Source: an uncultured delta proteobacterium
Lineage (GTDB): Bacteria; Myxococcota_A; Polyangia; Palsa-1104
Length of the DNA stretch: 64,000 nucleotides
NCBI GenBank assembly: GCA_963785725.1
Contig: CAWAWS010000029.1
Span: 32,001 to 96,000, forward strand
Direction: 5' to 3'
Positions 1 through 64,000 of the stretch are shown here, piece by piece; the stretch's first letter is position 1, and every line of letters begins with the position of its first letter. Under the pieces are notes generated by a model, which was not told the DNA's origin, made no database searches, and saw nothing but the letters and a program-made list of their open reading frames with translations. Made by a program: the position numbers and the translations under genes.

Positions 1-331
1 ACTTGGTTGACGATTCGCCGCCGTCGAGCGTGACGCTCCGGCCAGATGCTCCGCTCGGACTGCGCATGGCGCGTCGAATTCAGCCAGGTCGCGCTCCTCG
101 CGGCCGGTGATTGATCATAAATCGTCAGTGTCGTTGCGAGTGCTCGAAATACCTACGTATCTCGTCGCGCCCTGATCGCTTTACGCGGGCTTAACAATCG
201 TCCGCGAGCGGTGTCTGAGTATGCATGCGACAAGTGTTGCGCGTACCGCGCCTCGTCGACGAACGCGGGCGGAACTCGGTTGACGCTCGCCTCGTCTCGC
301 TAGTGCACAGGCACGGGCGCGGGGGATTTTG

Positions 332-2377
332 ATGCAGCGAATCGCTCTTTCATTATCAATCGGTATCTTCATGTGCAGTGCAATCACCGGCTGTACGAGT
401 AAAAACAAGTCGGCGATTGTGGCGGTCGACGGCGGCGCGCCCGACTCGGGGATTCCGCCATTTCAGATCGATGCGCCCGCCGTTTACGTCGCCAAAGTAA
501 AAAACATATTGGTCGGATTGCCGCCGACGGATGACGAAATCAAGCAGGTGACGGCCGACCCCGCGGCGCTCGGCGGGCTCGTCGATCAATGGATGACGCT
601 GCCGCAATATCAGCAAAAGATGCTGGTGTTCTTCCAGCTCGCGTTTCAACAGACGCAAATTACGACGGCCGATTTCACCGATATGATTCCGCCGCTCGGG
701 CTCGGCGTCGGTCCGCAGATTCCGTTGTTGCTGCAGAACCTGCGCGAAAGCTTTGCGCGTACGGTGTTGGCGTTCGTCGCCGATGGTCGTCCGATCACCG
801 ACGCCTTCTCGACGCGGCAGTTGATGATGACGCCGGCGTTGATGGAGCTCTATGCGTTCCTCGATACGCGTCATGTCGACGACAACGCTGTCGTCACCGA
901 TGATTTCGTGACGGCGAATCCAACGCTGAATATCACGCTCGAAGCGTCGGCTGGGCCGATCGCGATGGCCGATTCGGTCAATCCGCAGAGCCCCAATTAT
1001 ATGCATTGGTATAATCCCGCCGTCGGTACGTTGACGGGATATGCCGATCAAACCTGCAACGTCGATCCGATCGTCGCCAAAGTAGACTCGTATTTCGTGC
1101 ATAACCTGCTTTATGGCGGGGTGTTCACGCATAAAGGGCCGGCCAAGACGTCGTGTCCGACGCAATACACGGCCAATGGGCAGTTGGCGGCGAGCGACTT
1201 TACGACGTGGACGATGGTGACGATGCGGGCGCCGAGCGCGGGCGAGGCGACGACCGTATTCTACGATATGCCGGCGCTGCGCGCGGCGACCGAGCTCGTG
1301 CTGAAGACGCCGCGGCTCGGCTTCTTCGCGACGCCGGCGTTCGCCGCCAATTGGCCGACGAACACCAGCAATCAAATGCGCGTCACGTTGAATCAGACGC
1401 TCATCGTCAGCACGGGCGCAGCCATCGATGGCACCGATCCGACGAGCCCGGCGACGACGCCGGGCTTGGACGCGGCGCACGCGGCGCCGGGAACGGCCTG
1501 TTTCGGCTGCCATCAGCTGCTCGATCCGACGCGCTCGATCCTGGCGAGCACCTGGTCTTGGTATTATTATCCGCAAACCGAGACGTCTTATATTCAACAG
1601 CCGGGGCTATTCGCGTTTCAAGGCGTCATTCAGCCGGTCACGACGATCGATGACTTCGCCAATATCCTCGTCATGCACCCGCTCGTTCCCGCGGCGTGGG
1701 CGCAGAAGCTTTGTTATTGGGTGAACTCGGCGCCGTGCGCCGTCGACGACCCGGAGTTCTTGCGCATCGTCACGGCGTTTCAGCAGTCGAATCTGTCGTG
1801 GAACGTGCTCGTGCATCAATTGCTGTCGTCGCCGATTACGACGAATACCGCGCAAACGAAGACGACGGCGACGAATGGCGAAATAATCGCGGTTTCGCGG
1901 CGCGATCATTTGTGCGCGGCGCTCAATAATCGTTTGGGATTGGTCGACGTGTGCGGCCTCGACGCGGTCAGCGGCAAAGGCACGAAGACGACGGTCGTCT
2001 CGCAGATCGTCAGTGGTTTGCCGTCGGATGGATATGGTCGCGGCTCGCCGATTCCGGTATTGCCCAATCAGCCGACGCTGTTTTATCGCGCGGGACTGGA
2101 GAATATCTGCGAGGCGGTGGCGGCGATGGTCATCGACGCGCCGGCGAGCGGCGCCGGCAAACAATATTCGAGCGCGCAGCCCGACGCCGCCATCGCCGAC
2201 TTCGTGGCGACCGTGATGGCGCTCGAGCCGTCGGACGCGCGCTCGGCCGGCGCGACCTCGCTCTTGCAGGCGCATTATGCGGCCGCATTGAAGACCGGCG
2301 TCTCGGCCACGAGCGCGCTCGAGTCGACGTTCGTGACGGCGTGCTTGGCGCCGACGTCGATCGGGATTGGAATGTGA
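332..2377 (+). CDS. Lipoprotein with a CxxCH heme-binding motif, DUF1588/DUF1585-like family
   Basis: Signal peptide and lipobox ITG-C; CFGCH followed by LLDP; followed by a Tat-exported partner, as in myxobacterial/planctomycete operons of this type. Confidence 0.7.
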   Translation: MQRIALSLSIGIFMCSAITGCTSKNKSAIVAVDGGAPDSGIPPFQIDAPAVYVAKVKNILVGLPPTDDEIKQVTADPAALGGLVDQWMTLPQYQQKMLVFFQLAFQQTQITTADFTDMIPPLGLGVGPQIPLLLQNLRESFARTVLAFVADGRPITDAFSTRQLMMTPALMELYAFLDTRHVDDNAVVTDDFVTANPTLNITLEASAGPIAMADSVNPQSPNYMHWYNPAVGTLTGYADQTCNVDPIVAKVDSYFVHNLLYGGVFTHKGPAKTSCPTQYTANGQLAASDFTTWTMVTMRAPSAGEATTVFYDMPALRAATELVLKTPRLGFFATPAFAANWPTNTSNQMRVTLNQTLIVSTGAAIDGTDPTSPATTPGLDAAHAAPGTACFGCHQLLDPTRSILASTWSWYYYPQTETSYIQQPGLFAFQGVIQPVTTIDDFANILVMHPLVPAAWAQKLCYWVNSAPCAVDDPEFLRIVTAFQQSNLSWNVLVHQLLSSPITTNTAQTKTTATNGEIIAVSRRDHLCAALNNRLGLVDVCGLDAVSGKGTKTTVVSQIVSGLPSDGYGRGSPIPVLPNQPTLFYRAGLENICEAVAAMVIDAPASGAGKQYSSAQPDAAIADFVATVMALEPSDARSAGATSLLQAHYAAALKTGVSATSALESTFVTACLAPTSIGIGM

Positions 2378-2388
2378 GGAGAATGCCG

Positions 2389-3705
2389 ATGAACATGACT
2401 CGCCGGCAGGCGCTGATGTCTGCGTTGTTTGGCGGCGGATACCTCGGTCTACGCGCGCTGGCGACCGGTCTGCCCATTTCGTTTCTGATGAATCCGCGCC
2501 GCGCATTGGCCGCCATGCCGGCGCCGCTGTGTGCCGATAAGACCAAGGCGCAGTACATCATCATGGCGACTTCGGGACAGGGCGATCCCATCAACGCCAA
2601 TGTGCCCGGCTGCTATCTCGATCCGATGATTACCCACAGCGCGGATCCGGCGATGGCGGCGACGCCGCTGTCGCTCAGTGGTCAGTCGTATACGGCGGCG
2701 CAGCCGTGGTCGATGTTGCCGCAGACCGTGCTCGATCGAACGACGTTCTTTCATTTGATGACCGATACGCCGGTGCATCCGAAAGAGCCCGACGTATTGA
2801 AGCTCATGGGGACGATTAGTAATTCGGAGATGCTGCCGTCGGCGCTGGCGAAGCAGCTCGCGCCCTGCTTCTCGACGGTGCAATCGCAGCCCATCACCGT
2901 CGGCGCGACGACGCCGAGCGAAGGCTTGGTTTACGACGGGCAAGCGCTGCCGATCATTCCGCCGCTGTCGTTGAAGGCGACGCTGACGAATCCGACCGGG
3001 CCATTGACGCAGTTGCAGCCCTTACGCGATCAAACGCTCAGTCAATTGAGCGATCTATATAAGAATGGCGCCAGCGCGGCGCAAAAGGCCTATCTCGATG
3101 CGCTGATCACGTCGCAGACGCAAGTGCGAAACATTCGTCAGGATCTGTTGAGCGCGTTGTCCTCGATCAAGGACAATAGCGTCACGTCGCAGATTACCGC
3201 GGCGGTGACGCTGATTCAAATGAACGTGACGCCGGTCGTCGCCATTCATATTCCGTTCGGCGGCGATAATCATCACGACACGGCGCTGCAGACGGAAGCG
3301 ACGCAAACGGTGAGCGGCGTCGGCTATATTGGCGCGCTGATGACGGCGTTGGCGAGCGCGGGACTGCAGGATCAAGTGACGTTCGTGTCGCTCAACGTGT
3401 TCGGTCGCACGCTCGGGCCGGCGAATACGGATGGACGGCAGCATAATCCGAATCATCAGGTCTCGATCGCGATTGGTAAGCCGTTTCGTGGCGGTGTCAT
3501 CGGCGGGTTGGCGCCGCTCGCCGGCGACTACGGCGCGTTGCCGATCGATTCGAAGAGCGGTTTGGGTAGCGCCAGCGGCGATATTCAGGCCGTCGATAGC
3601 TTGGCGTCGTTCGGTAAGACGGTCATGGCGGCCGTCGGCGTAGACGCCGCGACGATTGGGTCGACGATTACGTCGGGTCAAGTCATCAATCCGGCGCTCG
3701 CTTAA
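2389..3705 (+). CDS. Tat-exported DUF1501/DUF1552-like protein
   Basis: GAGGAG RBS at 2376-2381; MNMTRRQALM twin-arginine leader; GGDNHHD, VFGRT and GRQH motifs; true start lies inside track ORF 1951..3705. Confidence 0.7.
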   Translation: MNMTRRQALMSALFGGGYLGLRALATGLPISFLMNPRRALAAMPAPLCADKTKAQYIIMATSGQGDPINANVPGCYLDPMITHSADPAMAATPLSLSGQSYTAAQPWSMLPQTVLDRTTFFHLMTDTPVHPKEPDVLKLMGTISNSEMLPSALAKQLAPCFSTVQSQPITVGATTPSEGLVYDGQALPIIPPLSLKATLTNPTGPLTQLQPLRDQTLSQLSDLYKNGASAAQKAYLDALITSQTQVRNIRQDLLSALSSIKDNSVTSQITAAVTLIQMNVTPVVAIHIPFGGDNHHDTALQTEATQTVSGVGYIGALMTALASAGLQDQVTFVSLNVFGRTLGPANTDGRQHNPNHQVSIAIGKPFRGGVIGGLAPLAGDYGALPIDSKSGLGSASGDIQAVDSLASFGKTVMAAVGVDAATIGSTITSGQVINPALA

Positions 3706-3726
3706 TTGGAGATGGTCAACTAACCA

Positions 3727-4257
3727 ATGAACAATCGTCTGTGTGTCTCCCTGTGTTTGGTCGGCTTGATGGGTTGCGGCGGCGGTGGCGGATCATCGAT
3801 GACGAATGACGATGGCGGGGCGAATGGTAACTGCGCGCCGTATGTCGTGCCGGCGGGGACCGATCTGACGACGCCGACGATCTCGTTCTCCAATGACATC
3901 ATGAAGCTGTTCAATGACAGCTGCGATTTGTCGTCATGTCACGGCAAGACGACGAACCCGCAAGGCGGGCTGTTTCTCGGGCTCGAGAGCGCCATGCGGG
4001 GCGATGCGGCGCAGGTCTACGCGGGGATTGTTGGGCACAACTCGATGGAGCTGACGTCGATGCCGTTCATTACGGCGTCGGATCCGAGCATGAGCTTCTT
4101 GATGCATAAGCTCGATGGCGATCAGTGTCAGTTCAATAGTAAATGCGTCGGCGGAAGCTGCGGCGATTTGATGCCGTCGGGCGATGACATGCCGCTGCCG
4201 GTGGCGACGCGGGATACGCTGCGGCGGTGGATTGCGCAGGGCGCGATCGATAATTGA
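3727..4257 (+). CDS. Cys-rich lipoprotein, cytochrome c-like (CxxxxCH ... MP ... WIAQGA)
   Basis: Lipobox LMG-C; CDLSSCH; SFLMHKL, LMP and RRWIAQGA as in planctomycete-type cytochrome c domains. Confidence 0.65.
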   Translation: MNNRLCVSLCLVGLMGCGGGGGSSMTNDDGGANGNCAPYVVPAGTDLTTPTISFSNDIMKLFNDSCDLSSCHGKTTNPQGGLFLGLESAMRGDAAQVYAGIVGHNSMELTSMPFITASDPSMSFLMHKLDGDQCQFNSKCVGGSCGDLMPSGDDMPLPVATRDTLRRWIAQGAIDN

Positions 4258-4280
4258 TCGATAACTGACCGATAACTGAT
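4248..4280 (+). repeat. Three tandem copies of an 11-bp unit CGATAAyTGAy
   Basis: cgataattgat cgataactgac cgataactgat; the first copy contains the stop codon of 3727..4257. Confidence 0.85.
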
Positions 4281-4292
4281 TGTCCGGAAATG

Positions 4293-4323
4293 AAAAAGGC
4301 GCGCCGCATTCGCAGACGCGCCT
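4293..4323 (-). terminator. Intrinsic terminator closing the fliD-fliS operon
   Basis: Minus strand AGGCGCGTCTGC-GAAT-GCGGCGCGCCTTTTT: hairpin plus U-tract between convergent genes. Confidence 0.75.
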
Positions 4324-4346
4324 CGTATCCCTAGTCTCGCCTACAC

Positions 4347-4634
4347 TTACCGCCGATACCGCCGCATCGCCGTCATCCGCTGCGTCATCTCCCGCCGCGC
4401 CACCGTCAACGCCGCCTGCCAGCGCGCGTCCCGATCATCCAGCGTCGCCCGCAGCGCCAGCGCCTCGTCGCCCACGCCTTCGATGGCCAGCGCCCCCGCC
4501 AGCTGCTGCAGCAGCGACACCCGGCCGCGCGTGATCGACTCCGCCTCGGTGACCACTTCCGACGGATCGCGCCCGCTCGTCGGCGGCGGCGTCGCGCTCA
4601 CGATCTCGCGCAGCAGCTCGACGACCGTGCTCAA
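4347..4634 (-). CDS. Small helical protein, possible FliT-like chaperone
   Basis: Last gene of the fliD-fliS operon, start overlaps the upstream stop, amphipathic helices; call is positional. Confidence 0.45.
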   Translation of the reverse strand: MSTVVELLREIVSATPPPTSGRDPSEVVTEAESITRGRVSLLQQLAGALAIEGVGDEALALRATLDDRDARWQAALTVARREMTQRMTAMRRYRR

Positions 4635-4909
4635 AACGCACCCTGATAGGCCGCGGCCAAGGAATCGACGATGACGCGCGCCTCTTGCAGCTTCGCGTGC
4701 GAGCGTCCGACCGCCGCCTGCTGCAGCCGCGTCGACGCCAGCGCCATCAAGTCGCGCAGCGACGCGCAGCTCTGTGGCGACGCCACCAGCGCCAACATCG
4801 CCGCGCGCGCGTCGAGCAGCCGGCGAGCGCGATCGATGCCGGCCTCGGCACCATCGCCTTCCGCCAGGCGCCGCTGCGCCCGATCGATCCAGGTCAGAAT
4901 CTCGGTCAT
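4631..4909 (-). CDS. Degenerate FliS-like protein
   Basis: C-terminal half SLRDLMALASTRLQQAAVGRSHAKLQEARVIVDSLAAAYQGA aligns without gaps to FliS ELGSLYIFINKRLSHANIYNNAKGLDEAVKIIVKLRDSFQEA. Confidence 0.55.
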   Translation of the reverse strand: MTEILTWIDRAQRRLAEGDGAEAGIDRARRLLDARAAMLALVASPQSCASLRDLMALASTRLQQAAVGRSHAKLQEARVIVDSLAAAYQGAF

Positions 4910-4917
4910 GATGCTTC

Positions 4918-5292
4918 TTATTCGGCCTTCAACGCTGCTTCTTGAAAGCTATCGCGCAATTTCACGATAATTTTCACGGCCTCGTCCAACCCTTTGGCGT
5001 TGTTGTAAATGTTGGCGTGCGAGAGCCGCTTGTTGATGAAGATGTAGAGCGACCCGAGCTCGGCGCACAGCTTGGGCGCCAGCTTGCGGTCGAGCGCCAG
5101 ATGCATGGCGCCCACGATCTCCATCCCGTGGCTGATGGCCTCGCCGCGCTTGCGCGCGTCCTTCTCGGCGATGCCTTCGCGCGCCGTCTCGATGTCGAGC
5201 AGGAGCCGGCGATACATCTCGTCGATCAACCGCGCCGGCGACGCCGACTGGAGGTACGTCTTCTGATAAGAGCGAGCGGCCCTGGCGTACAT
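4918..5292 (-). CDS. fliS: Flagellin export chaperone FliS
   Basis: SYQK...SASPARLIDEMY, LGSLY...RLSHAN; directly downstream of fliD. Confidence 0.92.
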   Translation of the reverse strand: MYARAARSYQKTYLQSASPARLIDEMYRRLLLDIETAREGIAEKDARKRGEAISHGMEIVGAMHLALDRKLAPKLCAELGSLYIFINKRLSHANIYNNAKGLDEAVKIIVKLRDSFQEAALKAE

Positions 5293-5309
5293 GGTTTCCT
5301 CTTAGCCTC

Positions 5310-6698
5310 TTAGCTGGAGCTTGAGCTACTCGAGCTGCTGGAGGAGCTCGAGCTGGCCGTGTTGAACATCATGTTGAGATACTGCTGCTGCGACGTGAGC
5401 TCGCTCATCACCTGGTCGAGCTGCGTAAACTCCGCGCGCAGCTGCGTCTCGACGGTGTCGGCTTTGGCGTCGACCGCCGCGATCTGCGTCGTGTAGCTGT
5501 CGTATTGCGACTGCTTCGACGCCTGCTCGGTGATGAGCGCGCCCGTGCCGTACTGCGTGTACTGCGAGACCATCGAGTTGATCTGGCTGGCCAACCCGTT
5601 GTTGTTGGTGCCGACGAGCAGCTGCTGCGCCGCCGCCGGATTGCTGGTCAGCGTCTGCGACAGCTTGGTCGTATCGAGCGTGATCGTGCCGTCGGTGTTG
5701 AGCGACAAGCCGAGGTCGCCGGCCGAGAGGCTGCCGCCCGTCGCCGTCGTGATCGAGGTCGAGAACAGCCCGCCCATCTGCTGCTCGAGCCCTTGAATCG
5801 TCGAGTCGCCGAAGAGCGTATCCTCGCCCATCGTCGTGCCGTTGTAGCTGAGCTGGCTCGTGACCTGGCTGGCCACCGAGTTGTAGGCGCTCACCAGCGC
5901 TTGCAGCTTGCTCGTCAGCGCCGTCGAGTCGGTGCCGACGCTGAGGCTGGTCGCCGCGCCGCCGGTCGGCGTCGTCGCTTGCAAGTTGAAGGTGACGCCG
6001 GGAATGGCGTCGCTGATCGTGTTGCTCGAGCGCGTCATGGTGACGCCGTTGACGGTGAAGCTGGCGTCGGTGGCCGGCTGCGGCGTCGTCATGCCGAACG
6101 TGTTGCTGGAGTCGCCGAACGTGATGGCGTTGGCGGTGCCGCTGGCGGCGCCGGTGACGAGCAGGCGATAGCTCGACCCGTCGTAGATGACCGACGCGTT
6201 GATCTCGCCGTTGGCCTGCTGATTGATCGACGCCGCGATGCTCGCCAACGTGTCGTTCGTGCCGTAATCGACGCTGTAAGGCGGCGTCTTGCCGCCCACC
6301 GACAGCGTCAGCGTGCCCGAGCCGGCGACGCCGGGATTGTCGTTGGCGAAGCCGGTCGACACGCTGTTCTGCACCGACGCCAGCGAGTTGACGCTGATGT
6401 TGTAGCTGCCCGCCGTCGCCGTCGCCGCCGCGCTGGCCGTGAAGATCGCGTTGTTGCCGCTCGTGGCCGAGATCGACTGCACGTCATCGGTGGTCGAGAG
6501 CGCCGTCGCCGCCGTGCCCAGCGACTGCAACCCGGACGCGATCGAGGCCAGCGTCGAAATCTGGCTCTTCAGATCGGTCTGGTGCGTCTGCATCGCCGCT
6601 TCCGGCGCCTTCTCGGCGGTGACCATGTTCGTGATCAACGTCTCGGCGTCGAAGTTCGCGCCGATACCGGCGAAGGTGGCGATGGGAGTCGTGCTCAC
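5310..6698 (-). CDS. fliD: Flagellar filament cap FliD
   Basis: FAGIGANFD N-terminus, ATDASFTVNG...RSSNTISDAIPGVT, LFGDS, C-terminal EFTQLD. Confidence 0.93.
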   Translation of the reverse strand: MSTTPIATFAGIGANFDAETLITNMVTAEKAPEAAMQTHQTDLKSQISTLASIASGLQSLGTAATALSTTDDVQSISATSGNNAIFTASAAATATAGSYNISVNSLASVQNSVSTGFANDNPGVAGSGTLTLSVGGKTPPYSVDYGTNDTLASIAASINQQANGEINASVIYDGSSYRLLVTGAASGTANAITFGDSSNTFGMTTPQPATDASFTVNGVTMTRSSNTISDAIPGVTFNLQATTPTGGAATSLSVGTDSTALTSKLQALVSAYNSVASQVTSQLSYNGTTMGEDTLFGDSTIQGLEQQMGGLFSTSITTATGGSLSAGDLGLSLNTDGTITLDTTKLSQTLTSNPAAAQQLLVGTNNNGLASQINSMVSQYTQYGTGALITEQASKQSQYDSYTTQIAAVDAKADTVETQLRAEFTQLDQVMSELTSQQQYLNMMFNTASSSSSSSSSSSSSS

Positions 6699-6792
6699 GG
6701 CGCGTCTTCTTTCGTCTCCGATTTCGCTTCCGGTCTCGCGTCCAAGCCCGGCTCGCTACTTTCGATTGGTGTCCCGAAACCCGTAACCTCAC

Positions 6793-6835
6793 GACAAAAC
6801 CGACGGCGCCGAGTGACAGCGCCGTCGGTTTTGTC
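6793..6835 (-). terminator. Intrinsic terminator after fliC
   Basis: Perfect 17-bp inverted repeat GACAAAACCGACGGCGC / GCGCCGTCGGTTTTGTC with a 9-nt loop. Confidence 0.85.
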
Positions 6836-6845
6836 AGGCTATCGA

Positions 6846-7670
6846 TTAGCCCTGGAGAAGCTTGAGCGCGGCCGAGGGCAGCTGGTTCGCTTGCGCGAGC
6901 ACGGCCGTACCGGCCTGCACCAGGATGCTGTTACGCGACATGTCGGCCGACTCCGACGCGACGTCGACGTCCTTGATGTTCGACTCGGCGGACTGCAGGT
7001 TCTCCGCGAAGTCCGACGCGTTGTCCGCGGCAGCCGTCAAGCGGTTCTGGCCGGCGCCGACCGTCGCCTGCGCGGTCGAGAGCGTCTGAATCGCCGTGTC
7101 GATCGCGGTCAAGGCCGACTGCGCGCCCGACTGCGTGGTCAGGCTCAGCGACGCGACGCCCAAGGTCGTCGTGTCCGTCGCCGCGATGGTGGTCGAGATC
7201 TGGTCGGTCGTCGCCGCCGTCGTGCCGACCTGGAAGGTCACCGAGCTCGCCGCCGACAGCATCGAGATGCCGTTGTAGCTCGTCGACGACGCGATACGCT
7301 GGATTTCCGAGATGTCCTGCTGGAACTCCGTGTCCGTGTCCGAGAGCTGCGCGGTGCCCAAGGTACCGTTCGAGGCTTCCGTCGCCAGCTCCTTCATACG
7401 CGTCAGGAGCTGCGCCTGCTGGTTCATCGCGCCCGAGGCGACCTGCATCATCGAGACGCCGTCCGTCGCGTTGCGGTTCGCCTGGTTGTACGAGGCGATG
7501 TTCGACTCCATCTGCTCCGAGATGGCTTCGCCGGCGGCGTCGTCGGCGGCGCTGTTGATGCGCATACCGGACGAGAGGTGCGACATGTTGTCGGCCAACG
7601 AACGCTGGTTGATACCGAGGCTGCGCTGCGCATCGAGAGACGAGATGTTGTTAGAGATGTCGATAGACAT
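6846..7670 (-). CDS. fliC: Flagellin, 274 aa, D0/D1 core only
   Basis: LSSGMRINSAADDAAG, NATDGVSM, VGAGQNRL, IKDVDVASE, LAQANQLP; AGGAG RBS. Confidence 0.97.
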   Translation of the reverse strand: MSIDISNNISSLDAQRSLGINQRSLADNMSHLSSGMRINSAADDAAGEAISEQMESNIASYNQANRNATDGVSMMQVASGAMNQQAQLLTRMKELATEASNGTLGTAQLSDTDTEFQQDISEIQRIASSTSYNGISMLSAASSVTFQVGTTAATTDQISTTIAATDTTTLGVASLSLTTQSGAQSALTAIDTAIQTLSTAQATVGAGQNRLTAAADNASDFAENLQSAESNIKDVDVASESADMSRNSILVQAGTAVLAQANQLPSAALKLLQG

Positions 7671-7734
7671 TGTGATGTTCTCCTGTTGCTTTGGTCTTGT
7701 TTGTTTTTGGCTTCGTCGCCGTCTTCAATGATTT

Positions 7735-7767
7735 GGTTCGACCGTCTTAAAAATTACTGAAGGGGCA
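7735..7767 (-). promoter_or_regulatory. Putative sigma28 (FliA) promoter of fliC
   Basis: Minus strand TGCCCC-TTCA-N15-GTCGAACC; spacing of TAAA-N15-GCCGATAA; matches the element upstream of flgM. Confidence 0.7.
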
Positions 7768-8643
7768 TTACGAAATATTTTTGTCGGCCATCTGCGAGAT
7801 CAGCTGCGCCACGTCGGTGGCCGCGGTGTAACCGGTCTGCGCCTGCGCCAACGCCGAGGCCGCGGTCACGGTGTCGGCGCCGACGGCGTTGGTCTGCATC
7901 GTCGTCAGCTGCGTCTCGAAGGCGGAGCGCGCGTCGTTGGCCGCGTTCAGCGCCGACTCCTGCGCGCCGACATCCGACTGCGCCGACGACACTTGCTGCT
8001 GCGCCGTCGTCAAATCGGTGATCGACTGGCTGATGCCGGCCAAGTTGTTGCTCGCCAGCGCCGCCGACAGGCTCGTCAACGTCCCGAGCACGTTGACGCC
8101 GTTCGACGCCGTCAACACCGCGCCCGAGACGCCGATCGCCTGCGAATGGCCTTCGGAGACCTCGATCGTCTGCTGCACGCTGTCGCCCGAGTAGACGTCG
8201 CTCGACGAGAACGGCGTCCCCGTCTGGCTGCCGCCGAAGATCGGTTTGCCGTCGGAGCCGAGCGTGTTCGCCGACGCCAACACCGCGTCGTGCAGCGTCT
8301 GCACCTGCTGCGCCGCGGCCGCGCGCTGCGTGGCGTTGAGCGTGCCGTTGGCCATCTGGTTCGCCAGCGACAGCGCCGTCGTCAGCGTCGTGTTGATGTC
8401 GTTGAGCGCCGAGTCGGCCGTTTGCAGCTTGTCGAGCCCGAGCGTGATCGCCGTGCCGCGCTGCGTGCTCTCTTCTTGGCGAATGCCGGCGCGCTGCGCC
8501 TCTTCCCAGGCGACGAGATCGTCCGACGGCTGCGTCACGCGCAGGCCGCTCGTCACTTCGGCGGACGCGGTCGCGACCTTCGACTGCGCATTGCTCGTCG
8601 CGGTCTCGGCCTGCTGCATCATATAGGTCTGCGTGACGCGCAT
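7768..8643 (-). CDS. flgL: Hook-filament junction protein FlgL
   Basis: MRVT, SGLRVTQPSDD, IFGG; downstream of flgK. Confidence 0.9.
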   Translation of the reverse strand: MRVTQTYMMQQAETATSNAQSKVATASAEVTSGLRVTQPSDDLVAWEEAQRAGIRQEESTQRGTAITLGLDKLQTADSALNDINTTLTTALSLANQMANGTLNATQRAAAAQQVQTLHDAVLASANTLGSDGKPIFGGSQTGTPFSSSDVYSGDSVQQTIEVSEGHSQAIGVSGAVLTASNGVNVLGTLTSLSAALASNNLAGISQSITDLTTAQQQVSSAQSDVGAQESALNAANDARSAFETQLTTMQTNAVGADTVTAASALAQAQTGYTAATDVAQLISQMADKNIS

Positions 8644-8650
8644 CAGAGCC

Positions 8651-10015
8651 TCACAAGTTGGTCATCAGCGTCTCGAGCAGGTCATTGACCGTCGAGACGT
8701 ATTGGCTGGCGGCTTCGGCGGCGTGCTGAAATTGCGCCAAGGTCGCCGTCTCTTCGTTGATGTCGACGCCCGACTCGGAGTCGCGCGCCGAGGCCAACAC
8801 CTGCGTACGCGTCGACTCCAGCGTCACGTCGTTGGACGCGCTCGCCGCCGCCGCGCCGACGGTGGCCGTGACGTTGAGCGCCTGGTCGGTGAACGTCGCC
8901 GTGCCGCCGTTGGCGAGCGGCTGATCGCGCAAGGCCAAGAGCGCGCTGGCGCCGCCCGAGTCATTGGCGCCGGCGCCGACCGTGCGCGTCGCCAGCTTGT
9001 CGGGATTGGCGACGATGGTCGGGTTGACCGTGATCGCGGCCGCGCTGCCGGCGACCGTCGTCGGAATGTTGAACAGGTTGTTGCCCGTCGAGCCGTCGAG
9101 GCCGACATTGGCCGAGTGCACGGCGTTGAGCTGCGTCGCGAAGTCGTTGGCCAGCTGATCGAGCTGCGTCGCCGCCGTCGCCGCCGTGCCGTCGCGAAAC
9201 TGCACGAGGCCGGCGATCGAGCCGCCGTCCAAGCTGTTGGTGACGTCGGCTTTGTGCGGCCCGTCGACGATCTGCACGGCCACGTGGTTGCCGTTCGTCG
9301 GATCGGGCACCGCCTGCACCGACGAGGCGTGGGTGCCGTCGACGACGACGGTGCCGTTGCCGAGCACGAAGTTCATCTGCCCGTTGGTGCCGATGATGCC
9401 CTGACCGCCGATGATGCCGGCCAGCTGCTTCGCGGCCAGATCGCGCTGATCGGCGAGCGTCGGATCATTACTGGTGGCGATCGACTGATTGAGCGACGCG
9501 ATCTGCGCCGCCAGCTGCGTCGCCTGCGTCGACATCGTGCCAATCTGCGTGTCGGCGTCGGTCTGCGACTGCGAGATCGCCGTCGCCGCCGAGTTGAACT
9601 GCGTCGCCACCGACTGCGCGTCGCTGATGACCTGCGCGCGCATGGCCGTATCGCCCGGCGCCGCCTGCAGCGCGTTGACGTCGCCGAAGAACGTGCCCAT
9701 CGAGCCGGCCACGTCGTCGTTGGTGAGGCTGGTCTGCAAGCTGTCGAGCGACGCCGACAGCGACGAGGCCTGCCCGCTCGCGCCCGACTGCGCGCGCTCG
9801 CGCGTCGACAAGAGGTCGTCGGACGCGCGCGTGGCCGCGCCGGCGATGACGCCGCCGACCAGCGGCGCCGCCGGCTCCGACGAGAGCAGCACGCTCTCCT
9901 TCTGATAGCCGACGGTGTTGACGTTGGCCGTGTTGTTGCCGCTGACCGCGACACCGGCCTGCTGCGCCAAGAGCGCCGACGCGCCGAGGTTCAGGCTCGA
10001 GAGCAGACCGCCCAT
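8651..10015 (-). CDS. flgK: Hook-associated protein FlgK
   Basis: GNNTANVNTVGY, LADQRD, SGVDINEE. Confidence 0.93.
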   Translation of the reverse strand: MGGLLSSLNLGASALLAQQAGVAVSGNNTANVNTVGYQKESVLLSSEPAAPLVGGVIAGAATRASDDLLSTRERAQSGASGQASSLSASLDSLQTSLTNDDVAGSMGTFFGDVNALQAAPGDTAMRAQVISDAQSVATQFNSAATAISQSQTDADTQIGTMSTQATQLAAQIASLNQSIATSNDPTLADQRDLAAKQLAGIIGGQGIIGTNGQMNFVLGNGTVVVDGTHASSVQAVPDPTNGNHVAVQIVDGPHKADVTNSLDGGSIAGLVQFRDGTAATAATQLDQLANDFATQLNAVHSANVGLDGSTGNNLFNIPTTVAGSAAAITVNPTIVANPDKLATRTVGAGANDSGGASALLALRDQPLANGGTATFTDQALNVTATVGAAAASASNDVTLESTRTQVLASARDSESGVDINEETATLAQFQHAAEAASQYVSTVNDLLETLMTNL

Positions 10016-10018
10016 CGT

Positions 10019-10387
10019 TTACAGCCTCCCGCCCATGAGCGACGACTGCGGCGAATACATGCGCGCGCGCCGATCGTAGGTGCCCGGGCTCGGGCGCTGA
10101 TAACCGAGGCGCGCCGACAAGATCCGCGTCGCATCCGCCAAGAGCGCCGCGTTGGCGCGCGACTGATGCAGCACCTTCGTCATGAGCGCCTTCACCGTCG
10201 CCGCCCGCTTCTTGTCGCCGCCCGAGTCGAGCTGACCCAATTGCGCCAGCTCGCTCGCGTATCTTTCCTTATCGACGCGCGCCTGACCCATCGCCACCGA
10301 ATCGAGCTTGGCGACCGCTTGCCGTTCGGCGTCGAGCGCCGCCAGCATCGCGTTCAAGATGTTTTCAGCGCGCGTCAGCTGATTCAC
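10019..10387 (-). CDS. flgN: FlgN-like export chaperone
   Basis: Between flgM and flgK; helical; NAALL...TYDRR C-terminus. Confidence 0.65.
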   Translation of the reverse strand: MNQLTRAENILNAMLAALDAERQAVAKLDSVAMGQARVDKERYASELAQLGQLDSGGDKKRAATVKALMTKVLHQSRANAALLADATRILSARLGYQRPSPGTYDRRARMYSPQSSLMGGRL

Positions 10388-10656
10388 GACATACCCGCGC
10401 GATCGAGCTCTTCGTCAGCCATGCGACTGGAGAGCTGCTTGGTGTCGACTTTGTAGCTGCCGTTGCCGACCGACTGCTTCAGCGACGCGAGCTTGGCCGC
10501 GCGCGCCGTCTGGCTCGACGCCTGCGTGCTCGAGAGCTGCTGCGCGCGCAATGACACGCTGACCGTCTCGGCGTTGCTGCTGTCGACCGCCGCTGCGCGT
10601 GTCGTCGGCACCGTGGATTCGACCGCGGTGACCGCGCTCGGTCCTTGAATGCGCAT
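10384..10656 (-). CDS. flgM: Anti-sigma28 factor FlgM
   Basis: MRI..., VSVS, RAAKLASLKQSVGNGSYKVD. Confidence 0.88.
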   Translation of the reverse strand: MRIQGPSAVTAVESTVPTTRAAAVDSSNAETVSVSLRAQQLSSTQASSQTARAAKLASLKQSVGNGSYKVDTKQLSSRMADEELDRAGMS

Positions 10657-10678
10657 GATTCTGACCCTCCGTAGGGTT

Positions 10679-10711
10679 AGTTCGACCGGGTTTTATGAAT
10701 CTTGAGGGGCA
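10679..10711 (-). promoter_or_regulatory. Putative sigma28 promoter of flgM-flgN-flgK-flgL
   Basis: Minus strand TGCCCC-TCAA-N15-GTCGAACT, same layout as upstream of fliC. Confidence 0.7.
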
Positions 10712-10718
10712 GCTGAAT

Positions 10719-11522
10719 CTATTTCTCGAGAATGGAGGCGGGATCGATGGCGTGTCCGTCTTGGCGCACTTCGAAGTGCAAGTGCGGTCCTGTCGTACGA
10801 CCGGTGGCGCCGACCTCGCCGACCTCTTGGCCGGCGTCGACTTTGTCGCCCGGCTTGACGTCGATGCGCGACAAGTGGCCATAGCGCGTCTGCAAGCCGT
10901 TGCCGTGGTCGACGACGACGAGGTTGCCGTAATTTCCGGCCGTGCCGGCGCGCGTCACGACGCCGCCTTTGGCCGCCAGCGCCGGCGTGCCGGTGGCGGC
11001 GCGCAAGTCGACACCGGCGTGGACGCGCTTGTCGCCCTCGAGCGGATCGACGCGCCCGCCGAACTTCGACGTCACGACCGTGGCCTGGCTCAGCGGTGAC
11101 GCGAGCGTCGGCGCCGACGTCGGCGAAGCCGCCACGTCAGCACCATCTATGGAAGTGGAAGCTTGCGCGCCCGGCCACGCGCGCAGCTGCTGGATCGCGT
11201 GCGCCGCGTCGGTCGTCGTCGCGCTCGCCGTCGGCGCCGAAGACTTACTGTCACTGCGATTGGCGCGCGCCATCTCTTTGGTCAGCATCGCCGTCAAGCC
11301 GATGCCGCCGGCTTTGGCCATGTTGTCGGCGAGCGCGCCGTTGAGCATTTCGTGAAAGGTGGAGCCGGCGAAGCCGCCGTCGAGCATGCCGCCGTCCGTC
11401 GAATTCTGGACCTCGGACATGAGCTGCTTCAAAAAGTGCGACTCCAGGCCACGCGCCGCCGTCGTCGTCTCGTCATCATCGGGACGGGCGTACGGCGTCG
11501 TATGGGAAGGCACTTTCGTCAT
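10719..11522 (-). CDS. flgJ: FlgJ rod-binding domain fused to an M23 metallopeptidase
   Basis: N-terminal AARGLESHFLKQLM...GGFAGSTFHEML...AKAGGIGL; C-terminal HAGVD (HxxxD), YGHL, TGPHLHFEVR; downstream of flgI. Confidence 0.82.
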   Translation of the reverse strand: MTKVPSHTTPYARPDDDETTTAARGLESHFLKQLMSEVQNSTDGGMLDGGFAGSTFHEMLNGALADNMAKAGGIGLTAMLTKEMARANRSDSKSSAPTASATTTDAAHAIQQLRAWPGAQASTSIDGADVAASPTSAPTLASPLSQATVVTSKFGGRVDPLEGDKRVHAGVDLRAATGTPALAAKGGVVTRAGTAGNYGNLVVVDHGNGLQTRYGHLSRIDVKPGDKVDAGQEVGEVGATGRTTGPHLHFEVRQDGHAIDPASILEK

Positions 11523-11525
11523 ATT

Positions 11526-12644
11526 TTACAGAACCTGAATCTCCGCCCGCAGTGCACCCGCGGCCTTCAATGCTTGGAATATCGACACCAAGTCGCGCGG
11601 CTTTACCCCCAAAGAGTTCAAAGCGGCGGCAACATCACCGACGGTCGTGGCCGCTCGCAGCGGCGCCAAGCGACCTTCGCCTTCATCGACCTTCACGTCC
11701 GACTGCGCCACGACCTCGGTCTTGCCACCCTTCGAGAACGCGCCCGGCTGCGATACCACGGGCTGCTCCTCGATCTTGACGGTGATGCCGCCGCAGGCGA
11801 CGGCCGACGCCGAGAGCGTGACGTTGGCGCCGACCGCGATGGTGCCGGTGCGCTCGTCGATGATGACGCGGCCGGGCGAATCCGGCGTCGCTTCGATCGA
11901 TTCCAAGAGCGCGATGAGCTCGACGGCGCGGCCTTTCCAGCGCGGCCCGCCGGTGACGATGACGGCGCCCGGGTCGCGCACGCGCGCCAAAGGCTCGCCG
12001 AGCGTGCCGTTGATGGCGCTGGCGATGCGCCACGCCGTCGTAAAGTCGGGCTCGCGCAAGAGCAGCGCGATCTGCCCGTCGGGCAAGCCGTTGGGCGCGT
12101 CGTGCTCGAGCGTGGCGCCGTTGGGGACGTGGCCGGCGGTGACGTGATTCTTGCGCGTCGACGAGCCGGACGCGCCGCCCGCCGACCAAGCGCCGAGCGT
12201 CAACGAGCCTTGCGCCAGCGCCCACACGTTGTTGTCGGGTCCTTTGAGCGGCGTGACGATGAGCGTGCCGCCGACGAGGCTCTTGGCGTTGCCCATCGAC
12301 GAGACGGTGACGTCGAGCGTCGTGCCGGCGCGCGCAAACGGCGGCAGCTCGGCCGTGACCATCACCATCGCCACGTTCTTCTGCATGAGGTCGGTCAAGT
12401 CGACGGTCGTGCCCAAGTGGCGCATGAGCGACTGCAAGGGATGCTTGGTCGCCGTCATGCTGGTGTCGTCGCCGGTGCCGGCCAAGCCGACCACGAGGCC
12501 GAGCCCGACCAGGTGATTGCCGCGAAACCCGTCGACCTCGACGAGCTCCTTCAAGCGCGCCGCGTTCGCCGGCGACGACGACGCCAAGAGCGACACGAGA
12601 ATCGACAGCAGCGAAGCGATAGCTCGAGAGCGACGCATATTCAT
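11526..12644 (-). CDS. flgI: Flagellar P-ring protein FlgI
   Basis: RLKEL...GLVVGLAGTGD, VMVTAELPPF, SLVGGTL, IDERTGT, LKAAGALRAE. Confidence 0.96.
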   Translation of the reverse strand: MNMRRSRAIASLLSILVSLLASSSPANAARLKELVEVDGFRGNHLVGLGLVVGLAGTGDDTSMTATKHPLQSLMRHLGTTVDLTDLMQKNVAMVMVTAELPPFARAGTTLDVTVSSMGNAKSLVGGTLIVTPLKGPDNNVWALAQGSLTLGAWSAGGASGSSTRKNHVTAGHVPNGATLEHDAPNGLPDGQIALLLREPDFTTAWRIASAINGTLGEPLARVRDPGAVIVTGGPRWKGRAVELIALLESIEATPDSPGRVIIDERTGTIAVGANVTLSASAVACGGITVKIEEQPVVSQPGAFSKGGKTEVVAQSDVKVDEGEGRLAPLRAATTVGDVAAALNSLGVKPRDLVSIFQALKAAGALRAEIQVL

Positions 12645-12647
12645 CCT

Positions 12648-13334
12648 TTAGAGCGGATTCACTTTGTTGATGATGCGATGCAGCCAGCCCGGCGACGTGT
12701 GGTCCGTAATGTCACCGCGGCCCGTGTACTCGATCTCGGCATCGGCGACGCGCGACGAGCTGATGGTGCCGTCGTTGTGAATGTCGATCATGCGCAAGAT
12801 GCCGCTGATGTAGAGGTGATGCTCCTCGGCGCCGACCATGACGACCTTGGTGCCTTCGACGTAGAGATCGGTGTTGGGCAGCACTTTGCGCACGCGCACC
12901 GGCAACATGCCGCTCAACGTGCCCTTCTTTTGAATCGTGCCCGAGCCGTCGAGGGCCGAGGCGCTCGACGTGCCGAGCAGCTGCGCCAGCTGCACCGCCG
13001 GGATCGCCTTCTGCAGCGCCGTGATGAGGCCGCCGGTCAAGCCGAGGCTCATCGAGCCCGCTTTGCTCAGCTTCGACGAGCCGTCTTGCTCGGCCGAGCT
13101 GTTCTCGTCGAGCTGAATGAACACGACGTCGCCGACGGCGCGGGCGCGATCGTCTTCGTACAGGCCGCGCGCGCCTTGCGCGTACAAGCTGTTGGCCCCT
13201 TGCGGCGCCGAGTTGGCGTAATCCCCGCGATCGAACTCGCGCTTCTTGCTCTCGTACGGCGCGATATGGGAGACGCAGCCGCCCGTGAACGCCAGCATGC
13301 CGAACATCAAGAAGTCGCGTGGCTTCATCATCAT
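12648..13334 (-). CDS. flgH: Flagellar L-ring lipoprotein FlgH
   Basis: Lipobox TGG-C, DDRARAVGD, VRKVLPN, ISSSRVADAEIEYTG, PGWL; ATG overlaps the flgA stop. Confidence 0.93.
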   Translation of the reverse strand: MMMKPRDFLMFGMLAFTGGCVSHIAPYESKKREFDRGDYANSAPQGANSLYAQGARGLYEDDRARAVGDVVFIQLDENSSAEQDGSSKLSKAGSMSLGLTGGLITALQKAIPAVQLAQLLGTSSASALDGSGTIQKKGTLSGMLPVRVRKVLPNTDLYVEGTKVVMVGAEEHHLYISGILRMIDIHNDGTISSSRVADAEIEYTGRGDITDHTSPGWLHRIINKVNPL

Positions 13335-14056
13335 TTGTCTTCCACCAAGAGCGTGTCGGCGTCGAGCAAGCGGCCGTAGACGATGCGATGGCCGTCGTCG
13401 ACGCGCGCCGCCGACTTCTCGCCCGGCCGCGCCGAGCGCTCGACGGTGCCGCGCGTCGAAATCGTGAGCGGGCCGTGTTTGACGAGCACCGTGAGCTCGG
13501 CGCCGCGCGCCACCGGTGCCGGCATGACGATGTCGGCCGAGCCGATGACGGCGCCCGCCGGCACGTCGCGCAGAAGCGGCGCGCCCGCCAACACCGTCGG
13601 CTCGACGGCCACGCCTTCGCCGTCGGCGACGGGACGCGGCTCGAGGCCCAAGTCTTCGGCTTGCAGCGACTCGCCCTTCGTGAGCGGCCGCTTGGTCACC
13701 AGCACCGCGCGCAAGCCGCGCAATTGCACGGTCGCCCAGCCGATGCGATGGCTGCCGTCGGCGCTGTCGAGCTTGAGCTGCACCGTCAAGCTGCCGGGAT
13801 GCGGCGGCGTACGCCAATCGACGGCCAGCGCGTCGCTGTCGGAGAATTTCCAGCTCATCGGCGCATGCAGCGCCACCAGCACCAGCTCGGCCGGCAAGGC
13901 GCCGCGCACGCGGGTCGCCACGGCCGCATCGAGCGGCGTCGCGGCCGTCGGGTCGACGACGGCCGGCGCCGGTCCGAACGGCGTCGTGCTCGGCGTCGAC
14001 TGCGCTTGCGCGCCGGCCGCGACGAACAAGACGAGCATGGCGACGACCGTTTTCAT
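13331..14056 (-). CDS. flgA: P-ring assembly chaperone FlgA
   Basis: Signal peptide, SAF-like VTKRPLTKGE, PVARGAELTV; between flgG and flgH. Confidence 0.85.
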   Translation of the reverse strand: MKTVVAMLVLFVAAGAQAQSTPSTTPFGPAPAVVDPTAATPLDAAVATRVRGALPAELVLVALHAPMSWKFSDSDALAVDWRTPPHPGSLTVQLKLDSADGSHRIGWATVQLRGLRAVLVTKRPLTKGESLQAEDLGLEPRPVADGEGVAVEPTVLAGAPLLRDVPAGAVIGSADIVMPAPVARGAELTVLVKHGPLTISTRGTVERSARPGEKSAARVDDGHRIVYGRLLDADTLLVEDK

Positions 14057-14838
14057 CGCAGCTGCGCCGTTTCCTGCATCATTTCGTCGGCCGCCTTGAT
14101 GACGCGCGAGTTGACGTCGTAGGCGCGCTGGCCGGCGATGAGATCGACCATCTCGGTCACGACCGAGACGTTCGAGCCTTCGAGCGAGCCCTGCTGCAAG
14201 GTGCCGATGCCGTTCTGACCCGGCGTTCCCGTCGTCGCCGTGCCCGACGAGCCGGTCTCGGAGTACATGTTGGCGCCGAGCGACGCCAAGCCCGACGGGT
14301 TCGGGAAGTTGACGAGCTGCAGCTGCCCGACCTGCACCGGCTGCGCCGAGGTCGCCACCGCCGCCGTCACGGTGCCGTCGACGCCGATGGTGACGCTGGT
14401 GGCATCGGGCGGAATCGTGATCGAGCTCGCCAGCGCGTAGCCGTCGGAGGTCACCAGCTTGCCCGTCTGATCCATCTTGAGCGAGCCGTTGCGCGTGTAG
14501 GCCAGCTGTCCCGACGGCAAGGTCACGCCGAAGAAGCCGTTGCCCTGAATGGCGACGTCGAGCTGATTGCCCGTCTGCTGCAAGTCGCCTTCGGAGTGCT
14601 CGCGCTGCGTATCGACGACGCGCACACCCATGCCGATCTGCAAGCCGGTCGGCGTCTGCGTGTTCGCGCCCGTCGACGTGCCCGGCTGCATGACCGTCTG
14701 GTACATCAAGTCTTCGAACTCGGCGCGCGACTTCTTGAAGCCCGGCGTCGAGACGTTGGCGATGTTGTTGGCGGTGACGTCGAGCTTGGTCTGCTGCGCG
14801 TCCATGCCCGTAGCCGCGGTCGAGAGTGATCTAAGCAT
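14053..14838 (-). CDS. flgG: Distal rod protein FlgG
   Basis: ANNIANVSTPGFK, FEDLMYQ, YTRNGS, LEGSNVSVVTEMV. Confidence 0.96.
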   Translation of the reverse strand: MLRSLSTAATGMDAQQTKLDVTANNIANVSTPGFKKSRAEFEDLMYQTVMQPGTSTGANTQTPTGLQIGMGVRVVDTQREHSEGDLQQTGNQLDVAIQGNGFFGVTLPSGQLAYTRNGSLKMDQTGKLVTSDGYALASSITIPPDATSVTIGVDGTVTAAVATSAQPVQVGQLQLVNFPNPSGLASLGANMYSETGSSGTATTGTPGQNGIGTLQQGSLEGSNVSVVTEMVDLIAGQRAYDVNSRVIKAADEMMQETAQLR

Positions 14839-14847
14839 GTTGTCCCC

Positions 14848-15558
14848 TTAGCCTTCGCTCGAGATTTTGGCGGCGGCGCTGTCCATGTCCTTGTAGCTCT
14901 CGATCATCTTGTGCAGCGCCTCGTAGTTGCGCGAGATGCGCACCAAGTCGACGACGCCGTGGACGACGTTGAAGTTCGCGCTCTCGACGGCGCCGGGCGC
15001 GATGGTCGGCGCCTCGCCCGTCGTCACCGGCTTGCCGGTGGCCGCGAACAGCGACGCGCCCTGTCGCGTCATGTTCTTGGGATCGAATTTGACCATGGCG
15101 ATCTTGCCGATCGTCTGATCGCCGGCCGAGACCGTGCCGTCGGGCGCGAGCGCGACGTTGGCCGAGTCGGGCGGCACGACCAGCGGCTTGCCGTTCGTGC
15201 CGAGCACGACGTGGCCGTCGCTCGTCGCCAGCTGCCCTTTGCCGTCGAGGCGAAAGGAGCCGTCACGCGTGTAGCGCTGCTGCCCGCCGGGGCCGGCGAC
15301 GGTGAAGTAGCCGTCGCCCTGAATCGCCGCGTCGAGCGGATTGCCGGTCGGCGTCGACGTGCCCGGCGTGTTGTCGGTGATGCCCGAAGAGGCCGTGACG
15401 AACTTCGAATCTTTCGCTTGGGCGAGCGCCTGCGTAAAGCGCATGCGCTCGGCGTGATAGCCGGTGGTGTTGGCGTTGGCGATGTTGTTGGCGGCGACGT
15501 CGAGCGCGGTCGATTGGGCCACCGCTCCCGACAAAGCCACGTAGATGCCGTTACTCAT
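14848..15558 (-). CDS. flgF: Proximal rod protein FlgF
   Basis: MSNGIYVALSG, ANNIANANTTGY, TGNPLD, YTRDG; upstream of flgG. Confidence 0.92.
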   Translation of the reverse strand: MSNGIYVALSGAVAQSTALDVAANNIANANTTGYHAERMRFTQALAQAKDSKFVTASSGITDNTPGTSTPTGNPLDAAIQGDGYFTVAGPGGQQRYTRDGSFRLDGKGQLATSDGHVVLGTNGKPLVVPPDSANVALAPDGTVSAGDQTIGKIAMVKFDPKNMTRQGASLFAATGKPVTTGEAPTIAPGAVESANFNVVHGVVDLVRISRNYEALHKMIESYKDMDSAAAKISSEG

Positions 15559-16270
15559 CGTCCTTCTCCTCGAGCTCCACCTTGAGTCGCGCCAGCGCAC
15601 GTGCGTGCAGCTGACACACCCGCGACTCCGACACCGAGAGCACCTCGGCGATTTCGAGGTAGCTCAGCTCCTCGACGTAGTAGAGCGAGAGCACCAGCGC
15701 GTCTCGTTCCGGCAGAGTCTCCATCGCACTCTGCAGGCGCTGGGCCAGCTGCTTCTTCTCGGTCGCAGCCGAGGGCCAGGCGTTGTCGTTGGCGGGCTCG
15801 AGCTTGCCGTCGCCGAGCTGATCGAAGTCGACGAAGCTGACCTGCGTAAGTCCTTCGAGCTCCTCGCGATATTGCTCGACGCCGACACCCATCGCGTCGG
15901 CGATCTCGGCGTCTTCCGGCGGACGACCGAGCTTCTGCTCCAATTGCGCAATGGTTTTGCCGAGCTTGCGGGCGTCGGCGCGCTTGCGGCGCGGCATCGG
16001 ATCGCCGCGGCGCAACTCGTCGAGCACGGCGCCGCGGATGCGCCGTTCGGCGAACGCGACGAACGGCAAGCCCTGGGAAGCGTCAAATCTGTCGGCGGCC
16101 TCCGTCAATCCAATCATCGCCGCGCCAACGAGGTCGTCTTCACGAATCCAGTCGGGCACACGTCGACCGACACGACCGGCGATACGGCGCGCCATGTCGA
16201 TGTGGTCGGCGATGAGCTGATCCCGCTCGGGATTGCGCAGCGCGACGTTCGCGTTGGCGTAGCCCTTCAT
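15551..16270 (-). CDS. fliA: RNA polymerase sigma28 factor FliA
   Basis: RIRGAVLDELRRGD, LSLYYVEEL, SESRVCQLH. Confidence 0.95.
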   Translation of the reverse strand: MKGYANANVALRNPERDQLIADHIDMARRIAGRVGRRVPDWIREDDLVGAAMIGLTEAADRFDASQGLPFVAFAERRIRGAVLDELRRGDPMPRRKRADARKLGKTIAQLEQKLGRPPEDAEIADAMGVGVEQYREELEGLTQVSFVDFDQLGDGKLEPANDNAWPSAATEKKQLAQRLQSAMETLPERDALVLSLYYVEELSYLEIAEVLSVSESRVCQLHARALARLKVELEEKDDE

Positions 16271-17139
16271 CACTTGGCGACTCCGACTTGACGCAGCTGC
16301 AGCGTGTTCGTCATCGCCGGCATGTTCCCGGCGAGCGCGTCGAGCTGGCGCGCGGCGCGACGAATGGCGCGGCTCGCCGGCGACTCGGGCGCGTGCAAGA
16401 CGAGCGGCACGCCGGCGGCGGCGGCTTGCGCGATGTTCGCGTCCCACGGCACCGCCGCCAAGGCCACGATCTCGATGCCCAAGAAGCGGTCGACGAGCGC
16501 GCGCAGCCGCGACACGACCTCCTCCGCCTGCGATGGCGAGCGCACCGAGTTGGGCAGGATGAAGGCGCGCTGCAGGTTGTGCCGCGTCGCCAGGATCTTC
16601 ATACAGGCGTAAGCGTCGGCGAGCGACAGCGGCTCGGGCGTGGTCACGACGACGACGTCGACGGCGGCGCCGGCCAGCGCCATGGCCGTCTCGCCGATAC
16701 CCGCCGGGGTATCGATGACGAGCGTGTCGTAGCTCGGCAAAAGGCCGCCGATGGCGTCGAACAGCTTGGCGCGATCGTTGGCGTCGAGGTTGGCCAGGCG
16801 ATGGCTGCCGTTGAGCGCGGGCAAGAGATCGAGGCCGTGCGCCGAAATCACCGACTCGGCGACGGGCGAGCCGTTGAGCACGTCGAGCAGGCTCTTCTCG
16901 GGCGCGAGGCCGAGCAGCAGGTTGAGGTCGGCCATGCCCAAGTCGCCGTCGACGGCCAGCGTCTTGGCGCCGCGGCGCGCGTAGCTGACGGCGAGGTTGA
17001 GCGCGATCGTGCTCTTGCCGACGCCGCCTTTGCCGCCGGTGACGGCGAGGGCGCGCGCGCGCGGCTTGTCGAGCGCGATGATGCCGTCCTTATCGGACAG
17101 CTGACGCAGCGTGCGCGCCTGGTCGATGGGCGTAGTCAC
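16270..17139 (-). CDS. flhG: MinD-like flagellar number regulator FlhG/FleN
   Basis: DQARTLR N-terminal motif, GGKGGVGKS deviant Walker A, DTPAG; GTG start overlaps the flhF stop. Confidence 0.92.
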   Translation of the reverse strand: MTTPIDQARTLRQLSDKDGIIALDKPRARALAVTGGKGGVGKSTIALNLAVSYARRGAKTLAVDGDLGMADLNLLLGLAPEKSLLDVLNGSPVAESVISAHGLDLLPALNGSHRLANLDANDRAKLFDAIGGLLPSYDTLVIDTPAGIGETAMALAGAAVDVVVVTTPEPLSLADAYACMKILATRHNLQRAFILPNSVRSPSQAEEVVSRLRALVDRFLGIEIVALAAVPWDANIAQAAAAGVPLVLHAPESPASRAIRRAARQLDALAGNMPAMTNTLQLRQVGVAK

Positions 17140-18284
17140 TAGGCGGCCTCCGCATTGATGATCAGACCGTGGGTGGCGAGCTCGAGCAGGCGCAGCGGCG
17201 TGGCGTCTTCCAAGTCTTCGGGCACGCGCTGGCCGGTGGTCACGAACGACAGCGGCAAGCCGAGCCGCGCCGGCGCGCGCACCAGCTCTTCGAGCTGCTC
17301 CGCTTCGTCGACCTTGGTGAACAGCACGCGCTTGACGCCCAAGCCGGCCAGCCGCGTGGCCGCGCCGTCGATGGCCGCGCGCGACGAGCCCGCCGGCAAG
17401 GTCAGGTGGATCTCGATGTCGAGGCCGGCGAAGGCGTGCGTCAAGGCGGCGATGGCGTCGGTGTCGCGCGGGCTGCGGCCGGCCGTGTCGATGAAGATCT
17501 TGTCGTAGGCGCCGTTCATTTGCGCCAGCGTCTGGCCGAGGCGCTCGACCGCGCACACCGTCAACGGCACGCCGATCAAGTCGGCGAAGGCGCGCATCTG
17601 GTCTTCGCCGCCGATGCGGTAGTCGTCGAGCGTGATGATGGCGACCGAGCGCTTCTCGACGAGCGCGGCGCGCGCCGCCAGCTTGGCGATGGTCGTCGTC
17701 TTGCCGACGCCCGTCGGACCGACGAGCGCGATGACGCGCGCGTTCGACGGCGCCGTGATCTTGTGGTTGTGCACGATCGACTCGAGCGACTCTTCGTGCG
17801 CCACGTGGTCGTTGGCCGCGTGCGGCGCCGAGCGCAACAGCGCCAGGCCGTTGCGCAGCTCGCGCAGCTGCTGCTTGATCTCGTCGTTGTCGTTGCGCGG
17901 CTCGATGGCGCGCAGCTGGCTGCGCAGGCTGCGCAGCTCGGAGCGCAAGGGCGCCATGATGCGCTCGAGGTCGCTGTCCGTCAGCGAGCGCGACGGCGCC
18001 GGATGATGCGGATGCGCGGGCAGCTCGCGCGTCGCCTGCGACGTGTTCGTGCCCATCGCCGCCGCGAACGCCGACATCGCCGCCGAGTGGCTCACGAGCG
18101 GCGGCGTCGCCGCGGTTGGCGCGCCATCGTCAATATCGACGGCGGCAGTCACCTCGACGCCGTTGCCCACGAGGCCGCGCTTGATGGGCCGAGCGGCCAC
18201 GATCAGCGCGTCGGCGCCGAGATCACGCTTGATCTGGGCGAGGGCGTCCTTCATATCGGCGGCGACGAACTTACGAATGCGCAT
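17139..18284 (-). CDS. flhF: SRP-family GTPase FlhF
   Basis: GPTGVGKTTTIAKLAA, DTAGRS, TKVDE, GQRVPEDL. Confidence 0.95.
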   Translation of the reverse strand: MRIRKFVAADMKDALAQIKRDLGADALIVAARPIKRGLVGNGVEVTAAVDIDDGAPTAATPPLVSHSAAMSAFAAAMGTNTSQATRELPAHPHHPAPSRSLTDSDLERIMAPLRSELRSLRSQLRAIEPRNDNDEIKQQLRELRNGLALLRSAPHAANDHVAHEESLESIVHNHKITAPSNARVIALVGPTGVGKTTTIAKLAARAALVEKRSVAIITLDDYRIGGEDQMRAFADLIGVPLTVCAVERLGQTLAQMNGAYDKIFIDTAGRSPRDTDAIAALTHAFAGLDIEIHLTLPAGSSRAAIDGAATRLAGLGVKRVLFTKVDEAEQLEELVRAPARLGLPLSFVTTGQRVPEDLEDATPLRLLELATHGLIINAEAA

Positions 18285-18294
18285 CCGGGTCTCC

Positions 18295-20406
18295 TTAGCG
18301 TGGCGCGGCTAACAATCCGTCGCCTAGCTTTGCAACCGGCTTGCCAGCATCACCGGCGCCGACCACACCGCGCGTCACGAAGGGAACCGAAGGATCGAGC
18401 TCGCGGTAGGACATGACCGACATGCCCGGCGCGTAGCGCTGAACGACCGCGGAGACCTGACGGCGAACATCGGGGGCCACGACCAACAGGGGCGGCTCGT
18501 CGCGCTCGCTCGACTGGCGCGCCGCCGTCTCGATGGCGGTGGCGAGGCGCGACAGCGCGTTGGCGTCGGCGCCGCGACCGCCGCGGAAGAGCTCCTCGGC
18601 GCGCGGGTCGAGCACGAGCGCGCGCAGCTCGCCGGCCGCGGTCAACTGCGCGCCAGTAATTTGACGCGCCAGCCGCTGGCGCACGAGCTCCACCAGCTGT
18701 TCCGGCTCTTTGACCTTGGCCGCGTGATCCGCCAGCGTCTCCAAGATCGAGCGCAGATCGCGGATCGAAATGCCCTCTTGCAGGAGCAGCTTCAAGACTT
18801 TGATGACTTCGCCGAGCGGCAACAGGTGCGGCACCAGCTCTTCGACGACCTTGCCGTTCGTCTTGCCGGCGAGCTCGAGCAGCTCCTGCGCCTCTTTGCG
18901 GCCCATCAGCTCATGCGCGTGGCGGCGCACGACCTCGGTCAAATGCGTCGCGATGACCGCGCTCGGATCGACGACCGTGCAGCCGACCGCTTCCGCTTTG
19001 TTGCGATCGGTCGACGCGATCCAGCGCGCCGGCAGGCCGAATGTAGGCTCACGGACCTGCTCGCCCTGCAGTCCGTTGAGCGCGTTGCCGCCGGGCGAGA
19101 TCGCCAAAAGTCGCGACGCGCGCACTTCGCCTTCGCCAACTTTGACGCCGCTGATGAGCAGGCGATAGCCGCCCGGCTTCAGCCGTAAATCGTCTTTGAC
19201 GTGGACGAGCGGCACCATCAGGCCCAATTCCACGGCCATCTGCTTGCGCAGGCCGGCGATGCGGCCGAGCAGCTCACCCGAGCGCGCCGCGTCGACGAGC
19301 GGCAAGAGGTCCAAGCCGACTTCGAGCGAGAGCAGCTCGAGCGGCAGGATGGTCTCGATCTCGTGCTTCTGCGCCGCCGGATCGTTCGCCTTCGGCGCCG
19401 CCGTGCCGCCCGCTTTGACCGGCTTCAGCGCCGCTTTCTGGTCGTCCGAGGTCTTCTTCGCGAGCCAAAACGCGCCGCCGGCCAGCGCCAAGAACGAGAT
19501 GTGCGGCATGCCGGGAACGAGGCCGAGCGCGCCCAAGATCGCGCCCGCCGCCTGCGTCGCCTGCGAGCGCGAGAACAGCTGGGCGCCCGCCGACACGCCC
19601 GTCGCCGCGCCGCGCGTCGTCAACAAGGCCGCGCCCGTCGAGATGAGCAGCGCCGGCAACTGCGAGACGAGACCGTCGCCGATCGAGAGCGTCGTGAACG
19701 TCTTGGCCGCGTCGCCGAAGGACATGCCTTGCTGCGCGACGCCGATGATCATGCCGCCGAGAATGTTGATGCCGACGATGAGGAGGCCGGCGACGGCGTC
19801 GCCGCGCACGAACTTCGACGCGCCGTCCATGGCGCCGTGAAAGTCGGCTTCGTGCTCGATGTTGGCGCGACGCGCGCGCGCCTCTTTGTCGTTGATGAGG
19901 CCGGCGCCCAAGTCGGCGTCGATGGCCATCTGCTTGCCGGGCATCGAGTCGAGCGTGAAGCGGGCGGCGACTTCGCTGATGCGCTCGGCGCCTTTGGTGA
20001 TGACGATGAAGTTGATGATGACGAGGATCAAGAAGACGACGGCACCGACGACGAAGTTGCCGCCGACGGCGAACTCGCCGAACGCGTGAATGACGCCGCC
20101 GGCGGCGTCGAGGCCTTCGCCGCCATGCAACAAGATGCGGCGCGTGGACGCGATGTTCAGCGCCAAGCGGAGCAGCGTCACCATCAGCAGCGTCGACGGG
20201 AACGACGAGAAATCGAGCGGCTTCTCGACGTGCAAGGCGACGAGGAAGATGAGCAGCGACAAGCACAAGCTCGCGCCGAGCAGCAAATCGAGCACGAACG
20301 CCGGCAGCGGCACGACCGCCAAGCCGAGCACGCCGATCATCGCGAAGACGGTGGCGACGCTGCGCCAAGCAGCCGGCGGCGTCGACGGAGCGGAAGGCGT
20401 GCTCAC
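18295..20406 (-). CDS. flhA: Export gate protein FlhA
   Basis: FSSFP, RISEVAARFTLDSMPGKQMAIDADL, GAMDGASKFVRGDA. Confidence 0.97.
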   Translation of the reverse strand: MSTPSAPSTPPAAWRSVATVFAMIGVLGLAVVPLPAFVLDLLLGASLCLSLLIFLVALHVEKPLDFSSFPSTLLMVTLLRLALNIASTRRILLHGGEGLDAAGGVIHAFGEFAVGGNFVVGAVVFLILVIINFIVITKGAERISEVAARFTLDSMPGKQMAIDADLGAGLINDKEARARRANIEHEADFHGAMDGASKFVRGDAVAGLLIVGINILGGMIIGVAQQGMSFGDAAKTFTTLSIGDGLVSQLPALLISTGAALLTTRGAATGVSAGAQLFSRSQATQAAGAILGALGLVPGMPHISFLALAGGAFWLAKKTSDDQKAALKPVKAGGTAAPKANDPAAQKHEIETILPLELLSLEVGLDLLPLVDAARSGELLGRIAGLRKQMAVELGLMVPLVHVKDDLRLKPGGYRLLISGVKVGEGEVRASRLLAISPGGNALNGLQGEQVREPTFGLPARWIASTDRNKAEAVGCTVVDPSAVIATHLTEVVRRHAHELMGRKEAQELLELAGKTNGKVVEELVPHLLPLGEVIKVLKLLLQEGISIRDLRSILETLADHAAKVKEPEQLVELVRQRLARQITGAQLTAAGELRALVLDPRAEELFRGGRGADANALSRLATAIETAARQSSERDEPPLLVVAPDVRRQVSAVVQRYAPGMSVMSYRELDPSVPFVTRGVVGAGDAGKPVAKLGDGLLAAPR

Positions 20407-20494
20407 TGGGGCACCTTCTCGGTGCCCCGTGAGCAGGCCGATCGATCCGCTGGCCCTGCGTGCCGGACGCTCACATTCGCTCGCTGACGCTCAC

Positions 20495-21553
20495 TCATGA
20501 GTTTCTCCCGCGCAGGCGATAGACGTACGCCAACACTTCAGCGACGGCCTGGAAGAGCTGCCCGGGGATCTCTTTGCCCTCGGGGACCAGCTTGTGAATG
20601 AGTCGCGTCAACGGCGGCTCGGCGATGATGGGGATGCCCGCTTTGCGCGCGATCTCGCGGATGCGCTCGGCCACCGCGCCGCGGCCTTTGGCCACCACGC
20701 GCGGCGCGCGATCCTCGGTCGAGTCGTAGCGAATCGCGACGGCGTATTCGGTCGGGTTGACGAGCACGACGTCTGCAGTAGGCACGGCCTGTGCCAGTCG
20801 CCGACGCGCCAATTCACGCATGCGCCGGCGCCGTTTGCCTTTGATCTGTGGGTCGCCCTCCGACTCCCGGTGCTCGCGCTTCATCTCCTCGCGCGTCATG
20901 CGCATGCGCGACATGAGGTCGCGTTTTTGCTGGATGAAATCGACCGCCGACAGCAGCAACAGGGCCGAGCCCGCCGTCAACATGAGCGCGCGGCACAGGC
21001 TCGCCAACAGATGCCCGAGCTCCGACGACGACGGCGGCGCACCATGTGCGACGCGCTGCCAGCCGCCGGCCAGCGCCAAACTTGCCGCGGCGCCGACGAA
21101 CAAGAGCTTCGCCAGCGACTTCAAGGTGCGTCCGATGCCGGCTTTGGGCGAGAGCAGCCCACCCAATCCGCCGAGCTTGAAGGGCTTGGTGAAATCGGGC
21201 GTCGGCGCGCGCAGCGCCGGCGGCCAGCCGAGCTGAAGGCCGATGGCGATGATCGCCGCCAAGCAGGCGCAGATCATCACCGGCGACACGAGCCCGAAGA
21301 ACAGCGACAGCGCGTCCTTGGTCACCAGCATCGGCGACGCCGTGTCGAGCTGCTCGAGCGGCCGCTGCATGATGCGCACGAGCTTGTCGGCGGCGCCGCC
21401 CGCGCTCACGAGCAGACCGATGACGGCGCCGATGAACGTCGTGGCCGAGACCAGATCGCGCGACAGGGCGACTTCGCCGCGCTTGCGGAACTCGTTGATC
21501 CGCTTCTGTGTCGGTGCGTGTGTCCGGCTGTCTTTGTCCTCGGGAGCGGCCAT
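20495..21553 (-). CDS. flhB: Export switch protein FlhB
   Basis: RTHAPT, EGDPQIK, NPTE autocleavage loop, APRVVAKG. Confidence 0.95.
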   Translation of the reverse strand: MAAPEDKDSRTHAPTQKRINEFRKRGEVALSRDLVSATTFIGAVIGLLVSAGGAADKLVRIMQRPLEQLDTASPMLVTKDALSLFFGLVSPVMICACLAAIIAIGLQLGWPPALRAPTPDFTKPFKLGGLGGLLSPKAGIGRTLKSLAKLLFVGAAASLALAGGWQRVAHGAPPSSSELGHLLASLCRALMLTAGSALLLLSAVDFIQQKRDLMSRMRMTREEMKREHRESEGDPQIKGKRRRRMRELARRRLAQAVPTADVVLVNPTEYAVAIRYDSTEDRAPRVVAKGRGAVAERIREIARKAGIPIIAEPPLTRLIHKLVPEGKEIPGQLFQAVAEVLAYVYRLRGRNS

Positions 21554-22273
21554 TTAGCGTCCGAGGACCTGCGCCGGCGCTTCCGCCGCCATGCGCGCGT
21601 CGCCGCTGAATTCACGAATGAGCGACGGCGCCGACGCCGTCATGACCAGCGCGCCGACGACGAGGATGGCCGACAGCATGACGGCGAAGATGTTCATCTG
21701 CGGTGCCGCGCGCGACGCCAACGCCACGCCCAAGTTGGCGACCAGCGCCGCCACCAACATCGGCGCCGCGCCGCGCAGGCCGAGCACGAGCACTTGGCCG
21801 GTGCGGTCGACGATGGCCGGCAGCGACTGCGTCGCGTCGGTCGACACCGCCAGGGCGCGAATCGACAGCTCCAAGCCGCCCGTCGCCAGAAACGCCAAGC
21901 AGGCCAACACGTAGGCGATGCGCCGCGTCGGCAGCTCCTGCTCGTGCGTGCTCGGGTCGAGCGTGTTGGCGAAGTTCAGGTCGAGGTGAATGCCGATGAG
22001 CTGGCCGGCCGTCTCCGCGCCGTAAATGCACAGGCGCGACGTGAAGCCGGCGACGAGCCCGAGCAGCAGCTCTTGCGGCAACACGTCGAAGAGCGCGCCC
22101 AAGTCACGCAGCGGATGCAGCGGCGCGATGACGATGGCGACGAGCGCGGCGACGGCGACGCGGACGCGACGGTTGAGCGCGGTGTCGCTGACGAGCGGGG
22201 CGGTCTGCAGCCAGGCGGCGACGCGAGCGAAGGCCGCCACGTACGCCGCCAGCTCGGCCTGGCCGAAGTGCAT
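21554..22273 (-). CDS. fliR: Export gate protein FliR
   Basis: Multi-TM; ELLLG, AGQLIG, SRAAPQMNIF. Confidence 0.9.
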   Translation of the reverse strand: MHFGQAELAAYVAAFARVAAWLQTAPLVSDTALNRRVRVAVAALVAIVIAPLHPLRDLGALFDVLPQELLLGLVAGFTSRLCIYGAETAGQLIGIHLDLNFANTLDPSTHEQELPTRRIAYVLACLAFLATGGLELSIRALAVSTDATQSLPAIVDRTGQVLVLGLRGAAPMLVAALVANLGVALASRAAPQMNIFAVMLSAILVVGALVMTASAPSLIREFSGDARMAAEAPAQVLGR

Positions 22274-22551
22274 CAGGGCTGCTCGGCACCCACGTGCGCG
22301 ATGGCCTCGGCCGTGCGCTCGGTGTAGCGCGTCAGCTGCGCCAGCGCCCACGGGCCGGCCAGCGTCAACACCAGCGCCAGCGCCGCCAGCTTGGGCACGA
22401 ACGTCAGCACGTTCTCCTGCAGCTGCGTCGCCGCTTGCACGACCGCCATCACCAGGCCGACGCAGAGCGCCAGCACGATGAACGGCGCCGCGACCATGAT
22501 CGTCGTCACCAGCGCGTTACGCCAAAGGTCATAGATTACCTGTTCGCTCAC
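22273..22551 (-). CDS. fliQ: Export gate protein FliQ
   Basis: QAATQLQENVLTFVPK. Confidence 0.94.
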   Translation of the reverse strand: MSEQVIYDLWRNALVTTIMVAAPFIVLALCVGLVMAVVQAATQLQENVLTFVPKLAALALVLTLAGPWALAQLTRYTERTAEAIAHVGAEQP

Positions 22552-23207
22552 GACATCATCCCGCGCAAAAGAGAACGAACGATGAGGTGCCAGCCGTCGG
22601 CAGCGACGAAGACGAGCAGCTTGATCGGCATGGAGATGACGGCGGGCGGCATCATCATGAGGCCCATCGCCGACAAGATCGTCGCCACCACCAAGTCGAT
22701 GACGAGGAAGGGCAACAGCACCATCAGCCCCATCTGGAACGCCGTGCGCAGCTCCGACAGCGCGAACGCCGGCACGCAGATGCGCAGCGGCACGTCGGCG
22801 GCGTTGCGCGGCCGCGGCAGCTTGGAGACCTCGTAAAACAGGCCGAGATCCTGCTGCCGCGTGTGGCGCAGGAGGAACGTGCGCACCGGCGGCGTGGCCG
22901 CGTCGAGCGCCTGCTCTTCGTCGAGCTTGCCGGCCAAGTAGGGCTGCAGGCCGTCCGCGTAGACCTTGCTGGCGACGGGCGCCATGACGAACGCCGTCAT
23001 GAACAGCGCCAGCCCGACGAGCACTTGGCTCGGCGGCGCGCCCTGCGTGCCGAGGCCGGTCTTGAGCATCGAGAAGACGATGATGAAGCGCGCGAAGCAG
23101 GTGCAGGTCAGGACGATGCCGGGCAGCATCGTCACCAGCGACAGGACGATCGCCATCTGCACGCCGCTCGTCGGCGTCAGCGCGGCATGTGCAGCAGCCG
23201 TGTTCAC
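22548..23207 (-). CDS. fliP: Export gate protein FliP
   Basis: TCFARFIIV, PPSQVL, PAFALSEL, MMMPP, FVAADGW; GTG start overlaps the fliO stop. Confidence 0.95.
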   Translation of the reverse strand: MNTAAAHAALTPTSGVQMAIVLSLVTMLPGIVLTCTCFARFIIVFSMLKTGLGTQGAPPSQVLVGLALFMTAFVMAPVASKVYADGLQPYLAGKLDEEQALDAATPPVRTFLLRHTRQQDLGLFYEVSKLPRPRNAADVPLRICVPAFALSELRTAFQMGLMVLLPFLVIDLVVATILSAMGLMMMPPAVISMPIKLLVFVAADGWHLIVRSLLRGMMS

Positions 23208-24454
23208 GACTTCACGCGCCCCACGGCGCGGCGCAGCGCATCGCCCCATTCGGTCGGGCCGTTGCTGCCGTCGTTGTTGGCGTGGCTGGCGTTGGCATCG
23301 GCGCGCAGCTTCAAGAGGCCCGCGATCGCCGAGTTCGACGACGTCGAGACCGTCGACACCGTCGGAATCGAGGTCGCCGTCGACGTCAAATGCACGACGG
23401 CCGAGTCGCTACGCGACGTCTCCACATGGTGTATCGGGTGCTGCGAGGTCGGCTCGCGGAACGACGCTTCGGCCCGCGCCGGCGCTTCGTCGATGGGGAA
23501 ATCGAGGTCTTCGTCGTTGCCGTCGGCTTCGTGGTCGCGGCCGTTGTCGGCGCCGACCGCGGCCACGGCCGCTTCCAAGTTGGCGACGACGCGCGTCGTC
23601 TGGTCGTTCACCGCGAGCAAGATGCGCTTGCCGTCGGCCTCGACGATCATGAGCTTGGCCTTGCCGCCCAGCGACTGCGACGCCAGCACCTTCAACAGCG
23701 GCTCCTGAACCTTGCCGCCGCCGCGACGCTTCTGCGCGAACAGGAGCGCCGGCACGCCGATGATCAGCGTCAATAGCACCCACCACGCCGTACGCGGGTT
23801 GGCCTTGTGGTCGTCGAGCAGCGAATCGGTCGACACCTGCTCCTTGGCGACGGGAATGCCCAGCTGCTCGGCCGGCACGATCGCGATCGCCGGCGTCTTG
23901 GCTTCGCTCTTCGCGTCGATCTTCGCGTCCGGCTTGGCTTCGAGCTTCGCTTCCGGTTTGGCTTCGCTCTTCGCGCTCGGCGTCTTGGCGACGGGCGCGG
24001 CAATCGCCGCCGCCTCCGCCGCCGGCGCGACCGGCGTCGTCGCGACCGGCGCCGCAGCGACGGCAGCCGCGGTCGCGACCGGCGCCGAGCCGCTCGGCTG
24101 GCGCGGAATGATCAGCTTCAAGCTGCCGTTGGCATCCTGCGCGATGGTCGCCGCCGCGATGCGCTCGGTCGTGTGCTTCGAGTGATGCAGCCGGACGATC
24201 AACCGCGCGTGGGCGCCGCCGATGAGGTCGATGTGCTTGACCGTGGCGTCGTCGGCGTCGACGTGCGCGCTCGCGTCCGTCGCCGCCAGCGGAATCTCCA
24301 GCATGTCGCCGTGCGCGACGACGGCGCCGGCGGCCTTGACGCCCGCGGCGCTGATGACGACGCGGTGGTCGCCCGAGCCGTCGAAGTCGACCGGCGCCGA
24401 CAGCGCGACCGTCGCCGTCAACAGCACCGTCGCGACCAAGAACGCGCGAATCAC
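23204..24454 (-). CDS. fliO: Extended FliO-family protein with a large periplasmic N-terminus
   Basis: Between fliN and fliP; signal peptide, periplasmic domain, EAK/DAK repeat linker, TM, LKVLASQSLGGKAKLMIVEADGKRILLAV core. Confidence 0.75.
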   Translation of the reverse strand: MIRAFLVATVLLTATVALSAPVDFDGSGDHRVVISAAGVKAAGAVVAHGDMLEIPLAATDASAHVDADDATVKHIDLIGGAHARLIVRLHHSKHTTERIAAATIAQDANGSLKLIIPRQPSGSAPVATAAAVAAAPVATTPVAPAAEAAAIAAPVAKTPSAKSEAKPEAKLEAKPDAKIDAKSEAKTPAIAIVPAEQLGIPVAKEQVSTDSLLDDHKANPRTAWWVLLTLIIGVPALLFAQKRRGGGKVQEPLLKVLASQSLGGKAKLMIVEADGKRILLAVNDQTTRVVANLEAAVAAVGADNGRDHEADGNDEDLDFPIDEAPARAEASFREPTSQHPIHHVETSRSDSAVVHLTSTATSIPTVSTVSTSSNSAIAGLLKLRADANASHANNDGSNGPTEWGDALRRAVGRVKS

Positions 24455-24738
24455 GAGTTGCGCCCCGACGGCTCGACGATCTCGACGATGCGGACGCCGT
24501 AACGATCGCCGACGGCCACCGCTTCACCGCGCGCCACCAGCCGATCGTTGATGCGCACGTCCAGCTTGTCGCCGGTGAGCGTCGTCAGCGGAATGATCGA
24601 GCCCGGCCCGAGCCGTCCCGCGATCTCGCGCAGCGTCAGCATGACGCGACCGAGCTCGACGGAGAGCTCGAGCGGCACGTCACCGAGCATGGCTTCGAAC
24701 GACGGATCGGCAGCGGCCTTGTTCACCGGGTCACTCAT
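24451..24738 (-). CDS. fliN: C-ring protein FliN
   Basis: DVPLELSVELG, LVARGEAVAVGDRYGVRI. Confidence 0.92.
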   Translation of the reverse strand: MSDPVNKAAADPSFEAMLGDVPLELSVELGRVMLTLREIAGRLGPGSIIPLTTLTGDKLDVRINDRLVARGEAVAVGDRYGVRIVEIVEPSGRNS

Positions 24739-25665
24739 TTACTCGTCCTCCACATCGACAATTTTCACGGCCAAGACGCCGCGGCTCACGATCACGGTGG
24801 CGTGACCGACCAGGCGTCCGGCGACATAAATCGGGAGCGGCTCGTCGACGGCGCGATCGAGCATCACCAGCGCGCCCGGCTGCAGCGACGCCACCTCCGA
24901 CATCGACAGCGTCGCCGAGCCGAGGTCGGCGCGCAGCTCGATCGGCACTTCGCCGAGCACGGCGCGGATGGTCGCCGGGCTCGCCGGCACGACCTTGAGC
25001 GCCGGCGGCGGCATGACCAGCGTCTCCGGCCGCGCCCACAAGCGCACGCGGCCCGTCGTCCAGCCGGAGATGTCGAGCGTCAGCTCGACGATGGAATCGG
25101 TCTCGCCGAGCGCGCGGCGCCAGGCCTCGCCGTCGGCGGAGACGGTGCGCACGTCGCAGGCCTGCTCGTCGCGCCACGCCTCGGTCAGCGCCAGCAAGAT
25201 CGACTCACCGACGGGCGCGAAGATGCGCAAGGAGGCCTTGGACGGCGCGCGATCGGTGCCCGGATCGTTCGAGCCCAACATCTTGGCGCCCAAGCCTTCG
25301 ACCATCGCGCCCGACACCGACACCAGCGCTTGGCCGGCGCGGCCGCCGATCTCGATGGCGTTGGCCCAGGCGATGGCGAGCTGCTCTTTGAACAGCGACG
25401 AATCGGCCAAGTCGGCCGCCTTGGCTTCGATCTCGAGCTTGACGTTGCACTTGCGGCCGAGGCGCGTCTTCATGAGCTGCGCCCAGCGCTGCCCGAGCTT
25501 CAGCGCGTCGGGGCGCGCGCGGTCGGCCGAGCGATCGTCGGCGATGAGCGCGATCGGCGTCGCTTCGCCGGGCGGGCCCGACGTCTGCGCGCTGCCGGCT
25601 TTGTCGCCGCCAATCGCGCTGCGAATCGCTGCCACTTCTGCCGGGTCGAGAACTGCGAGATCCAT
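24739..25665 (-). CDS. fliM: C-ring protein FliM (divergent)
   Basis: N-terminal LDPAEVAAI (LSQxEIDALL-like), C-terminal SpoA domain; upstream of fliN. Confidence 0.82.
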   Translation of the reverse strand: MDLAVLDPAEVAAIRSAIGGDKAGSAQTSGPPGEATPIALIADDRSADRARPDALKLGQRWAQLMKTRLGRKCNVKLEIEAKAADLADSSLFKEQLAIAWANAIEIGGRAGQALVSVSGAMVEGLGAKMLGSNDPGTDRAPSKASLRIFAPVGESILLALTEAWRDEQACDVRTVSADGEAWRRALGETDSIVELTLDISGWTTGRVRLWARPETLVMPPPALKVVPASPATIRAVLGEVPIELRADLGSATLSMSEVASLQPGALVMLDRAVDEPLPIYVAGRLVGHATVIVSRGVLAVKIVDVEDE

Positions 25666-25683
25666 GACGGTGCCGGACGCTTG

Positions 25684-25700
25684 TGCAAAGCCGAGGCCGA
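25684..25700 (-). promoter_or_regulatory. sigma54 (-24/-12) promoter of the fliM operon
   Basis: Minus strand TCGGCCTCGGCTTTGCA = GG-N10-GC, 18 nt upstream of the fliM start. Confidence 0.7.
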
Positions 25701-25743
25701 CGTCACAGCCGCGAATTCAGCGGAGTTGGCAGCGCCCGTGAAA

Positions 25744-25767
25744 TTGGCGACCGTCAAAATCGCCGAC
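25744..25767. promoter_or_regulatory. Putative enhancer site for the sigma54 activator
   Basis: TTGGCGACCGTCAAAATCGCCGAC; close reverse-complement copy at 35604-35626 upstream of flgB. Confidence 0.55.
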
Positions 25768-25849
25768 GGGGGAAAGGTGAGACGAGGTGGTGGCGTTCGC
25801 GCAGCGAGGCGCGTGCGAGGAGCTACGAAATCAGCGAAGGCGAGGCGGG

Positions 25850-27137
25850 CTACGTCTGCTTCAGGTTGTCCACTTCCTGCAGCATCTGATCGGCCGTCTG
25901 CACCGTCTTCGAGTTGGCCGAGAAGGCGCGCTGATACGCGATCAAGGTCACCAGCTCCGACGAGAGATCGACGTTCGACTGCTCGAGCGCGCCCGACGTC
26001 GTCGAGCCGCGGCCACCGACACCGGCGGCGTCGACGAGCGCCTGTCCCGACGTCTGCGACTGCGAGAACAGCTGGTCGCCTTGGCGCTGTAAGTTGTCCT
26101 GCGACGCGAAGGTCGCCAAGGCCAAGCGCGCGATCGAGCGCGACTCGCCGTTGGAGAACGTGCCGGTGACCGTGCCGTCGCTGCCGATGGTCACGTTGGA
26201 CAAGCTGCCGGCGGAGTAGCCGTCTTGGTTGACGGCGTTGACGGTCGAGGCGCTGGCGTACTGCGTCGTGCCCGCCAAGCCCGTGCCGCCGGCGGCGATC
26301 GGATCACCCATGTTGAACGTAATCGCTTGGTTGGGCGTCGCGTTCAAAAAATTGGCGCTCGACGTCAATGCATTGACGCTCTGTAACGAGCCGTCGGTAT
26401 TGAACGTCATGTTGCCGGACGCGATCTGCGTCGGCGTTCCCGGCGTGCCGCCGGTCAAGTCGCCGCCGTCGACGAGCGCGTGGTAATCCCACTGCCCGTT
26501 GCCGTTGTCGACGTAGTAGACGTCGACGCGGTGCGCGTCGCCGAGCGAGTCGTAGACCTCGGTCGAGGTCGAGTAGTTCGACGTCGCCGCGGGGTTCAGC
26601 GGATCGAACGGCGCCGTCGGCGTCGTCGAGGTCGAGTCGAGGTTGACGCCCATCGTCACTTCGGTCGTGGCGTTGGGCGGGCTGGCGCCGCCGATCGTCG
26701 AGATCGCCCGGCGTCGTCGACATCTTGCCGGTCGGGTCGATCGTGTAGCCCTGAACGTTCATGCCCTCTTCGTTGACGAGCGTGCCGGCGTCGTTGAGCG
26801 AGAACTGGCCGTCGCGCGTGTAGTAGCTGCCCTGTTGGCCGTCGTAGCTGCCGTTGACGACGAAGAAGCCGTTGCCGCTGATGGCGACGTCGAGGTTACG
26901 ACCGGTCGTCTCGAGCGAGCCCTGGCCGAACTGCGTCTGCGTGCCCGACATGCGCACGCCGTCGCCGACGTTCTGGCCGGCGAGCGTGGCGCCGCCGATG
27001 ACGTTGGAGAACTGTGCCTCCTCGTCTTTGTAGCCGACGGTGGACGCGTTGGAGATGTCATCGCCGACGACGCTGATGGCGTCACCGTGTGCTTCGAGGC
27101 CGCTGGCGCCGGTGTAGAGCGAAGTGAAGATCGACAT
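25850..27137 (-). CDS. flgE: Hook protein FlgE with a +1 frameshift near 26700 (probable sequencing error)
   Basis: N-part MSIFTSLYTGASGL...ISNASTVGYK...YTRDGQF; C-part VYDSLG...LEQSNVDLSSELV; span 1288 nt = 3n+1. Confidence 0.9.
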
Positions 27138-27150
27138 GGTCGTTTCCTTT

Positions 27151-27840
27151 CTAGTTTCCGATGGACAAGATGTCGGCCGGCGACACGCTCGACCCACCGA
27201 CGTTGAAGCTGGCATTGCCCGCGTTGAAGGTCAGCGAGCTGATGACGCCCTTGATTTCGGGCGTGGCATTGATGGTGCTCGAACCTTGGCTGGCCGTGAC
27301 TTGGACGGTGTAGCTGCCGGCCGGCAAGTTGCCGCCGCCCGCTGCCACCCAGTTGACGGCGTTGTCACCCGCGGCCATCGGTCCGACTTGCAGCGTCTTG
27401 ACCTTGTTGCCCGACGAATCGAGCACGTCGACCTCGACCTTGCTGGCCGCGCCGGAGAGGTTCAGCTGCAGCGACGGCGCCGTGATGCCGTCGCTGGTCA
27501 GCGTCGTCGCCTTGGCCGTGACCGTCTTGCCGACCAGCGAGGCCATGCTGGCGTTGGTGCTCGCCGACTGCGCCGCCGTCAAGCTGGTGAGCTCGGTGTT
27601 CGTCGTCGTGGCCGCTTGCAGCTGCGAGATCTGCGCGAGCTGCGTCACGAACTGCGTCGAATCGGTGGGCGCCGACGGATCTTGGTTCTTCAGCTGCGCC
27701 ACGAGGAGCTGCATGAACTCCGACTGCAGATCCGACGCCGACGGCGCACCCGACGACGAGCTCGACGACGATGTGCTCGTCGACGGCGTGCCGTTGATGC
27801 TGGCGAGCGTGCTCGATGAAATGGTTGAAGTCGTGCTCAT
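27151..27840 (-). CDS. flgD: Hook cap protein FlgD
   Basis: FMQLLVAQLKNQDPSAPTD...TQLAQIS. Confidence 0.95.
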   Translation of the reverse strand: MSTTSTISSSTLASINGTPSTSTSSSSSSSGAPSASDLQSEFMQLLVAQLKNQDPSAPTDSTQFVTQLAQISQLQAATTTNTELTSLTAAQSASTNASMASLVGKTVTAKATTLTSDGITAPSLQLNLSGAASKVEVDVLDSSGNKVKTLQVGPMAAGDNAVNWVAAGGGNLPAGSYTVQVTASQGSSTINATPEIKGVISSLTFNAGNASFNVGGSSVSPADILSIGN

Positions 27841-27850
27841 GGTCTCCTCG

Positions 27851-29359
27851 TTACGCCATGACTCGCCGCGCGGTGGGCGCGGTCGTCGTCGTCGTCGTTG
27901 CGGATTCGGCGTCGCTGCTGTCGCGTCGCGTCGTCGTCGCCTGATCGTTCGGCAGCGGGGTCGGCTGCTCGCGCGCGGCGGAATCGCCGGACGAGCCCGT
28001 GTTCAGCTCGGCCAACGTCAAGCCGTGACCGGCGAGCGCGTCGCGCAAGCTGCCGGCGTTGTCGGCGAGTGACGTCGCCATCGCATCGGACGCCGCCGCC
28101 GCTTGCACGCGGACGTGGTGCGCGCTGGCGGCGATGGTGAGCGCGATGCGATCGGCGCCTTCACCGACGGTAATGGACGCGCGCGCGCTGGTCGACTGCG
28201 GCAACACGGGCGGCTCGACCGGCGCGGCGGCGCGCACCGAATCGGCTTTCGTCGTCGCGAAAGGACGCGCGTAGGTCGGCGCGCCGGTAAAGGTCGCGAA
28301 GTTTTCGCTCGCCGTCGTTTTGCCGGCGGATTCGCCCGCTTTCGGCTCGCTCGCGACCCGCGCCGTTTCGCGCGCGGCCGTGCTGGCGACGGCCGCCGAC
28401 GTCGCCGTCGTCGTCGTCGCCGCGACCGCGCGCGGATCGGCGCTCGCCGCCGGCGCCGGCGCGTTCGCCGGCAAGGCGGCCGCTGCAGTCGTCGTCACCG
28501 TGGCGTTGGCGTCGGCCGCCGTCGTCGCGACGTTGGCCGGCGGCGCTTGACGCTCACCGCTCGTCGCCGACTCGGCGTCGCCGTCGTCTTTCGCGCTCGC
28601 GTCGTCGATCTGGGTAGCCGCGGCGTGCGTGTGGGTCGCATGCGCGGCTTTGCCACTCGTCGCCGTCGCGTTCACGCTCGGCTTGCTGGCCGTCGCGCTC
28701 GGTTTGCTGGCCGTCGCGACCGGTTTGCCGGCGACGCGCGCGACGCCGATGGCCGTCGTGCTCTCGGCGGTCAGCGCGCTCGCGGCCGCGGCCGTGGTCG
28801 CGCTCGTCGTCACGCTCGCCGCCACATTCAATAGGGCCGTGGTGGCGCCTGTCGTCGTCGTGGTTGCGTTCGTGGCAGCCGCGTTCGCCGTCGGCGTGCC
28901 AGTCGCCGTAGCGTTGGCAGCGAGCGCGCTCGTGGCTGCGGTCGTCGTCGTCGCGGTCGTCGTCGTCGCGGTCGTCGTCGAGGGCGTGTTCGTCAGGCCG
29001 AGCGTCGCCGCGTCGTCCGCCGCCGGCGCAGCTTGAGCGCCGTCAGCCGTCGCCGGCGCGCCAGCTCCGTCGGCGGTCGCCGTGCCGTCAACATCGACGC
29101 CCGCGTCAACCACCCCATGATCGCCGCCGCCATCGGCAGCACGAAGCGCCTGCGCCGCCCGTGTGGCCGCGATGTCGTCAACTTTGTCATCCTCTCCGCC
29201 CACCTTGGAATCGGTCGCGGCGGCCGGCTGCGGCGGCGGCGCCGGCTGCGTCCGCAGCGCGCTCAATGCCGCCGCGAACTGGCCGCTCTCGAGCGGCGTC
29301 TGCGTCGTCTCGCGCTCGGCGCGCGCATGCGTCGTATTATTGAATCGACCGATCTTCAT
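27851..29359 (-). CDS. fliK: Hook-length control protein FliK (Ala/Thr-rich)
   Basis: Between fliJ and flgD; long low-complexity region; C-terminal LRDALAGHGLTL; ATG overlaps the fliJ stop. Confidence 0.75.
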   Translation of the reverse strand: MKIGRFNNTTHARAERETTQTPLESGQFAAALSALRTQPAPPPQPAAATDSKVGGEDDKVDDIAATRAAQALRAADGGGDHGVVDAGVDVDGTATADGAGAPATADGAQAAPAADDAATLGLTNTPSTTTATTTTATTTTAATSALAANATATGTPTANAAATNATTTTTGATTALLNVAASVTTSATTAAAASALTAESTTAIGVARVAGKPVATASKPSATASKPSVNATATSGKAAHATHTHAAATQIDDASAKDDGDAESATSGERQAPPANVATTAADANATVTTTAAAALPANAPAPAASADPRAVAATTTTATSAAVASTAARETARVASEPKAGESAGKTTASENFATFTGAPTYARPFATTKADSVRAAAPVEPPVLPQSTSARASITVGEGADRIALTIAASAHHVRVQAAAASDAMATSLADNAGSLRDALAGHGLTLAELNTGSSGDSAAREQPTPLPNDQATTTRRDSSDAESATTTTTTAPTARRVMA

Positions 29360-29778
29360 CGCGACCTCGTCGACGAAAGATCGTCCGCCAGCGACTGCTC
29401 GGCCGCGTGCCGCTTGGCGGCGATCTCGGCGCGCGTCTGATCGATCTGCTCGTCGCAGCTGCGCACGGCGCGTTCGCGCTCCTGCAGCACCTTCTGCGCT
29501 TTGCGCGTGCGATCTTGTGCGGCCGCTTGCATCTTGATGGCGTCTAACTGCAGAACCCGTGCCCGCTCGATCTCCTCGACAAACCCCAGCCAATCCGCGG
29601 CGCGCTTCGCCTGAATGGGCGGATGGTCGAGCCGAGCGTCAATTTCGCGGACGATCTGCTGCGTCTTCTGCTGCGCGTCGTGCAGCGCGCGGCCGGCTTC
29701 ACCCGCTTGCGCGGCGGCCACATCGCGAATACGCGTGCGCGCCGCCTTCAGCCGCTTCAACGTCTGCAGCTTACTCAC
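29356..29778 (-). CDS. fliJ: Export protein FliJ
   Basis: 140-aa coiled coil after fliI; C-terminal EQSLADD. Confidence 0.72.
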   Translation of the reverse strand: MSKLQTLKRLKAARTRIRDVAAAQAGEAGRALHDAQQKTQQIVREIDARLDHPPIQAKRAADWLGFVEEIERARVLQLDAIKMQAAAQDRTRKAQKVLQERERAVRSCDEQIDQTRAEIAAKRHAAEQSLADDLSSTRSR

Positions 29779-31082
29779 GCGGCATTTCCGATGGCCTTGC
29801 CGAGCGCCTGCATCGTCGAGCTGTAGTCGCTGCGTTCGTGGCTGGGTTGGCGCGCCCAGCCGTCAAATCTGTCACCGAACGCCAACGCCTCGTCGTAGGG
29901 CGCGTGCGTGCCCGGCGTGTAGGCGCCGAGGCTGCGCAGCTCCTCCACTTCCCGACGCGTGGCGATCAACCGCCGCGCTTTGCCGATGACCTGCTGCGCA
30001 TCGGGCGTCGTCACCTTCTGCAGCACGCGCGACGTCGACGACAAGAGATCGACCGCCGGAAAGTGCCCGCGCTCGGCCAGCGAACGCGAGAGCACGATGT
30101 GGCCGTCGAGCAGCGAGCGCGCCGAGTCGGCGACCGGATCGGACAGCTCGTCACCTTCGACGAGCACGGTGTAGATGCCGGTGATCGAGCCGCCGCCGTT
30201 GAGCGGCGCCACGCGCTCGAGCAGCTTGGGCATGATCGCGAACACGCTCGGCGGATAGCCCTTCGTCGCCGGCAGCTCGCCCGCGGCCAGGCCGATCTCA
30301 CGCAGCGCCATGCAGTAACGCGTCAGCGAGTCGATCACCAACAGCACGTGCTTGCCGCGGTCGCGAAAGTATTCGGCGATGGCGGTGGCGACTTGGGCGC
30401 CGCGCGCGCGCTCGAGCGGCGAGCGATCCGACGTCGCCGCGACGACGATGCTCTTCGACATGCCGTTCGAGACCAAGAGGTCGTGGACTTCGCAGCCGCG
30501 CTCGCCGATCAAGCCGACCACGGTGATGTCGGCGTTCGACTGATCCAAGATCTGCCGCATGAGCACGGTCTTGCCGACGCCGGCGCCGGCGAAGATGCCG
30601 ACGCGCTGGCCGCGACCGAGCGTCAACAGGGCGTCGATGGCGCGCACGCCCGTGTCCAGGCGCTGGTCGACGCTGCGGCGCGCGCCCAGCGGCGGGCCTT
30701 CGGCGTCGACGGGCACGCGATCTTTGACGTTCGGCGCCGGCTTGCCGTCGAGCGGCCGGCCGAAGGGATCGATGATGCGGCCGAGCAGCGCCTCGCCGGC
30801 GACCGTCTCGGCCAGCGTGCCTTTGCGGCGCACGCGCGCGCCCACTTCCAAGCCGCGCAAGTCGGAGAACGGCTGCACCAGCGCGCGATCGCCGCGAAAG
30901 CCGGTGACGGCGCCCGCGACTTTGCTGCGGTTGCAGTTGATCTCGACGAGATCGCCGACGCGCGCGCCGTCGAGAAAGGCTTCGATCTGCGTGGCCGAGG
31001 CTTCGGCGATGCGTCCGTAGGCGACCGGCTTGACGGCGTCGCGCAACAGCGGCGTGAGCACGCGCGAGTCGGCGTCGTTCAT
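29775..31082 (-). CDS. fliI: Flagellar export ATPase FliI
   Basis: AGAGVGKT Walker A, LIGERG, DSLTR, KGYPPS, LDGHIVL. Confidence 0.96.
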   Translation of the reverse strand: MNDADSRVLTPLLRDAVKPVAYGRIAEASATQIEAFLDGARVGDLVEINCNRSKVAGAVTGFRGDRALVQPFSDLRGLEVGARVRRKGTLAETVAGEALLGRIIDPFGRPLDGKPAPNVKDRVPVDAEGPPLGARRSVDQRLDTGVRAIDALLTLGRGQRVGIFAGAGVGKTVLMRQILDQSNADITVVGLIGERGCEVHDLLVSNGMSKSIVVAATSDRSPLERARGAQVATAIAEYFRDRGKHVLLVIDSLTRYCMALREIGLAAGELPATKGYPPSVFAIMPKLLERVAPLNGGGSITGIYTVLVEGDELSDPVADSARSLLDGHIVLSRSLAERGHFPAVDLLSSTSRVLQKVTTPDAQQVIGKARRLIATRREVEELRSLGAYTPGTHAPYDEALAFGDRFDGWARQPSHERSDYSSTMQALGKAIGNAA

Positions 31083-31768
31083 GCGACCTTCCGCTGACCG
31101 GCGCCGGCGCCCGACGTGCCGAGCGCGTCGGCGAGCGCGCCGCGCACCGCCTCCAGCCGCTCGTCGAGCGAGCTGTCGACGACGCGGCGCGAATTCTCGA
31201 CGACGCAGCCGGCCGGGCCGACCGACTCGTCGGGCACGAAGCGCACGGCGTCGGCCAATTCCGGCTTGAGCTCGACGACGACGTCAATCTCGGCCGCCGT
31301 CATGCGCACTTGCGGCAGCTCTTCGCCACCGAGCGCCGCGATGCCGGCTTCCACATGCTCCAAAATCAGCGACGGATCGGTCTGCGCTTCACGGCCGATC
31401 ACCTCGCGCGCGATCAACAGCACCAAGTCGAGCACGCGCTCGGGCGACGCCGGCCGCGCCACCGACTGCGCCGCCAGCTTGGCGATGCCCTCGGCGTACC
31501 GCGTCTGCATCGACTTGAGCTTCGCGGCCTCCGCTTCCAGCTGCCGCATCATGGCGTCGTGCTGCGCCTGCGGATCGATCTGCTGCTGCTGCGCGTTGTC
31601 GTTGGCCGCGTGGCCATGCGGCATGTGCGTGGGCGCGAACGGGTCGCGCACGGCCGGTGTCGCGCTCGCTTCCAGCCACGCCGGCGCCTGCGCGCGTTCG
31701 GCTACAGCCAAGCGCGGAATCAGCGCGGTCGCCTGACGATCGGTGACGATGCGGCCTTTGCGGATCAT
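31079..31768 (-). CDS. fliH: Export protein FliH
   Basis: Between fliG and fliI; IAREVIGRE, GCVVEN...VDSSLDERL. Confidence 0.82.
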   Translation of the reverse strand: MIRKGRIVTDRQATALIPRLAVAERAQAPAWLEASATPAVRDPFAPTHMPHGHAANDNAQQQQIDPQAQHDAMMRQLEAEAAKLKSMQTRYAEGIAKLAAQSVARPASPERVLDLVLLIAREVIGREAQTDPSLILEHVEAGIAALGGEELPQVRMTAAEIDVVVELKPELADAVRFVPDESVGPAGCVVENSRRVVDSSLDERLEAVRGALADALGTSGAGAGQRKVA

Positions 31769-32782
31769 TTAGACCAACTTCTCCCCGCCGCCCGACGACG
31801 GCAGCGCGAGCTTGCCCTGCTGCGACATCTTCATCGCCGTATCGACCACGTCGCGCTGCGCCTTCTCGACGTCCGAGAGCTTGGTCGGCGGCATCATCGA
31901 CAGGTCCTCGCGCATCGACTCGGCCGCGCGCGCCGACACCGCCGAGAGGAACTTGTTGCGCAGCTCCTCCGACGCCGTCTTGAGCGCGAGCAGCATCGTC
32001 TCCGACGGCACTTCGCGCATGAGCGGCTGCAGCTGGCGCGCTTCGATGCGGCCCAAATCCTCGAAGGTGAACATGGCCTCGCGAATCCGCGGCGCCAGCT
32101 TGGCGTTGGCCTCGCCGAGCGCGCCGAGCAGACGTTCGGAGTCGGTCGGGCCGAGCTCGTTGAGCAGCTCGGCGGCGAAGGCGATGCCGTCGAAGTCGCG
32201 GCTGTCGCTCTCTTCCGACAGCGCGCCGGCCGCGGACAGCGCCTTGGCCAGCGCTTCCGACGCCAGCTCGACCATGTGCGGCGGCACCGTCTCCAACGAC
32301 GCGATACGACCCAACAGATCGGCCTGCTGCTCTTTGGTCATGACGAGCAGAATCTCGGCCGCCTGCGCGCGCGGCAGCTGCGACAAGATCACGGCCGCGA
32401 CCTGCGGATGCTCTTCACCGAGCAGCTCGGCGACGGTCGCGGTGCGCGCGTTCTTGATGAGCTCGAGCGGCGCCGACGGCGGCTGCGTGGGCGAGAACAG
32501 CTCCTGCGCGCGATCGGTGCCGATGCTCATCGCCGTCAATTGGCGCACGTAATCGCCCGCCGCCGCCGGCAACATTGGCGCTGACATCGCGCGCTCGAAG
32601 TCCTCGAACACCGGCTCCAGCGCTTCGGCCTTGATGCCGCGCAGCGAATCGGCGGCCTCGGCAAGCAGCCGAACATCCTTCTCTTCCAGCTTGGACAGGA
32701 TCGCGCGGGCCACGTCTTCATCGAGTCCGAGCAGCACCAGCGCAGCGCGTTGACGAGCGTCGAGGGTCATCGACGCGTTCAC
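31769..32782 (-). CDS. fliG: Motor switch protein FliG
   Basis: EHPQ, MFTFEDL, SARAAESMREDL. Confidence 0.96.
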   Translation of the reverse strand: MNASMTLDARQRAALVLLGLDEDVARAILSKLEEKDVRLLAEAADSLRGIKAEALEPVFEDFERAMSAPMLPAAAGDYVRQLTAMSIGTDRAQELFSPTQPPSAPLELIKNARTATVAELLGEEHPQVAAVILSQLPRAQAAEILLVMTKEQQADLLGRIASLETVPPHMVELASEALAKALSAAGALSEESDSRDFDGIAFAAELLNELGPTDSERLLGALGEANAKLAPRIREAMFTFEDLGRIEARQLQPLMREVPSETMLLALKTASEELRNKFLSAVSARAAESMREDLSMMPPTKLSDVEKAQRDVVDTAMKMSQQGKLALPSSGGGEKLV

Positions 32783-34344
32783 GATGCAGAATCCTTGCCA
32801 GCCGGCTGACCCTCATTCATCCACGAAGAGAGGACGCGCGCGGCCCGCGTCGTGTCGCCGCGAGCGGCCTGCAGCGCGCGGTCGCGCGACGACGCAGAGG
32901 CCGGTAATTCCGCGGCCGGCGAGGGCGCGCGGGCCAACGTCGCTTCCAGCCGCTCGACCGGCGCCGGCAAGGCGCGAACGATCTCGGGCGCGATGGGCCG
33001 CTTGCGCCGCGCCAACATGAACGCCACTAAAATGACGAACACGCCCGCGCCCGCCGCCGCGTACGGCGCCCACTTCGGCAGCTTCAAGGCCGGCTTCTCG
33101 TCCGCGCCCGTGTCGACGACGATGGGCGCGAACGGCGCCTGCGCCACTTCAATCTTGTCCCCGCGCTCGTCGTCGAGGCCGGCCGCCGTGCGCGCCAACG
33201 TCCCGATACGCGTCAATTCTTCGGTGGTGCGCGGTTTGTGTCCGCCTTTGGCGTCGCTCGCTTCATCGACGAGCACGGCCACGTGGATGCGCTTGACCCG
33301 CGACTTCGGCTGCACGACGCGGCTGACCACATGGTTGACTTCGTAGTTGCGTGTCTCCTGCAGACGCAGACGGCCGGCGTCGCTCGACGGCGTCGTCGTG
33401 CCCGCGGGCGAGCCCGGCAGGTTGCCGTGCGCGCCCGACACGCCGCCGGCGTTGCCATCGGCCGCGCCCGTGCGCTCTTCGGTCTTCGACTCCGAGCGCA
33501 GCGCGATCTTGTCTTTGTCGTAGGTGTCTTCGGTGCGCTCGGCGCGCGACTCGTCAATCTCGGCCGTCACTTCCACCTGCGCGTGACCGACGCCGACGAC
33601 GCGCTCGACGATCTCGCGCACCCGCTTCGACAGCGTGCGCTCCAAATCGGCCGAGGCTTCGATGCCCGTGCCCGAGTCGTCGCCCGACCACAAAGGCGTA
33701 CCTTGCTCGTCGACGACCGTGACGCGCTCCGGCTTCAACCCGGGAATGCTCGCCGCCACCAAGTGCACGACGCCGCGCACCTGCGGCGACGACAGCTTGT
33801 GGCCCGGCTTGAGCGTCAACACCACCGACGCCGTGGGCGCGTCGTCGTCCTCTTTGTACAGCGAGCGCTCGGGCGCCGCGATGTGCACGCGCGCCCGCTC
33901 GACCGCATCCAACGACATGATCGTGCGCGCCAATTCACCCTGCAGCGCGCGCCGATAGTTCATCTGCTCGACGAAGCTGGTGGTGCCGAACGACTGCTTG
34001 TCGAAGAGCTCGAAGCCGACGCCGCCGCCGCGCGGCAAGCCGGCGCCCGCCATGCTCAAGCGCAGCTCGTGAACGCGCGCAGCCGGCACTTCAATCGTGT
34101 CGGCGCCGGTGATGCGATAAGGGGTGTTGTCGGCCTTGAGCTGCTCGACGACTTTGGCCGCGTCCTCGGTCTGCAAGCCGCTGAAGAGCACGGCCCAATT
34201 CTCGGTCGGGCCTTTGAGCCCCAAAAACGCCGTGCCCACGACGCTGCCGAGGACGACGAGGATGACGAGCATCCGGCTCGTCGTCGGCATTTTGGCCCAC
34301 ACGGCCTTGGCCTGGTCGATGATCTTCTTCAGCTCGCCGTTCAT
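32779..34344 (-). CDS. fliF: MS-ring protein FliF
   Basis: GFELFD, NYRRALQGELARTI, ARVHIA, ASVVL, ETRNYE. Confidence 0.96.
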   Translation of the reverse strand: MNGELKKIIDQAKAVWAKMPTTSRMLVILVVLGSVVGTAFLGLKGPTENWAVLFSGLQTEDAAKVVEQLKADNTPYRITGADTIEVPAARVHELRLSMAGAGLPRGGGVGFELFDKQSFGTTSFVEQMNYRRALQGELARTIMSLDAVERARVHIAAPERSLYKEDDDAPTASVVLTLKPGHKLSSPQVRGVVHLVAASIPGLKPERVTVVDEQGTPLWSGDDSGTGIEASADLERTLSKRVREIVERVVGVGHAQVEVTAEIDESRAERTEDTYDKDKIALRSESKTEERTGAADGNAGGVSGAHGNLPGSPAGTTTPSSDAGRLRLQETRNYEVNHVVSRVVQPKSRVKRIHVAVLVDEASDAKGGHKPRTTEELTRIGTLARTAAGLDDERGDKIEVAQAPFAPIVVDTGADEKPALKLPKWAPYAAAGAGVFVILVAFMLARRKRPIAPEIVRALPAPVERLEATLARAPSPAAELPASASSRDRALQAARGDTTRAARVLSSWMNEGQPAGKDSAS

Positions 34345-34359
34345 GATGTATGTCGTCCT

Positions 34360-34680
34360 TTAGAGCGGCGTGTTCATGAGGTCTTTGTAGGCCTCGAGCG
34401 CTTTGTTCTTCAACGTCACGGCGTAACGCAGCGCGATCGTCGACTTCTCGCTCGCGATCATGACTTCGTGGATGCCGACGCTGGGGTCGCCGTCGGCGAA
34501 CTTGGTGGCCATCTCGTCCGACTGCTTGTCGAGCGTGTTGGCGCTCTTGAAGGCGTCGCCGAGCGCGTCCGAGAAGCTGACGCCGTTCGACGACTTGTCG
34601 TCGTGATCGGCGGCCGGCGTCATCCGCTCGATGCCGGACGTATCGATCGGTGTGTCGCGGAGCTGGATGGGCAACGACAT
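34360..34680 (-). CDS. fliE: Hook-basal body protein FliE
   Basis: SFSDAL, IHEVMIASEK, NKALEAYKDLM. Confidence 0.93.
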   Translation of the reverse strand: MSLPIQLRDTPIDTSGIERMTPAADHDDKSSNGVSFSDALGDAFKSANTLDKQSDEMATKFADGDPSVGIHEVMIASEKSTIALRYAVTLKNKALEAYKDLMNTPL

Positions 34681-34682
34681 GG

Positions 34683-35120
34683 TTATTTCCCGATCCCGAT
34701 GGCTTTTTCGGCCAGCTGCGTCGCCGAGTCGAGCGCCGTGACGCCCGCTTGATAGGCGCGCGACGCCGTGATCATGTCGACCATCTCCTCGACGGGATTG
34801 ACGTTCGGATAGGCGACGTAACCATCGGCATTCGCGTCGGGATGGCCGGGGTCGTACTCCATGCGCGGCGGCGAGGCGTCGGCTTTGATGCCGGCCACTT
34901 GCACGCCGGTCACGGCGCCCGCGGCGTCGCCCGCTTGCGCGCCCGAGATGTTCTGCGACGCGGCCTGCGCGCGCAGCACGACGTCTTGGCGCGCGTAGGG
35001 CTTGCCGTCCGGCCCTTTGGTGGTCTGCGCGTTGGCGAGGTTCGACGAAGCGACGTTCAGACGCGTCCGCTCGGCGTTCAAGCCGGTCGCGCTGACTTCC
35101 ATGGCGGTAAAGAAATCCAT
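34683..35120 (-). CDS. flgC: Rod protein FlgC
   Basis: SNLANA, YDPGHPDANADGYVAYPNVNPVEEM. Confidence 0.96.
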   Translation of the reverse strand: MDFFTAMEVSATGLNAERTRLNVASSNLANAQTTKGPDGKPYARQDVVLRAQAASQNISGAQAGDAAGAVTGVQVAGIKADASPPRMEYDPGHPDANADGYVAYPNVNPVEEMVDMITASRAYQAGVTALDSATQLAEKAIGIGK

Positions 35121-35131
35121 GAGTCGTCTCC

Positions 35132-35524
35132 TTACGTGCCGTCGCCGGCGGCGTATTTGAGGTCGGACAACGTGCGCGACACGAGCTCGGAGTTGGCCGA
35201 GTAGCGGACGCGGTTGGCCGCGACCTTGGCCATTTCGCGCTCGAGGTTGACTTGGTTGCCGTCGGCGCTCGGGTTGGCGGTGTCGCCGTCCGAGAACTTC
35301 AGCTCGCCGGCCAGGCCGCCGTCCGTCGCCGGATCGATGTGGGCCGCGTTCGTCTTCGCCAGCGTCTCGGCGAACGACATCGGCTGCGCGCGCCGCTCGA
35401 GATCGGCCGGCTTGTAGCCCGGCGTGTCGAGGTTGGCGAGGTTGCCGGCCAACACCGCGTGGCGATCACGATGGAAGTCGAGAGCGGCTTCCATGTGCGT
35501 CAGCGAATCGAACATGGTCTTCAT
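35132..35524 (-). CDS. flgB: Rod protein FlgB
   Basis: GNLANLDTPGYK, DGNQVNLEREM; start chosen downstream of the sigma54 site. Confidence 0.94.
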   Translation of the reverse strand: MKTMFDSLTHMEAALDFHRDRHAVLAGNLANLDTPGYKPADLERRAQPMSFAETLAKTNAAHIDPATDGGLAGELKFSDGDTANPSADGNQVNLEREMAKVAANRVRYSANSELVSRTLSDLKYAAGDGT

Positions 35525-35538
35525 CGGAAAGTGGCTAG

Positions 35539-35555
35539 AGCAACTAACGAGCCAG
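35539..35555 (-). promoter_or_regulatory. sigma54 promoter of the flgB operon
   Basis: Minus strand CTGGCTCGTTAGTTGCT = TGGC-N7-TTGC. Confidence 0.8.
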
Positions 35556-35603
35556 CGCGAAGTCCGCGTCGTTTGCGGGTTTCGCGTCGCTGACACCGTC
35601 GCT

Positions 35604-35654
35604 GTCGGCGAGATTGACGGCGCCAAACGTCAAGGCGAGCCCGTCAGAATCGAA
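35604..35654. promoter_or_regulatory. Putative enhancer sites upstream of flgB
   Basis: GTCGGCGAGATTGACGGCGCCAA (35604-35626) and CCGTCAGAATCG (35641-35652), related to 25744-25767 and 38369-38382. Confidence 0.55.
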
Positions 35655-35804
35655 TGCGCAATCGCGAGGTCCGCGAAAGGCCGCGCCCGTTGGCGCGCTG
35701 CGAAGTCGAGGTCGGTTTGTCGGGTGAGCGTTAAGCAGGAAGCGGACCGCAGCGCGGTCGCGAACGAGACTGCCGAGCGAGGCGGAGCGGCGTGCGCGCT
35801 GTGT

Positions 35805-37256
35805 TTACGTCCCCAGCTTGCGCAGCTTCTCGACGAGCGTCGTGCGGTTGAGGCCGAGCAGCGCCGCGGCTTCCGTACGATTGCCTTCGGCGCGCGAGAT
35901 GGCCTGCTCGATGACCTGACGCTCGACCTCGTCGAGGCGCGCGCGCAGATTGAGCGAGTCGTTGCTCGTCGACGCGACCGCCGACAACAGCGCCGCCGAC
36001 TCCGACTGCGCCGGCGCGACCGACGTCAGCGGCGTCGCCATCGGGCGCGACGGCGAATCGTTGGACGCCGAGACGAGCAAGAGCTTGGCCGGCGCCGAGC
36101 GCTTGCGCGTCGAGCCGAGGCGCAGACAGGCCGCGGTGATCGGGCCGTCGGCCAGCGCCAGCGCGCGCTCGATCGCGTTCGCCAGCTCGCGCACGTTGCC
36201 GGGCCAGCTGTACGACAACAGCGCCTGCTCGGCGCTCGGGTGCACGACCGGCGTCGCGCCGCCGTGCGCACGACCGGCGCGCTCGAAGAACGTGCGCGCC
36301 AGCGGCAAGATGTCGCCCGGACGCTCACGCAGAGGCAAGAGCTCGACCGGCAGCACGCTCAAGCGGAAGTACAGGTCGGCGCGGAACTTCCCTTCGTCGA
36401 CGAGCCTCTCGAGGTCCTGGTTGGTCGCGGCCACGACGCGGATGTCGATCGGCGTCGACGTGTTGGAGCCGACCGGCGTCACGGCGCGCTCTTGCAGCAC
36501 GCGCAACAGCTTGGCCTGCGCCATCAGCGGCATGTCGCCGATTTCGTCGAGGAAGAGCGTGCCGCCATCGGCGGCGACGAGCTTGCCGTCGCGCGCCTTG
36601 TCGGCGCCGGTGAACGCGCCGCGGGCGAAGCCGAACAGCTCGGACTCGATGAGCGTCTCGGGGATGGCGGCGCAGTTGACGGCGATCATCGGGCGATCGC
36701 GGCGCGATGACGCCTGGTGCAGCGCGCGGGCGACGACTTCTTTGCCGGTGCCGCTCTCGCCGGTGATGAGGACGGTGGCGGGAGAATTGGCGACCTTGCG
36801 GATGAAGCGCAGGACTTCCATCGTGTGCGCGTCGTCGCCGACCATGTCGATGTCGGCGCGGCGGCGCCATTCGTCGGTGGCGTCGCCGATGGGACGATAA
36901 GCGCGGATGATGTCGCCGAGACGCACCGAGTCGAACGGCTTCTCGATGACCTCGGTGGCGCCGGCGCGCACGGCGGCGCTGATCGACTTGACGCGCGCTT
37001 CGGCGGTCACGCAGAACGCGGCGCGGGCGCGGCGCTCGGCCACGATCAGATGAATGAGCTCGGAGCCGTCGCCGTCGGGCAGGTTGAAGTCGACGAAGGC
37101 GACGTCGAACGTGCGGCGGGCGATGGCGGCGCGGCCGTCGGCGATCGAGGTCGCGGTGACGGCATCACAATTGTGACGCTGGAGCAGGCGTGACAGCGCG
37201 GCGGCCATCTCGAAGTCGTCGTCCACGATCAATGCAGTGCAACGCGGCTCGCTCAT
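35805..37256 (-). CDS. sigma54-dependent response regulator (REC-AAA+-HTH), FleQ/FlrC-like flagellar activator
   Basis: IVDDD, FVDFNLPDG, GESGTGKE, GAFTGA, LFLDEIG, WPGNVREL, GLNRTTLVEKL; adjacent to flgB. Confidence 0.88.
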   Translation of the reverse strand: MSEPRCTALIVDDDFEMAAALSRLLQRHNCDAVTATSIADGRAAIARRTFDVAFVDFNLPDGDGSELIHLIVAERRARAAFCVTAEARVKSISAAVRAGATEVIEKPFDSVRLGDIIRAYRPIGDATDEWRRRADIDMVGDDAHTMEVLRFIRKVANSPATVLITGESGTGKEVVARALHQASSRRDRPMIAVNCAAIPETLIESELFGFARGAFTGADKARDGKLVAADGGTLFLDEIGDMPLMAQAKLLRVLQERAVTPVGSNTSTPIDIRVVAATNQDLERLVDEGKFRADLYFRLSVLPVELLPLRERPGDILPLARTFFERAGRAHGGATPVVHPSAEQALLSYSWPGNVRELANAIERALALADGPITAACLRLGSTRKRSAPAKLLLVSASNDSPSRPMATPLTSVAPAQSESAALLSAVASTSNDSLNLRARLDEVERQVIEQAISRAEGNRTEAAALLGLNRTTLVEKLRKLGT

Positions 37257-37402
37257 CGTGGATACCGATTAGCAAGCGACGATCCACACACCGTTTGCTT
37301 GGGGACGTCGATGAGCGTCGCGCGCGACGCGGACTTACGGGGGCCGCGCGCGAGGCGGCCGTCACGGCAATGGCGCTGGCGCCGTCAAGCGGTTGACGAT
37401 CG

Positions 37403-37657
37403 TCAATCGGTCGTCGCCGCGTCGTCGCCGGTGGTGCTGAGGTCGGAGGTCGTACTCAGGTCTACACCGCCATCGCTTCCGCCGTCGCCGACGTCGGTCT
37501 TGGTGCCGGCCAAGTCGGGCGGGACGACGCAGGTGCCGAGGTTGCTGCAGATGAGCGTGCCCTGGCAGTCGGTGCTGCGCGTGCACATCGATTCGTTGCA
37601 GCCGACGACGGCCAAGCCGAACAGCACGACCAAGGAGAGGATCCACTTACAACGCAT
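37403..37657 (-). CDS. Small Cys-rich lipoprotein with an acidic linker tail
   Basis: Lipobox VVG-C; C-x5-C-x5-C-x5-C; PDLAG, DGG and DLS motifs; start overlaps the upstream gene end. Confidence 0.72.
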   Translation of the reverse strand: MRCKWILSLVVLFGLAVVGCNESMCTRSTDCQGTLICSNLGTCVVPPDLAGTKTDVGDGGSDGGVDLSTTSDLSTTGDDAATTD

Positions 37658-38276
37658 CGAACGCGCCTCCGAGCATGAACGAGAGCTGCGCCGCGACTCG
37701 ACTCTGCGGCAAGTCGCCGCCCGCGAAATAGGCGGTCACTTCACCGTCGGCGCAGAGATGAAAGTTGCCCGCGACTTTGGGGCAGAAGCCGGCGTGACCG
37801 GCGATGCCGTAGATGTTGTACGGCCACAACATGGCGACGAAGGCGGTGCCGACGCGAAAGGCGCCGCGCGTCGGCCGCAAGCGCAGACCGACGAGCCCGC
37901 CGACGCCGGCGCGATTCCAGGCTTCGCCGCGAATGCCGCCGTAGACGCTGAGCCAGGGCTTGTAGCGAATGGCGTAGTCGAGCGTGAGCGTCATCGTCAC
38001 CGGCGCCGCGCGCACGACCGACGGACCGTGCGAGCCGCCGCCGATCGTGATGCCCACGCCCGCTTGGCCTTCGACGAGCAACAGGGGCGGACGCAGCTTC
38101 GGCGCTTCGGTGTTGATGCCGAGATCGGGCGCGATCGGACCTGACGACGGCGCCGACCCGGAGTTGATGCCGCGATCGGGCGCGATCGGACCCGACGACG
38201 ACGCCGTCTCGGCGGAGGCGGGCGCCGCGGGCAGCGCCGTCAAAAGCAGCGCCGGTATGGCCCAACGAAACTTCAT
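37647..38276 (-). CDS. Exported protein, probable small outer-membrane beta-barrel
   Basis: Signal peptide ending ASA; duplicated SSGPIAPDxGIN; alternating amphipathic strands; ends GGAFDAL. Confidence 0.6.
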   Translation of the reverse strand: MKFRWAIPALLLTALPAAPASAETASSSGPIAPDRGINSGSAPSSGPIAPDLGINTEAPKLRPPLLLVEGQAGVGITIGGGSHGPSVVRAAPVTMTLTLDYAIRYKPWLSVYGGIRGEAWNRAGVGGLVGLRLRPTRGAFRVGTAFVAMLWPYNIYGIAGHAGFCPKVAGNFHLCADGEVTAYFAGGDLPQSRVAAQLSFMLGGAFDAL

Positions 38277-38288
38277 GGCGAGCCCTAG

Positions 38289-38305
38289 AGCAAGCGCCGT
38301 TCCAG
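38289..38305 (-). promoter_or_regulatory. sigma54 promoter of the 38276-37403 operon
   Basis: Minus strand CTGGAACGGCGCTTGCT (GG-N10-GC); flanks GCGCTGG and TTGCTCTAG are identical to the flgB promoter. Confidence 0.75.
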
Positions 38306-38422
38306 CGCTGAAACCCGCGCGGCGCGGCGATTTGCGAGCGTTGGCGACGAACGCGTCAGCCGCGACGTCGTCAGAATTGGCGCGCGCTCAACTCGTCGGC
38401 GATGCGGTCGATGATCCCAACG

Positions 38423-40144
38423 ATGAACCGAACTCGCCTAGAGCGGCAGCTGCTCGAAGCCGGCCTGAGCGTCGAACGCGCGCCCAGCAAAGCCGAGTGG
38501 GCCGCGTTTCTCGGCCTCGTCGACTTCACCTATCGCGACGCCGATCAGGAGCGCTTCACGCTCGACCGCGCCGTCGCCGAGTCGTACGAAGAGCTGGCCG
38601 CGCATCGCGATCAATTGAAGGCCGTGCTCGATTCGATGGGTGACGGCTTGTGCGTCGTCGACAAGGACGGACGGCTCGAGAGCTTGAACCACGCCGCCGA
38701 AGAGATCCTCGGCTGGACGCAAGAGCAAGTGTTCGGCGATCACGTCGCCGACGTCGCCACCGGCTATCGCGCGCACGGCATCGACGAGACGCCCGACGTC
38801 GTGCGGCTGCGCCAGTCGCTCTCGGAGGGCATCCGCGCCCGCGACGACGACGGTCGCTGGCTCGCGCGCGACGGCAGCTCGGTGCACGTCGCGTGGATGC
38901 TGACGCCGATGGTCGAAAACGGCGAACATTCGGGCTCGGTCTTGGTCTTTCGCGACATCGGCGCCTATCGCTCGACGGTCACCGAGCTGCAGCACTCCGA
39001 GGCGCGCTTTCGCACGGCGTTCGAGTCGACGGCCATCGGCATGCTGCGCCTCGGCGCCGTCGGCCACATCGTCGAGTGCAACCGCGCGCTGCAGCGCATC
39101 TTGGGCTTCAACCCGGCCGAGCGGATTCAGCGGCTGCCCGACATCGTGCATCCCGACGATCGCGAGCGCGTGCGCACCGTGCTCGGCGAGCTGTTCTCGG
39201 GCGCGCGCGATCATTCGCGCTCGGAGCAGCGCCTCGTGCGCGAAGACGGCACGACCGTGTGGTGCAGCTTGTCGATGGCGCCGGTGGTGTCGCCCGACGG
39301 CAAGCGCGTCGTCGCCATCGGCACGCTCGAAGATCTGACGGAGCTGAAGTCGCTGGAAGTGGAGCTGCGGCAAGCGCAGAAGCTGGAGGCGGTAGGGCTT
39401 CTGGCGAGCGGCATCGCGCACGAGATCAACACGCCGGTGCAGTTCGTCGGCGACAACGTGCAGTTCTTGGAGGGCGCGTTCGGCGATCTCTTGACGGCGG
39501 TGCAGGCGGCCAAGCTGCCGACGGACGAGAACCTCGACTTCCTGATCCAAGAGGTGCCGCGCGCGATCACCGAGACCCTCGAAGGCGTGCAGCGCGTCGG
39601 CAGCATCGTGCGCGCGCTCAAGAGCTTCGCGCTGCCGATGGGCAGCCAAGAGCAGGTGTCGACCGATCTGAATCAGGCGCTGGCGAACACGCTGACGGTG
39701 GCGCGCAACGAGTTCAAATACGTGGCCGACATCGAGACCGAGTTCGGCGAGCTGCCGCTCGTGCGCTGCCACCCCGGCAACGTCAACCAAGTGTTCCTCA
39801 ATCTCATCATCAACGCCGCGCATGCCATCGGCGACGTGCACAAAAAGACGGGCAAGCGCGGCGTCATTCGGCTGCGCACGAGCGTCATGGGCGATCGCGT
39901 CGCCATCGCCATCTCCGACGACGGCTCCGGCATCAAGCCCGAGATTCGCACCAAGATCTTCGATCCGTTCTTCACGACGAAGCCGGTCGGCAAAGGCACC
40001 GGTCACGGCTTGGCCATCGTGCGCTCGGTCGTCGACAAGCACGGCGGCGCCGTCCGTCTCGACAGCGAATTGGGACGTGGCACCACCTTCACGATCGAGC
40101 TGCCCATTCACGGCTTGAGCGACGAGCGGAGCGTGTCGGCATGA
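38423..40144 (+). CDS. Cytoplasmic PAS-PAS sensor histidine kinase
   Basis: Two PAS/PAC repeats, AHEINTP H-box, NLIINA, DDGSG, FFTTKPVGKGTG; alternative starts at 38402 and 38411. Confidence 0.92.
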   Translation: MNRTRLERQLLEAGLSVERAPSKAEWAAFLGLVDFTYRDADQERFTLDRAVAESYEELAAHRDQLKAVLDSMGDGLCVVDKDGRLESLNHAAEEILGWTQEQVFGDHVADVATGYRAHGIDETPDVVRLRQSLSEGIRARDDDGRWLARDGSSVHVAWMLTPMVENGEHSGSVLVFRDIGAYRSTVTELQHSEARFRTAFESTAIGMLRLGAVGHIVECNRALQRILGFNPAERIQRLPDIVHPDDRERVRTVLGELFSGARDHSRSEQRLVREDGTTVWCSLSMAPVVSPDGKRVVAIGTLEDLTELKSLEVELRQAQKLEAVGLLASGIAHEINTPVQFVGDNVQFLEGAFGDLLTAVQAAKLPTDENLDFLIQEVPRAITETLEGVQRVGSIVRALKSFALPMGSQEQVSTDLNQALANTLTVARNEFKYVADIETEFGELPLVRCHPGNVNQVFLNLIINAAHAIGDVHKKTGKRGVIRLRTSVMGDRVAIAISDDGSGIKPEIRTKIFDPFFTTKPVGKGTGHGLAIVRSVVDKHGGAVRLDSELGRGTTFTIELPIHGLSDERSVSA

Positions 40145-40163
40145 GCGAGCATCGAGCGAGCGA

Positions 40164-41138
40164 ATGAGCCATCTCTTGTTCGTCGACGACGATCGGCATG
40201 TGCTCGACGGGCTGATGCGCCTCTTGCGCCGTCGTCGTGGCTGGAAATTGGCGTTCGCCGCGAGCGGCGAGGCGGCGCTGCAGGTCTTGGCCGGGCAGCC
40301 GATCGACGTCGTCGTGACCGACATGCGCATGCCGGGCATGGACGGCGCCGAGCTGTTGAGCGAGGTCCAGCGCCTGCATCCGCATGTGGCGCGCGTGGTC
40401 TTGTCGGGCCACACCGAAGACGACGCGGCCATTCGCTCGTTGACGGTGGCGCATCAATTTCTGGCGAAGCCGTGTGACACGATGATGTTGACGGCGACGC
40501 TCGAGCGCATGACGGCCGTGACGACGACCGATCGCGCGCGGCGTGAGCGCGTCGCCGGCGTGCGCGTCTTGCCGACGCCGGCGGCGAGCCACGACGAGCT
40601 CATGTCGCTGCTGCACGCGGCGGCGAGCGCCGAGCCGATCGCGCGCGTCGTCGAGCGCGACGTGGCGCTGTCCGCGCGCCTCTTGCACGCGGTGTCGTCG
40701 CCGTTCTTCGGTCACTCCGGTCGCCATCCGAGCATCGGCGACGCCGTCATCAAATTGGGCACGACCTTGCTGCGCGAGCTCGCCCGCGTCGGCGCGCTCT
40801 GTCGCCGCGTCGACGGCAGCGAAGCCGCGCGGCTGGAACGCGCCAACGCCCGCGCCGTCAGCCTGGGCGCGGCCGCCGCCGAGCGCGTGCCCGAACGCCG
40901 CGCCGACGCCTACGCCGCCGGCCTCTTGCACGACATCGGACCGTGGGTCGGCGACGACGCCGACGCCGGTCGCGAGCTGTTGTCGCTGTGGGGCCTGCCC
41001 GAGCTCATCGTCGACGCCGAGGTGCCGGGCGCGTCCGCGAGCGACGTGGCCGTGCGCGCCGCCGTCGTCGCTGCTGCCGCCGCCGCGGCGCACGCCATCG
41101 AACCGACGCCGTCACGCGACGCGCGAGTGGCCTCATGA
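40164..41138 (+). CDS. Response regulator REC-HDOD
   Basis: FVDDD, TDMRMPGMDG, AKP; LPTP, DVALSARLL, AGLLHDIG. Confidence 0.85.
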   Translation: MSHLLFVDDDRHVLDGLMRLLRRRRGWKLAFAASGEAALQVLAGQPIDVVVTDMRMPGMDGAELLSEVQRLHPHVARVVLSGHTEDDAAIRSLTVAHQFLAKPCDTMMLTATLERMTAVTTTDRARRERVAGVRVLPTPAASHDELMSLLHAAASAEPIARVVERDVALSARLLHAVSSPFFGHSGRHPSIGDAVIKLGTTLLRELARVGALCRRVDGSEAARLERANARAVSLGAAAAERVPERRADAYAAGLLHDIGPWVGDDADAGRELLSLWGLPELIVDAEVPGASASDVAVRAAVVAAAAAAAHAIEPTPSRDARVAS

Positions 41139-42286
41139 CTACCGCGACCCGACCGCGCGTCCTCTTCGTCGACGACGAGGTCAACGTCTTGCGCGGCATC
41201 GCGCGCACGCTGCACGCCGGCTACGAAGTGCACACCGCCGGCGGCGGCGAGGAGGCGCTGGCCAAGCTCGCCGCCGACGGCCCGTTCGCCGCCGTCGTCT
41301 CCGACATGCGCATGCCGGGCATGGACGGCGCCGCCTTTCTGCAGCGGGCCTTCGCGCAAGCGCCCGACACCGTACGCCTCTTGTTGACGGGCCAAGCCGA
41401 CATGGACGCGGCGATCTCGGCCATCAACGACGGGCGCATCTTCCGCTTCTTGGCCAAGCCCTGCCCGGCGGCGACGTTGACGGCGGCGCTGGCGGCGGCG
41501 GTCGAGCAGCATCGGCTGATCACGGCCGAGAAAGATCTGCTCGAGCAGACGCTGCGCGGCGCGGTGACGGCGCTCGTCGAGACCTTGGCGCTGACGCATC
41601 CGCTGGCGTTCGGGCGCGCGCTGCGGCTCAAGAAGCGCGCGGCCGAATTGGCCGCGGCGCTGCCGCAGGTGGCGGCCTGGCCCATCGAAGTCGCGGCCAT
41701 GCTGTCGCAGCTCGGCTCGGCGTCGCTGCCGGTGTCGGTGCTCGAGCGGCTGCACCGCGGCGAGCCGCTGCGCGCCGACGAGCGCGAGATGGTCGATCGC
41801 GCGGCGCAGATCGGCGACACGCTCGTCGGCCACCTGCCGCGCCTCGAGAAGGTGCGCGAGATCCTCAAGAACCAGCGCAAAGGCTACGACGGCAGCGGGC
41901 AGCCGTATGATTCGCTGGCGGGCGAGGCCATTCCGCTCGGCGCGCGCCTGATGCGGATCATCGACGACTACGACGTGCTCGAAGCGCGCGGCCACAACCC
42001 GGCGGTGAGCCTGCAGGTGCTGCGCTCGCGCGAAGGCATCTACGATCCCAAGCTGCTGCAGCTCGTCGAGGATATGTGGGTCTCGACGCATGTCGCGGCG
42101 GTGCGGGTGCGCGAGCTGAAGGTCAACGAGCTGCGCGTCGGCATGATCTTGGCGAGCGACGTGTTCGCGTCCAACGGCATGCTGCTGGTGACGCACGGCC
42201 ACGAGGTGACGGTCAGCCTCGTCGAGCGGCTGCGCAACTTCGATCGCATCGGCGTCCGCGAGCCGCTGCTCGTCCGCGCGGCGTAA
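41135..42286 (+). CDS. Response regulator REC plus degenerate HD-GYP-like domain
   Basis: FVDDE, SDMRMPGMDG; LSQLG replaces HDIG and QRKGYDGSGQP replaces HHExxDGSGYP; IPLGAR. Confidence 0.85.
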   Translation: MTTATRPRVLFVDDEVNVLRGIARTLHAGYEVHTAGGGEEALAKLAADGPFAAVVSDMRMPGMDGAAFLQRAFAQAPDTVRLLLTGQADMDAAISAINDGRIFRFLAKPCPAATLTAALAAAVEQHRLITAEKDLLEQTLRGAVTALVETLALTHPLAFGRALRLKKRAAELAAALPQVAAWPIEVAAMLSQLGSASLPVSVLERLHRGEPLRADEREMVDRAAQIGDTLVGHLPRLEKVREILKNQRKGYDGSGQPYDSLAGEAIPLGARLMRIIDDYDVLEARGHNPAVSLQVLRSREGIYDPKLLQLVEDMWVSTHVAAVRVRELKVNELRVGMILASDVFASNGMLLVTHGHEVTVSLVERLRNFDRIGVREPLLVRAA

Positions 42287-42571
42287 TCCTAGTCTCGCTG
42301 GGCATTCAATCGTTCGTCGGTGGTCGCACGCGACCGGCGCCGACGGCGCGCCGACGACGACGACGGACGCGCTGCATCCGCTCACCATCGTCAACAGGCC
42401 GAGCCCAGCCACGACCGCTGCGAGCCTCATGGTCGGTGGAGGACACGAGCCCACCGACCGTCGCATCTTTTTATGGAATGCCGGAGTTGTGCAGCCCTTA
42501 GCCGCGGCAATTCGTCGCAGCCCCCCTCAAGCGCCAAGTTTCCTGGTCGATTCGTTTAGACGGGAGAAAAC

Positions 42572-44095
42572 ATGTCTGAAGCCTTACATCCGCCCGAGTG
42601 GCATCGTGAGCTGTTCGACAACAGCCCCACTCCGATCCTCGTGATCGACGCGCGGACGCTCGAGTTTCTCGCCGTCAACGAGACCGCGCTGCGCCACTAT
42701 GGCTACTCCCGCCACGAGCTCTTGAAGCTCAAGATCGCCGATCTGTCCGAGACCCGTGAGATTCCGCCGCAGCTGCGCACCGACGCCACCGAATGGACGG
42801 GCTCGGCGCGTCACCGGCAAAAGAGCGGCTGTATCATCAACGTCGAGCTGGCCGCCCGCGCCGTCAGCTTCGCCGGCCGTCCGGCGCGCATGCTGGTCGT
42901 CCGCGACGTGACCGAGCAGCTGCGCCTGCAAGAGCAGCTGCAGCAGTCGGTGAAGATGGACGCGCTCGGTCGCCTCGCCGGCGGCGTCGCCCACGACTTC
43001 AACAACCTGCTCAGCGTCGTGCTCGGCTATACGGCGCTGATGCTGGAGGACGTGCCCGTCGAGCAGCCGATGCACGCCGACTTGCAAGAGGTCGTGCGCG
43101 CCGCCGAGCGCGCCGCCGAGCTGACGCGGCAGCTGTTGGCTTTTTCGCGCCACAACGTCACCGAGCGGCGCACGCTCGACGTCAACACCGTCGTCGGCGG
43201 CATGAGCAAGATGCTGCGCCGGATTCTGCCCGAGGACATCGATCTGCAGATGTCGGCGGCCGCGCCCGGCGCCGCCATCGACGGTGACGCCGGCCAGATC
43301 GAGAACATCCTCATGAACCTGGCCGTGAACGCGCGCGACGCCATGCCCACCGGCGGCCGCCTCACGATCGAGACCAGCAACGTCGAGCTCGACGAGGAGT
43401 TCACGCGCAGCCACTTCGGCGCCAAGCCGGGCCCGCACGTCATGGTCGCCGTCAGCGACACCGGCATCGGCATGGACAAGCAGACGCGCGCCCGCATCTT
43501 CGAGCCGTTCTTCACGACCAAGGCGCAAGGCAAGGGCACCGGGCTCGGCTTGTCGACGGTCTTCGGCATCGTCCAGCAGTACGGCGGCGTCATTTGGGTC
43601 TACAGCGAGCTCGGCCGCGGCACGACGTTCAAGATCTTCATCCCGCGCGCCGCGTCCGCCGCCATCGCCGCCGGTGAAAAGAAGGACGCGCACCTGACGC
43701 GCGGCACCGAGACCATCCTGCTCGCCGAGGACGAGGCGCAAGTGCGCGCCGTCGCCGCCGGCATCTTGCGGCGCGGCGGCTATCGCGTCGTCGAGGCGGC
43801 GTCGCCGACGGAAGCGCTGGTCTTGTGTCAGGAACATCCAGGCGCCATCGATCTGCTGGTGACCGATCTGGTGATGCCGCAGATGAACGGCAACGAGCTG
43901 GCGTCGCGGCTGCGCTCGCTGCGTCCCGGCCTCAAAGTGCTCTACATGTCGGGCTATACCGAGATCGTCATGGGTCCGCACTTGGCGGCCGATTCGCTGT
44001 TCCTGCAGAAGCCGTTCACGCCCGACGGGCTGACGTCCAAAGTGCGCGCGCTGCTCGACGCGACGCCGGCGCCGAACCTGCGCGCCACCGGTTAG
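42572..44095 (+). CDS. PAS hybrid histidine kinase with C-terminal REC (CckA-like)
   Basis: GGVAHDFNNLL, NARDAMP, FFTTKAQGKGTGLGL, TDLVMP. Confidence 0.92.
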   Translation: MSEALHPPEWHRELFDNSPTPILVIDARTLEFLAVNETALRHYGYSRHELLKLKIADLSETREIPPQLRTDATEWTGSARHRQKSGCIINVELAARAVSFAGRPARMLVVRDVTEQLRLQEQLQQSVKMDALGRLAGGVAHDFNNLLSVVLGYTALMLEDVPVEQPMHADLQEVVRAAERAAELTRQLLAFSRHNVTERRTLDVNTVVGGMSKMLRRILPEDIDLQMSAAAPGAAIDGDAGQIENILMNLAVNARDAMPTGGRLTIETSNVELDEEFTRSHFGAKPGPHVMVAVSDTGIGMDKQTRARIFEPFFTTKAQGKGTGLGLSTVFGIVQQYGGVIWVYSELGRGTTFKIFIPRAASAAIAAGEKKDAHLTRGTETILLAEDEAQVRAVAAGILRRGGYRVVEAASPTEALVLCQEHPGAIDLLVTDLVMPQMNGNELASRLRSLRPGLKVLYMSGYTEIVMGPHLAADSLFLQKPFTPDGLTSKVRALLDATPAPNLRATG

Positions 44096-44148
44096 CCGCT
44101 CGCCTTTACACGCCGCGCGACCAGCGGCTCGACGCGGTAGGATGCCGC

Positions 44149-45568
44149 ATGCTCGCGGCCTGGCACTTCCTGCTGCCTCACGTGACGAGCCTCGTCGGCG
44201 TCATCATGGGCGCCTATCTCGTGTTGCGACTGCTCGGCGAGCGCCGTCCCACCGGCTCGACGATGGCCTGGATCTTCGCGGTGCTCCTCGTTCCCTATGT
44301 CGGCGTGCCGTTCTATCTCGTCTTCGGCGGCCGCAAGCTCAAGCGTAAGGCGGCGTCCAAGGACGAGCTCTACGGCGCCGGCGAGACCGCGGCCGTGGAC
44401 GCGCTCGGCGACGAGCCGGTGGCGCGCATGCTGTGCGCGTTCGGCGTGCCGCCGCCCTGCGCCGGCAACCACTGTCGGCTCCTGACGACGGGCGAGCAGG
44501 CGTGGGCGACGCTCCTCGAGACGATCGACAACGCGCAACATCGGCTGCACATCTCGACGCTGATCCTCGGCGACGACGAGATCGGCGACGAGGTGATCGC
44601 GCGGCTGACCAAGCGCGCGCAGGCCGGCGTCGAGGTGCGGCTGCTCATGGACGCGCTGTTCATGCCCTATTCGGCGGGTCGGCGACTGAAGCCGCTCCTG
44701 CGGGCGGGCGGTCGCACGGCCGCGTTCATGCCGGTCGTGCACCTCTCGTTCTCGGGCCACGCGAATCTGCGGCTGCACCGCAAGATCGTCGTCGCCGATG
44801 ATCGCGTGGCCATCGTCGGCGGCATGAACTTGGCGCTCGAGTACATGGGACCGACGCCGCTGCAGACGCGCTGGCACGATCTGTCGGCGCGCGTCGTCGG
44901 GCCGGCCGTGCGCGACATCGCGGCCATCTTCCGCGCCGACTGGGCCTTCGCCGCCGGCGAGACGCTGGCCGCGCCGTCGTCGACCGCGGGCGACGCCGCG
45001 CTCGCCGACGGCACCACGGCGACCGACGGCGCGTCCACGCGCCTGCAAGTCGTCGGCAGCGGCCCCGACGTGCAGAGCGATTCTGCTCTACGACGCCTTC
45101 TTGTCGGCGATTTTCGACGCCCGCCAGCGCCTGTGGTTCGCGACGCCGTACTTCGTGCCCGACGAAGCGCTCACGCACGCCATCATCCTCGCCGTTCGCC
45201 GCGGCGTCGACGTGCGCATCCTCGTGCCCGCCAAGTCCGACCACTTCATCGCCGACTTGGCCGGCTTCAGCACGCTGCGCGACATCGCCGCCGTCGGCGC
45301 CCGCATCGACGCGTTCGGCCCGGGCATGATGCACGCCAAGGTCATCATCGTCGACGACGCGCTCGGCATCATGGGCAGCGCCAATCTCGACATGCGCAGC
45401 CTCTTCCTCGATTACGAGATCGCGCTCTTCACGTCGACGGCCGCGGACGTGCGCGCGCTCGCCGCCTGGTACGAGTCGCTCTTGCCGAGCTGCGGGCCGC
45501 TGGCGCCGGCCGGTCGCGTGCGCGCCTTCGGCGAAGATGTCTGCCGCTTGCTGGGCCCGCTCGTGTAG
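44149..45568 (+). CDS. cls: Cardiolipin synthase (PLD family) with a +1 frameshift near 45082
   Basis: N-terminal TM hairpin; HRKIVVADD and HAKVIIVDD motifs in different frames; TPYFVP; GSANLDMRS; span 1420 nt = 3n+1. Confidence 0.88.
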
Positions 45569-45730
45569 CTGCCGTCGCCCAGCCGTCGCGGCCGCCGACG
45601 TCGCTGGCTATGTGGCGACAACGCTTGGGGATGTAGTTGCGCCAGCGCGACTACGCGATGTTCCCAGTTGATCTCGCACATCCACGGACGTACGATACCT
45701 TACGTCGCCGGGTGGCGGGTGAGGGTGACC

Positions 45731-46036
45731 ATGGGCAAGCGGAGCGACGACATCGCGGTGCTGGTTTCCTACTTGGCCGACCAGATCGAAGAGATCGGCC
45801 AGCGTGGCGCGGCGCTGCAGGCGCAGCAGCAGATCCTGCTCGACGTCGTCGAAGAGAAGCTGGCCGAGTCCCGCTGCGCCGACGACGTGCCGCGGGACGC
45901 CATCGCCGGCCTCATCGGCCTACGCGTGCAGCTGCGGCGCGCGCTCGGCTTGCAGGACTCGCTGGCGCCGGCCCGCCCGCCCGGCCACGGCGATCACGAC
46001 GGCCCGGCGGCACCGTTCAGGCGCGCGGCCGGCTGA
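45731..46036 (+). CDS. Hypothetical coiled-coil protein
   Basis: GAGGG RBS-like element, host-like codon usage, heptad pattern. Confidence 0.5.
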   Translation: MGKRSDDIAVLVSYLADQIEEIGQRGAALQAQQQILLDVVEEKLAESRCADDVPRDAIAGLIGLRVQLRRALGLQDSLAPARPPGHGDHDGPAAPFRRAAG

Positions 46037-47427
46037 GCCGCGCTGACGGCGCGCGGTAGGCTGAGCCAGAAGCAGGCGCCGCCGTCACCGGCGCCACCGT
46101 CGACGCCGATGTCGCCGCCGTAAGCGCCGACCAGCTTCTTGACGGTCGCCAAGCCGAGGCCGAAGCCGGGCTGCTTGCGCGCGCCGTCGAGCCGCACGAA
46201 GGGCTCGAAGATCTTGCCGCGCTTCTCGGCGGGAATGCCCGGCCCGCTGTCCTCGACCTCGAGCCGCACGCGTCCGTCGCCGCCGCCGTGCACGCGCACG
46301 TCGACGTGACGGCGCGGCTGCCCGGCGACGTATTTGACGGCGTTGCGCACCAAGTTGCCGACGATCGAGAGCAGCGCCGCGCGCGAGCAGGCGACGCTGA
46401 CGCCGACCTCGATGTCGACGTCGATCTCGGTGCCGCTGGTGCGCGCCTCGTCGCGGATGGCGCCGACCACCTCGTCGACGACGCCGCTGACGTCGGTGTG
46501 CTCGCCCGGCTGCGGCCGCGCACCCGACACCGCGAACTCGAGCAGGCCGTCGATGAGCTGGGTCATCGAGCGCAGCTGCTGCGCCAGCTTGGCGAACGAC
46601 GCCTTGTCCTCGCCGCGCTGCTCCGCCAGCATCACGCGCAGCCCCATCGCCGTCAGCGGATTCTTCAGGTCGTGCGCGATGCGGCCGGCGAACTGCTCGA
46701 GCTCCTGTGCGCGCTCTTCGGCCAGCCGGCGCCGCGCGTCGGCCACGCCGGCCCAATCGTGCATCGCCCGCGCGCTCGAGATGAGCAGTCCCGCGGCCAC
46801 CGCCGTCGCCAACAGCTGCAGCGCGTAGGAGATGGCCGCGATGCGACCGCGCAGCCGGGAGATTCGCCGCGTCGACTGGCTCAGCTCGGCGGCGTTGCGC
46901 TCGATGAGCTGCTCGATGCCTTCGGCGGCGCGCGCCGCTCGCACGTGCACTTCGATGCGTGACAGCTGCCGCGCGTCGCGCATCTCGCCGCGCTCGAGCA
47001 TGCGCAGGAGCTTCTCCACCGAACGCTCGAAGTCGTCGACGTTCTCGCCGAGATCGCGATAGAGCGCGCGCTCGCCCGGGTCGGTCGGCAGCGCCAGATA
47101 GCGCGCCAAGGCCATGCGCAGCTTGGCGTCGTCGGTGAGGAAGAAGCTGCGATCGATGGGCAGGCCGTCCGCCGCCGCCGAGAACGCCAGCGACGCCGAC
47201 GTCTCCATCTGCCGCAGCGCCGAACGGGCTTCGTCCAGGTGTTGAATCGACGGCGCCGCGTTGCCGGCGATGGCGTCACTCTCGCGGTCGATCGCGCGCA
47301 GCGAGCCGAGCGAGTAGAGGTTCGCGGCCAAGAAGCAGGCCACGGCGACCGCCGTCGCCCCGAACAGCCACGGCCAAGGCGCCGAGCGGGTCGGGCGAAC
47401 CGAATGAGATCGCGTCCGGATCACCAT
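45994..47427 (-). CDS. Membrane sensor histidine kinase with a four-helix-bundle sensor domain
   Basis: Two TM segments, AHDLKNPL, NAVKY, DSGPG, GFGLGL. Confidence 0.9.
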   Translation of the reverse strand: MVIRTRSHSVRPTRSAPWPWLFGATAVAVACFLAANLYSLGSLRAIDRESDAIAGNAAPSIQHLDEARSALRQMETSASLAFSAAADGLPIDRSFFLTDDAKLRMALARYLALPTDPGERALYRDLGENVDDFERSVEKLLRMLERGEMRDARQLSRIEVHVRAARAAEGIEQLIERNAAELSQSTRRISRLRGRIAAISYALQLLATAVAAGLLISSARAMHDWAGVADARRRLAEERAQELEQFAGRIAHDLKNPLTAMGLRVMLAEQRGEDKASFAKLAQQLRSMTQLIDGLLEFAVSGARPQPGEHTDVSGVVDEVVGAIRDEARTSGTEIDVDIEVGVSVACSRAALLSIVGNLVRNAVKYVAGQPRRHVDVRVHGGGDGRVRLEVEDSGPGIPAEKRGKIFEPFVRLDGARKQPGFGLGLATVKKLVGAYGGDIGVDGGAGDGGACFWLSLPRAVSAAQPAARLNGAAGPS

Positions 47428-47605
47428 AGATGCGACGCGCCAGGCGACGGCGCGGTTCCCTGAACGTGACGGGCTTTACCGCTTCTTTACGTTTCGTTAC
47501 CGTCCCCGCACAAAGGGAACGAGCGCTCAGTCGAACGCCTGACGTCGTCGCACGGTCGCCACCCGAAAATGCGAGCACTGCGGCGGGTGACGAGCGGCGG
47601 ACGAA

Positions 47606-47773
47606 TTACGACTTCGGCTTGGTCGCGCGCTTCTTGCGCGGCGCCTTCGGCTTGGCTCCGCTCGTCTGGGCCGGCGCAGCCTCGGCCGCGACCGATTCCC
47701 ACGACGTCGCCATCGTCTGCAAGTCCGCCACAATCTGCGAATTCAGGCTCACAAGACCCGCCAAAGTGCTCAT
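47606..47773 (-). CDS. Possible 55-aa small protein with a Lys/Pro/Arg-rich tail
   Basis: MSTLAGLVSLNSQIVADLQTMATSWESVAAEAAPAQTSGAKPKAPRKKRATKPKS; below the ORF-track cutoff; no clear RBS. Confidence 0.3.
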   Translation of the reverse strand: MSTLAGLVSLNSQIVADLQTMATSWESVAAEAAPAQTSGAKPKAPRKKRATKPKS

Positions 47774-47906
47774 GGTCGGGCATTGTGAGCTGATCTCGCC
47801 CTCGGTTGCAACCTTGCGTGCTTTCGCTATCCGTTAGGTGTAATCTTGCCAAGGCCTTGGACGATCTTCGCGACGCTGGCTCGGCCATCGAGGGGCAAAA
47901 GTAAGC

Positions 47907-49475
<1,569 letters not shown>

Positions 49476-49478
49476 TCG

Positions 49479-50315
49479 TTACGGCTGCGTCGCCAGCCAG
49501 GCTTCGATGGTCGCGCTGTAGCGGGCCGCGCTCGGGATGTCGAGGTGAATGCCGTCCTGGGTCCGATAGGCCGTGAGGTCGGCGGCCGGCAGCCACGGCA
49601 CCTCGGGAAACGCCGCGTGCACCGCCGCGCGAATGGCCGTCGAATAAGGCGAGCCGAACAGCGCCGGATGCTTGGGCGGCTCGAAGAAGTAGACGGCCAC
49701 TCTGCGCGCGCGCACGGCGTCGATTTGCGACCGCAGCGCGGCGAGGCTCGCGCGCAGCGACTGCGGCGTCGGCGCGACCGCCTCTTTGGCGGCCGCCGTT
49801 TGCACGAGCTGCGCGAACAGCTCCGGCCGCGTCGTCGGCTCGCTGACCGGACCGCGATCTTGCCCAGCCAGGTGCTTGGCCAGCTTGTTGAGGATGACGC
49901 CCGGCTGATAGGCGTCGCGCAAGACCGGCAGCCAGCGGCGCAAGTGAAAGGTGATGGGATTGAACAGCTGGCCGAGCAGATCTTCGCTCGGATCGCGCAG
50001 CAGCGTCTCGCCGACTTCGATGAGCACGCACCGCGGCTTGGTGTTCGCGCGACGGATGACGTCGAGCCCGGTCAAGGCGCCGTCGCCGGAGAGCGCAAAG
50101 CTGAACACGCCCGAGGCCGGGCTGAAGACGAGGCGCGACAGCTTCGACGAGCCACAAGCGATGGTCGGCGGCGCCGCGTCGTAGATGACGCGCTCGGCCC
50201 GGATGAGGTTCTCTTGCTCGGCGCCGTCGCCCGAGCCGCCGTCGGGAAACAGGCGCGGCACCACGACTTCGTAAGCCGCGACGATGAACGCCGCGACGAC
50301 GAAGATGCGCCACAC
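49479..50315 (-). CDS. SGNH-like periplasmic acyltransferase partner (AlgJ/DltD/PatB-like); may be the C-terminus of the MBOAT
   Basis: N-terminal TM, GSS motif, C-terminal DGIH (DxxH); start uncertain. Confidence 0.6.
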   Translation of the reverse strand: MWRIFVVAAFIVAAYEVVVPRLFPDGGSGDGAEQENLIRAERVIYDAAPPTIACGSSKLSRLVFSPASGVFSFALSGDGALTGLDVIRRANTKPRCVLIEVGETLLRDPSEDLLGQLFNPITFHLRRWLPVLRDAYQPGVILNKLAKHLAGQDRGPVSEPTTRPELFAQLVQTAAAKEAVAPTPQSLRASLAALRSQIDAVRARRVAVYFFEPPKHPALFGSPYSTAIRAAVHAAFPEVPWLPAADLTAYRTQDGIHLDIPSAARYSATIEAWLATQP

Positions 50316-51664
50316 CGGCGCGCGCTCAATTCGCCGGTCGTCGAATGGCCGGCATGGGCGCGGCGCCAGGCGTGATGCGCGTGATAAACGATGACGGGGA
50401 CACTGTAGATACCGATATTGAATAATAAATAATAATTCATTGGTAATGCGCGTTGAGTCGCCAATGAATGCACGAAGAGCAGCACTTGATGGAAGTCGGG
50501 TAATTTGAAGAGCAGCCACGCGGCCGTGACGAGCGAAAAGACGAGCGCGACTTTGAGCGCGCGCGCGACGAAGCCGACGGCGCGACGCGGACGGCTGCCT
50601 TGCACCAGCCGCTCGACGGCGAGCAAGAGGCCGTGCACGCTGCCCCAAACGGCGTAGCTCCAGGCGGCGCCGTGCCATAAGCCGCCCAAGAACATGACGA
50701 TGAATAGATTGAAATAGGTGCGTAATGGACCGTTACGATTACCACCCAATGGAATATAGAGATATTGGCGTAAGAAGCTGGAGAGCGAGATATGCCAGCG
50801 CTGCCAGAATTCGGAGAATGATTCGGCGATATAAGGGAAGTCGAAGTTGATCGGTAAGCGATAGCCGAACAAGCCGCCGAGGCCGAGCGCGATCAGTGAA
50901 TAACCGGCGAAATCGGCGAATATTTGCATCGAATAGCCGAATAAGAGCGCCAATAGTGTGACGCTCGACCAGTTGAGGAAATAGGGATAGGCGATCCAAT
51001 AGGTGAATTCCTTCAAATGATCGGCGACGACCATTTTCAGGAAATAGCCGAGGATCAAGTCGTGCGTGACGCGCGACCAATCGACGTCGCCTAACGTTTT
51101 TGGCGCGATTTGCGGCAGGAACTCGTGCGCTTTGACGATCGGTCCGGCCACGAGCTGCGGGAAGAACGCTTTGAAGAACGAGATGCGCACGAAGTGGACG
51201 GAGAAGCGGCGGTCGAGCGTGATCGAAGGCGACGGGGAGCGCGCGCTGCGATAAGCGTCGACGACGAGGCTGATGCCTTGAAACGTGAAGAACGAGATGC
51301 CGACCGGAAGTGGTAGCGCGAGTAGGAATTCGCCGACGCGATCGCCGGCGGTGGGCGCAAACAACGTTCGGTAAAAGAGGCCGCTGTACTTGAAGAACAA
51401 GAGCACGCCGAGGTTCGTGCCGACGCCGAGCAAGGCCCAGGCAAAGCGGCGATTGGCGCGACCGAAGGTGACGAAATAGCTGGCCAGCGCATTGACCGAA
51501 ATCGAATAGACGAGCAGTAAAAGCAGCTTTGGCTGGTGATAGCCGTAAAAGACGAGGCTGGCCGCCAGCAAAAGGTGAATTTGCGCGCGCTGTAATGGCC
51601 GCCAGTAATAAAGCGGGAATACACAAATGACGAGGAGTACGAAAGCCCAGCTATTGAAGAGCAT
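50072..51664 (-). CDS. MBOAT O-acyltransferase (AlgI/DltB/PatA family); 3' end uncertain
   Basis: MLFNS, LPVGISFFTFQ, FFPQLVAGPI, DFAGYS, FWQRWHISLS, YLYIPLGGNR, GLWHGA. Confidence 0.9.
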   Translation of the reverse strand: MLFNSWAFVLLVICVFPLYYWRPLQRAQIHLLLAASLVFYGYHQPKLLLLLVYSISVNALASYFVTFGRANRRFAWALLGVGTNLGVLLFFKYSGLFYRTLFAPTAGDRVGEFLLALPLPVGISFFTFQGISLVVDAYRSARSPSPSITLDRRFSVHFVRISFFKAFFPQLVAGPIVKAHEFLPQIAPKTLGDVDWSRVTHDLILGYFLKMVVADHLKEFTYWIAYPYFLNWSSVTLLALLFGYSMQIFADFAGYSLIALGLGGLFGYRLPINFDFPYIAESFSEFWQRWHISLSSFLRQYLYIPLGGNRNGPLRTYFNLFIVMFLGGLWHGAAWSYAVWGSVHGLLLAVERLVQGSRPRRAVGFVARALKVALVFSLVTAAWLLFKLPDFHQVLLFVHSLATQRALPMNYYLLFNIGIYSVPVIVYHAHHAWRRAHAGHSTTGELSARRCGASSSSRRSSSRLTKSWCRACFPTAARATAPSKRTSSGPSASSTTRRRRPSLVARRSCRASSSARPRACSALRSPATAP

Positions 51665-51746
51665 TCGCCGGCGACGCCGAATGTGAGCTCACCCGATACA
51701 CGCGCGAATATATAGCAGTCGCCAATGAGCGCGAATTGGAAATACG

Positions 51747-52697
51747 TCAGTCGCGGCTGGCGTGCTTCTTGGCGTAAACGTCGCGGACGGCGCGGGCGAG
51801 CGCCTTTTCGTCGATGGGCTCGTGCTGCCCGCGCAGGATCGACGCCATCGCGCGCGACATCTCTTCCGCGCTCTCGAAGCGGTCGTTCGGCGCTTGCGCC
51901 AGCGCCGTGTGCACGACTTCGGCCAGCGCCGCCGGAATGTCGGGACGAAAGTCGCGGATCGACGGCACTTGATGGGCAGCGATGCGCTTTAGGACCTCGA
52001 TCGCGTCGCCGCCGCCGAAGAGCGGACGACCGGCCAGCGCCTCCCACAAGACGATGCCGACGCCGAAGATGTCGCTGCGCGGCGTCGCCTGCTGCCGCTT
52101 GACCAGCTCGGGCGCTAGATAAGACAGCTTGCCTTTGACGATGCCGGGCGCCGTCATCGCCGCGCGATCGGCGGCGCGCGCCAAGCCGAAATCGGCCAGC
52201 TTGACGATGCCCATGACGCTCATGAGCACGTTGGCCGGCGTCACGTCGCGATGGACGATCGGCGCCGGCCGGCCCGCGCCGTCGACGCGCTCGTGCGCAC
52301 ACGACAGGGCGCGCAAGATCTCGATGCCGATGGCGGTCACGAGGTGCCACGGCGTCTGCCGCTCGGGAAAGGCGCGCATCCAGGTCTCGAGATCGATGCC
52401 GTCGATCCACTCCATGACGATGAAATAGCGGCCTTCGTCATCTTGATCGAAGTCGTGAATCTGCACGATGTTGGGATGCTGCAGCTCGGAGACGACGCGC
52501 GCCTCCTCGACGAACATGGCGACGAAGCTGGCGTCGCTGGCGAGGTTGGGCAAGACGCGCTTGATGGCGACCGGGCAGGTGAAGCCGGCGGCGCCGTGGG
52601 TGACGCCGCGCCAGACCTTGGCCATGCCGCCTTCGCCGACCGGTTCGATGAGCTCGTACTTGCCCGCGACCCAACGATTGGAGGACATCGCCTTCAT
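51747..52697 (-). CDS. Cytoplasmic Ser/Thr protein kinase
   Basis: GEGGMA, AIK, HRDVTPAN, DFG, KGKLSYLAPE. Confidence 0.92.
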   Translation of the reverse strand: MKAMSSNRWVAGKYELIEPVGEGGMAKVWRGVTHGAAGFTCPVAIKRVLPNLASDASFVAMFVEEARVVSELQHPNIVQIHDFDQDDEGRYFIVMEWIDGIDLETWMRAFPERQTPWHLVTAIGIEILRALSCAHERVDGAGRPAPIVHRDVTPANVLMSVMGIVKLADFGLARAADRAAMTAPGIVKGKLSYLAPELVKRQQATPRSDIFGVGIVLWEALAGRPLFGGGDAIEVLKRIAAHQVPSIRDFRPDIPAALAEVVHTALAQAPNDRFESAEEMSRAMASILRGQHEPIDEKALARAVRDVYAKKHASRD

Positions 52698-52724
52698 CGT
52701 ACTCCTCTTCGGCGAGCGGCGGAA

Positions 52725-53750
52725 TCAGTAGTGGATGTCGTCGTGGCGGACTTTGCCGGCGAAGGCGCGGAAGAGGTACGTGAAGTAGCCGATCGCCAGC
52801 AGCAGCGCGGGGATCCACCACATGAGGCCGACGGCGAGCCCGTGGTGCCCGGTGGCGCCGTTGTAGGCGGTGACGTCGTAGGCGCCGGCGACGGTGGAGC
52901 GCAAGATCGTCGGGAAGAGCGCGGCGGCCGTGGCGACGAGCAGGCCGGCCAAGAACGCGGTCGAGCCGAAGAAGGCGGCGGCGTCGCGGCCGCGACGGTG
53001 CGCGACGAAGGCGACGATGAAGCCGGCCGCGGCGACGAGCGGAAACGGCCACGCCCACGGCCGCGCGACGAGCTGGCCAAAGAGCGCGCCGTTGATGCGC
53101 GTGGTCCAGATGGTGACGGCGACGCCGAGGATTCCCGTCGCTCGCCACAAGCGCAGGGCCAGCGTGCGGGCGCGCAGCTGCAGCTCGCCTTCGGTCTTGT
53201 GCGCGATCCAATGGGCGCCGTGCGCGCCCAAGACGACGACCGTGAAGAGGCCGACGGTCATCGTGTAGCCGTCGAGCGCGCCGTCGCGGCCGCCGAATAG
53301 CGGCGCCGCGAAGCTGCCGTCGCTGCCGACGGGAACGCCGCGGATGACGTTGGCGAACGAGACGCCGAGCACGAAGGCGAGCAGCGTCGAGGCGCCGGCG
53401 AAGCTGACGTCGAAGAAGGCGTGCCACAGCGGGTTCGGCCACTGACCGCGGAACTCAATCGACAGACCGCGCACGATGAGGAGCCAGAGCACGATCATGA
53501 GCGGCAAGTAGAACCCGCTGAAGGCGGCGGCGTAGGCGTGCGGGAAGGCGAAGACGAGCACGCCGCCCGAGCCGATGAGCCAGACCTCGTTGCCGTCCCA
53601 AATCGGGCCGATGGCGGCGAGAATCGTGCGGCGCTCGCCGTCGTTCTTGGCGATGAGCAAGTGGGCGATGCCGGCGCCGAAGTCGAAGCCGTCGAGGACG
53701 ACGTAGACCGTCAGCATCAGCGCCAGCAGCGCGTACCAAACGGCTTCCAT
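52725..53750 (-). CDS. cydB: Cytochrome bd ubiquinol oxidase subunit II
   Basis: LDGFDFGAG, GPIWDGNEVWL, FPHAY, RGLSIEFR. Confidence 0.95.
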   Translation of the reverse strand: MEAVWYALLALMLTVYVVLDGFDFGAGIAHLLIAKNDGERRTILAAIGPIWDGNEVWLIGSGGVLVFAFPHAYAAAFSGFYLPLMIVLWLLIVRGLSIEFRGQWPNPLWHAFFDVSFAGASTLLAFVLGVSFANVIRGVPVGSDGSFAAPLFGGRDGALDGYTMTVGLFTVVVLGAHGAHWIAHKTEGELQLRARTLALRLWRATGILGVAVTIWTTRINGALFGQLVARPWAWPFPLVAAAGFIVAFVAHRRGRDAAAFFGSTAFLAGLLVATAAALFPTILRSTVAGAYDVTAYNGATGHHGLAVGLMWWIPALLLAIGYFTYLFRAFAGKVRHDDIHY

Positions 53751-55112
53751 CTAATGACCCTCGACGTCGGGGCCGCGCACGAGCTGCCGCGCGACGAGGC
53801 CGAGGAACGCCAGGCCGACGACCAAGTAGAGGCCGAGCCAGCCGATCGTCGTGAACGCGACGCTGCCGGCCGAGACGTGCGGCGACGTGCCGGCGGACGT
53901 GCGCATGAGGCCCTAGACGAGCCACGGCTGGCGGCCGAGCTCGGCGGTCATCCAGCCGGCGGTAGTGGCGATGTACGGGAACGGCAAGGCGAGCATCAGG
54001 ATCCACAGGAGCCAGCGCGTCTGTGCGAGCTTGCGTCGCCACAACAGGAGCGCCGACAGACCAGCGACGGCGAAGAGCAGCGTCCCGAGGCCGACCATCA
54101 CATGGTAGCGTAATACAAGAGCTCGATGTTGTCGGGCCACTGGTCGCGCGGGAAATCCTCGAGCCCGTAGACGGTCGCGCCGAAGCTGCCGTAGGACAGC
54201 AAGCTGAGCACGCCGGGCACGAGGATGGGATTGTCGAGCTGCCGCTTGGCGACGTCGGGCTGGCCGATGAGCGCGAGCTCGGCGTGGTCGCTCGACGCGA
54301 ACTTGCCCTCCATCGCCGCCAGCGCCGGCTGTTGATACTGCGCCATCAGCTTGCCTTGGCGATCGCCGGTCGGGAACAGCTGCAGGCAGCAGGCGACGAC
54401 GGCGGCGATGACGCCGACCGACAAGCAGGCGCCGGCGACGTCGCGATGGCGGTCGAGCAGCAGCCAGCCGGCGCCGACGGCGGCGACGGCGAAGGCGCCG
54501 GTCATCACGGCGGCGCACATGACGTGCGGGAATTCCCAGAATCGCCCACGGGTTGAAGAGGTAGGTCCAGGCGTTGGCCAGCTCCAACGCCGGGCCGCCG
54601 TGGTTGCCGATGGCGTGGCCGACCGGGTGTTGCATGAAGGCGTTGGTGACGACGATGAAGTAGCCGGAGAGCCAGGAGCCGATGAGCAACATGACGGCGG
54701 CGAAGAGGTGGCCGCGCGGGCCCAGCTTTTTCTCGCCGAACAGGAAGAGGCCGAGAAAGGCCGACTCGGCGAAGAAGGCGAACATGCCTTCGAGCGCCAG
54801 CGTCAGGCCGATGACGCCGCCGGCGTAGCTGGAGAAGCGCGACCAGTTGGTGCCGAACTGGAACTCCATCGGCACGCCGGTGACGACGCCGACGGCGAAG
54901 TTGATACCGAAGATGCGCGCCCAAAAGCGCGCCGCACGATTCCACCGGTCGTCATTGCCGGCGTCGCCTTTGGCGACGCTGCCGGGTCGCCGCAGCGCCA
55001 GCACTTTGAAGACGACGATGAGCAGCGCCAGCCCCATCGAGAGCTGCGGGAACAGGTAGTGATACGTAATCGTGAAGGCGAACTGGAAGCGACTCCAGCC
55101 GATCGCGTCCAT
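53751..55112 (-). pseudogene. cydA: Cytochrome bd oxidase subunit I with two compensating frameshifts and an in-frame TAG (pseudogene or error-laden assembly)
   Basis: HYLFP, EFQFGTNW, NAFMQHP, LAAMEG, GRQPW; +1 near 54540, -1 near 54108, TAG at 53913-53915 where Tyr is expected (GRQPWLV*GLMRT). Confidence 0.8.
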
Positions 55113-55225
55113 GCCTCACGTATAACGCGTTCGCGCGGCGCCGCCACTTCGCGCGAAACGCTACGGCAAGCAAGGGTGGCGCCGCCTACTTCGACCAACG
55201 GTTGGCGCGGCGTACGGCGGGGCGG

Positions 55226-58454
<3,229 letters not shown>

Positions 58455-58503
58455 TCACGCTTCGCCCGTCGGTCAATAGCGCGACCCAAAGCAGAGTCGC
58501 GGG

Positions 58504-58532
58504 CTTGACACATTCGCGACAATGGCCATCTT
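58504..58532 (+). promoter_or_regulatory. Candidate promoter of the Hsp20 gene
   Basis: TTGACA-N16-CATCTT (sigma70-like), also readable as CTTGACA-N13-GGCCAT (sigma32-like). Confidence 0.4.
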
Positions 58533-58586
58533 GCTTTGCGTAACTGAAACAGTTTCATAACCGGGCTTTCCCGAGGAGGATTGAAC

Positions 58587-58994
58587 ATGCTCGTGCGTTG
58601 GACTCCGTTTGGCGACGTGGCTCGCCTGCAGCAAAATCTCGACTCGCTCTTTGGTGCCGCCGGTCACGACAAGGTCGTGCGCGGCTTCGCTCCCGCCGTC
58701 GACGTCCAAGAGGATGCCGACAAGATCGAGCTACAAGCCGATCTGCCGGGCGTAAAGCAGGAAGACATCGACATTCAGATCGATAAAGGGGTGCTCACGA
58801 TCAAGGGCGAGCGCAAGGTCGCGGCCGGTCGTGGCGAGCGCAACACCGGCGCCTTCTCGCGCGCGTTCACGTTGCCCGATACGGTCGACCTGGAGAAGAT
58901 CGGCGCCGCGCTCAAGGACGGCGTGTTGACGTTGACCTTGCCGAAGCGGCCGGAAGAGAAGCCGCGCCAGATCAAGGTCGCGGTTCAGTCGTAA
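58587..58994 (+). CDS. Small heat shock protein, Hsp20/alpha-crystallin family
   Basis: GAGGAGG RBS; PAVDV, DLPG, LTIKGER, FSRAFTLP, DGVLTLTLPK, terminal IKV. Confidence 0.94.
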   Translation: MLVRWTPFGDVARLQQNLDSLFGAAGHDKVVRGFAPAVDVQEDADKIELQADLPGVKQEDIDIQIDKGVLTIKGERKVAAGRGERNTGAFSRAFTLPDTVDLEKIGAALKDGVLTLTLPKRPEEKPRQIKVAVQS

Positions 58995-59018
58995 GTCTTC
59001 GGAAGTTGTCGGAAATGA

Positions 59019-59057
59019 GAAGGGCCGGCGGGAATTGTCCGCCGGCCCTTCGTTTTT
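59019..59057 (+). terminator. Intrinsic terminator after Hsp20, probably bidirectional
   Basis: GAAGGGCCGGCGG / CCGCCGGCCCTTC 13-bp stem followed by GTTTTT. Confidence 0.85.
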
Positions 59058-59275
59058 GCGCCGCGACTTCCGCGAGCCTGAGCTAGAGCCCGCTGGCGCG
59101 AACGAGCATGAGCACCACCATGAGGACCAACACGCCGACGATAACGAAGCCGACGCGCCGCTGCGACACGCCGGAGCGCCCGAAGTAAGAGGAGTTGGAA
59201 GTGAGCGCGGTCGTTGCAAACGCGCTGAAGAGATGGGGATCGATTACGCGGCGGCGCGTTTGCCGCGCCGAGCGG

Positions 59276-61285
59276 CTACTTCTTGTGCTCGAGGTGCTTC
59301 TTGACGCGCGCCGCGACCTGCGGGCCGGTCAAGCCGAGCTTCTCGGCGATGATGTTGGCGGGCGCCGAGTAGCCGAAGTCGTCGATGCCGATGGTGAGAC
59401 CGCCGGCGCCGACCCACGACTTCCACAGGTTCGTGCGGCCGGCTTCGATCGAGACGCGCGTGCCGCCGTCGCCGAGCACCGACTGCTGCCACGCCTCATC
59501 CTGCGCCGCGAAGACCTCCAGGCACGGCAACGAGACGACGCGGCACTTGAGGCCGCCTTTGCCGAGCTCGCGCGCCGCCTCGACGGCGACGCCGGCCTCC
59601 GAGCCCGTCGCCAAGAACGTGACGTCGGGCGCGCCGCCCTCTTCTTTGAGCATGACGTAGCCGCCCTTGACCGCGTCGACGACGCGCGTGCCCGCCGGCG
59701 GCTCGGCCACTTTCTGGCGCGACAAGATGATCTCCGACGGACCATCCTTGCGCTCGAGCGCGTGCGCCCACGCCGCCGCGCACTCGATGGCATCGGCCGG
59801 ACGCCACACGTGCACGTGCGGAATGAGCCTGAGCGCCGAGACGTGCTCGATCGACTGGTGCGTCGGCCCGTCTTCGCCGAGGAACACCGAGTCGTGCGTG
59901 AAGACGTGGATCGCCTGGAAGCGCGACAACGCCGCCAGGCGAATCGCCGGGCGCATGTAGTCGCTGAACGTCAAGAACGTGGCCGTGAACGGGATGAAGA
60001 GGCCGTAGGCGGTGATGCCGTTGGCCATGGCGCCCATCGCGTGCTCGCGGATGCCGAAGCGCAGGTTGCGGCCGCCGTAGGTGCCGCCTTCGACCTTCGC
60101 CGAGTCCTTGAGCGGCGTCTTGGTCGAGCCGCCCAAGTCGGCGTCGCCGCCGATGAGCGACGGGATCAGCTTCGCCGCCGTTTGCAAGACCGCGCCCGCC
60201 AAGCTGCGCGTCGCGTCGGTCTGCTTGGGCGCCGCCGCGTCGAGCTGCTGCAGCAGGTCGGCGGGCACGCGCTTGTCGGACATCGCCGCGTAGGTCTTCG
60301 CGAGCTCGGGATGCGTGTTCAGCCACGTCTCTCTGTGCGCGTTCCAGCGCTCGTGCTCGGCACTCAACTCTTCGCCGCGCCTCTTCCACAGCGCGTGCAC
60401 TTCGTCGGGCACCCAGAACGGCTTGTCGAGCGGCCAGCCGGCGGCCTCTTTGGTCAGCTTCGTCTCTTTTTCACCGAGCGGCTCGCCGTGCGCCTTGTTG
60501 CTGTCGTGCTTGTTGGGCGAGCCGTTGCCGATGTGCGTGCGACACAAGATCAAGAACGGCCGCTCGGTCTCGGCCACGGCGGCGTCCAGCGCCGACTCGA
60601 TCTGCGCGTGGTCGTGCCCGTCGATGTGCAGGATGCGCCAGCCGTACGCTTCGAAGCGCTTGCCGACGTCCTCGTCCATGCTCTCGTCGAGCTTGCCGTC
60701 GAGCGTGATCTTGTTGTCGTCGTAGAGGTAGGTGAGGTTGCCGAGCTTCAAGTGGCCGGCGATCGACGCCGCTTCGTGCGAGATGCCCTCCATCATGTCG
60801 CCGTCGGAGACGATGCCCCAGATGCGATGATCGAAGAGGCCGGGGAAGCGCTCGTTGGCCATCTTCGCGGCGAGCGCCATGCCGACGCCGTTGGCGAAGC
60901 CTTGGCCGAGCGGGCCGGTCGTGACCTCGACGCCTTTGGTGATGTGGCTCTCGGGATGGCCGGGCGTCTTCGATCCCCACTGACGGAACTGCTTGAGCTG
61001 CTCGAGCGGCAGATCCTCGTAGCCGGACAGATGCATCAGCGAGTAGAGCAGCATCGAGCCGTGACCGGCCGACAAGACGAAGCGGTCGCGATCGGGCCAA
61101 TGCGGATCCTTGGCGTCGTGCTTCAGATAACGCGACCACAAGATGAAGGCGTAGTCGGCAGCGCCCATCGGCAGGCCGGGATGGCCGCTGTTCGCTTTCT
61201 CGATGGCGTCAATGGACAGGAACTTGATCGTATTTACGGCCAAGAGTGTGAGGTCGGCAGGCGCTGCGGCAGCCTTTGGGAACAA
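59276..61285 (-). CDS. tkt: Transketolase
   Basis: [49 protein letters not shown]. Confidence 0.97.
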
Positions 61286-61375
61286 GAGTCACCTCCGTCG
61301 GTGCGCGAATGTTCATGCTTTGTCGGGCCCGAGTCAACGCTTGTCCAGCGCCGATCGCGGCCTAACCTCGGAAAG

Positions 61376-61861
61376 ATGAAGATTGCGTTGCGCTGCGCGC
61401 TGGTTTTCGCGTCGTTCGGCTGCGCGCCCAAGCCGGTGCATGTGTCGCGGGCGGTTTGGCCCATCGGCCGTTCCCACCAGCCCTACTACGGAAAACCCGC
61501 GTATCTGGCGGAGGCGCACCCGCTCGTGGCCGTCAACGCGACGACCGCGCCGCGCAACGATTGTCCACAGCGTTCGCGGGCTTGCGACGAGCGCTTGCGG
61601 GCGACGCTGGCGGCGCTCGACGGTCAGCTGCTGGCGCTGTCGACGCCGCCGCAAGAGGTGGAGATGCAGGCGCTGCAGCTGTCGATCGTCGAGCTGGAGC
61701 CGCTGTTGGTGCCTTATCCCGACCTCGTCGCCGAGCAAGAGGAGCTGAAGACGACGGTGCCGAAGCTGCCGACGCAGCCGCTGGCGATCCAGTCGTCGAC
61801 GCGCAAACGACTCCTGGAATTGTCGGATCTGTTGCGGCTGCAGTTGGCCGCCGCCCAGTAG
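61376..61861 (+). CDS. Hypothetical lipoprotein
   Basis: MKIALRCALVFASFG-C lipobox; helical C-terminus; 3' part of track ORF 59195..61861. Confidence 0.6.
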   Translation: MKIALRCALVFASFGCAPKPVHVSRAVWPIGRSHQPYYGKPAYLAEAHPLVAVNATTAPRNDCPQRSRACDERLRATLAALDGQLLALSTPPQEVEMQALQLSIVELEPLLVPYPDLVAEQEELKTTVPKLPTQPLAIQSSTRKRLLELSDLLRLQLAAAQ

Positions 61862-61899
61862 TTACGGCGCTGTTGCGGGCGTGCTAGGCTCCGCGCCCG

Positions 61900-62886
61900 A
61901 TGGCCAGCGACAAGAAAAACGGCAGCGCATTTCAGCTCTGGTTCGAAGACGCGTGGGAGGGCTGGATTCGTCCGCTCGGGCTCATCGTCGTCCTCGCGAT
62001 CGGCTACCTGCTCTACAAGTACGACCTGTTGAGCGAGACGGTCATGGGCGCCCTGTTGGTGCTGGGCGTGATCTTGGGCGCGATCGGCGCCGGCGTTTTG
62101 CCGGCGCTTCCGCTGACGCGCGCGCCCTGGCAGCGGGCGCTGCTCGTGACGATGGCGCTGGCGGCGCTGGTGGCGACGGGCTATCCGACACTGCGCTTGG
62201 TGCTCCCGGGCGCGCCGCTGGCCGAAGCCACGCTGACGACGGCGGCGCCGTCGGTGACGGTCACGCCGTCGGCGATCGGGCCCTACGACGTCACCGCGTC
62301 GGGCCACTTCAAGGACTCGAGCCGCGCCGAAGCCGAGGCCAGCTACACGCTCAAAGTCAGCGACAACTCGGGCGGCAGCGACGAGGTCGAAGGCGCCGTT
62401 CGCCGCAAGCAGCTGTCGTATCGCACGCGGCGCGGCTCGTCGACGTCGACCATGGAGCGCAACGAGCAGACGCTGCGCTTGCCGCACGTGCGCGGGCCGC
62501 AGGTGACGCTGGCGACGGACGTCGACGAGCAGCTCGAAGGCGGGCTCAAGCTGGAGCTGCGCCGCGGCAGCCTCAACCCGATCGTGTTCCTCGTGCTCGG
62601 CATCTTGGCGCTGTTGATGGCGCTGGTGCTCGACACGCGGCTCATCGACTGGAAGACCAACAAGAAGAGCCACGTGACGGCCTGCGTCGCCATCGCCTTC
62701 GCGTTCGCCGTCAGCTATCCCGACGAGGCGACGCCGCATGCGCTGGTGCGCCCGGCGGTGTCGTCGTTCATTCTCGCGCTCGTCGTCGGCGGGCTTGGCG
62801 GCTGGCTCTTGGGCGGCATCGGGCGCGTCTTGGCCGGGCCGAAGAAGCCCAAAAAAGCGTCGTCCACGTCCGCTTCGTCGCGCTGA
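61900..62886 (+). CDS. Hypothetical integral membrane protein (about 3 TM + soluble domain + 3 TM)
   Basis: Hydrophobic segments flanking a beta-rich domain; host-like codon usage. Confidence 0.7.
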   Translation: MASDKKNGSAFQLWFEDAWEGWIRPLGLIVVLAIGYLLYKYDLLSETVMGALLVLGVILGAIGAGVLPALPLTRAPWQRALLVTMALAALVATGYPTLRLVLPGAPLAEATLTTAAPSVTVTPSAIGPYDVTASGHFKDSSRAEAEASYTLKVSDNSGGSDEVEGAVRRKQLSYRTRRGSSTSTMERNEQTLRLPHVRGPQVTLATDVDEQLEGGLKLELRRGSLNPIVFLVLGILALLMALVLDTRLIDWKTNKKSHVTACVAIAFAFAVSYPDEATPHALVRPAVSSFILALVVGGLGGWLLGGIGRVLAGPKKPKKASSTSASSR

Positions 62887-62904
62887 CACAGCTAGGCCGT
62901 CGTC

Positions 62905-63726
62905 ATGGCCAGCCTCGTCGTCGACGGCAATGAAGTCGGCTACAGCGAATCGGGCGTCGGTCCGACGCTCGTCTTCGTGCACGGCCAGCTCTGCGATTAT
63001 CGCTATTGGGAGCCGCAGCGCGCGGCGCTGGCGAAGTCGTATCGCGTCGTCGCCGTCAGCTTGCGCCACTTTTGGCCCGGCCACTGCGACGAGTCGTCGC
63101 GCACGTTCACGACCGACGTGCACGCGGGCGACGTGGGCGCGTTCATCGCCGCGCTCGACATCGGGCCGGTGCATCTGTGCGGCCACTCGCGCGGCGGTTA
63201 CGTCGCGCTGCGCGTGGCCCGGCGGTTCCCGCGGCTGTTGCGCACGTTGACGCTGGCCGAGCCGGCCGGCCCCGTCGCCGATCCGGCGCGCGCGGAGCCG
63301 CCGGCGTCGCTGGCGCTCGAACGCGCGTTGCCGCAGGTGCTCGATCGCTTGCGCGCCGGTGACATCGACGCTGGGCTGACGCTGTTCGTCGATGTCGTCG
63401 CCGGTGCCGGCGCGTGGTCGCGCAGCGCGCCGGCGTTCAAGCGCATGGCGCGCGACAACGCGATGACGCTGTTGGCGCAGGCGAAGTACGAGCCGGTGCG
63501 CGCGCCCATCGCTTACGCCGACGTGCAGTCGATCGCGGTGCCGGTGCTGCTCGTCGGCGGCGAGCGGACGCCGGCGCCGTATCCGCAGACGCTGGCGACG
63601 CTCGAGCGGGCCTTGCGCGACGTGCGCCGCGTGCTCATTCCGCGCACCGGCCACGCCATGAACGTCGAGAACGCGCCCGCCTTCAACCGCGAATTGCTGC
63701 AGTTTCTCGACGAGCCCGGCAGGTAA
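62905..63726 (+). CDS. Alpha/beta-fold hydrolase
   Basis: VFVHG, GHSRGG nucleophile elbow, TGHAM. Confidence 0.9.
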   Translation: MASLVVDGNEVGYSESGVGPTLVFVHGQLCDYRYWEPQRAALAKSYRVVAVSLRHFWPGHCDESSRTFTTDVHAGDVGAFIAALDIGPVHLCGHSRGGYVALRVARRFPRLLRTLTLAEPAGPVADPARAEPPASLALERALPQVLDRLRAGDIDAGLTLFVDVVAGAGAWSRSAPAFKRMARDNAMTLLAQAKYEPVRAPIAYADVQSIAVPVLLVGGERTPAPYPQTLATLERALRDVRRVLIPRTGHAMNVENAPAFNRELLQFLDEPGR

Positions 63727-64000
63727 CTACTTCTTGCCGCCGCCCACGAGCGCGTCCGCGAAGTCGTGATAGGTCGCCGCGCAGGCCTTCTCGATAGGCA
63801 CGGGACAGAGCGCGCCGGCCGACAGCGTCCACTCCTTGGTCTGCGCCAGCGTCGTCGCGTAGACGGTCGCGGGCAGGTCGCCGCGCGATGTCTGGAAGTG
63901 CGCGCCCAGGAACACGAGGCCCTGCGCCGACTCGAGCCCGATCTGCTTGAACGTCGCGTTCAGCTGCGCCGTCGCCGTCGCCGGCGGCAAGAGATCGGCG
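63727..64000 (-). CDS. 3' end of an unidentified CDS truncated by the window edge
   Basis: Open frame from the window end to the stop at 63727; no recognisable motif. Confidence 0.5.
   Translation of the reverse strand, partial: ADLLPPATATAQLNATFKQIGLESAQGLVFLGAHFQTSRGDLPATVYATTLAQTKEWTLSAGALCPVPIEKACAATYHDFADALVGGGKK

Follow-up and report, generated by a model that had tools for sequence, protein, structure and literature searches.

An apparently complete and probably working flagellar system of Polyangia type, with a predicted barrel-lipoprotein accessory pair

Textbook myxobacteria are non-flagellated, and a large flagellar gene cluster in an uncultured member of the class Polyangia raises the question of whether it encodes a working flagellum of that lineage. 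The window analysed here is a stretch of 64,000 nucleotides from contig C29 of a metagenome-assembled genome (MAG). The host genome is labelled G000, and its relatives G004, G008, G011, G019 and so on. Our data indicate, with a probability of roughly 0.68, that the host has a complete, probably working, Polyangia-native flagellum, inherited at the family or order level and repeatedly lost, including in four congeners.

Gene calls combined Pfam, NCBIfam and comparison with homologues. The original prediction of about 38 co-oriented flagellar genes was borne out by 38 minus-strand flagellar ORFs, which run from position 37,256 down to 4,347. Their order is sigma54 activator, flgB, flgC, fliE, fliF, fliG, fliH, fliI, fliJ-like, fliK; flgD, flgE, fliM, fliN, fliO, fliP, fliQ, fliR, flhB, flhA, flhF, flhG, fliA; flgF, flgG, flgA, flgH, flgI, flgJ, flgM, flgN, flgK, flgL, fliC, fliD; and fliS, a second fliS-like gene and a fliT-like gene. 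The features of the window are as follows.

1-328, no strand: left edge up to the motor genes, with fliL directly outside the window
329-4257, plus strand: low-GC, non-flagellar insert of three genes (DUF1549-like lipoprotein, DUF1501, small lipoprotein)
4347-5292, minus strand: fliT-like, second fliS-like and fliS; sigma28-type box at 4,921-4,945
5310-6698, minus strand: fliD, filament cap
6846-7670, minus strand: fliC, single minimal flagellin (274 aa)
7768-11522, minus strand: flgL, flgK, flgN, flgM and flgJ; sigma28-type box at 10,681-10,705
11526-15600, minus strand: flgI, flgH, flgA, flgG and flgF (P ring, L ring, distal rod)
15551-18284, minus strand: fliA, flhG and flhF; FlhF exceeds the TIGR03499 cut-off
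18295-24454, minus strand: flhA, flhB, fliR, fliQ, fliP and a long fliO (export gate)
24451-25665, minus strand: fliN and a divergent fliM (C ring)
25850-27137, minus strand: hook gene flgE, its frame broken by a single extra base at 26,699
27151-29778, minus strand: flgD, fliK and fliJ-like
29775-35524, minus strand: fliI, fliH, fliG, fliF, fliE, flgC and flgB; sigma54 box at 35,539-35,554
35805-37256, minus strand: receiver-AAA-HTH sigma54 activator; sigma54 box at 37,271-37,286
37403-37657, minus strand: Cys-rich lipoprotein, partner gene of the barrel, outside the 38-ORF interval
37647-38276, minus strand: small outer-membrane beta-barrel (NspA/OmpX/OmpA-like fold); sigma54 box at 38,289-38,304
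38402-42286, plus strand: PAS-PAS histidine kinase, receiver-HDOD protein and receiver-HD protein
42527-44095, plus strand: hybrid PAS kinase behind a sigma28-type box

The export gate and ATPase (FlhA, FlhB, FliP/Q/R, FliH/I), the MS and C rings (FliF, FliG, FliM, FliN), and the rod, P and L rings, junction, filament and cap are all present, and the whole system occupies about 43 kb of one contig. FliM was recognised by its fold. It gave no sequence match to the FliM family, and a PDB sequence search matched the C-terminal domain only, but Foldseek paired its AlphaFold model with the FliM of the flagellar C ring (E 2.7e-13). The flgJ product combines rod-binding and M23 parts. Scores of fliK, flgN and the second fliS were under the Pfam cut-offs. 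The fliJ gene is a candidate named from position and size alone, and fliT is a candidate named from position and size plus 34-40% matches in relatives. FlhF and FlhG, both of which had been predicted, are encoded beside flhA and are the sole feature that points to polar placement.

Non-flagellar type III secretion systems (T3SS) of the Myxo type share export-gate homologues with this cluster but, in the account of Abby and Rocha (2012, PMC3459982), are without FlgBCDEK, FliEG, FlgH and MotAB, whereas rod, hook, FliG, FlgH and MotAB are all present in the host. FlhA scored 801 bits against the flagellar TIGR01398 cut-off of 772, and failed the SctV cut-off (544 against 692). The host has a separate T3SS-type gene on contig C7, common to all four congeners, that branches away from flagellar FlhA. 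A repurposed T3SS was ruled out by the FlhA score together with the position of the C7 gene.

No stator genes lie within 4,347-37,256. They are found left of the window, where motA1-motB1 and motA2-motB2-fliL occupy 27.1-32.0 kb of contig C29 on the plus strand, fliL ending 25 bases before window position 1. The first pair is of MotAB type and the second of MotCD type; MotA1 scored above TIGR03818, MotA2 above PRK09109 (MotC type), MotB2 is nearest to MotD, and motifs bearing the conserved MotB Asp were seen. The insert at 329-4,257 parts fliL from fliT, which are adjacent in G019. Its GC is 0.60-0.63 and its GC3 0.72-0.77, and its codon bias of 0.36 exceeds the 99th percentile (0.27) for blocks of three ORFs. 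A compositional break, which had been thought lacking, is therefore present at the left border.

The host had been described as Polyangia-like, and the GyrB matches and the GyrB tree agree with this. The nearest labelled GyrB sequences belong to 'Polyangia bacterium' (78-82%) and one 'Myxococcales bacterium' (82%), and the tree makes the host's order sister to a Haliangiales/Kofleriaceae clade. Marker affinity, with GyrB as the one marker, places the host in Myxococcota, class Polyangia. The predicted PEGA kinase lies at 47,907-49,475, its PEGA domain scoring below the cut-off, and the GltG-like genes of the host are likewise below cut-off. The predicted CglB-like vWA lipoprotein was not found in the window, where the scanned ORFs gave no vWA match; NF033757 (CglB) has weak matches only, on contigs C16 and C30.

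FlgK was found in 166 of 401 sampled Myxococcota genomes and in 8 of the 42 genomes of the host's order, of which 10 have flagellar clusters. The gene order from fliM to flgL is common to G008, G011, G019 and six named Myxococcota-type loci, within the reach of each locus, and occurs again in Kofleriaceae MAGs. These findings contradict the view of the host as a rare exception. With FlgK in about 40% of sampled species, the non-flagellated textbook myxobacterium is a product of which members were cultured. In the FlhA tree, G000 falls in a 13-row Myxococcota clade (100/100) with G011 of the same family nearest (73%); the branch uniting G000 with its family is not starred, and G005 and G009 carry a different FlhA type. 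The original prediction of a native, retained flagellum thus holds for the Myxococcota-native type. Its second half, retention, is no more than probable, because flagellin and FlgK occur in none of the four congeners (completeness 99, 93, 92 and 53%) and because movement of FlhA inside the order is indicated by AU tests, which reject its monophyly for both order (p-AU 1.4e-5) and family (8e-6). With so patchy a distribution within a single genus and family, the idea that swimming was lost repeatedly can be put to the test.

The empty congeners and the AU tests would also suit a functional cluster that was re-acquired laterally, from other Polyangia of the same family or order, after loss in the genus ancestor. 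FlhA/GyrB distance ratios speak on both sides: they are low towards Kofleriaceae-type loci (0.65-0.78), whereas distances within family and order track GyrB (G011 1.07, G008 1.10, G019 0.94). Confinement of the entire system to one contig fits transfer, as does the flank, since DNA searches in congeners returned paralogous families only, with no syntenic flank seen and no empty site mappable. However, the GC3 of the cluster is host-like (0.82-0.94), a repeat dispersed through the host genome (31 copies, 19 contigs) lies between motB1 and motA2, and the ORFs that were scanned yielded no domain of an integrase or transposase, as had been claimed. On the other side, the codon bias of 22 flagellar genes taken together is 0.11, slightly over the 95th percentile (0.099). 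Modelling puts flagellar losses at about four times the rate of gains (10.1101/2024.12.05.626484, a preprint whose main text makes no mention of Myxococcota), and lateral re-acquisition is in our judgement unlikely. It is very improbable that the flagellum belongs to another organism through mis-binning or a chimeric contig. The source is a MAG (88% complete), composition dips at the left border, and neither border of the cluster is bridged by a long contig from another run; but contamination is 1.5%, the dip is an insert with flagellar genes on either side, the repeat in the stator locus is genome-wide, the closest FlhA comes from a member of the host's family, and the left-flank genes find their best matches in the host's own paralogues and in congeners. 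In a coverage check, contigs of close strains from four soil runs (three studies) reached 30 of 30 bins of 22,001-42,000, in and outside the cluster, with similar related-strain depth over 37-42 kb. The contig does not look chimeric.

The cluster might instead be a recently inactivated relic, in a strain that is on the way to losing its flagellum as its congeners have. The reading frame of flgE, an essential gene, is broken by the extra base at 26,699, the congeners have lost all flagellar genes, and a foreign insert has entered the locus. Contigs of close strains in soil runs X1 and X4 are without the extra base, whereas runs X2 and X3, which do cover 26,699, list no deletion there. Against a relic, rpoB, rpoC, enolase and a cardiolipin synthase-like gene are also split in this assembly, and frameshifts are rarer in flagellar genes (one in 29 kb, 35 genes) than in the background, which is six in 43 kb for 63 sigma54 AAA loci and five in 21 kb for a second set of 19 genes that includes rpoB and rpoC. 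Intact promoter boxes argue in the same direction. We consider a relic highly unlikely, and the frameshift is probably an assembly error; a real frameshift in the source strain keeps some probability, because X1 and X4 are one study and X2 and X3 list no deletion. Strain differences in flagellar codons comprise 17 synonymous and 8 non-synonymous changes in the best-supported rows.

The promoters, which had been called intact, are putative sigma54- and sigma28-type boxes and appear to be so. Sigma54-type boxes stand upstream of flgB, the activator and the barrel gene (three matches, 0.24 expected) and sigma28-type boxes upstream of flgM, the second fliS and the hybrid PAS kinase at 42,572 (three, 0.22 expected), enrichments that are overstated because the patterns were drawn up after the sequence had been read. 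Sigma28-type boxes also stand ahead of both motA genes. A degenerate sigma28-like site by fliC, at about 7,737-7,761, was spotted by eye. We infer that the genes at 38402-42286 likely provide the kinase of the activator and c-di-nucleotide control; in G008, homologues of the PAS-PAS kinase and HDOD genes adjoin the activator. The hybrid PAS kinase is a possible member of the late regulon. For the che cluster on C29, neither G008 nor G011 offers a close match to its CheA, and CheAs like it are found in G033, G034 and G040, which are unflagellated; linking this cluster to the flagellum by co-occurrence failed.

The regulatory and assembly steps proposed here are modelled on the polar flagellates Pseudomonas, Vibrio and Campylobacter. 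The PAS kinase would phosphorylate the sigma54 activator, which would then drive its own operon and the flgB-fliF-hook operon. FlhF and FlhG would set one or few polar basal bodies, and the barrel-lipoprotein pair would be made early from its sigma54 promoter. Hook completion would lead to export of FlgM and free FliA for fliC, fliS and both stator pairs, and the MotAB- and MotCD-type proton stators may share the load. We infer that the host may have a swimming or dispersal stage. Polar flagella of Pseudomonas type have FlhF/FlhG, a sigma54/sigma28 hierarchy and dual MotAB/MotCD stators. The host resembles them in an FlhF above cut-off, a MinD-like FlhG, dual MotAB/MotCD-type stators and a receiver-type sigma54 activator with a PAS kinase adjoining. 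It differs in that its FliM has diverged very strongly, its FliO is long, its one flagellin is minimal and the barrel-lipoprotein pair is added; in addition, no CheZ was found.

Anaeromyxobacter dehalogenans 2CP-C, also a member of Myxococcota, likewise has one large flagellar cluster, which holds motA, motB, fliC and upwards of 30 further genes. Thomas et al. (2008, PMC2330069) argued that this cluster is ancestral and that the gliding myxobacteria lost it, and swimming was seen in strain K. There, che genes lie between motAB and fli, whereas the present cluster is without che. The same account reports fliJ, flgN, fliT, flgA, flgJ and fliK as missing, whereas flgA and flgJ are clear here and candidates exist for the other four. 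A. dehalogenans belongs to a different class from the host, and the comparison is with its published description, not its sequence. Between them, three further sources (10.1101/2021.07.06.451402, PMC11937823, 10.64898/2026.06.16.732483) note flagellar assembly genes in Myxococcota MAGs, flagellin transcripts in a pooled Myxococcota/Bdellovibrionota MAG set and, in a GTDB-wide survey, motile Myxococcota; the text consulted from them does not describe the cluster anatomy, the distribution in Polyangia or the barrel-lipoprotein pair. Flagellar genes in Anaeromyxobacter and in Myxococcota MAGs were thus known already, and the pair is new.

The barrel protein has a signal peptide, a transmembrane barrel fold and an aromatic C-terminal strand (model and alignment). 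Its model has pLDDT of about 76-94 in the barrel and matches NspA (E 4.7e-5) and OmpA (7.6e-5) with modest TM scores of 0.4-0.5. The lipoprotein consists of a lipobox Cys, the motif C-x-R-x-S-D-C-x5-C-x4-5-C and an acidic low-complexity tail. No Pfam family was found in 29 barrel members, and the lipoprotein of the window had no family match in Pfam or NCBIfam. Eight weak barrel matches (E 6e-11 or worse; two FlgK-positive and six not, five of the six being partial) were set aside, after which 44 of 46 barrel-bearing genomes other than the host were FlgK-positive against a base rate of 165 in 400, a co-occurrence that is overstated because kin genomes are not independent. Outside the seed alignment the count is 22 of 23. 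Within Polyangia, the barrel occurs in 26 of 32 flagellated and 1 of 47 unflagellated genomes, the pair being missing from the other six flagellated ones; in the host's order the pair occurs in 7 of 42, every one flagellated. A G004 match at E 6e-4 disappeared under profile search. The pair is absent from most flagellated families outside Polyangia (barrel in 44 of 165 flagellated genomes overall), is kept in G371 and G193, both without FlgK and FliF, and has no clear flagellar neighbour at 10 of 20 widened loci. Its position varies by family, beside motAB, fliS-fliD-fliC, flgG, fliL or the activator.

These data suggest that the pair is most likely a previously undescribed accessory of this flagellar type, with a predicted function. 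FlgO, FlgP and FlgT of the Vibrio H ring are outer-membrane flagellar accessories, and RcsF-OmpA and TraA-TraB are barrel-lipoprotein pairs. The pair resembles the former in being an outer-membrane protein and a lipoprotein encoded among flagellar genes, and the latter in joining a small barrel with a Cys-rich lipoprotein, but family scans gave no homology to any of them, and the fold is NspA/OmpX-like. If the preferred reading of a native flagellum is correct, we tentatively favour, at slightly less than even odds, an outer-membrane accessory that seats or seals the rod and L ring at the outer-membrane crossing. An envelope sensor feeding the sigma54 cascade is unlikely, a swimmer-specific surface or polar protein somewhat more so, and hitch-hiking improbable. 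It is possible, though we would not bet on it, that Polyangia and a few related Myxococcota lineages share a distinct flagellar type that needs a dedicated barrel/lipoprotein module at the outer membrane; if so, about 40% of the class would alternate swimming and surface motility. The pair is a candidate for a flagellar component or regulator not described before, and it gives a compact marker of flagella of this type. A complex prediction for the barrel and lipoprotein gave a score of 0.06 (mark 0.32) and was given no weight in either direction. A full HMM search showed the barrel family to be compact, with 335 clusters at 50% identity; in the 10 clusters looked up, named members are all 'hypothetical'. 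A word-index protein search found six close barrel relatives, and the ESM Atlas holds unnamed barrel clusters, mostly from Myxococcota. A metagenome scan with the barrel alignment gave one short locus among the matches listed, and in it the pair is intact.

The flagellar system of this uncultured Polyangia genome is real yet ordinary for the phylum. The original prediction treated flagella as exceptional in this group, and our data did not uphold this. In a sample of 401 phylum genomes, each at least 85% complete, the marker FlgK_D1 was above its cut-off in 166, and in the class sample it was found in 32 of 79 (class total as the sum of family tallies). Within the order, 8 of 42 genomes carry it, and the partial clusters of the same-family relative G011 and of G017 raise the number with clusters to 10 of 42. 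Flagellin and FlgK were found in none of the four congeners. Among 80 listed FlhA matches in named genomes, the best 18 loci are at 57-69% and the other 62 at 40-49%. Labels of these 18 are mostly Kofleriaceae, Myxococcales, Myxococcota or delta-proteobacteria, and the fliM-flgL genes stand in an identical order across these relatives' loci as far as each extends. Published precedents are the 55.7 kb flagellar cluster of Anaeromyxobacter, whose strain K swims (PMC2330069), flagellar assembly genes in Myxococcota MAGs from Zodletone (10.1101/2021.07.06.451402), and flagellin expression in a pooled predator MAG set (PMC11937823). A literature search covering the main texts of non-subscription papers found none devoted to Polyangia flagella. 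What is added here is an undescribed accessory pair and fine-scale patchiness.

Family scans confirmed the claim of about 38 co-oriented flagellar genes. The cluster and associated features are:

329-4257: low-GC three-gene cassette (DUF1549-like lipoprotein, DUF1501, small Cys/His lipoprotein)
4,347-37,256, minus strand: 38 genes encoding regulator, basal body, export gate, rod, rings, hook, junction, filament and cap
35,805-37,256, minus strand: receiver-AAA-HTH sigma54 activator
37,403-37,657, minus strand: Cys-rich lipoprotein, 84 aa
37,647-38,276, minus strand: predicted outer-membrane beta-barrel, exported, 209 aa
L092:11743-19900 (141-149 kb of the same contig): che locus with cheA (two CheW domains), mcp, cheY, cheB, cheR and an EAL-HDOD gene

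The FliM candidate is a 308-aa protein preceding fliN, whose sole match by sequence is a C-terminal FliM/N one. It is kept at 30-41% in 13 related loci, and structure comparison pairs its model with Salmonella C-ring FliM (E 2.7e-13) and with FliM middle domains. FliO (23204-24454) is 416 aa long and combines an N-terminal periplasmic domain with extended linkers; one paper reports AMIN and LysM forms of Myxococcota FliO (PMC12248157), and neither domain was detected in the FliO of the window.

The predicted interval, 4,347-37,256, contains no stator gene; two stator pairs and fliL lie directly left of the window. In family scans MotA1 scores above the TIGR03818 cut-off and MotA2 above that of PRK09109, and the nearest family for MotB2 is MotD. 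An insert of 4 kb, foreign in its codon use and absent in the relative G019, separates fliL from fliT; the cassette at 329-4257 was probably acquired, and no mobility gene was seen in it. MotB1 (L006:15912-17387) carries, after its OmpA domain, a long C-terminal low-complexity repeat of K-G-A-x-D-type pentapeptides, and between motB1 and motA2 lies an intergenic dispersed repeat of about 150 bp (L006:17411-17585) with 31 copies on 19 contigs. The cheA-mcp-cheY-cheB-cheR cluster is about 72 kb away, and its presence does not track flagella among the genomes compared. A third, divergent MotA/MotB-like pair with a MotB plug (L008:8856-10462, contig C8) is located amid large unannotated ORFs, distant from flagellar genes. 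Second T3SS export genes (SctV-like, FliP-like, ATPase) are scattered at C7:204.2-208.1 kb, C6:213 kb and C7:480 kb; if every FlhA/SctV match is included, 35 of the 41 other genomes of the order have one to the SctV-like gene.

Boxes of sigma54 type stand in front of flgB, the activator and the barrel gene, and those of sigma28 type in front of flgM, the second fliS, a kinase and both motA genes; both sets of patterns were defined post hoc from the sequence. The parts list, these promoter-like boxes and the linkage are direct observations. Polar flagellar systems are the model for the kinase-to-stator cascade that we propose. By this analogy, a kinase would act through the sigma54 activator on basal body and hook, FlgM export would lead via FliA to filament and stators, FlhF/FlhG would set placement, and two proton stators may be in use.

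The accessory pair lies behind a sigma54 box, upstream of the activator, and this barrel-lipoprotein-activator triad recurs in G008, G011, G017 and G019. The modelled fold of the 209-aa protein suggests a small NspA/OmpX/OmpA-like barrel, and none of 29 barrel members has a Pfam match. Its partner has four invariant cysteines downstream of the lipid cysteine; it directly follows the barrel in 20 of 28 other loci, adjoins it on the opposite strand in 6 and was not seen at 2. It was also found in G016 and G035. A profile search of the 401 genomes gave strong barrel matches in 46 others, 44 of them FlgK-positive, although related genomes are not independent; outside the seed alignment 22 of 23 barrel-bearing genomes were FlgK-positive. 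Within the class, the barrel occurs in 26 of 32 flagellated versus 1 of 47 unflagellated genomes, and within the order in 7 of 42, every one flagellated.

The position of the pair varies by family: it follows motAB or fliS, precedes flgG or the activator, or lies next to fliL. In the 12 genomes compared, on one contig each, listed coordinates place it 3-33 kb from flgK. Its retention through rearrangements points to function rather than hitch-hiking. We favour an outer-membrane assembly or sealing factor at the L ring, because the pair would be made early and its operons are often shared with rod, ring or stator genes. The main rival is a sensor for the sigma54 cascade. The link to flagella has limits: 10 of 20 widened pair loci have no clear flagellar neighbour, two genomes retain the pair without FlgK or FliF, and outside Polyangia it is absent from most flagellated families.

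The host genome (8.9 Mb, 47 contigs) is 88% complete with 1.5% contamination, and the window spans 32,001-96,000 of its contig C29. Among labelled GyrB proteins the closest come from 'Polyangia bacterium' (78-82%) and 'Myxococcales bacterium' (82%); Haliangiales reach 66%. The single-marker GyrB tree places it inside its genus (99), family (99) and order (100) and its order as sister of a Haliangiales/Kofleriaceae clade (92). At least a fifth of filament-region words were found in five soil metagenome runs from three studies. Related-strain contigs from four of these runs fill all 30 bins of 22,001-42,000, on both sides of the right border, with no single record crossing the border. Chimerism of the contig is unlikely.

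FlhA trees were built from 25 rows picked from 111 and from 52 rows. Every sampled Myxococcota FlhA falls on one side of a 100/99 branch, and a 100/100 subclade unites the host, its family and order relatives G011, G008 and G019, and Kofleriaceae loci. FlhA and GyrB distances from the host to family and order relatives agree (0.94-1.10), which fits inheritance with losses. Counting against this, FlhA monophyly was rejected for the order (p-AU 1.4e-5) and the family (8e-6), and same-family G005 and G009 (L201, L202, L203) have a different flagellar type, with FlhA at 45-48% and no barrel found, so that one family holds two flagellar lineages. Together, the rejected monophyly and this other type mean that there is exchange or old paralogy within the phylum. 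The L204 cluster (G021, contig C71) appears eroded or error-ridden, with flgH undetected and flgI, flgG and fliA partial.

The flgE gene is broken at 26,699, most likely by an assembly error. The assembly is indel-prone, with rpoB, rpoC and a cheA each split; frameshifts number 5 in 21 kb (19 compared genes), 6 in 43 kb (63 sigma54 domains) and 1 in 29 kb (35 flagellar genes). The extra base is absent from related-strain contigs of two soil runs of one study, X1 (depth 9.7 of 25.4) and X4 (2.8 of 2.8); X2 and X3 have depth at this position but do not show the base missing. A cardiolipin synthase-like gene (43825-45568) and enolase (57143-58415) are also frame-split, consistent with assembly indels.
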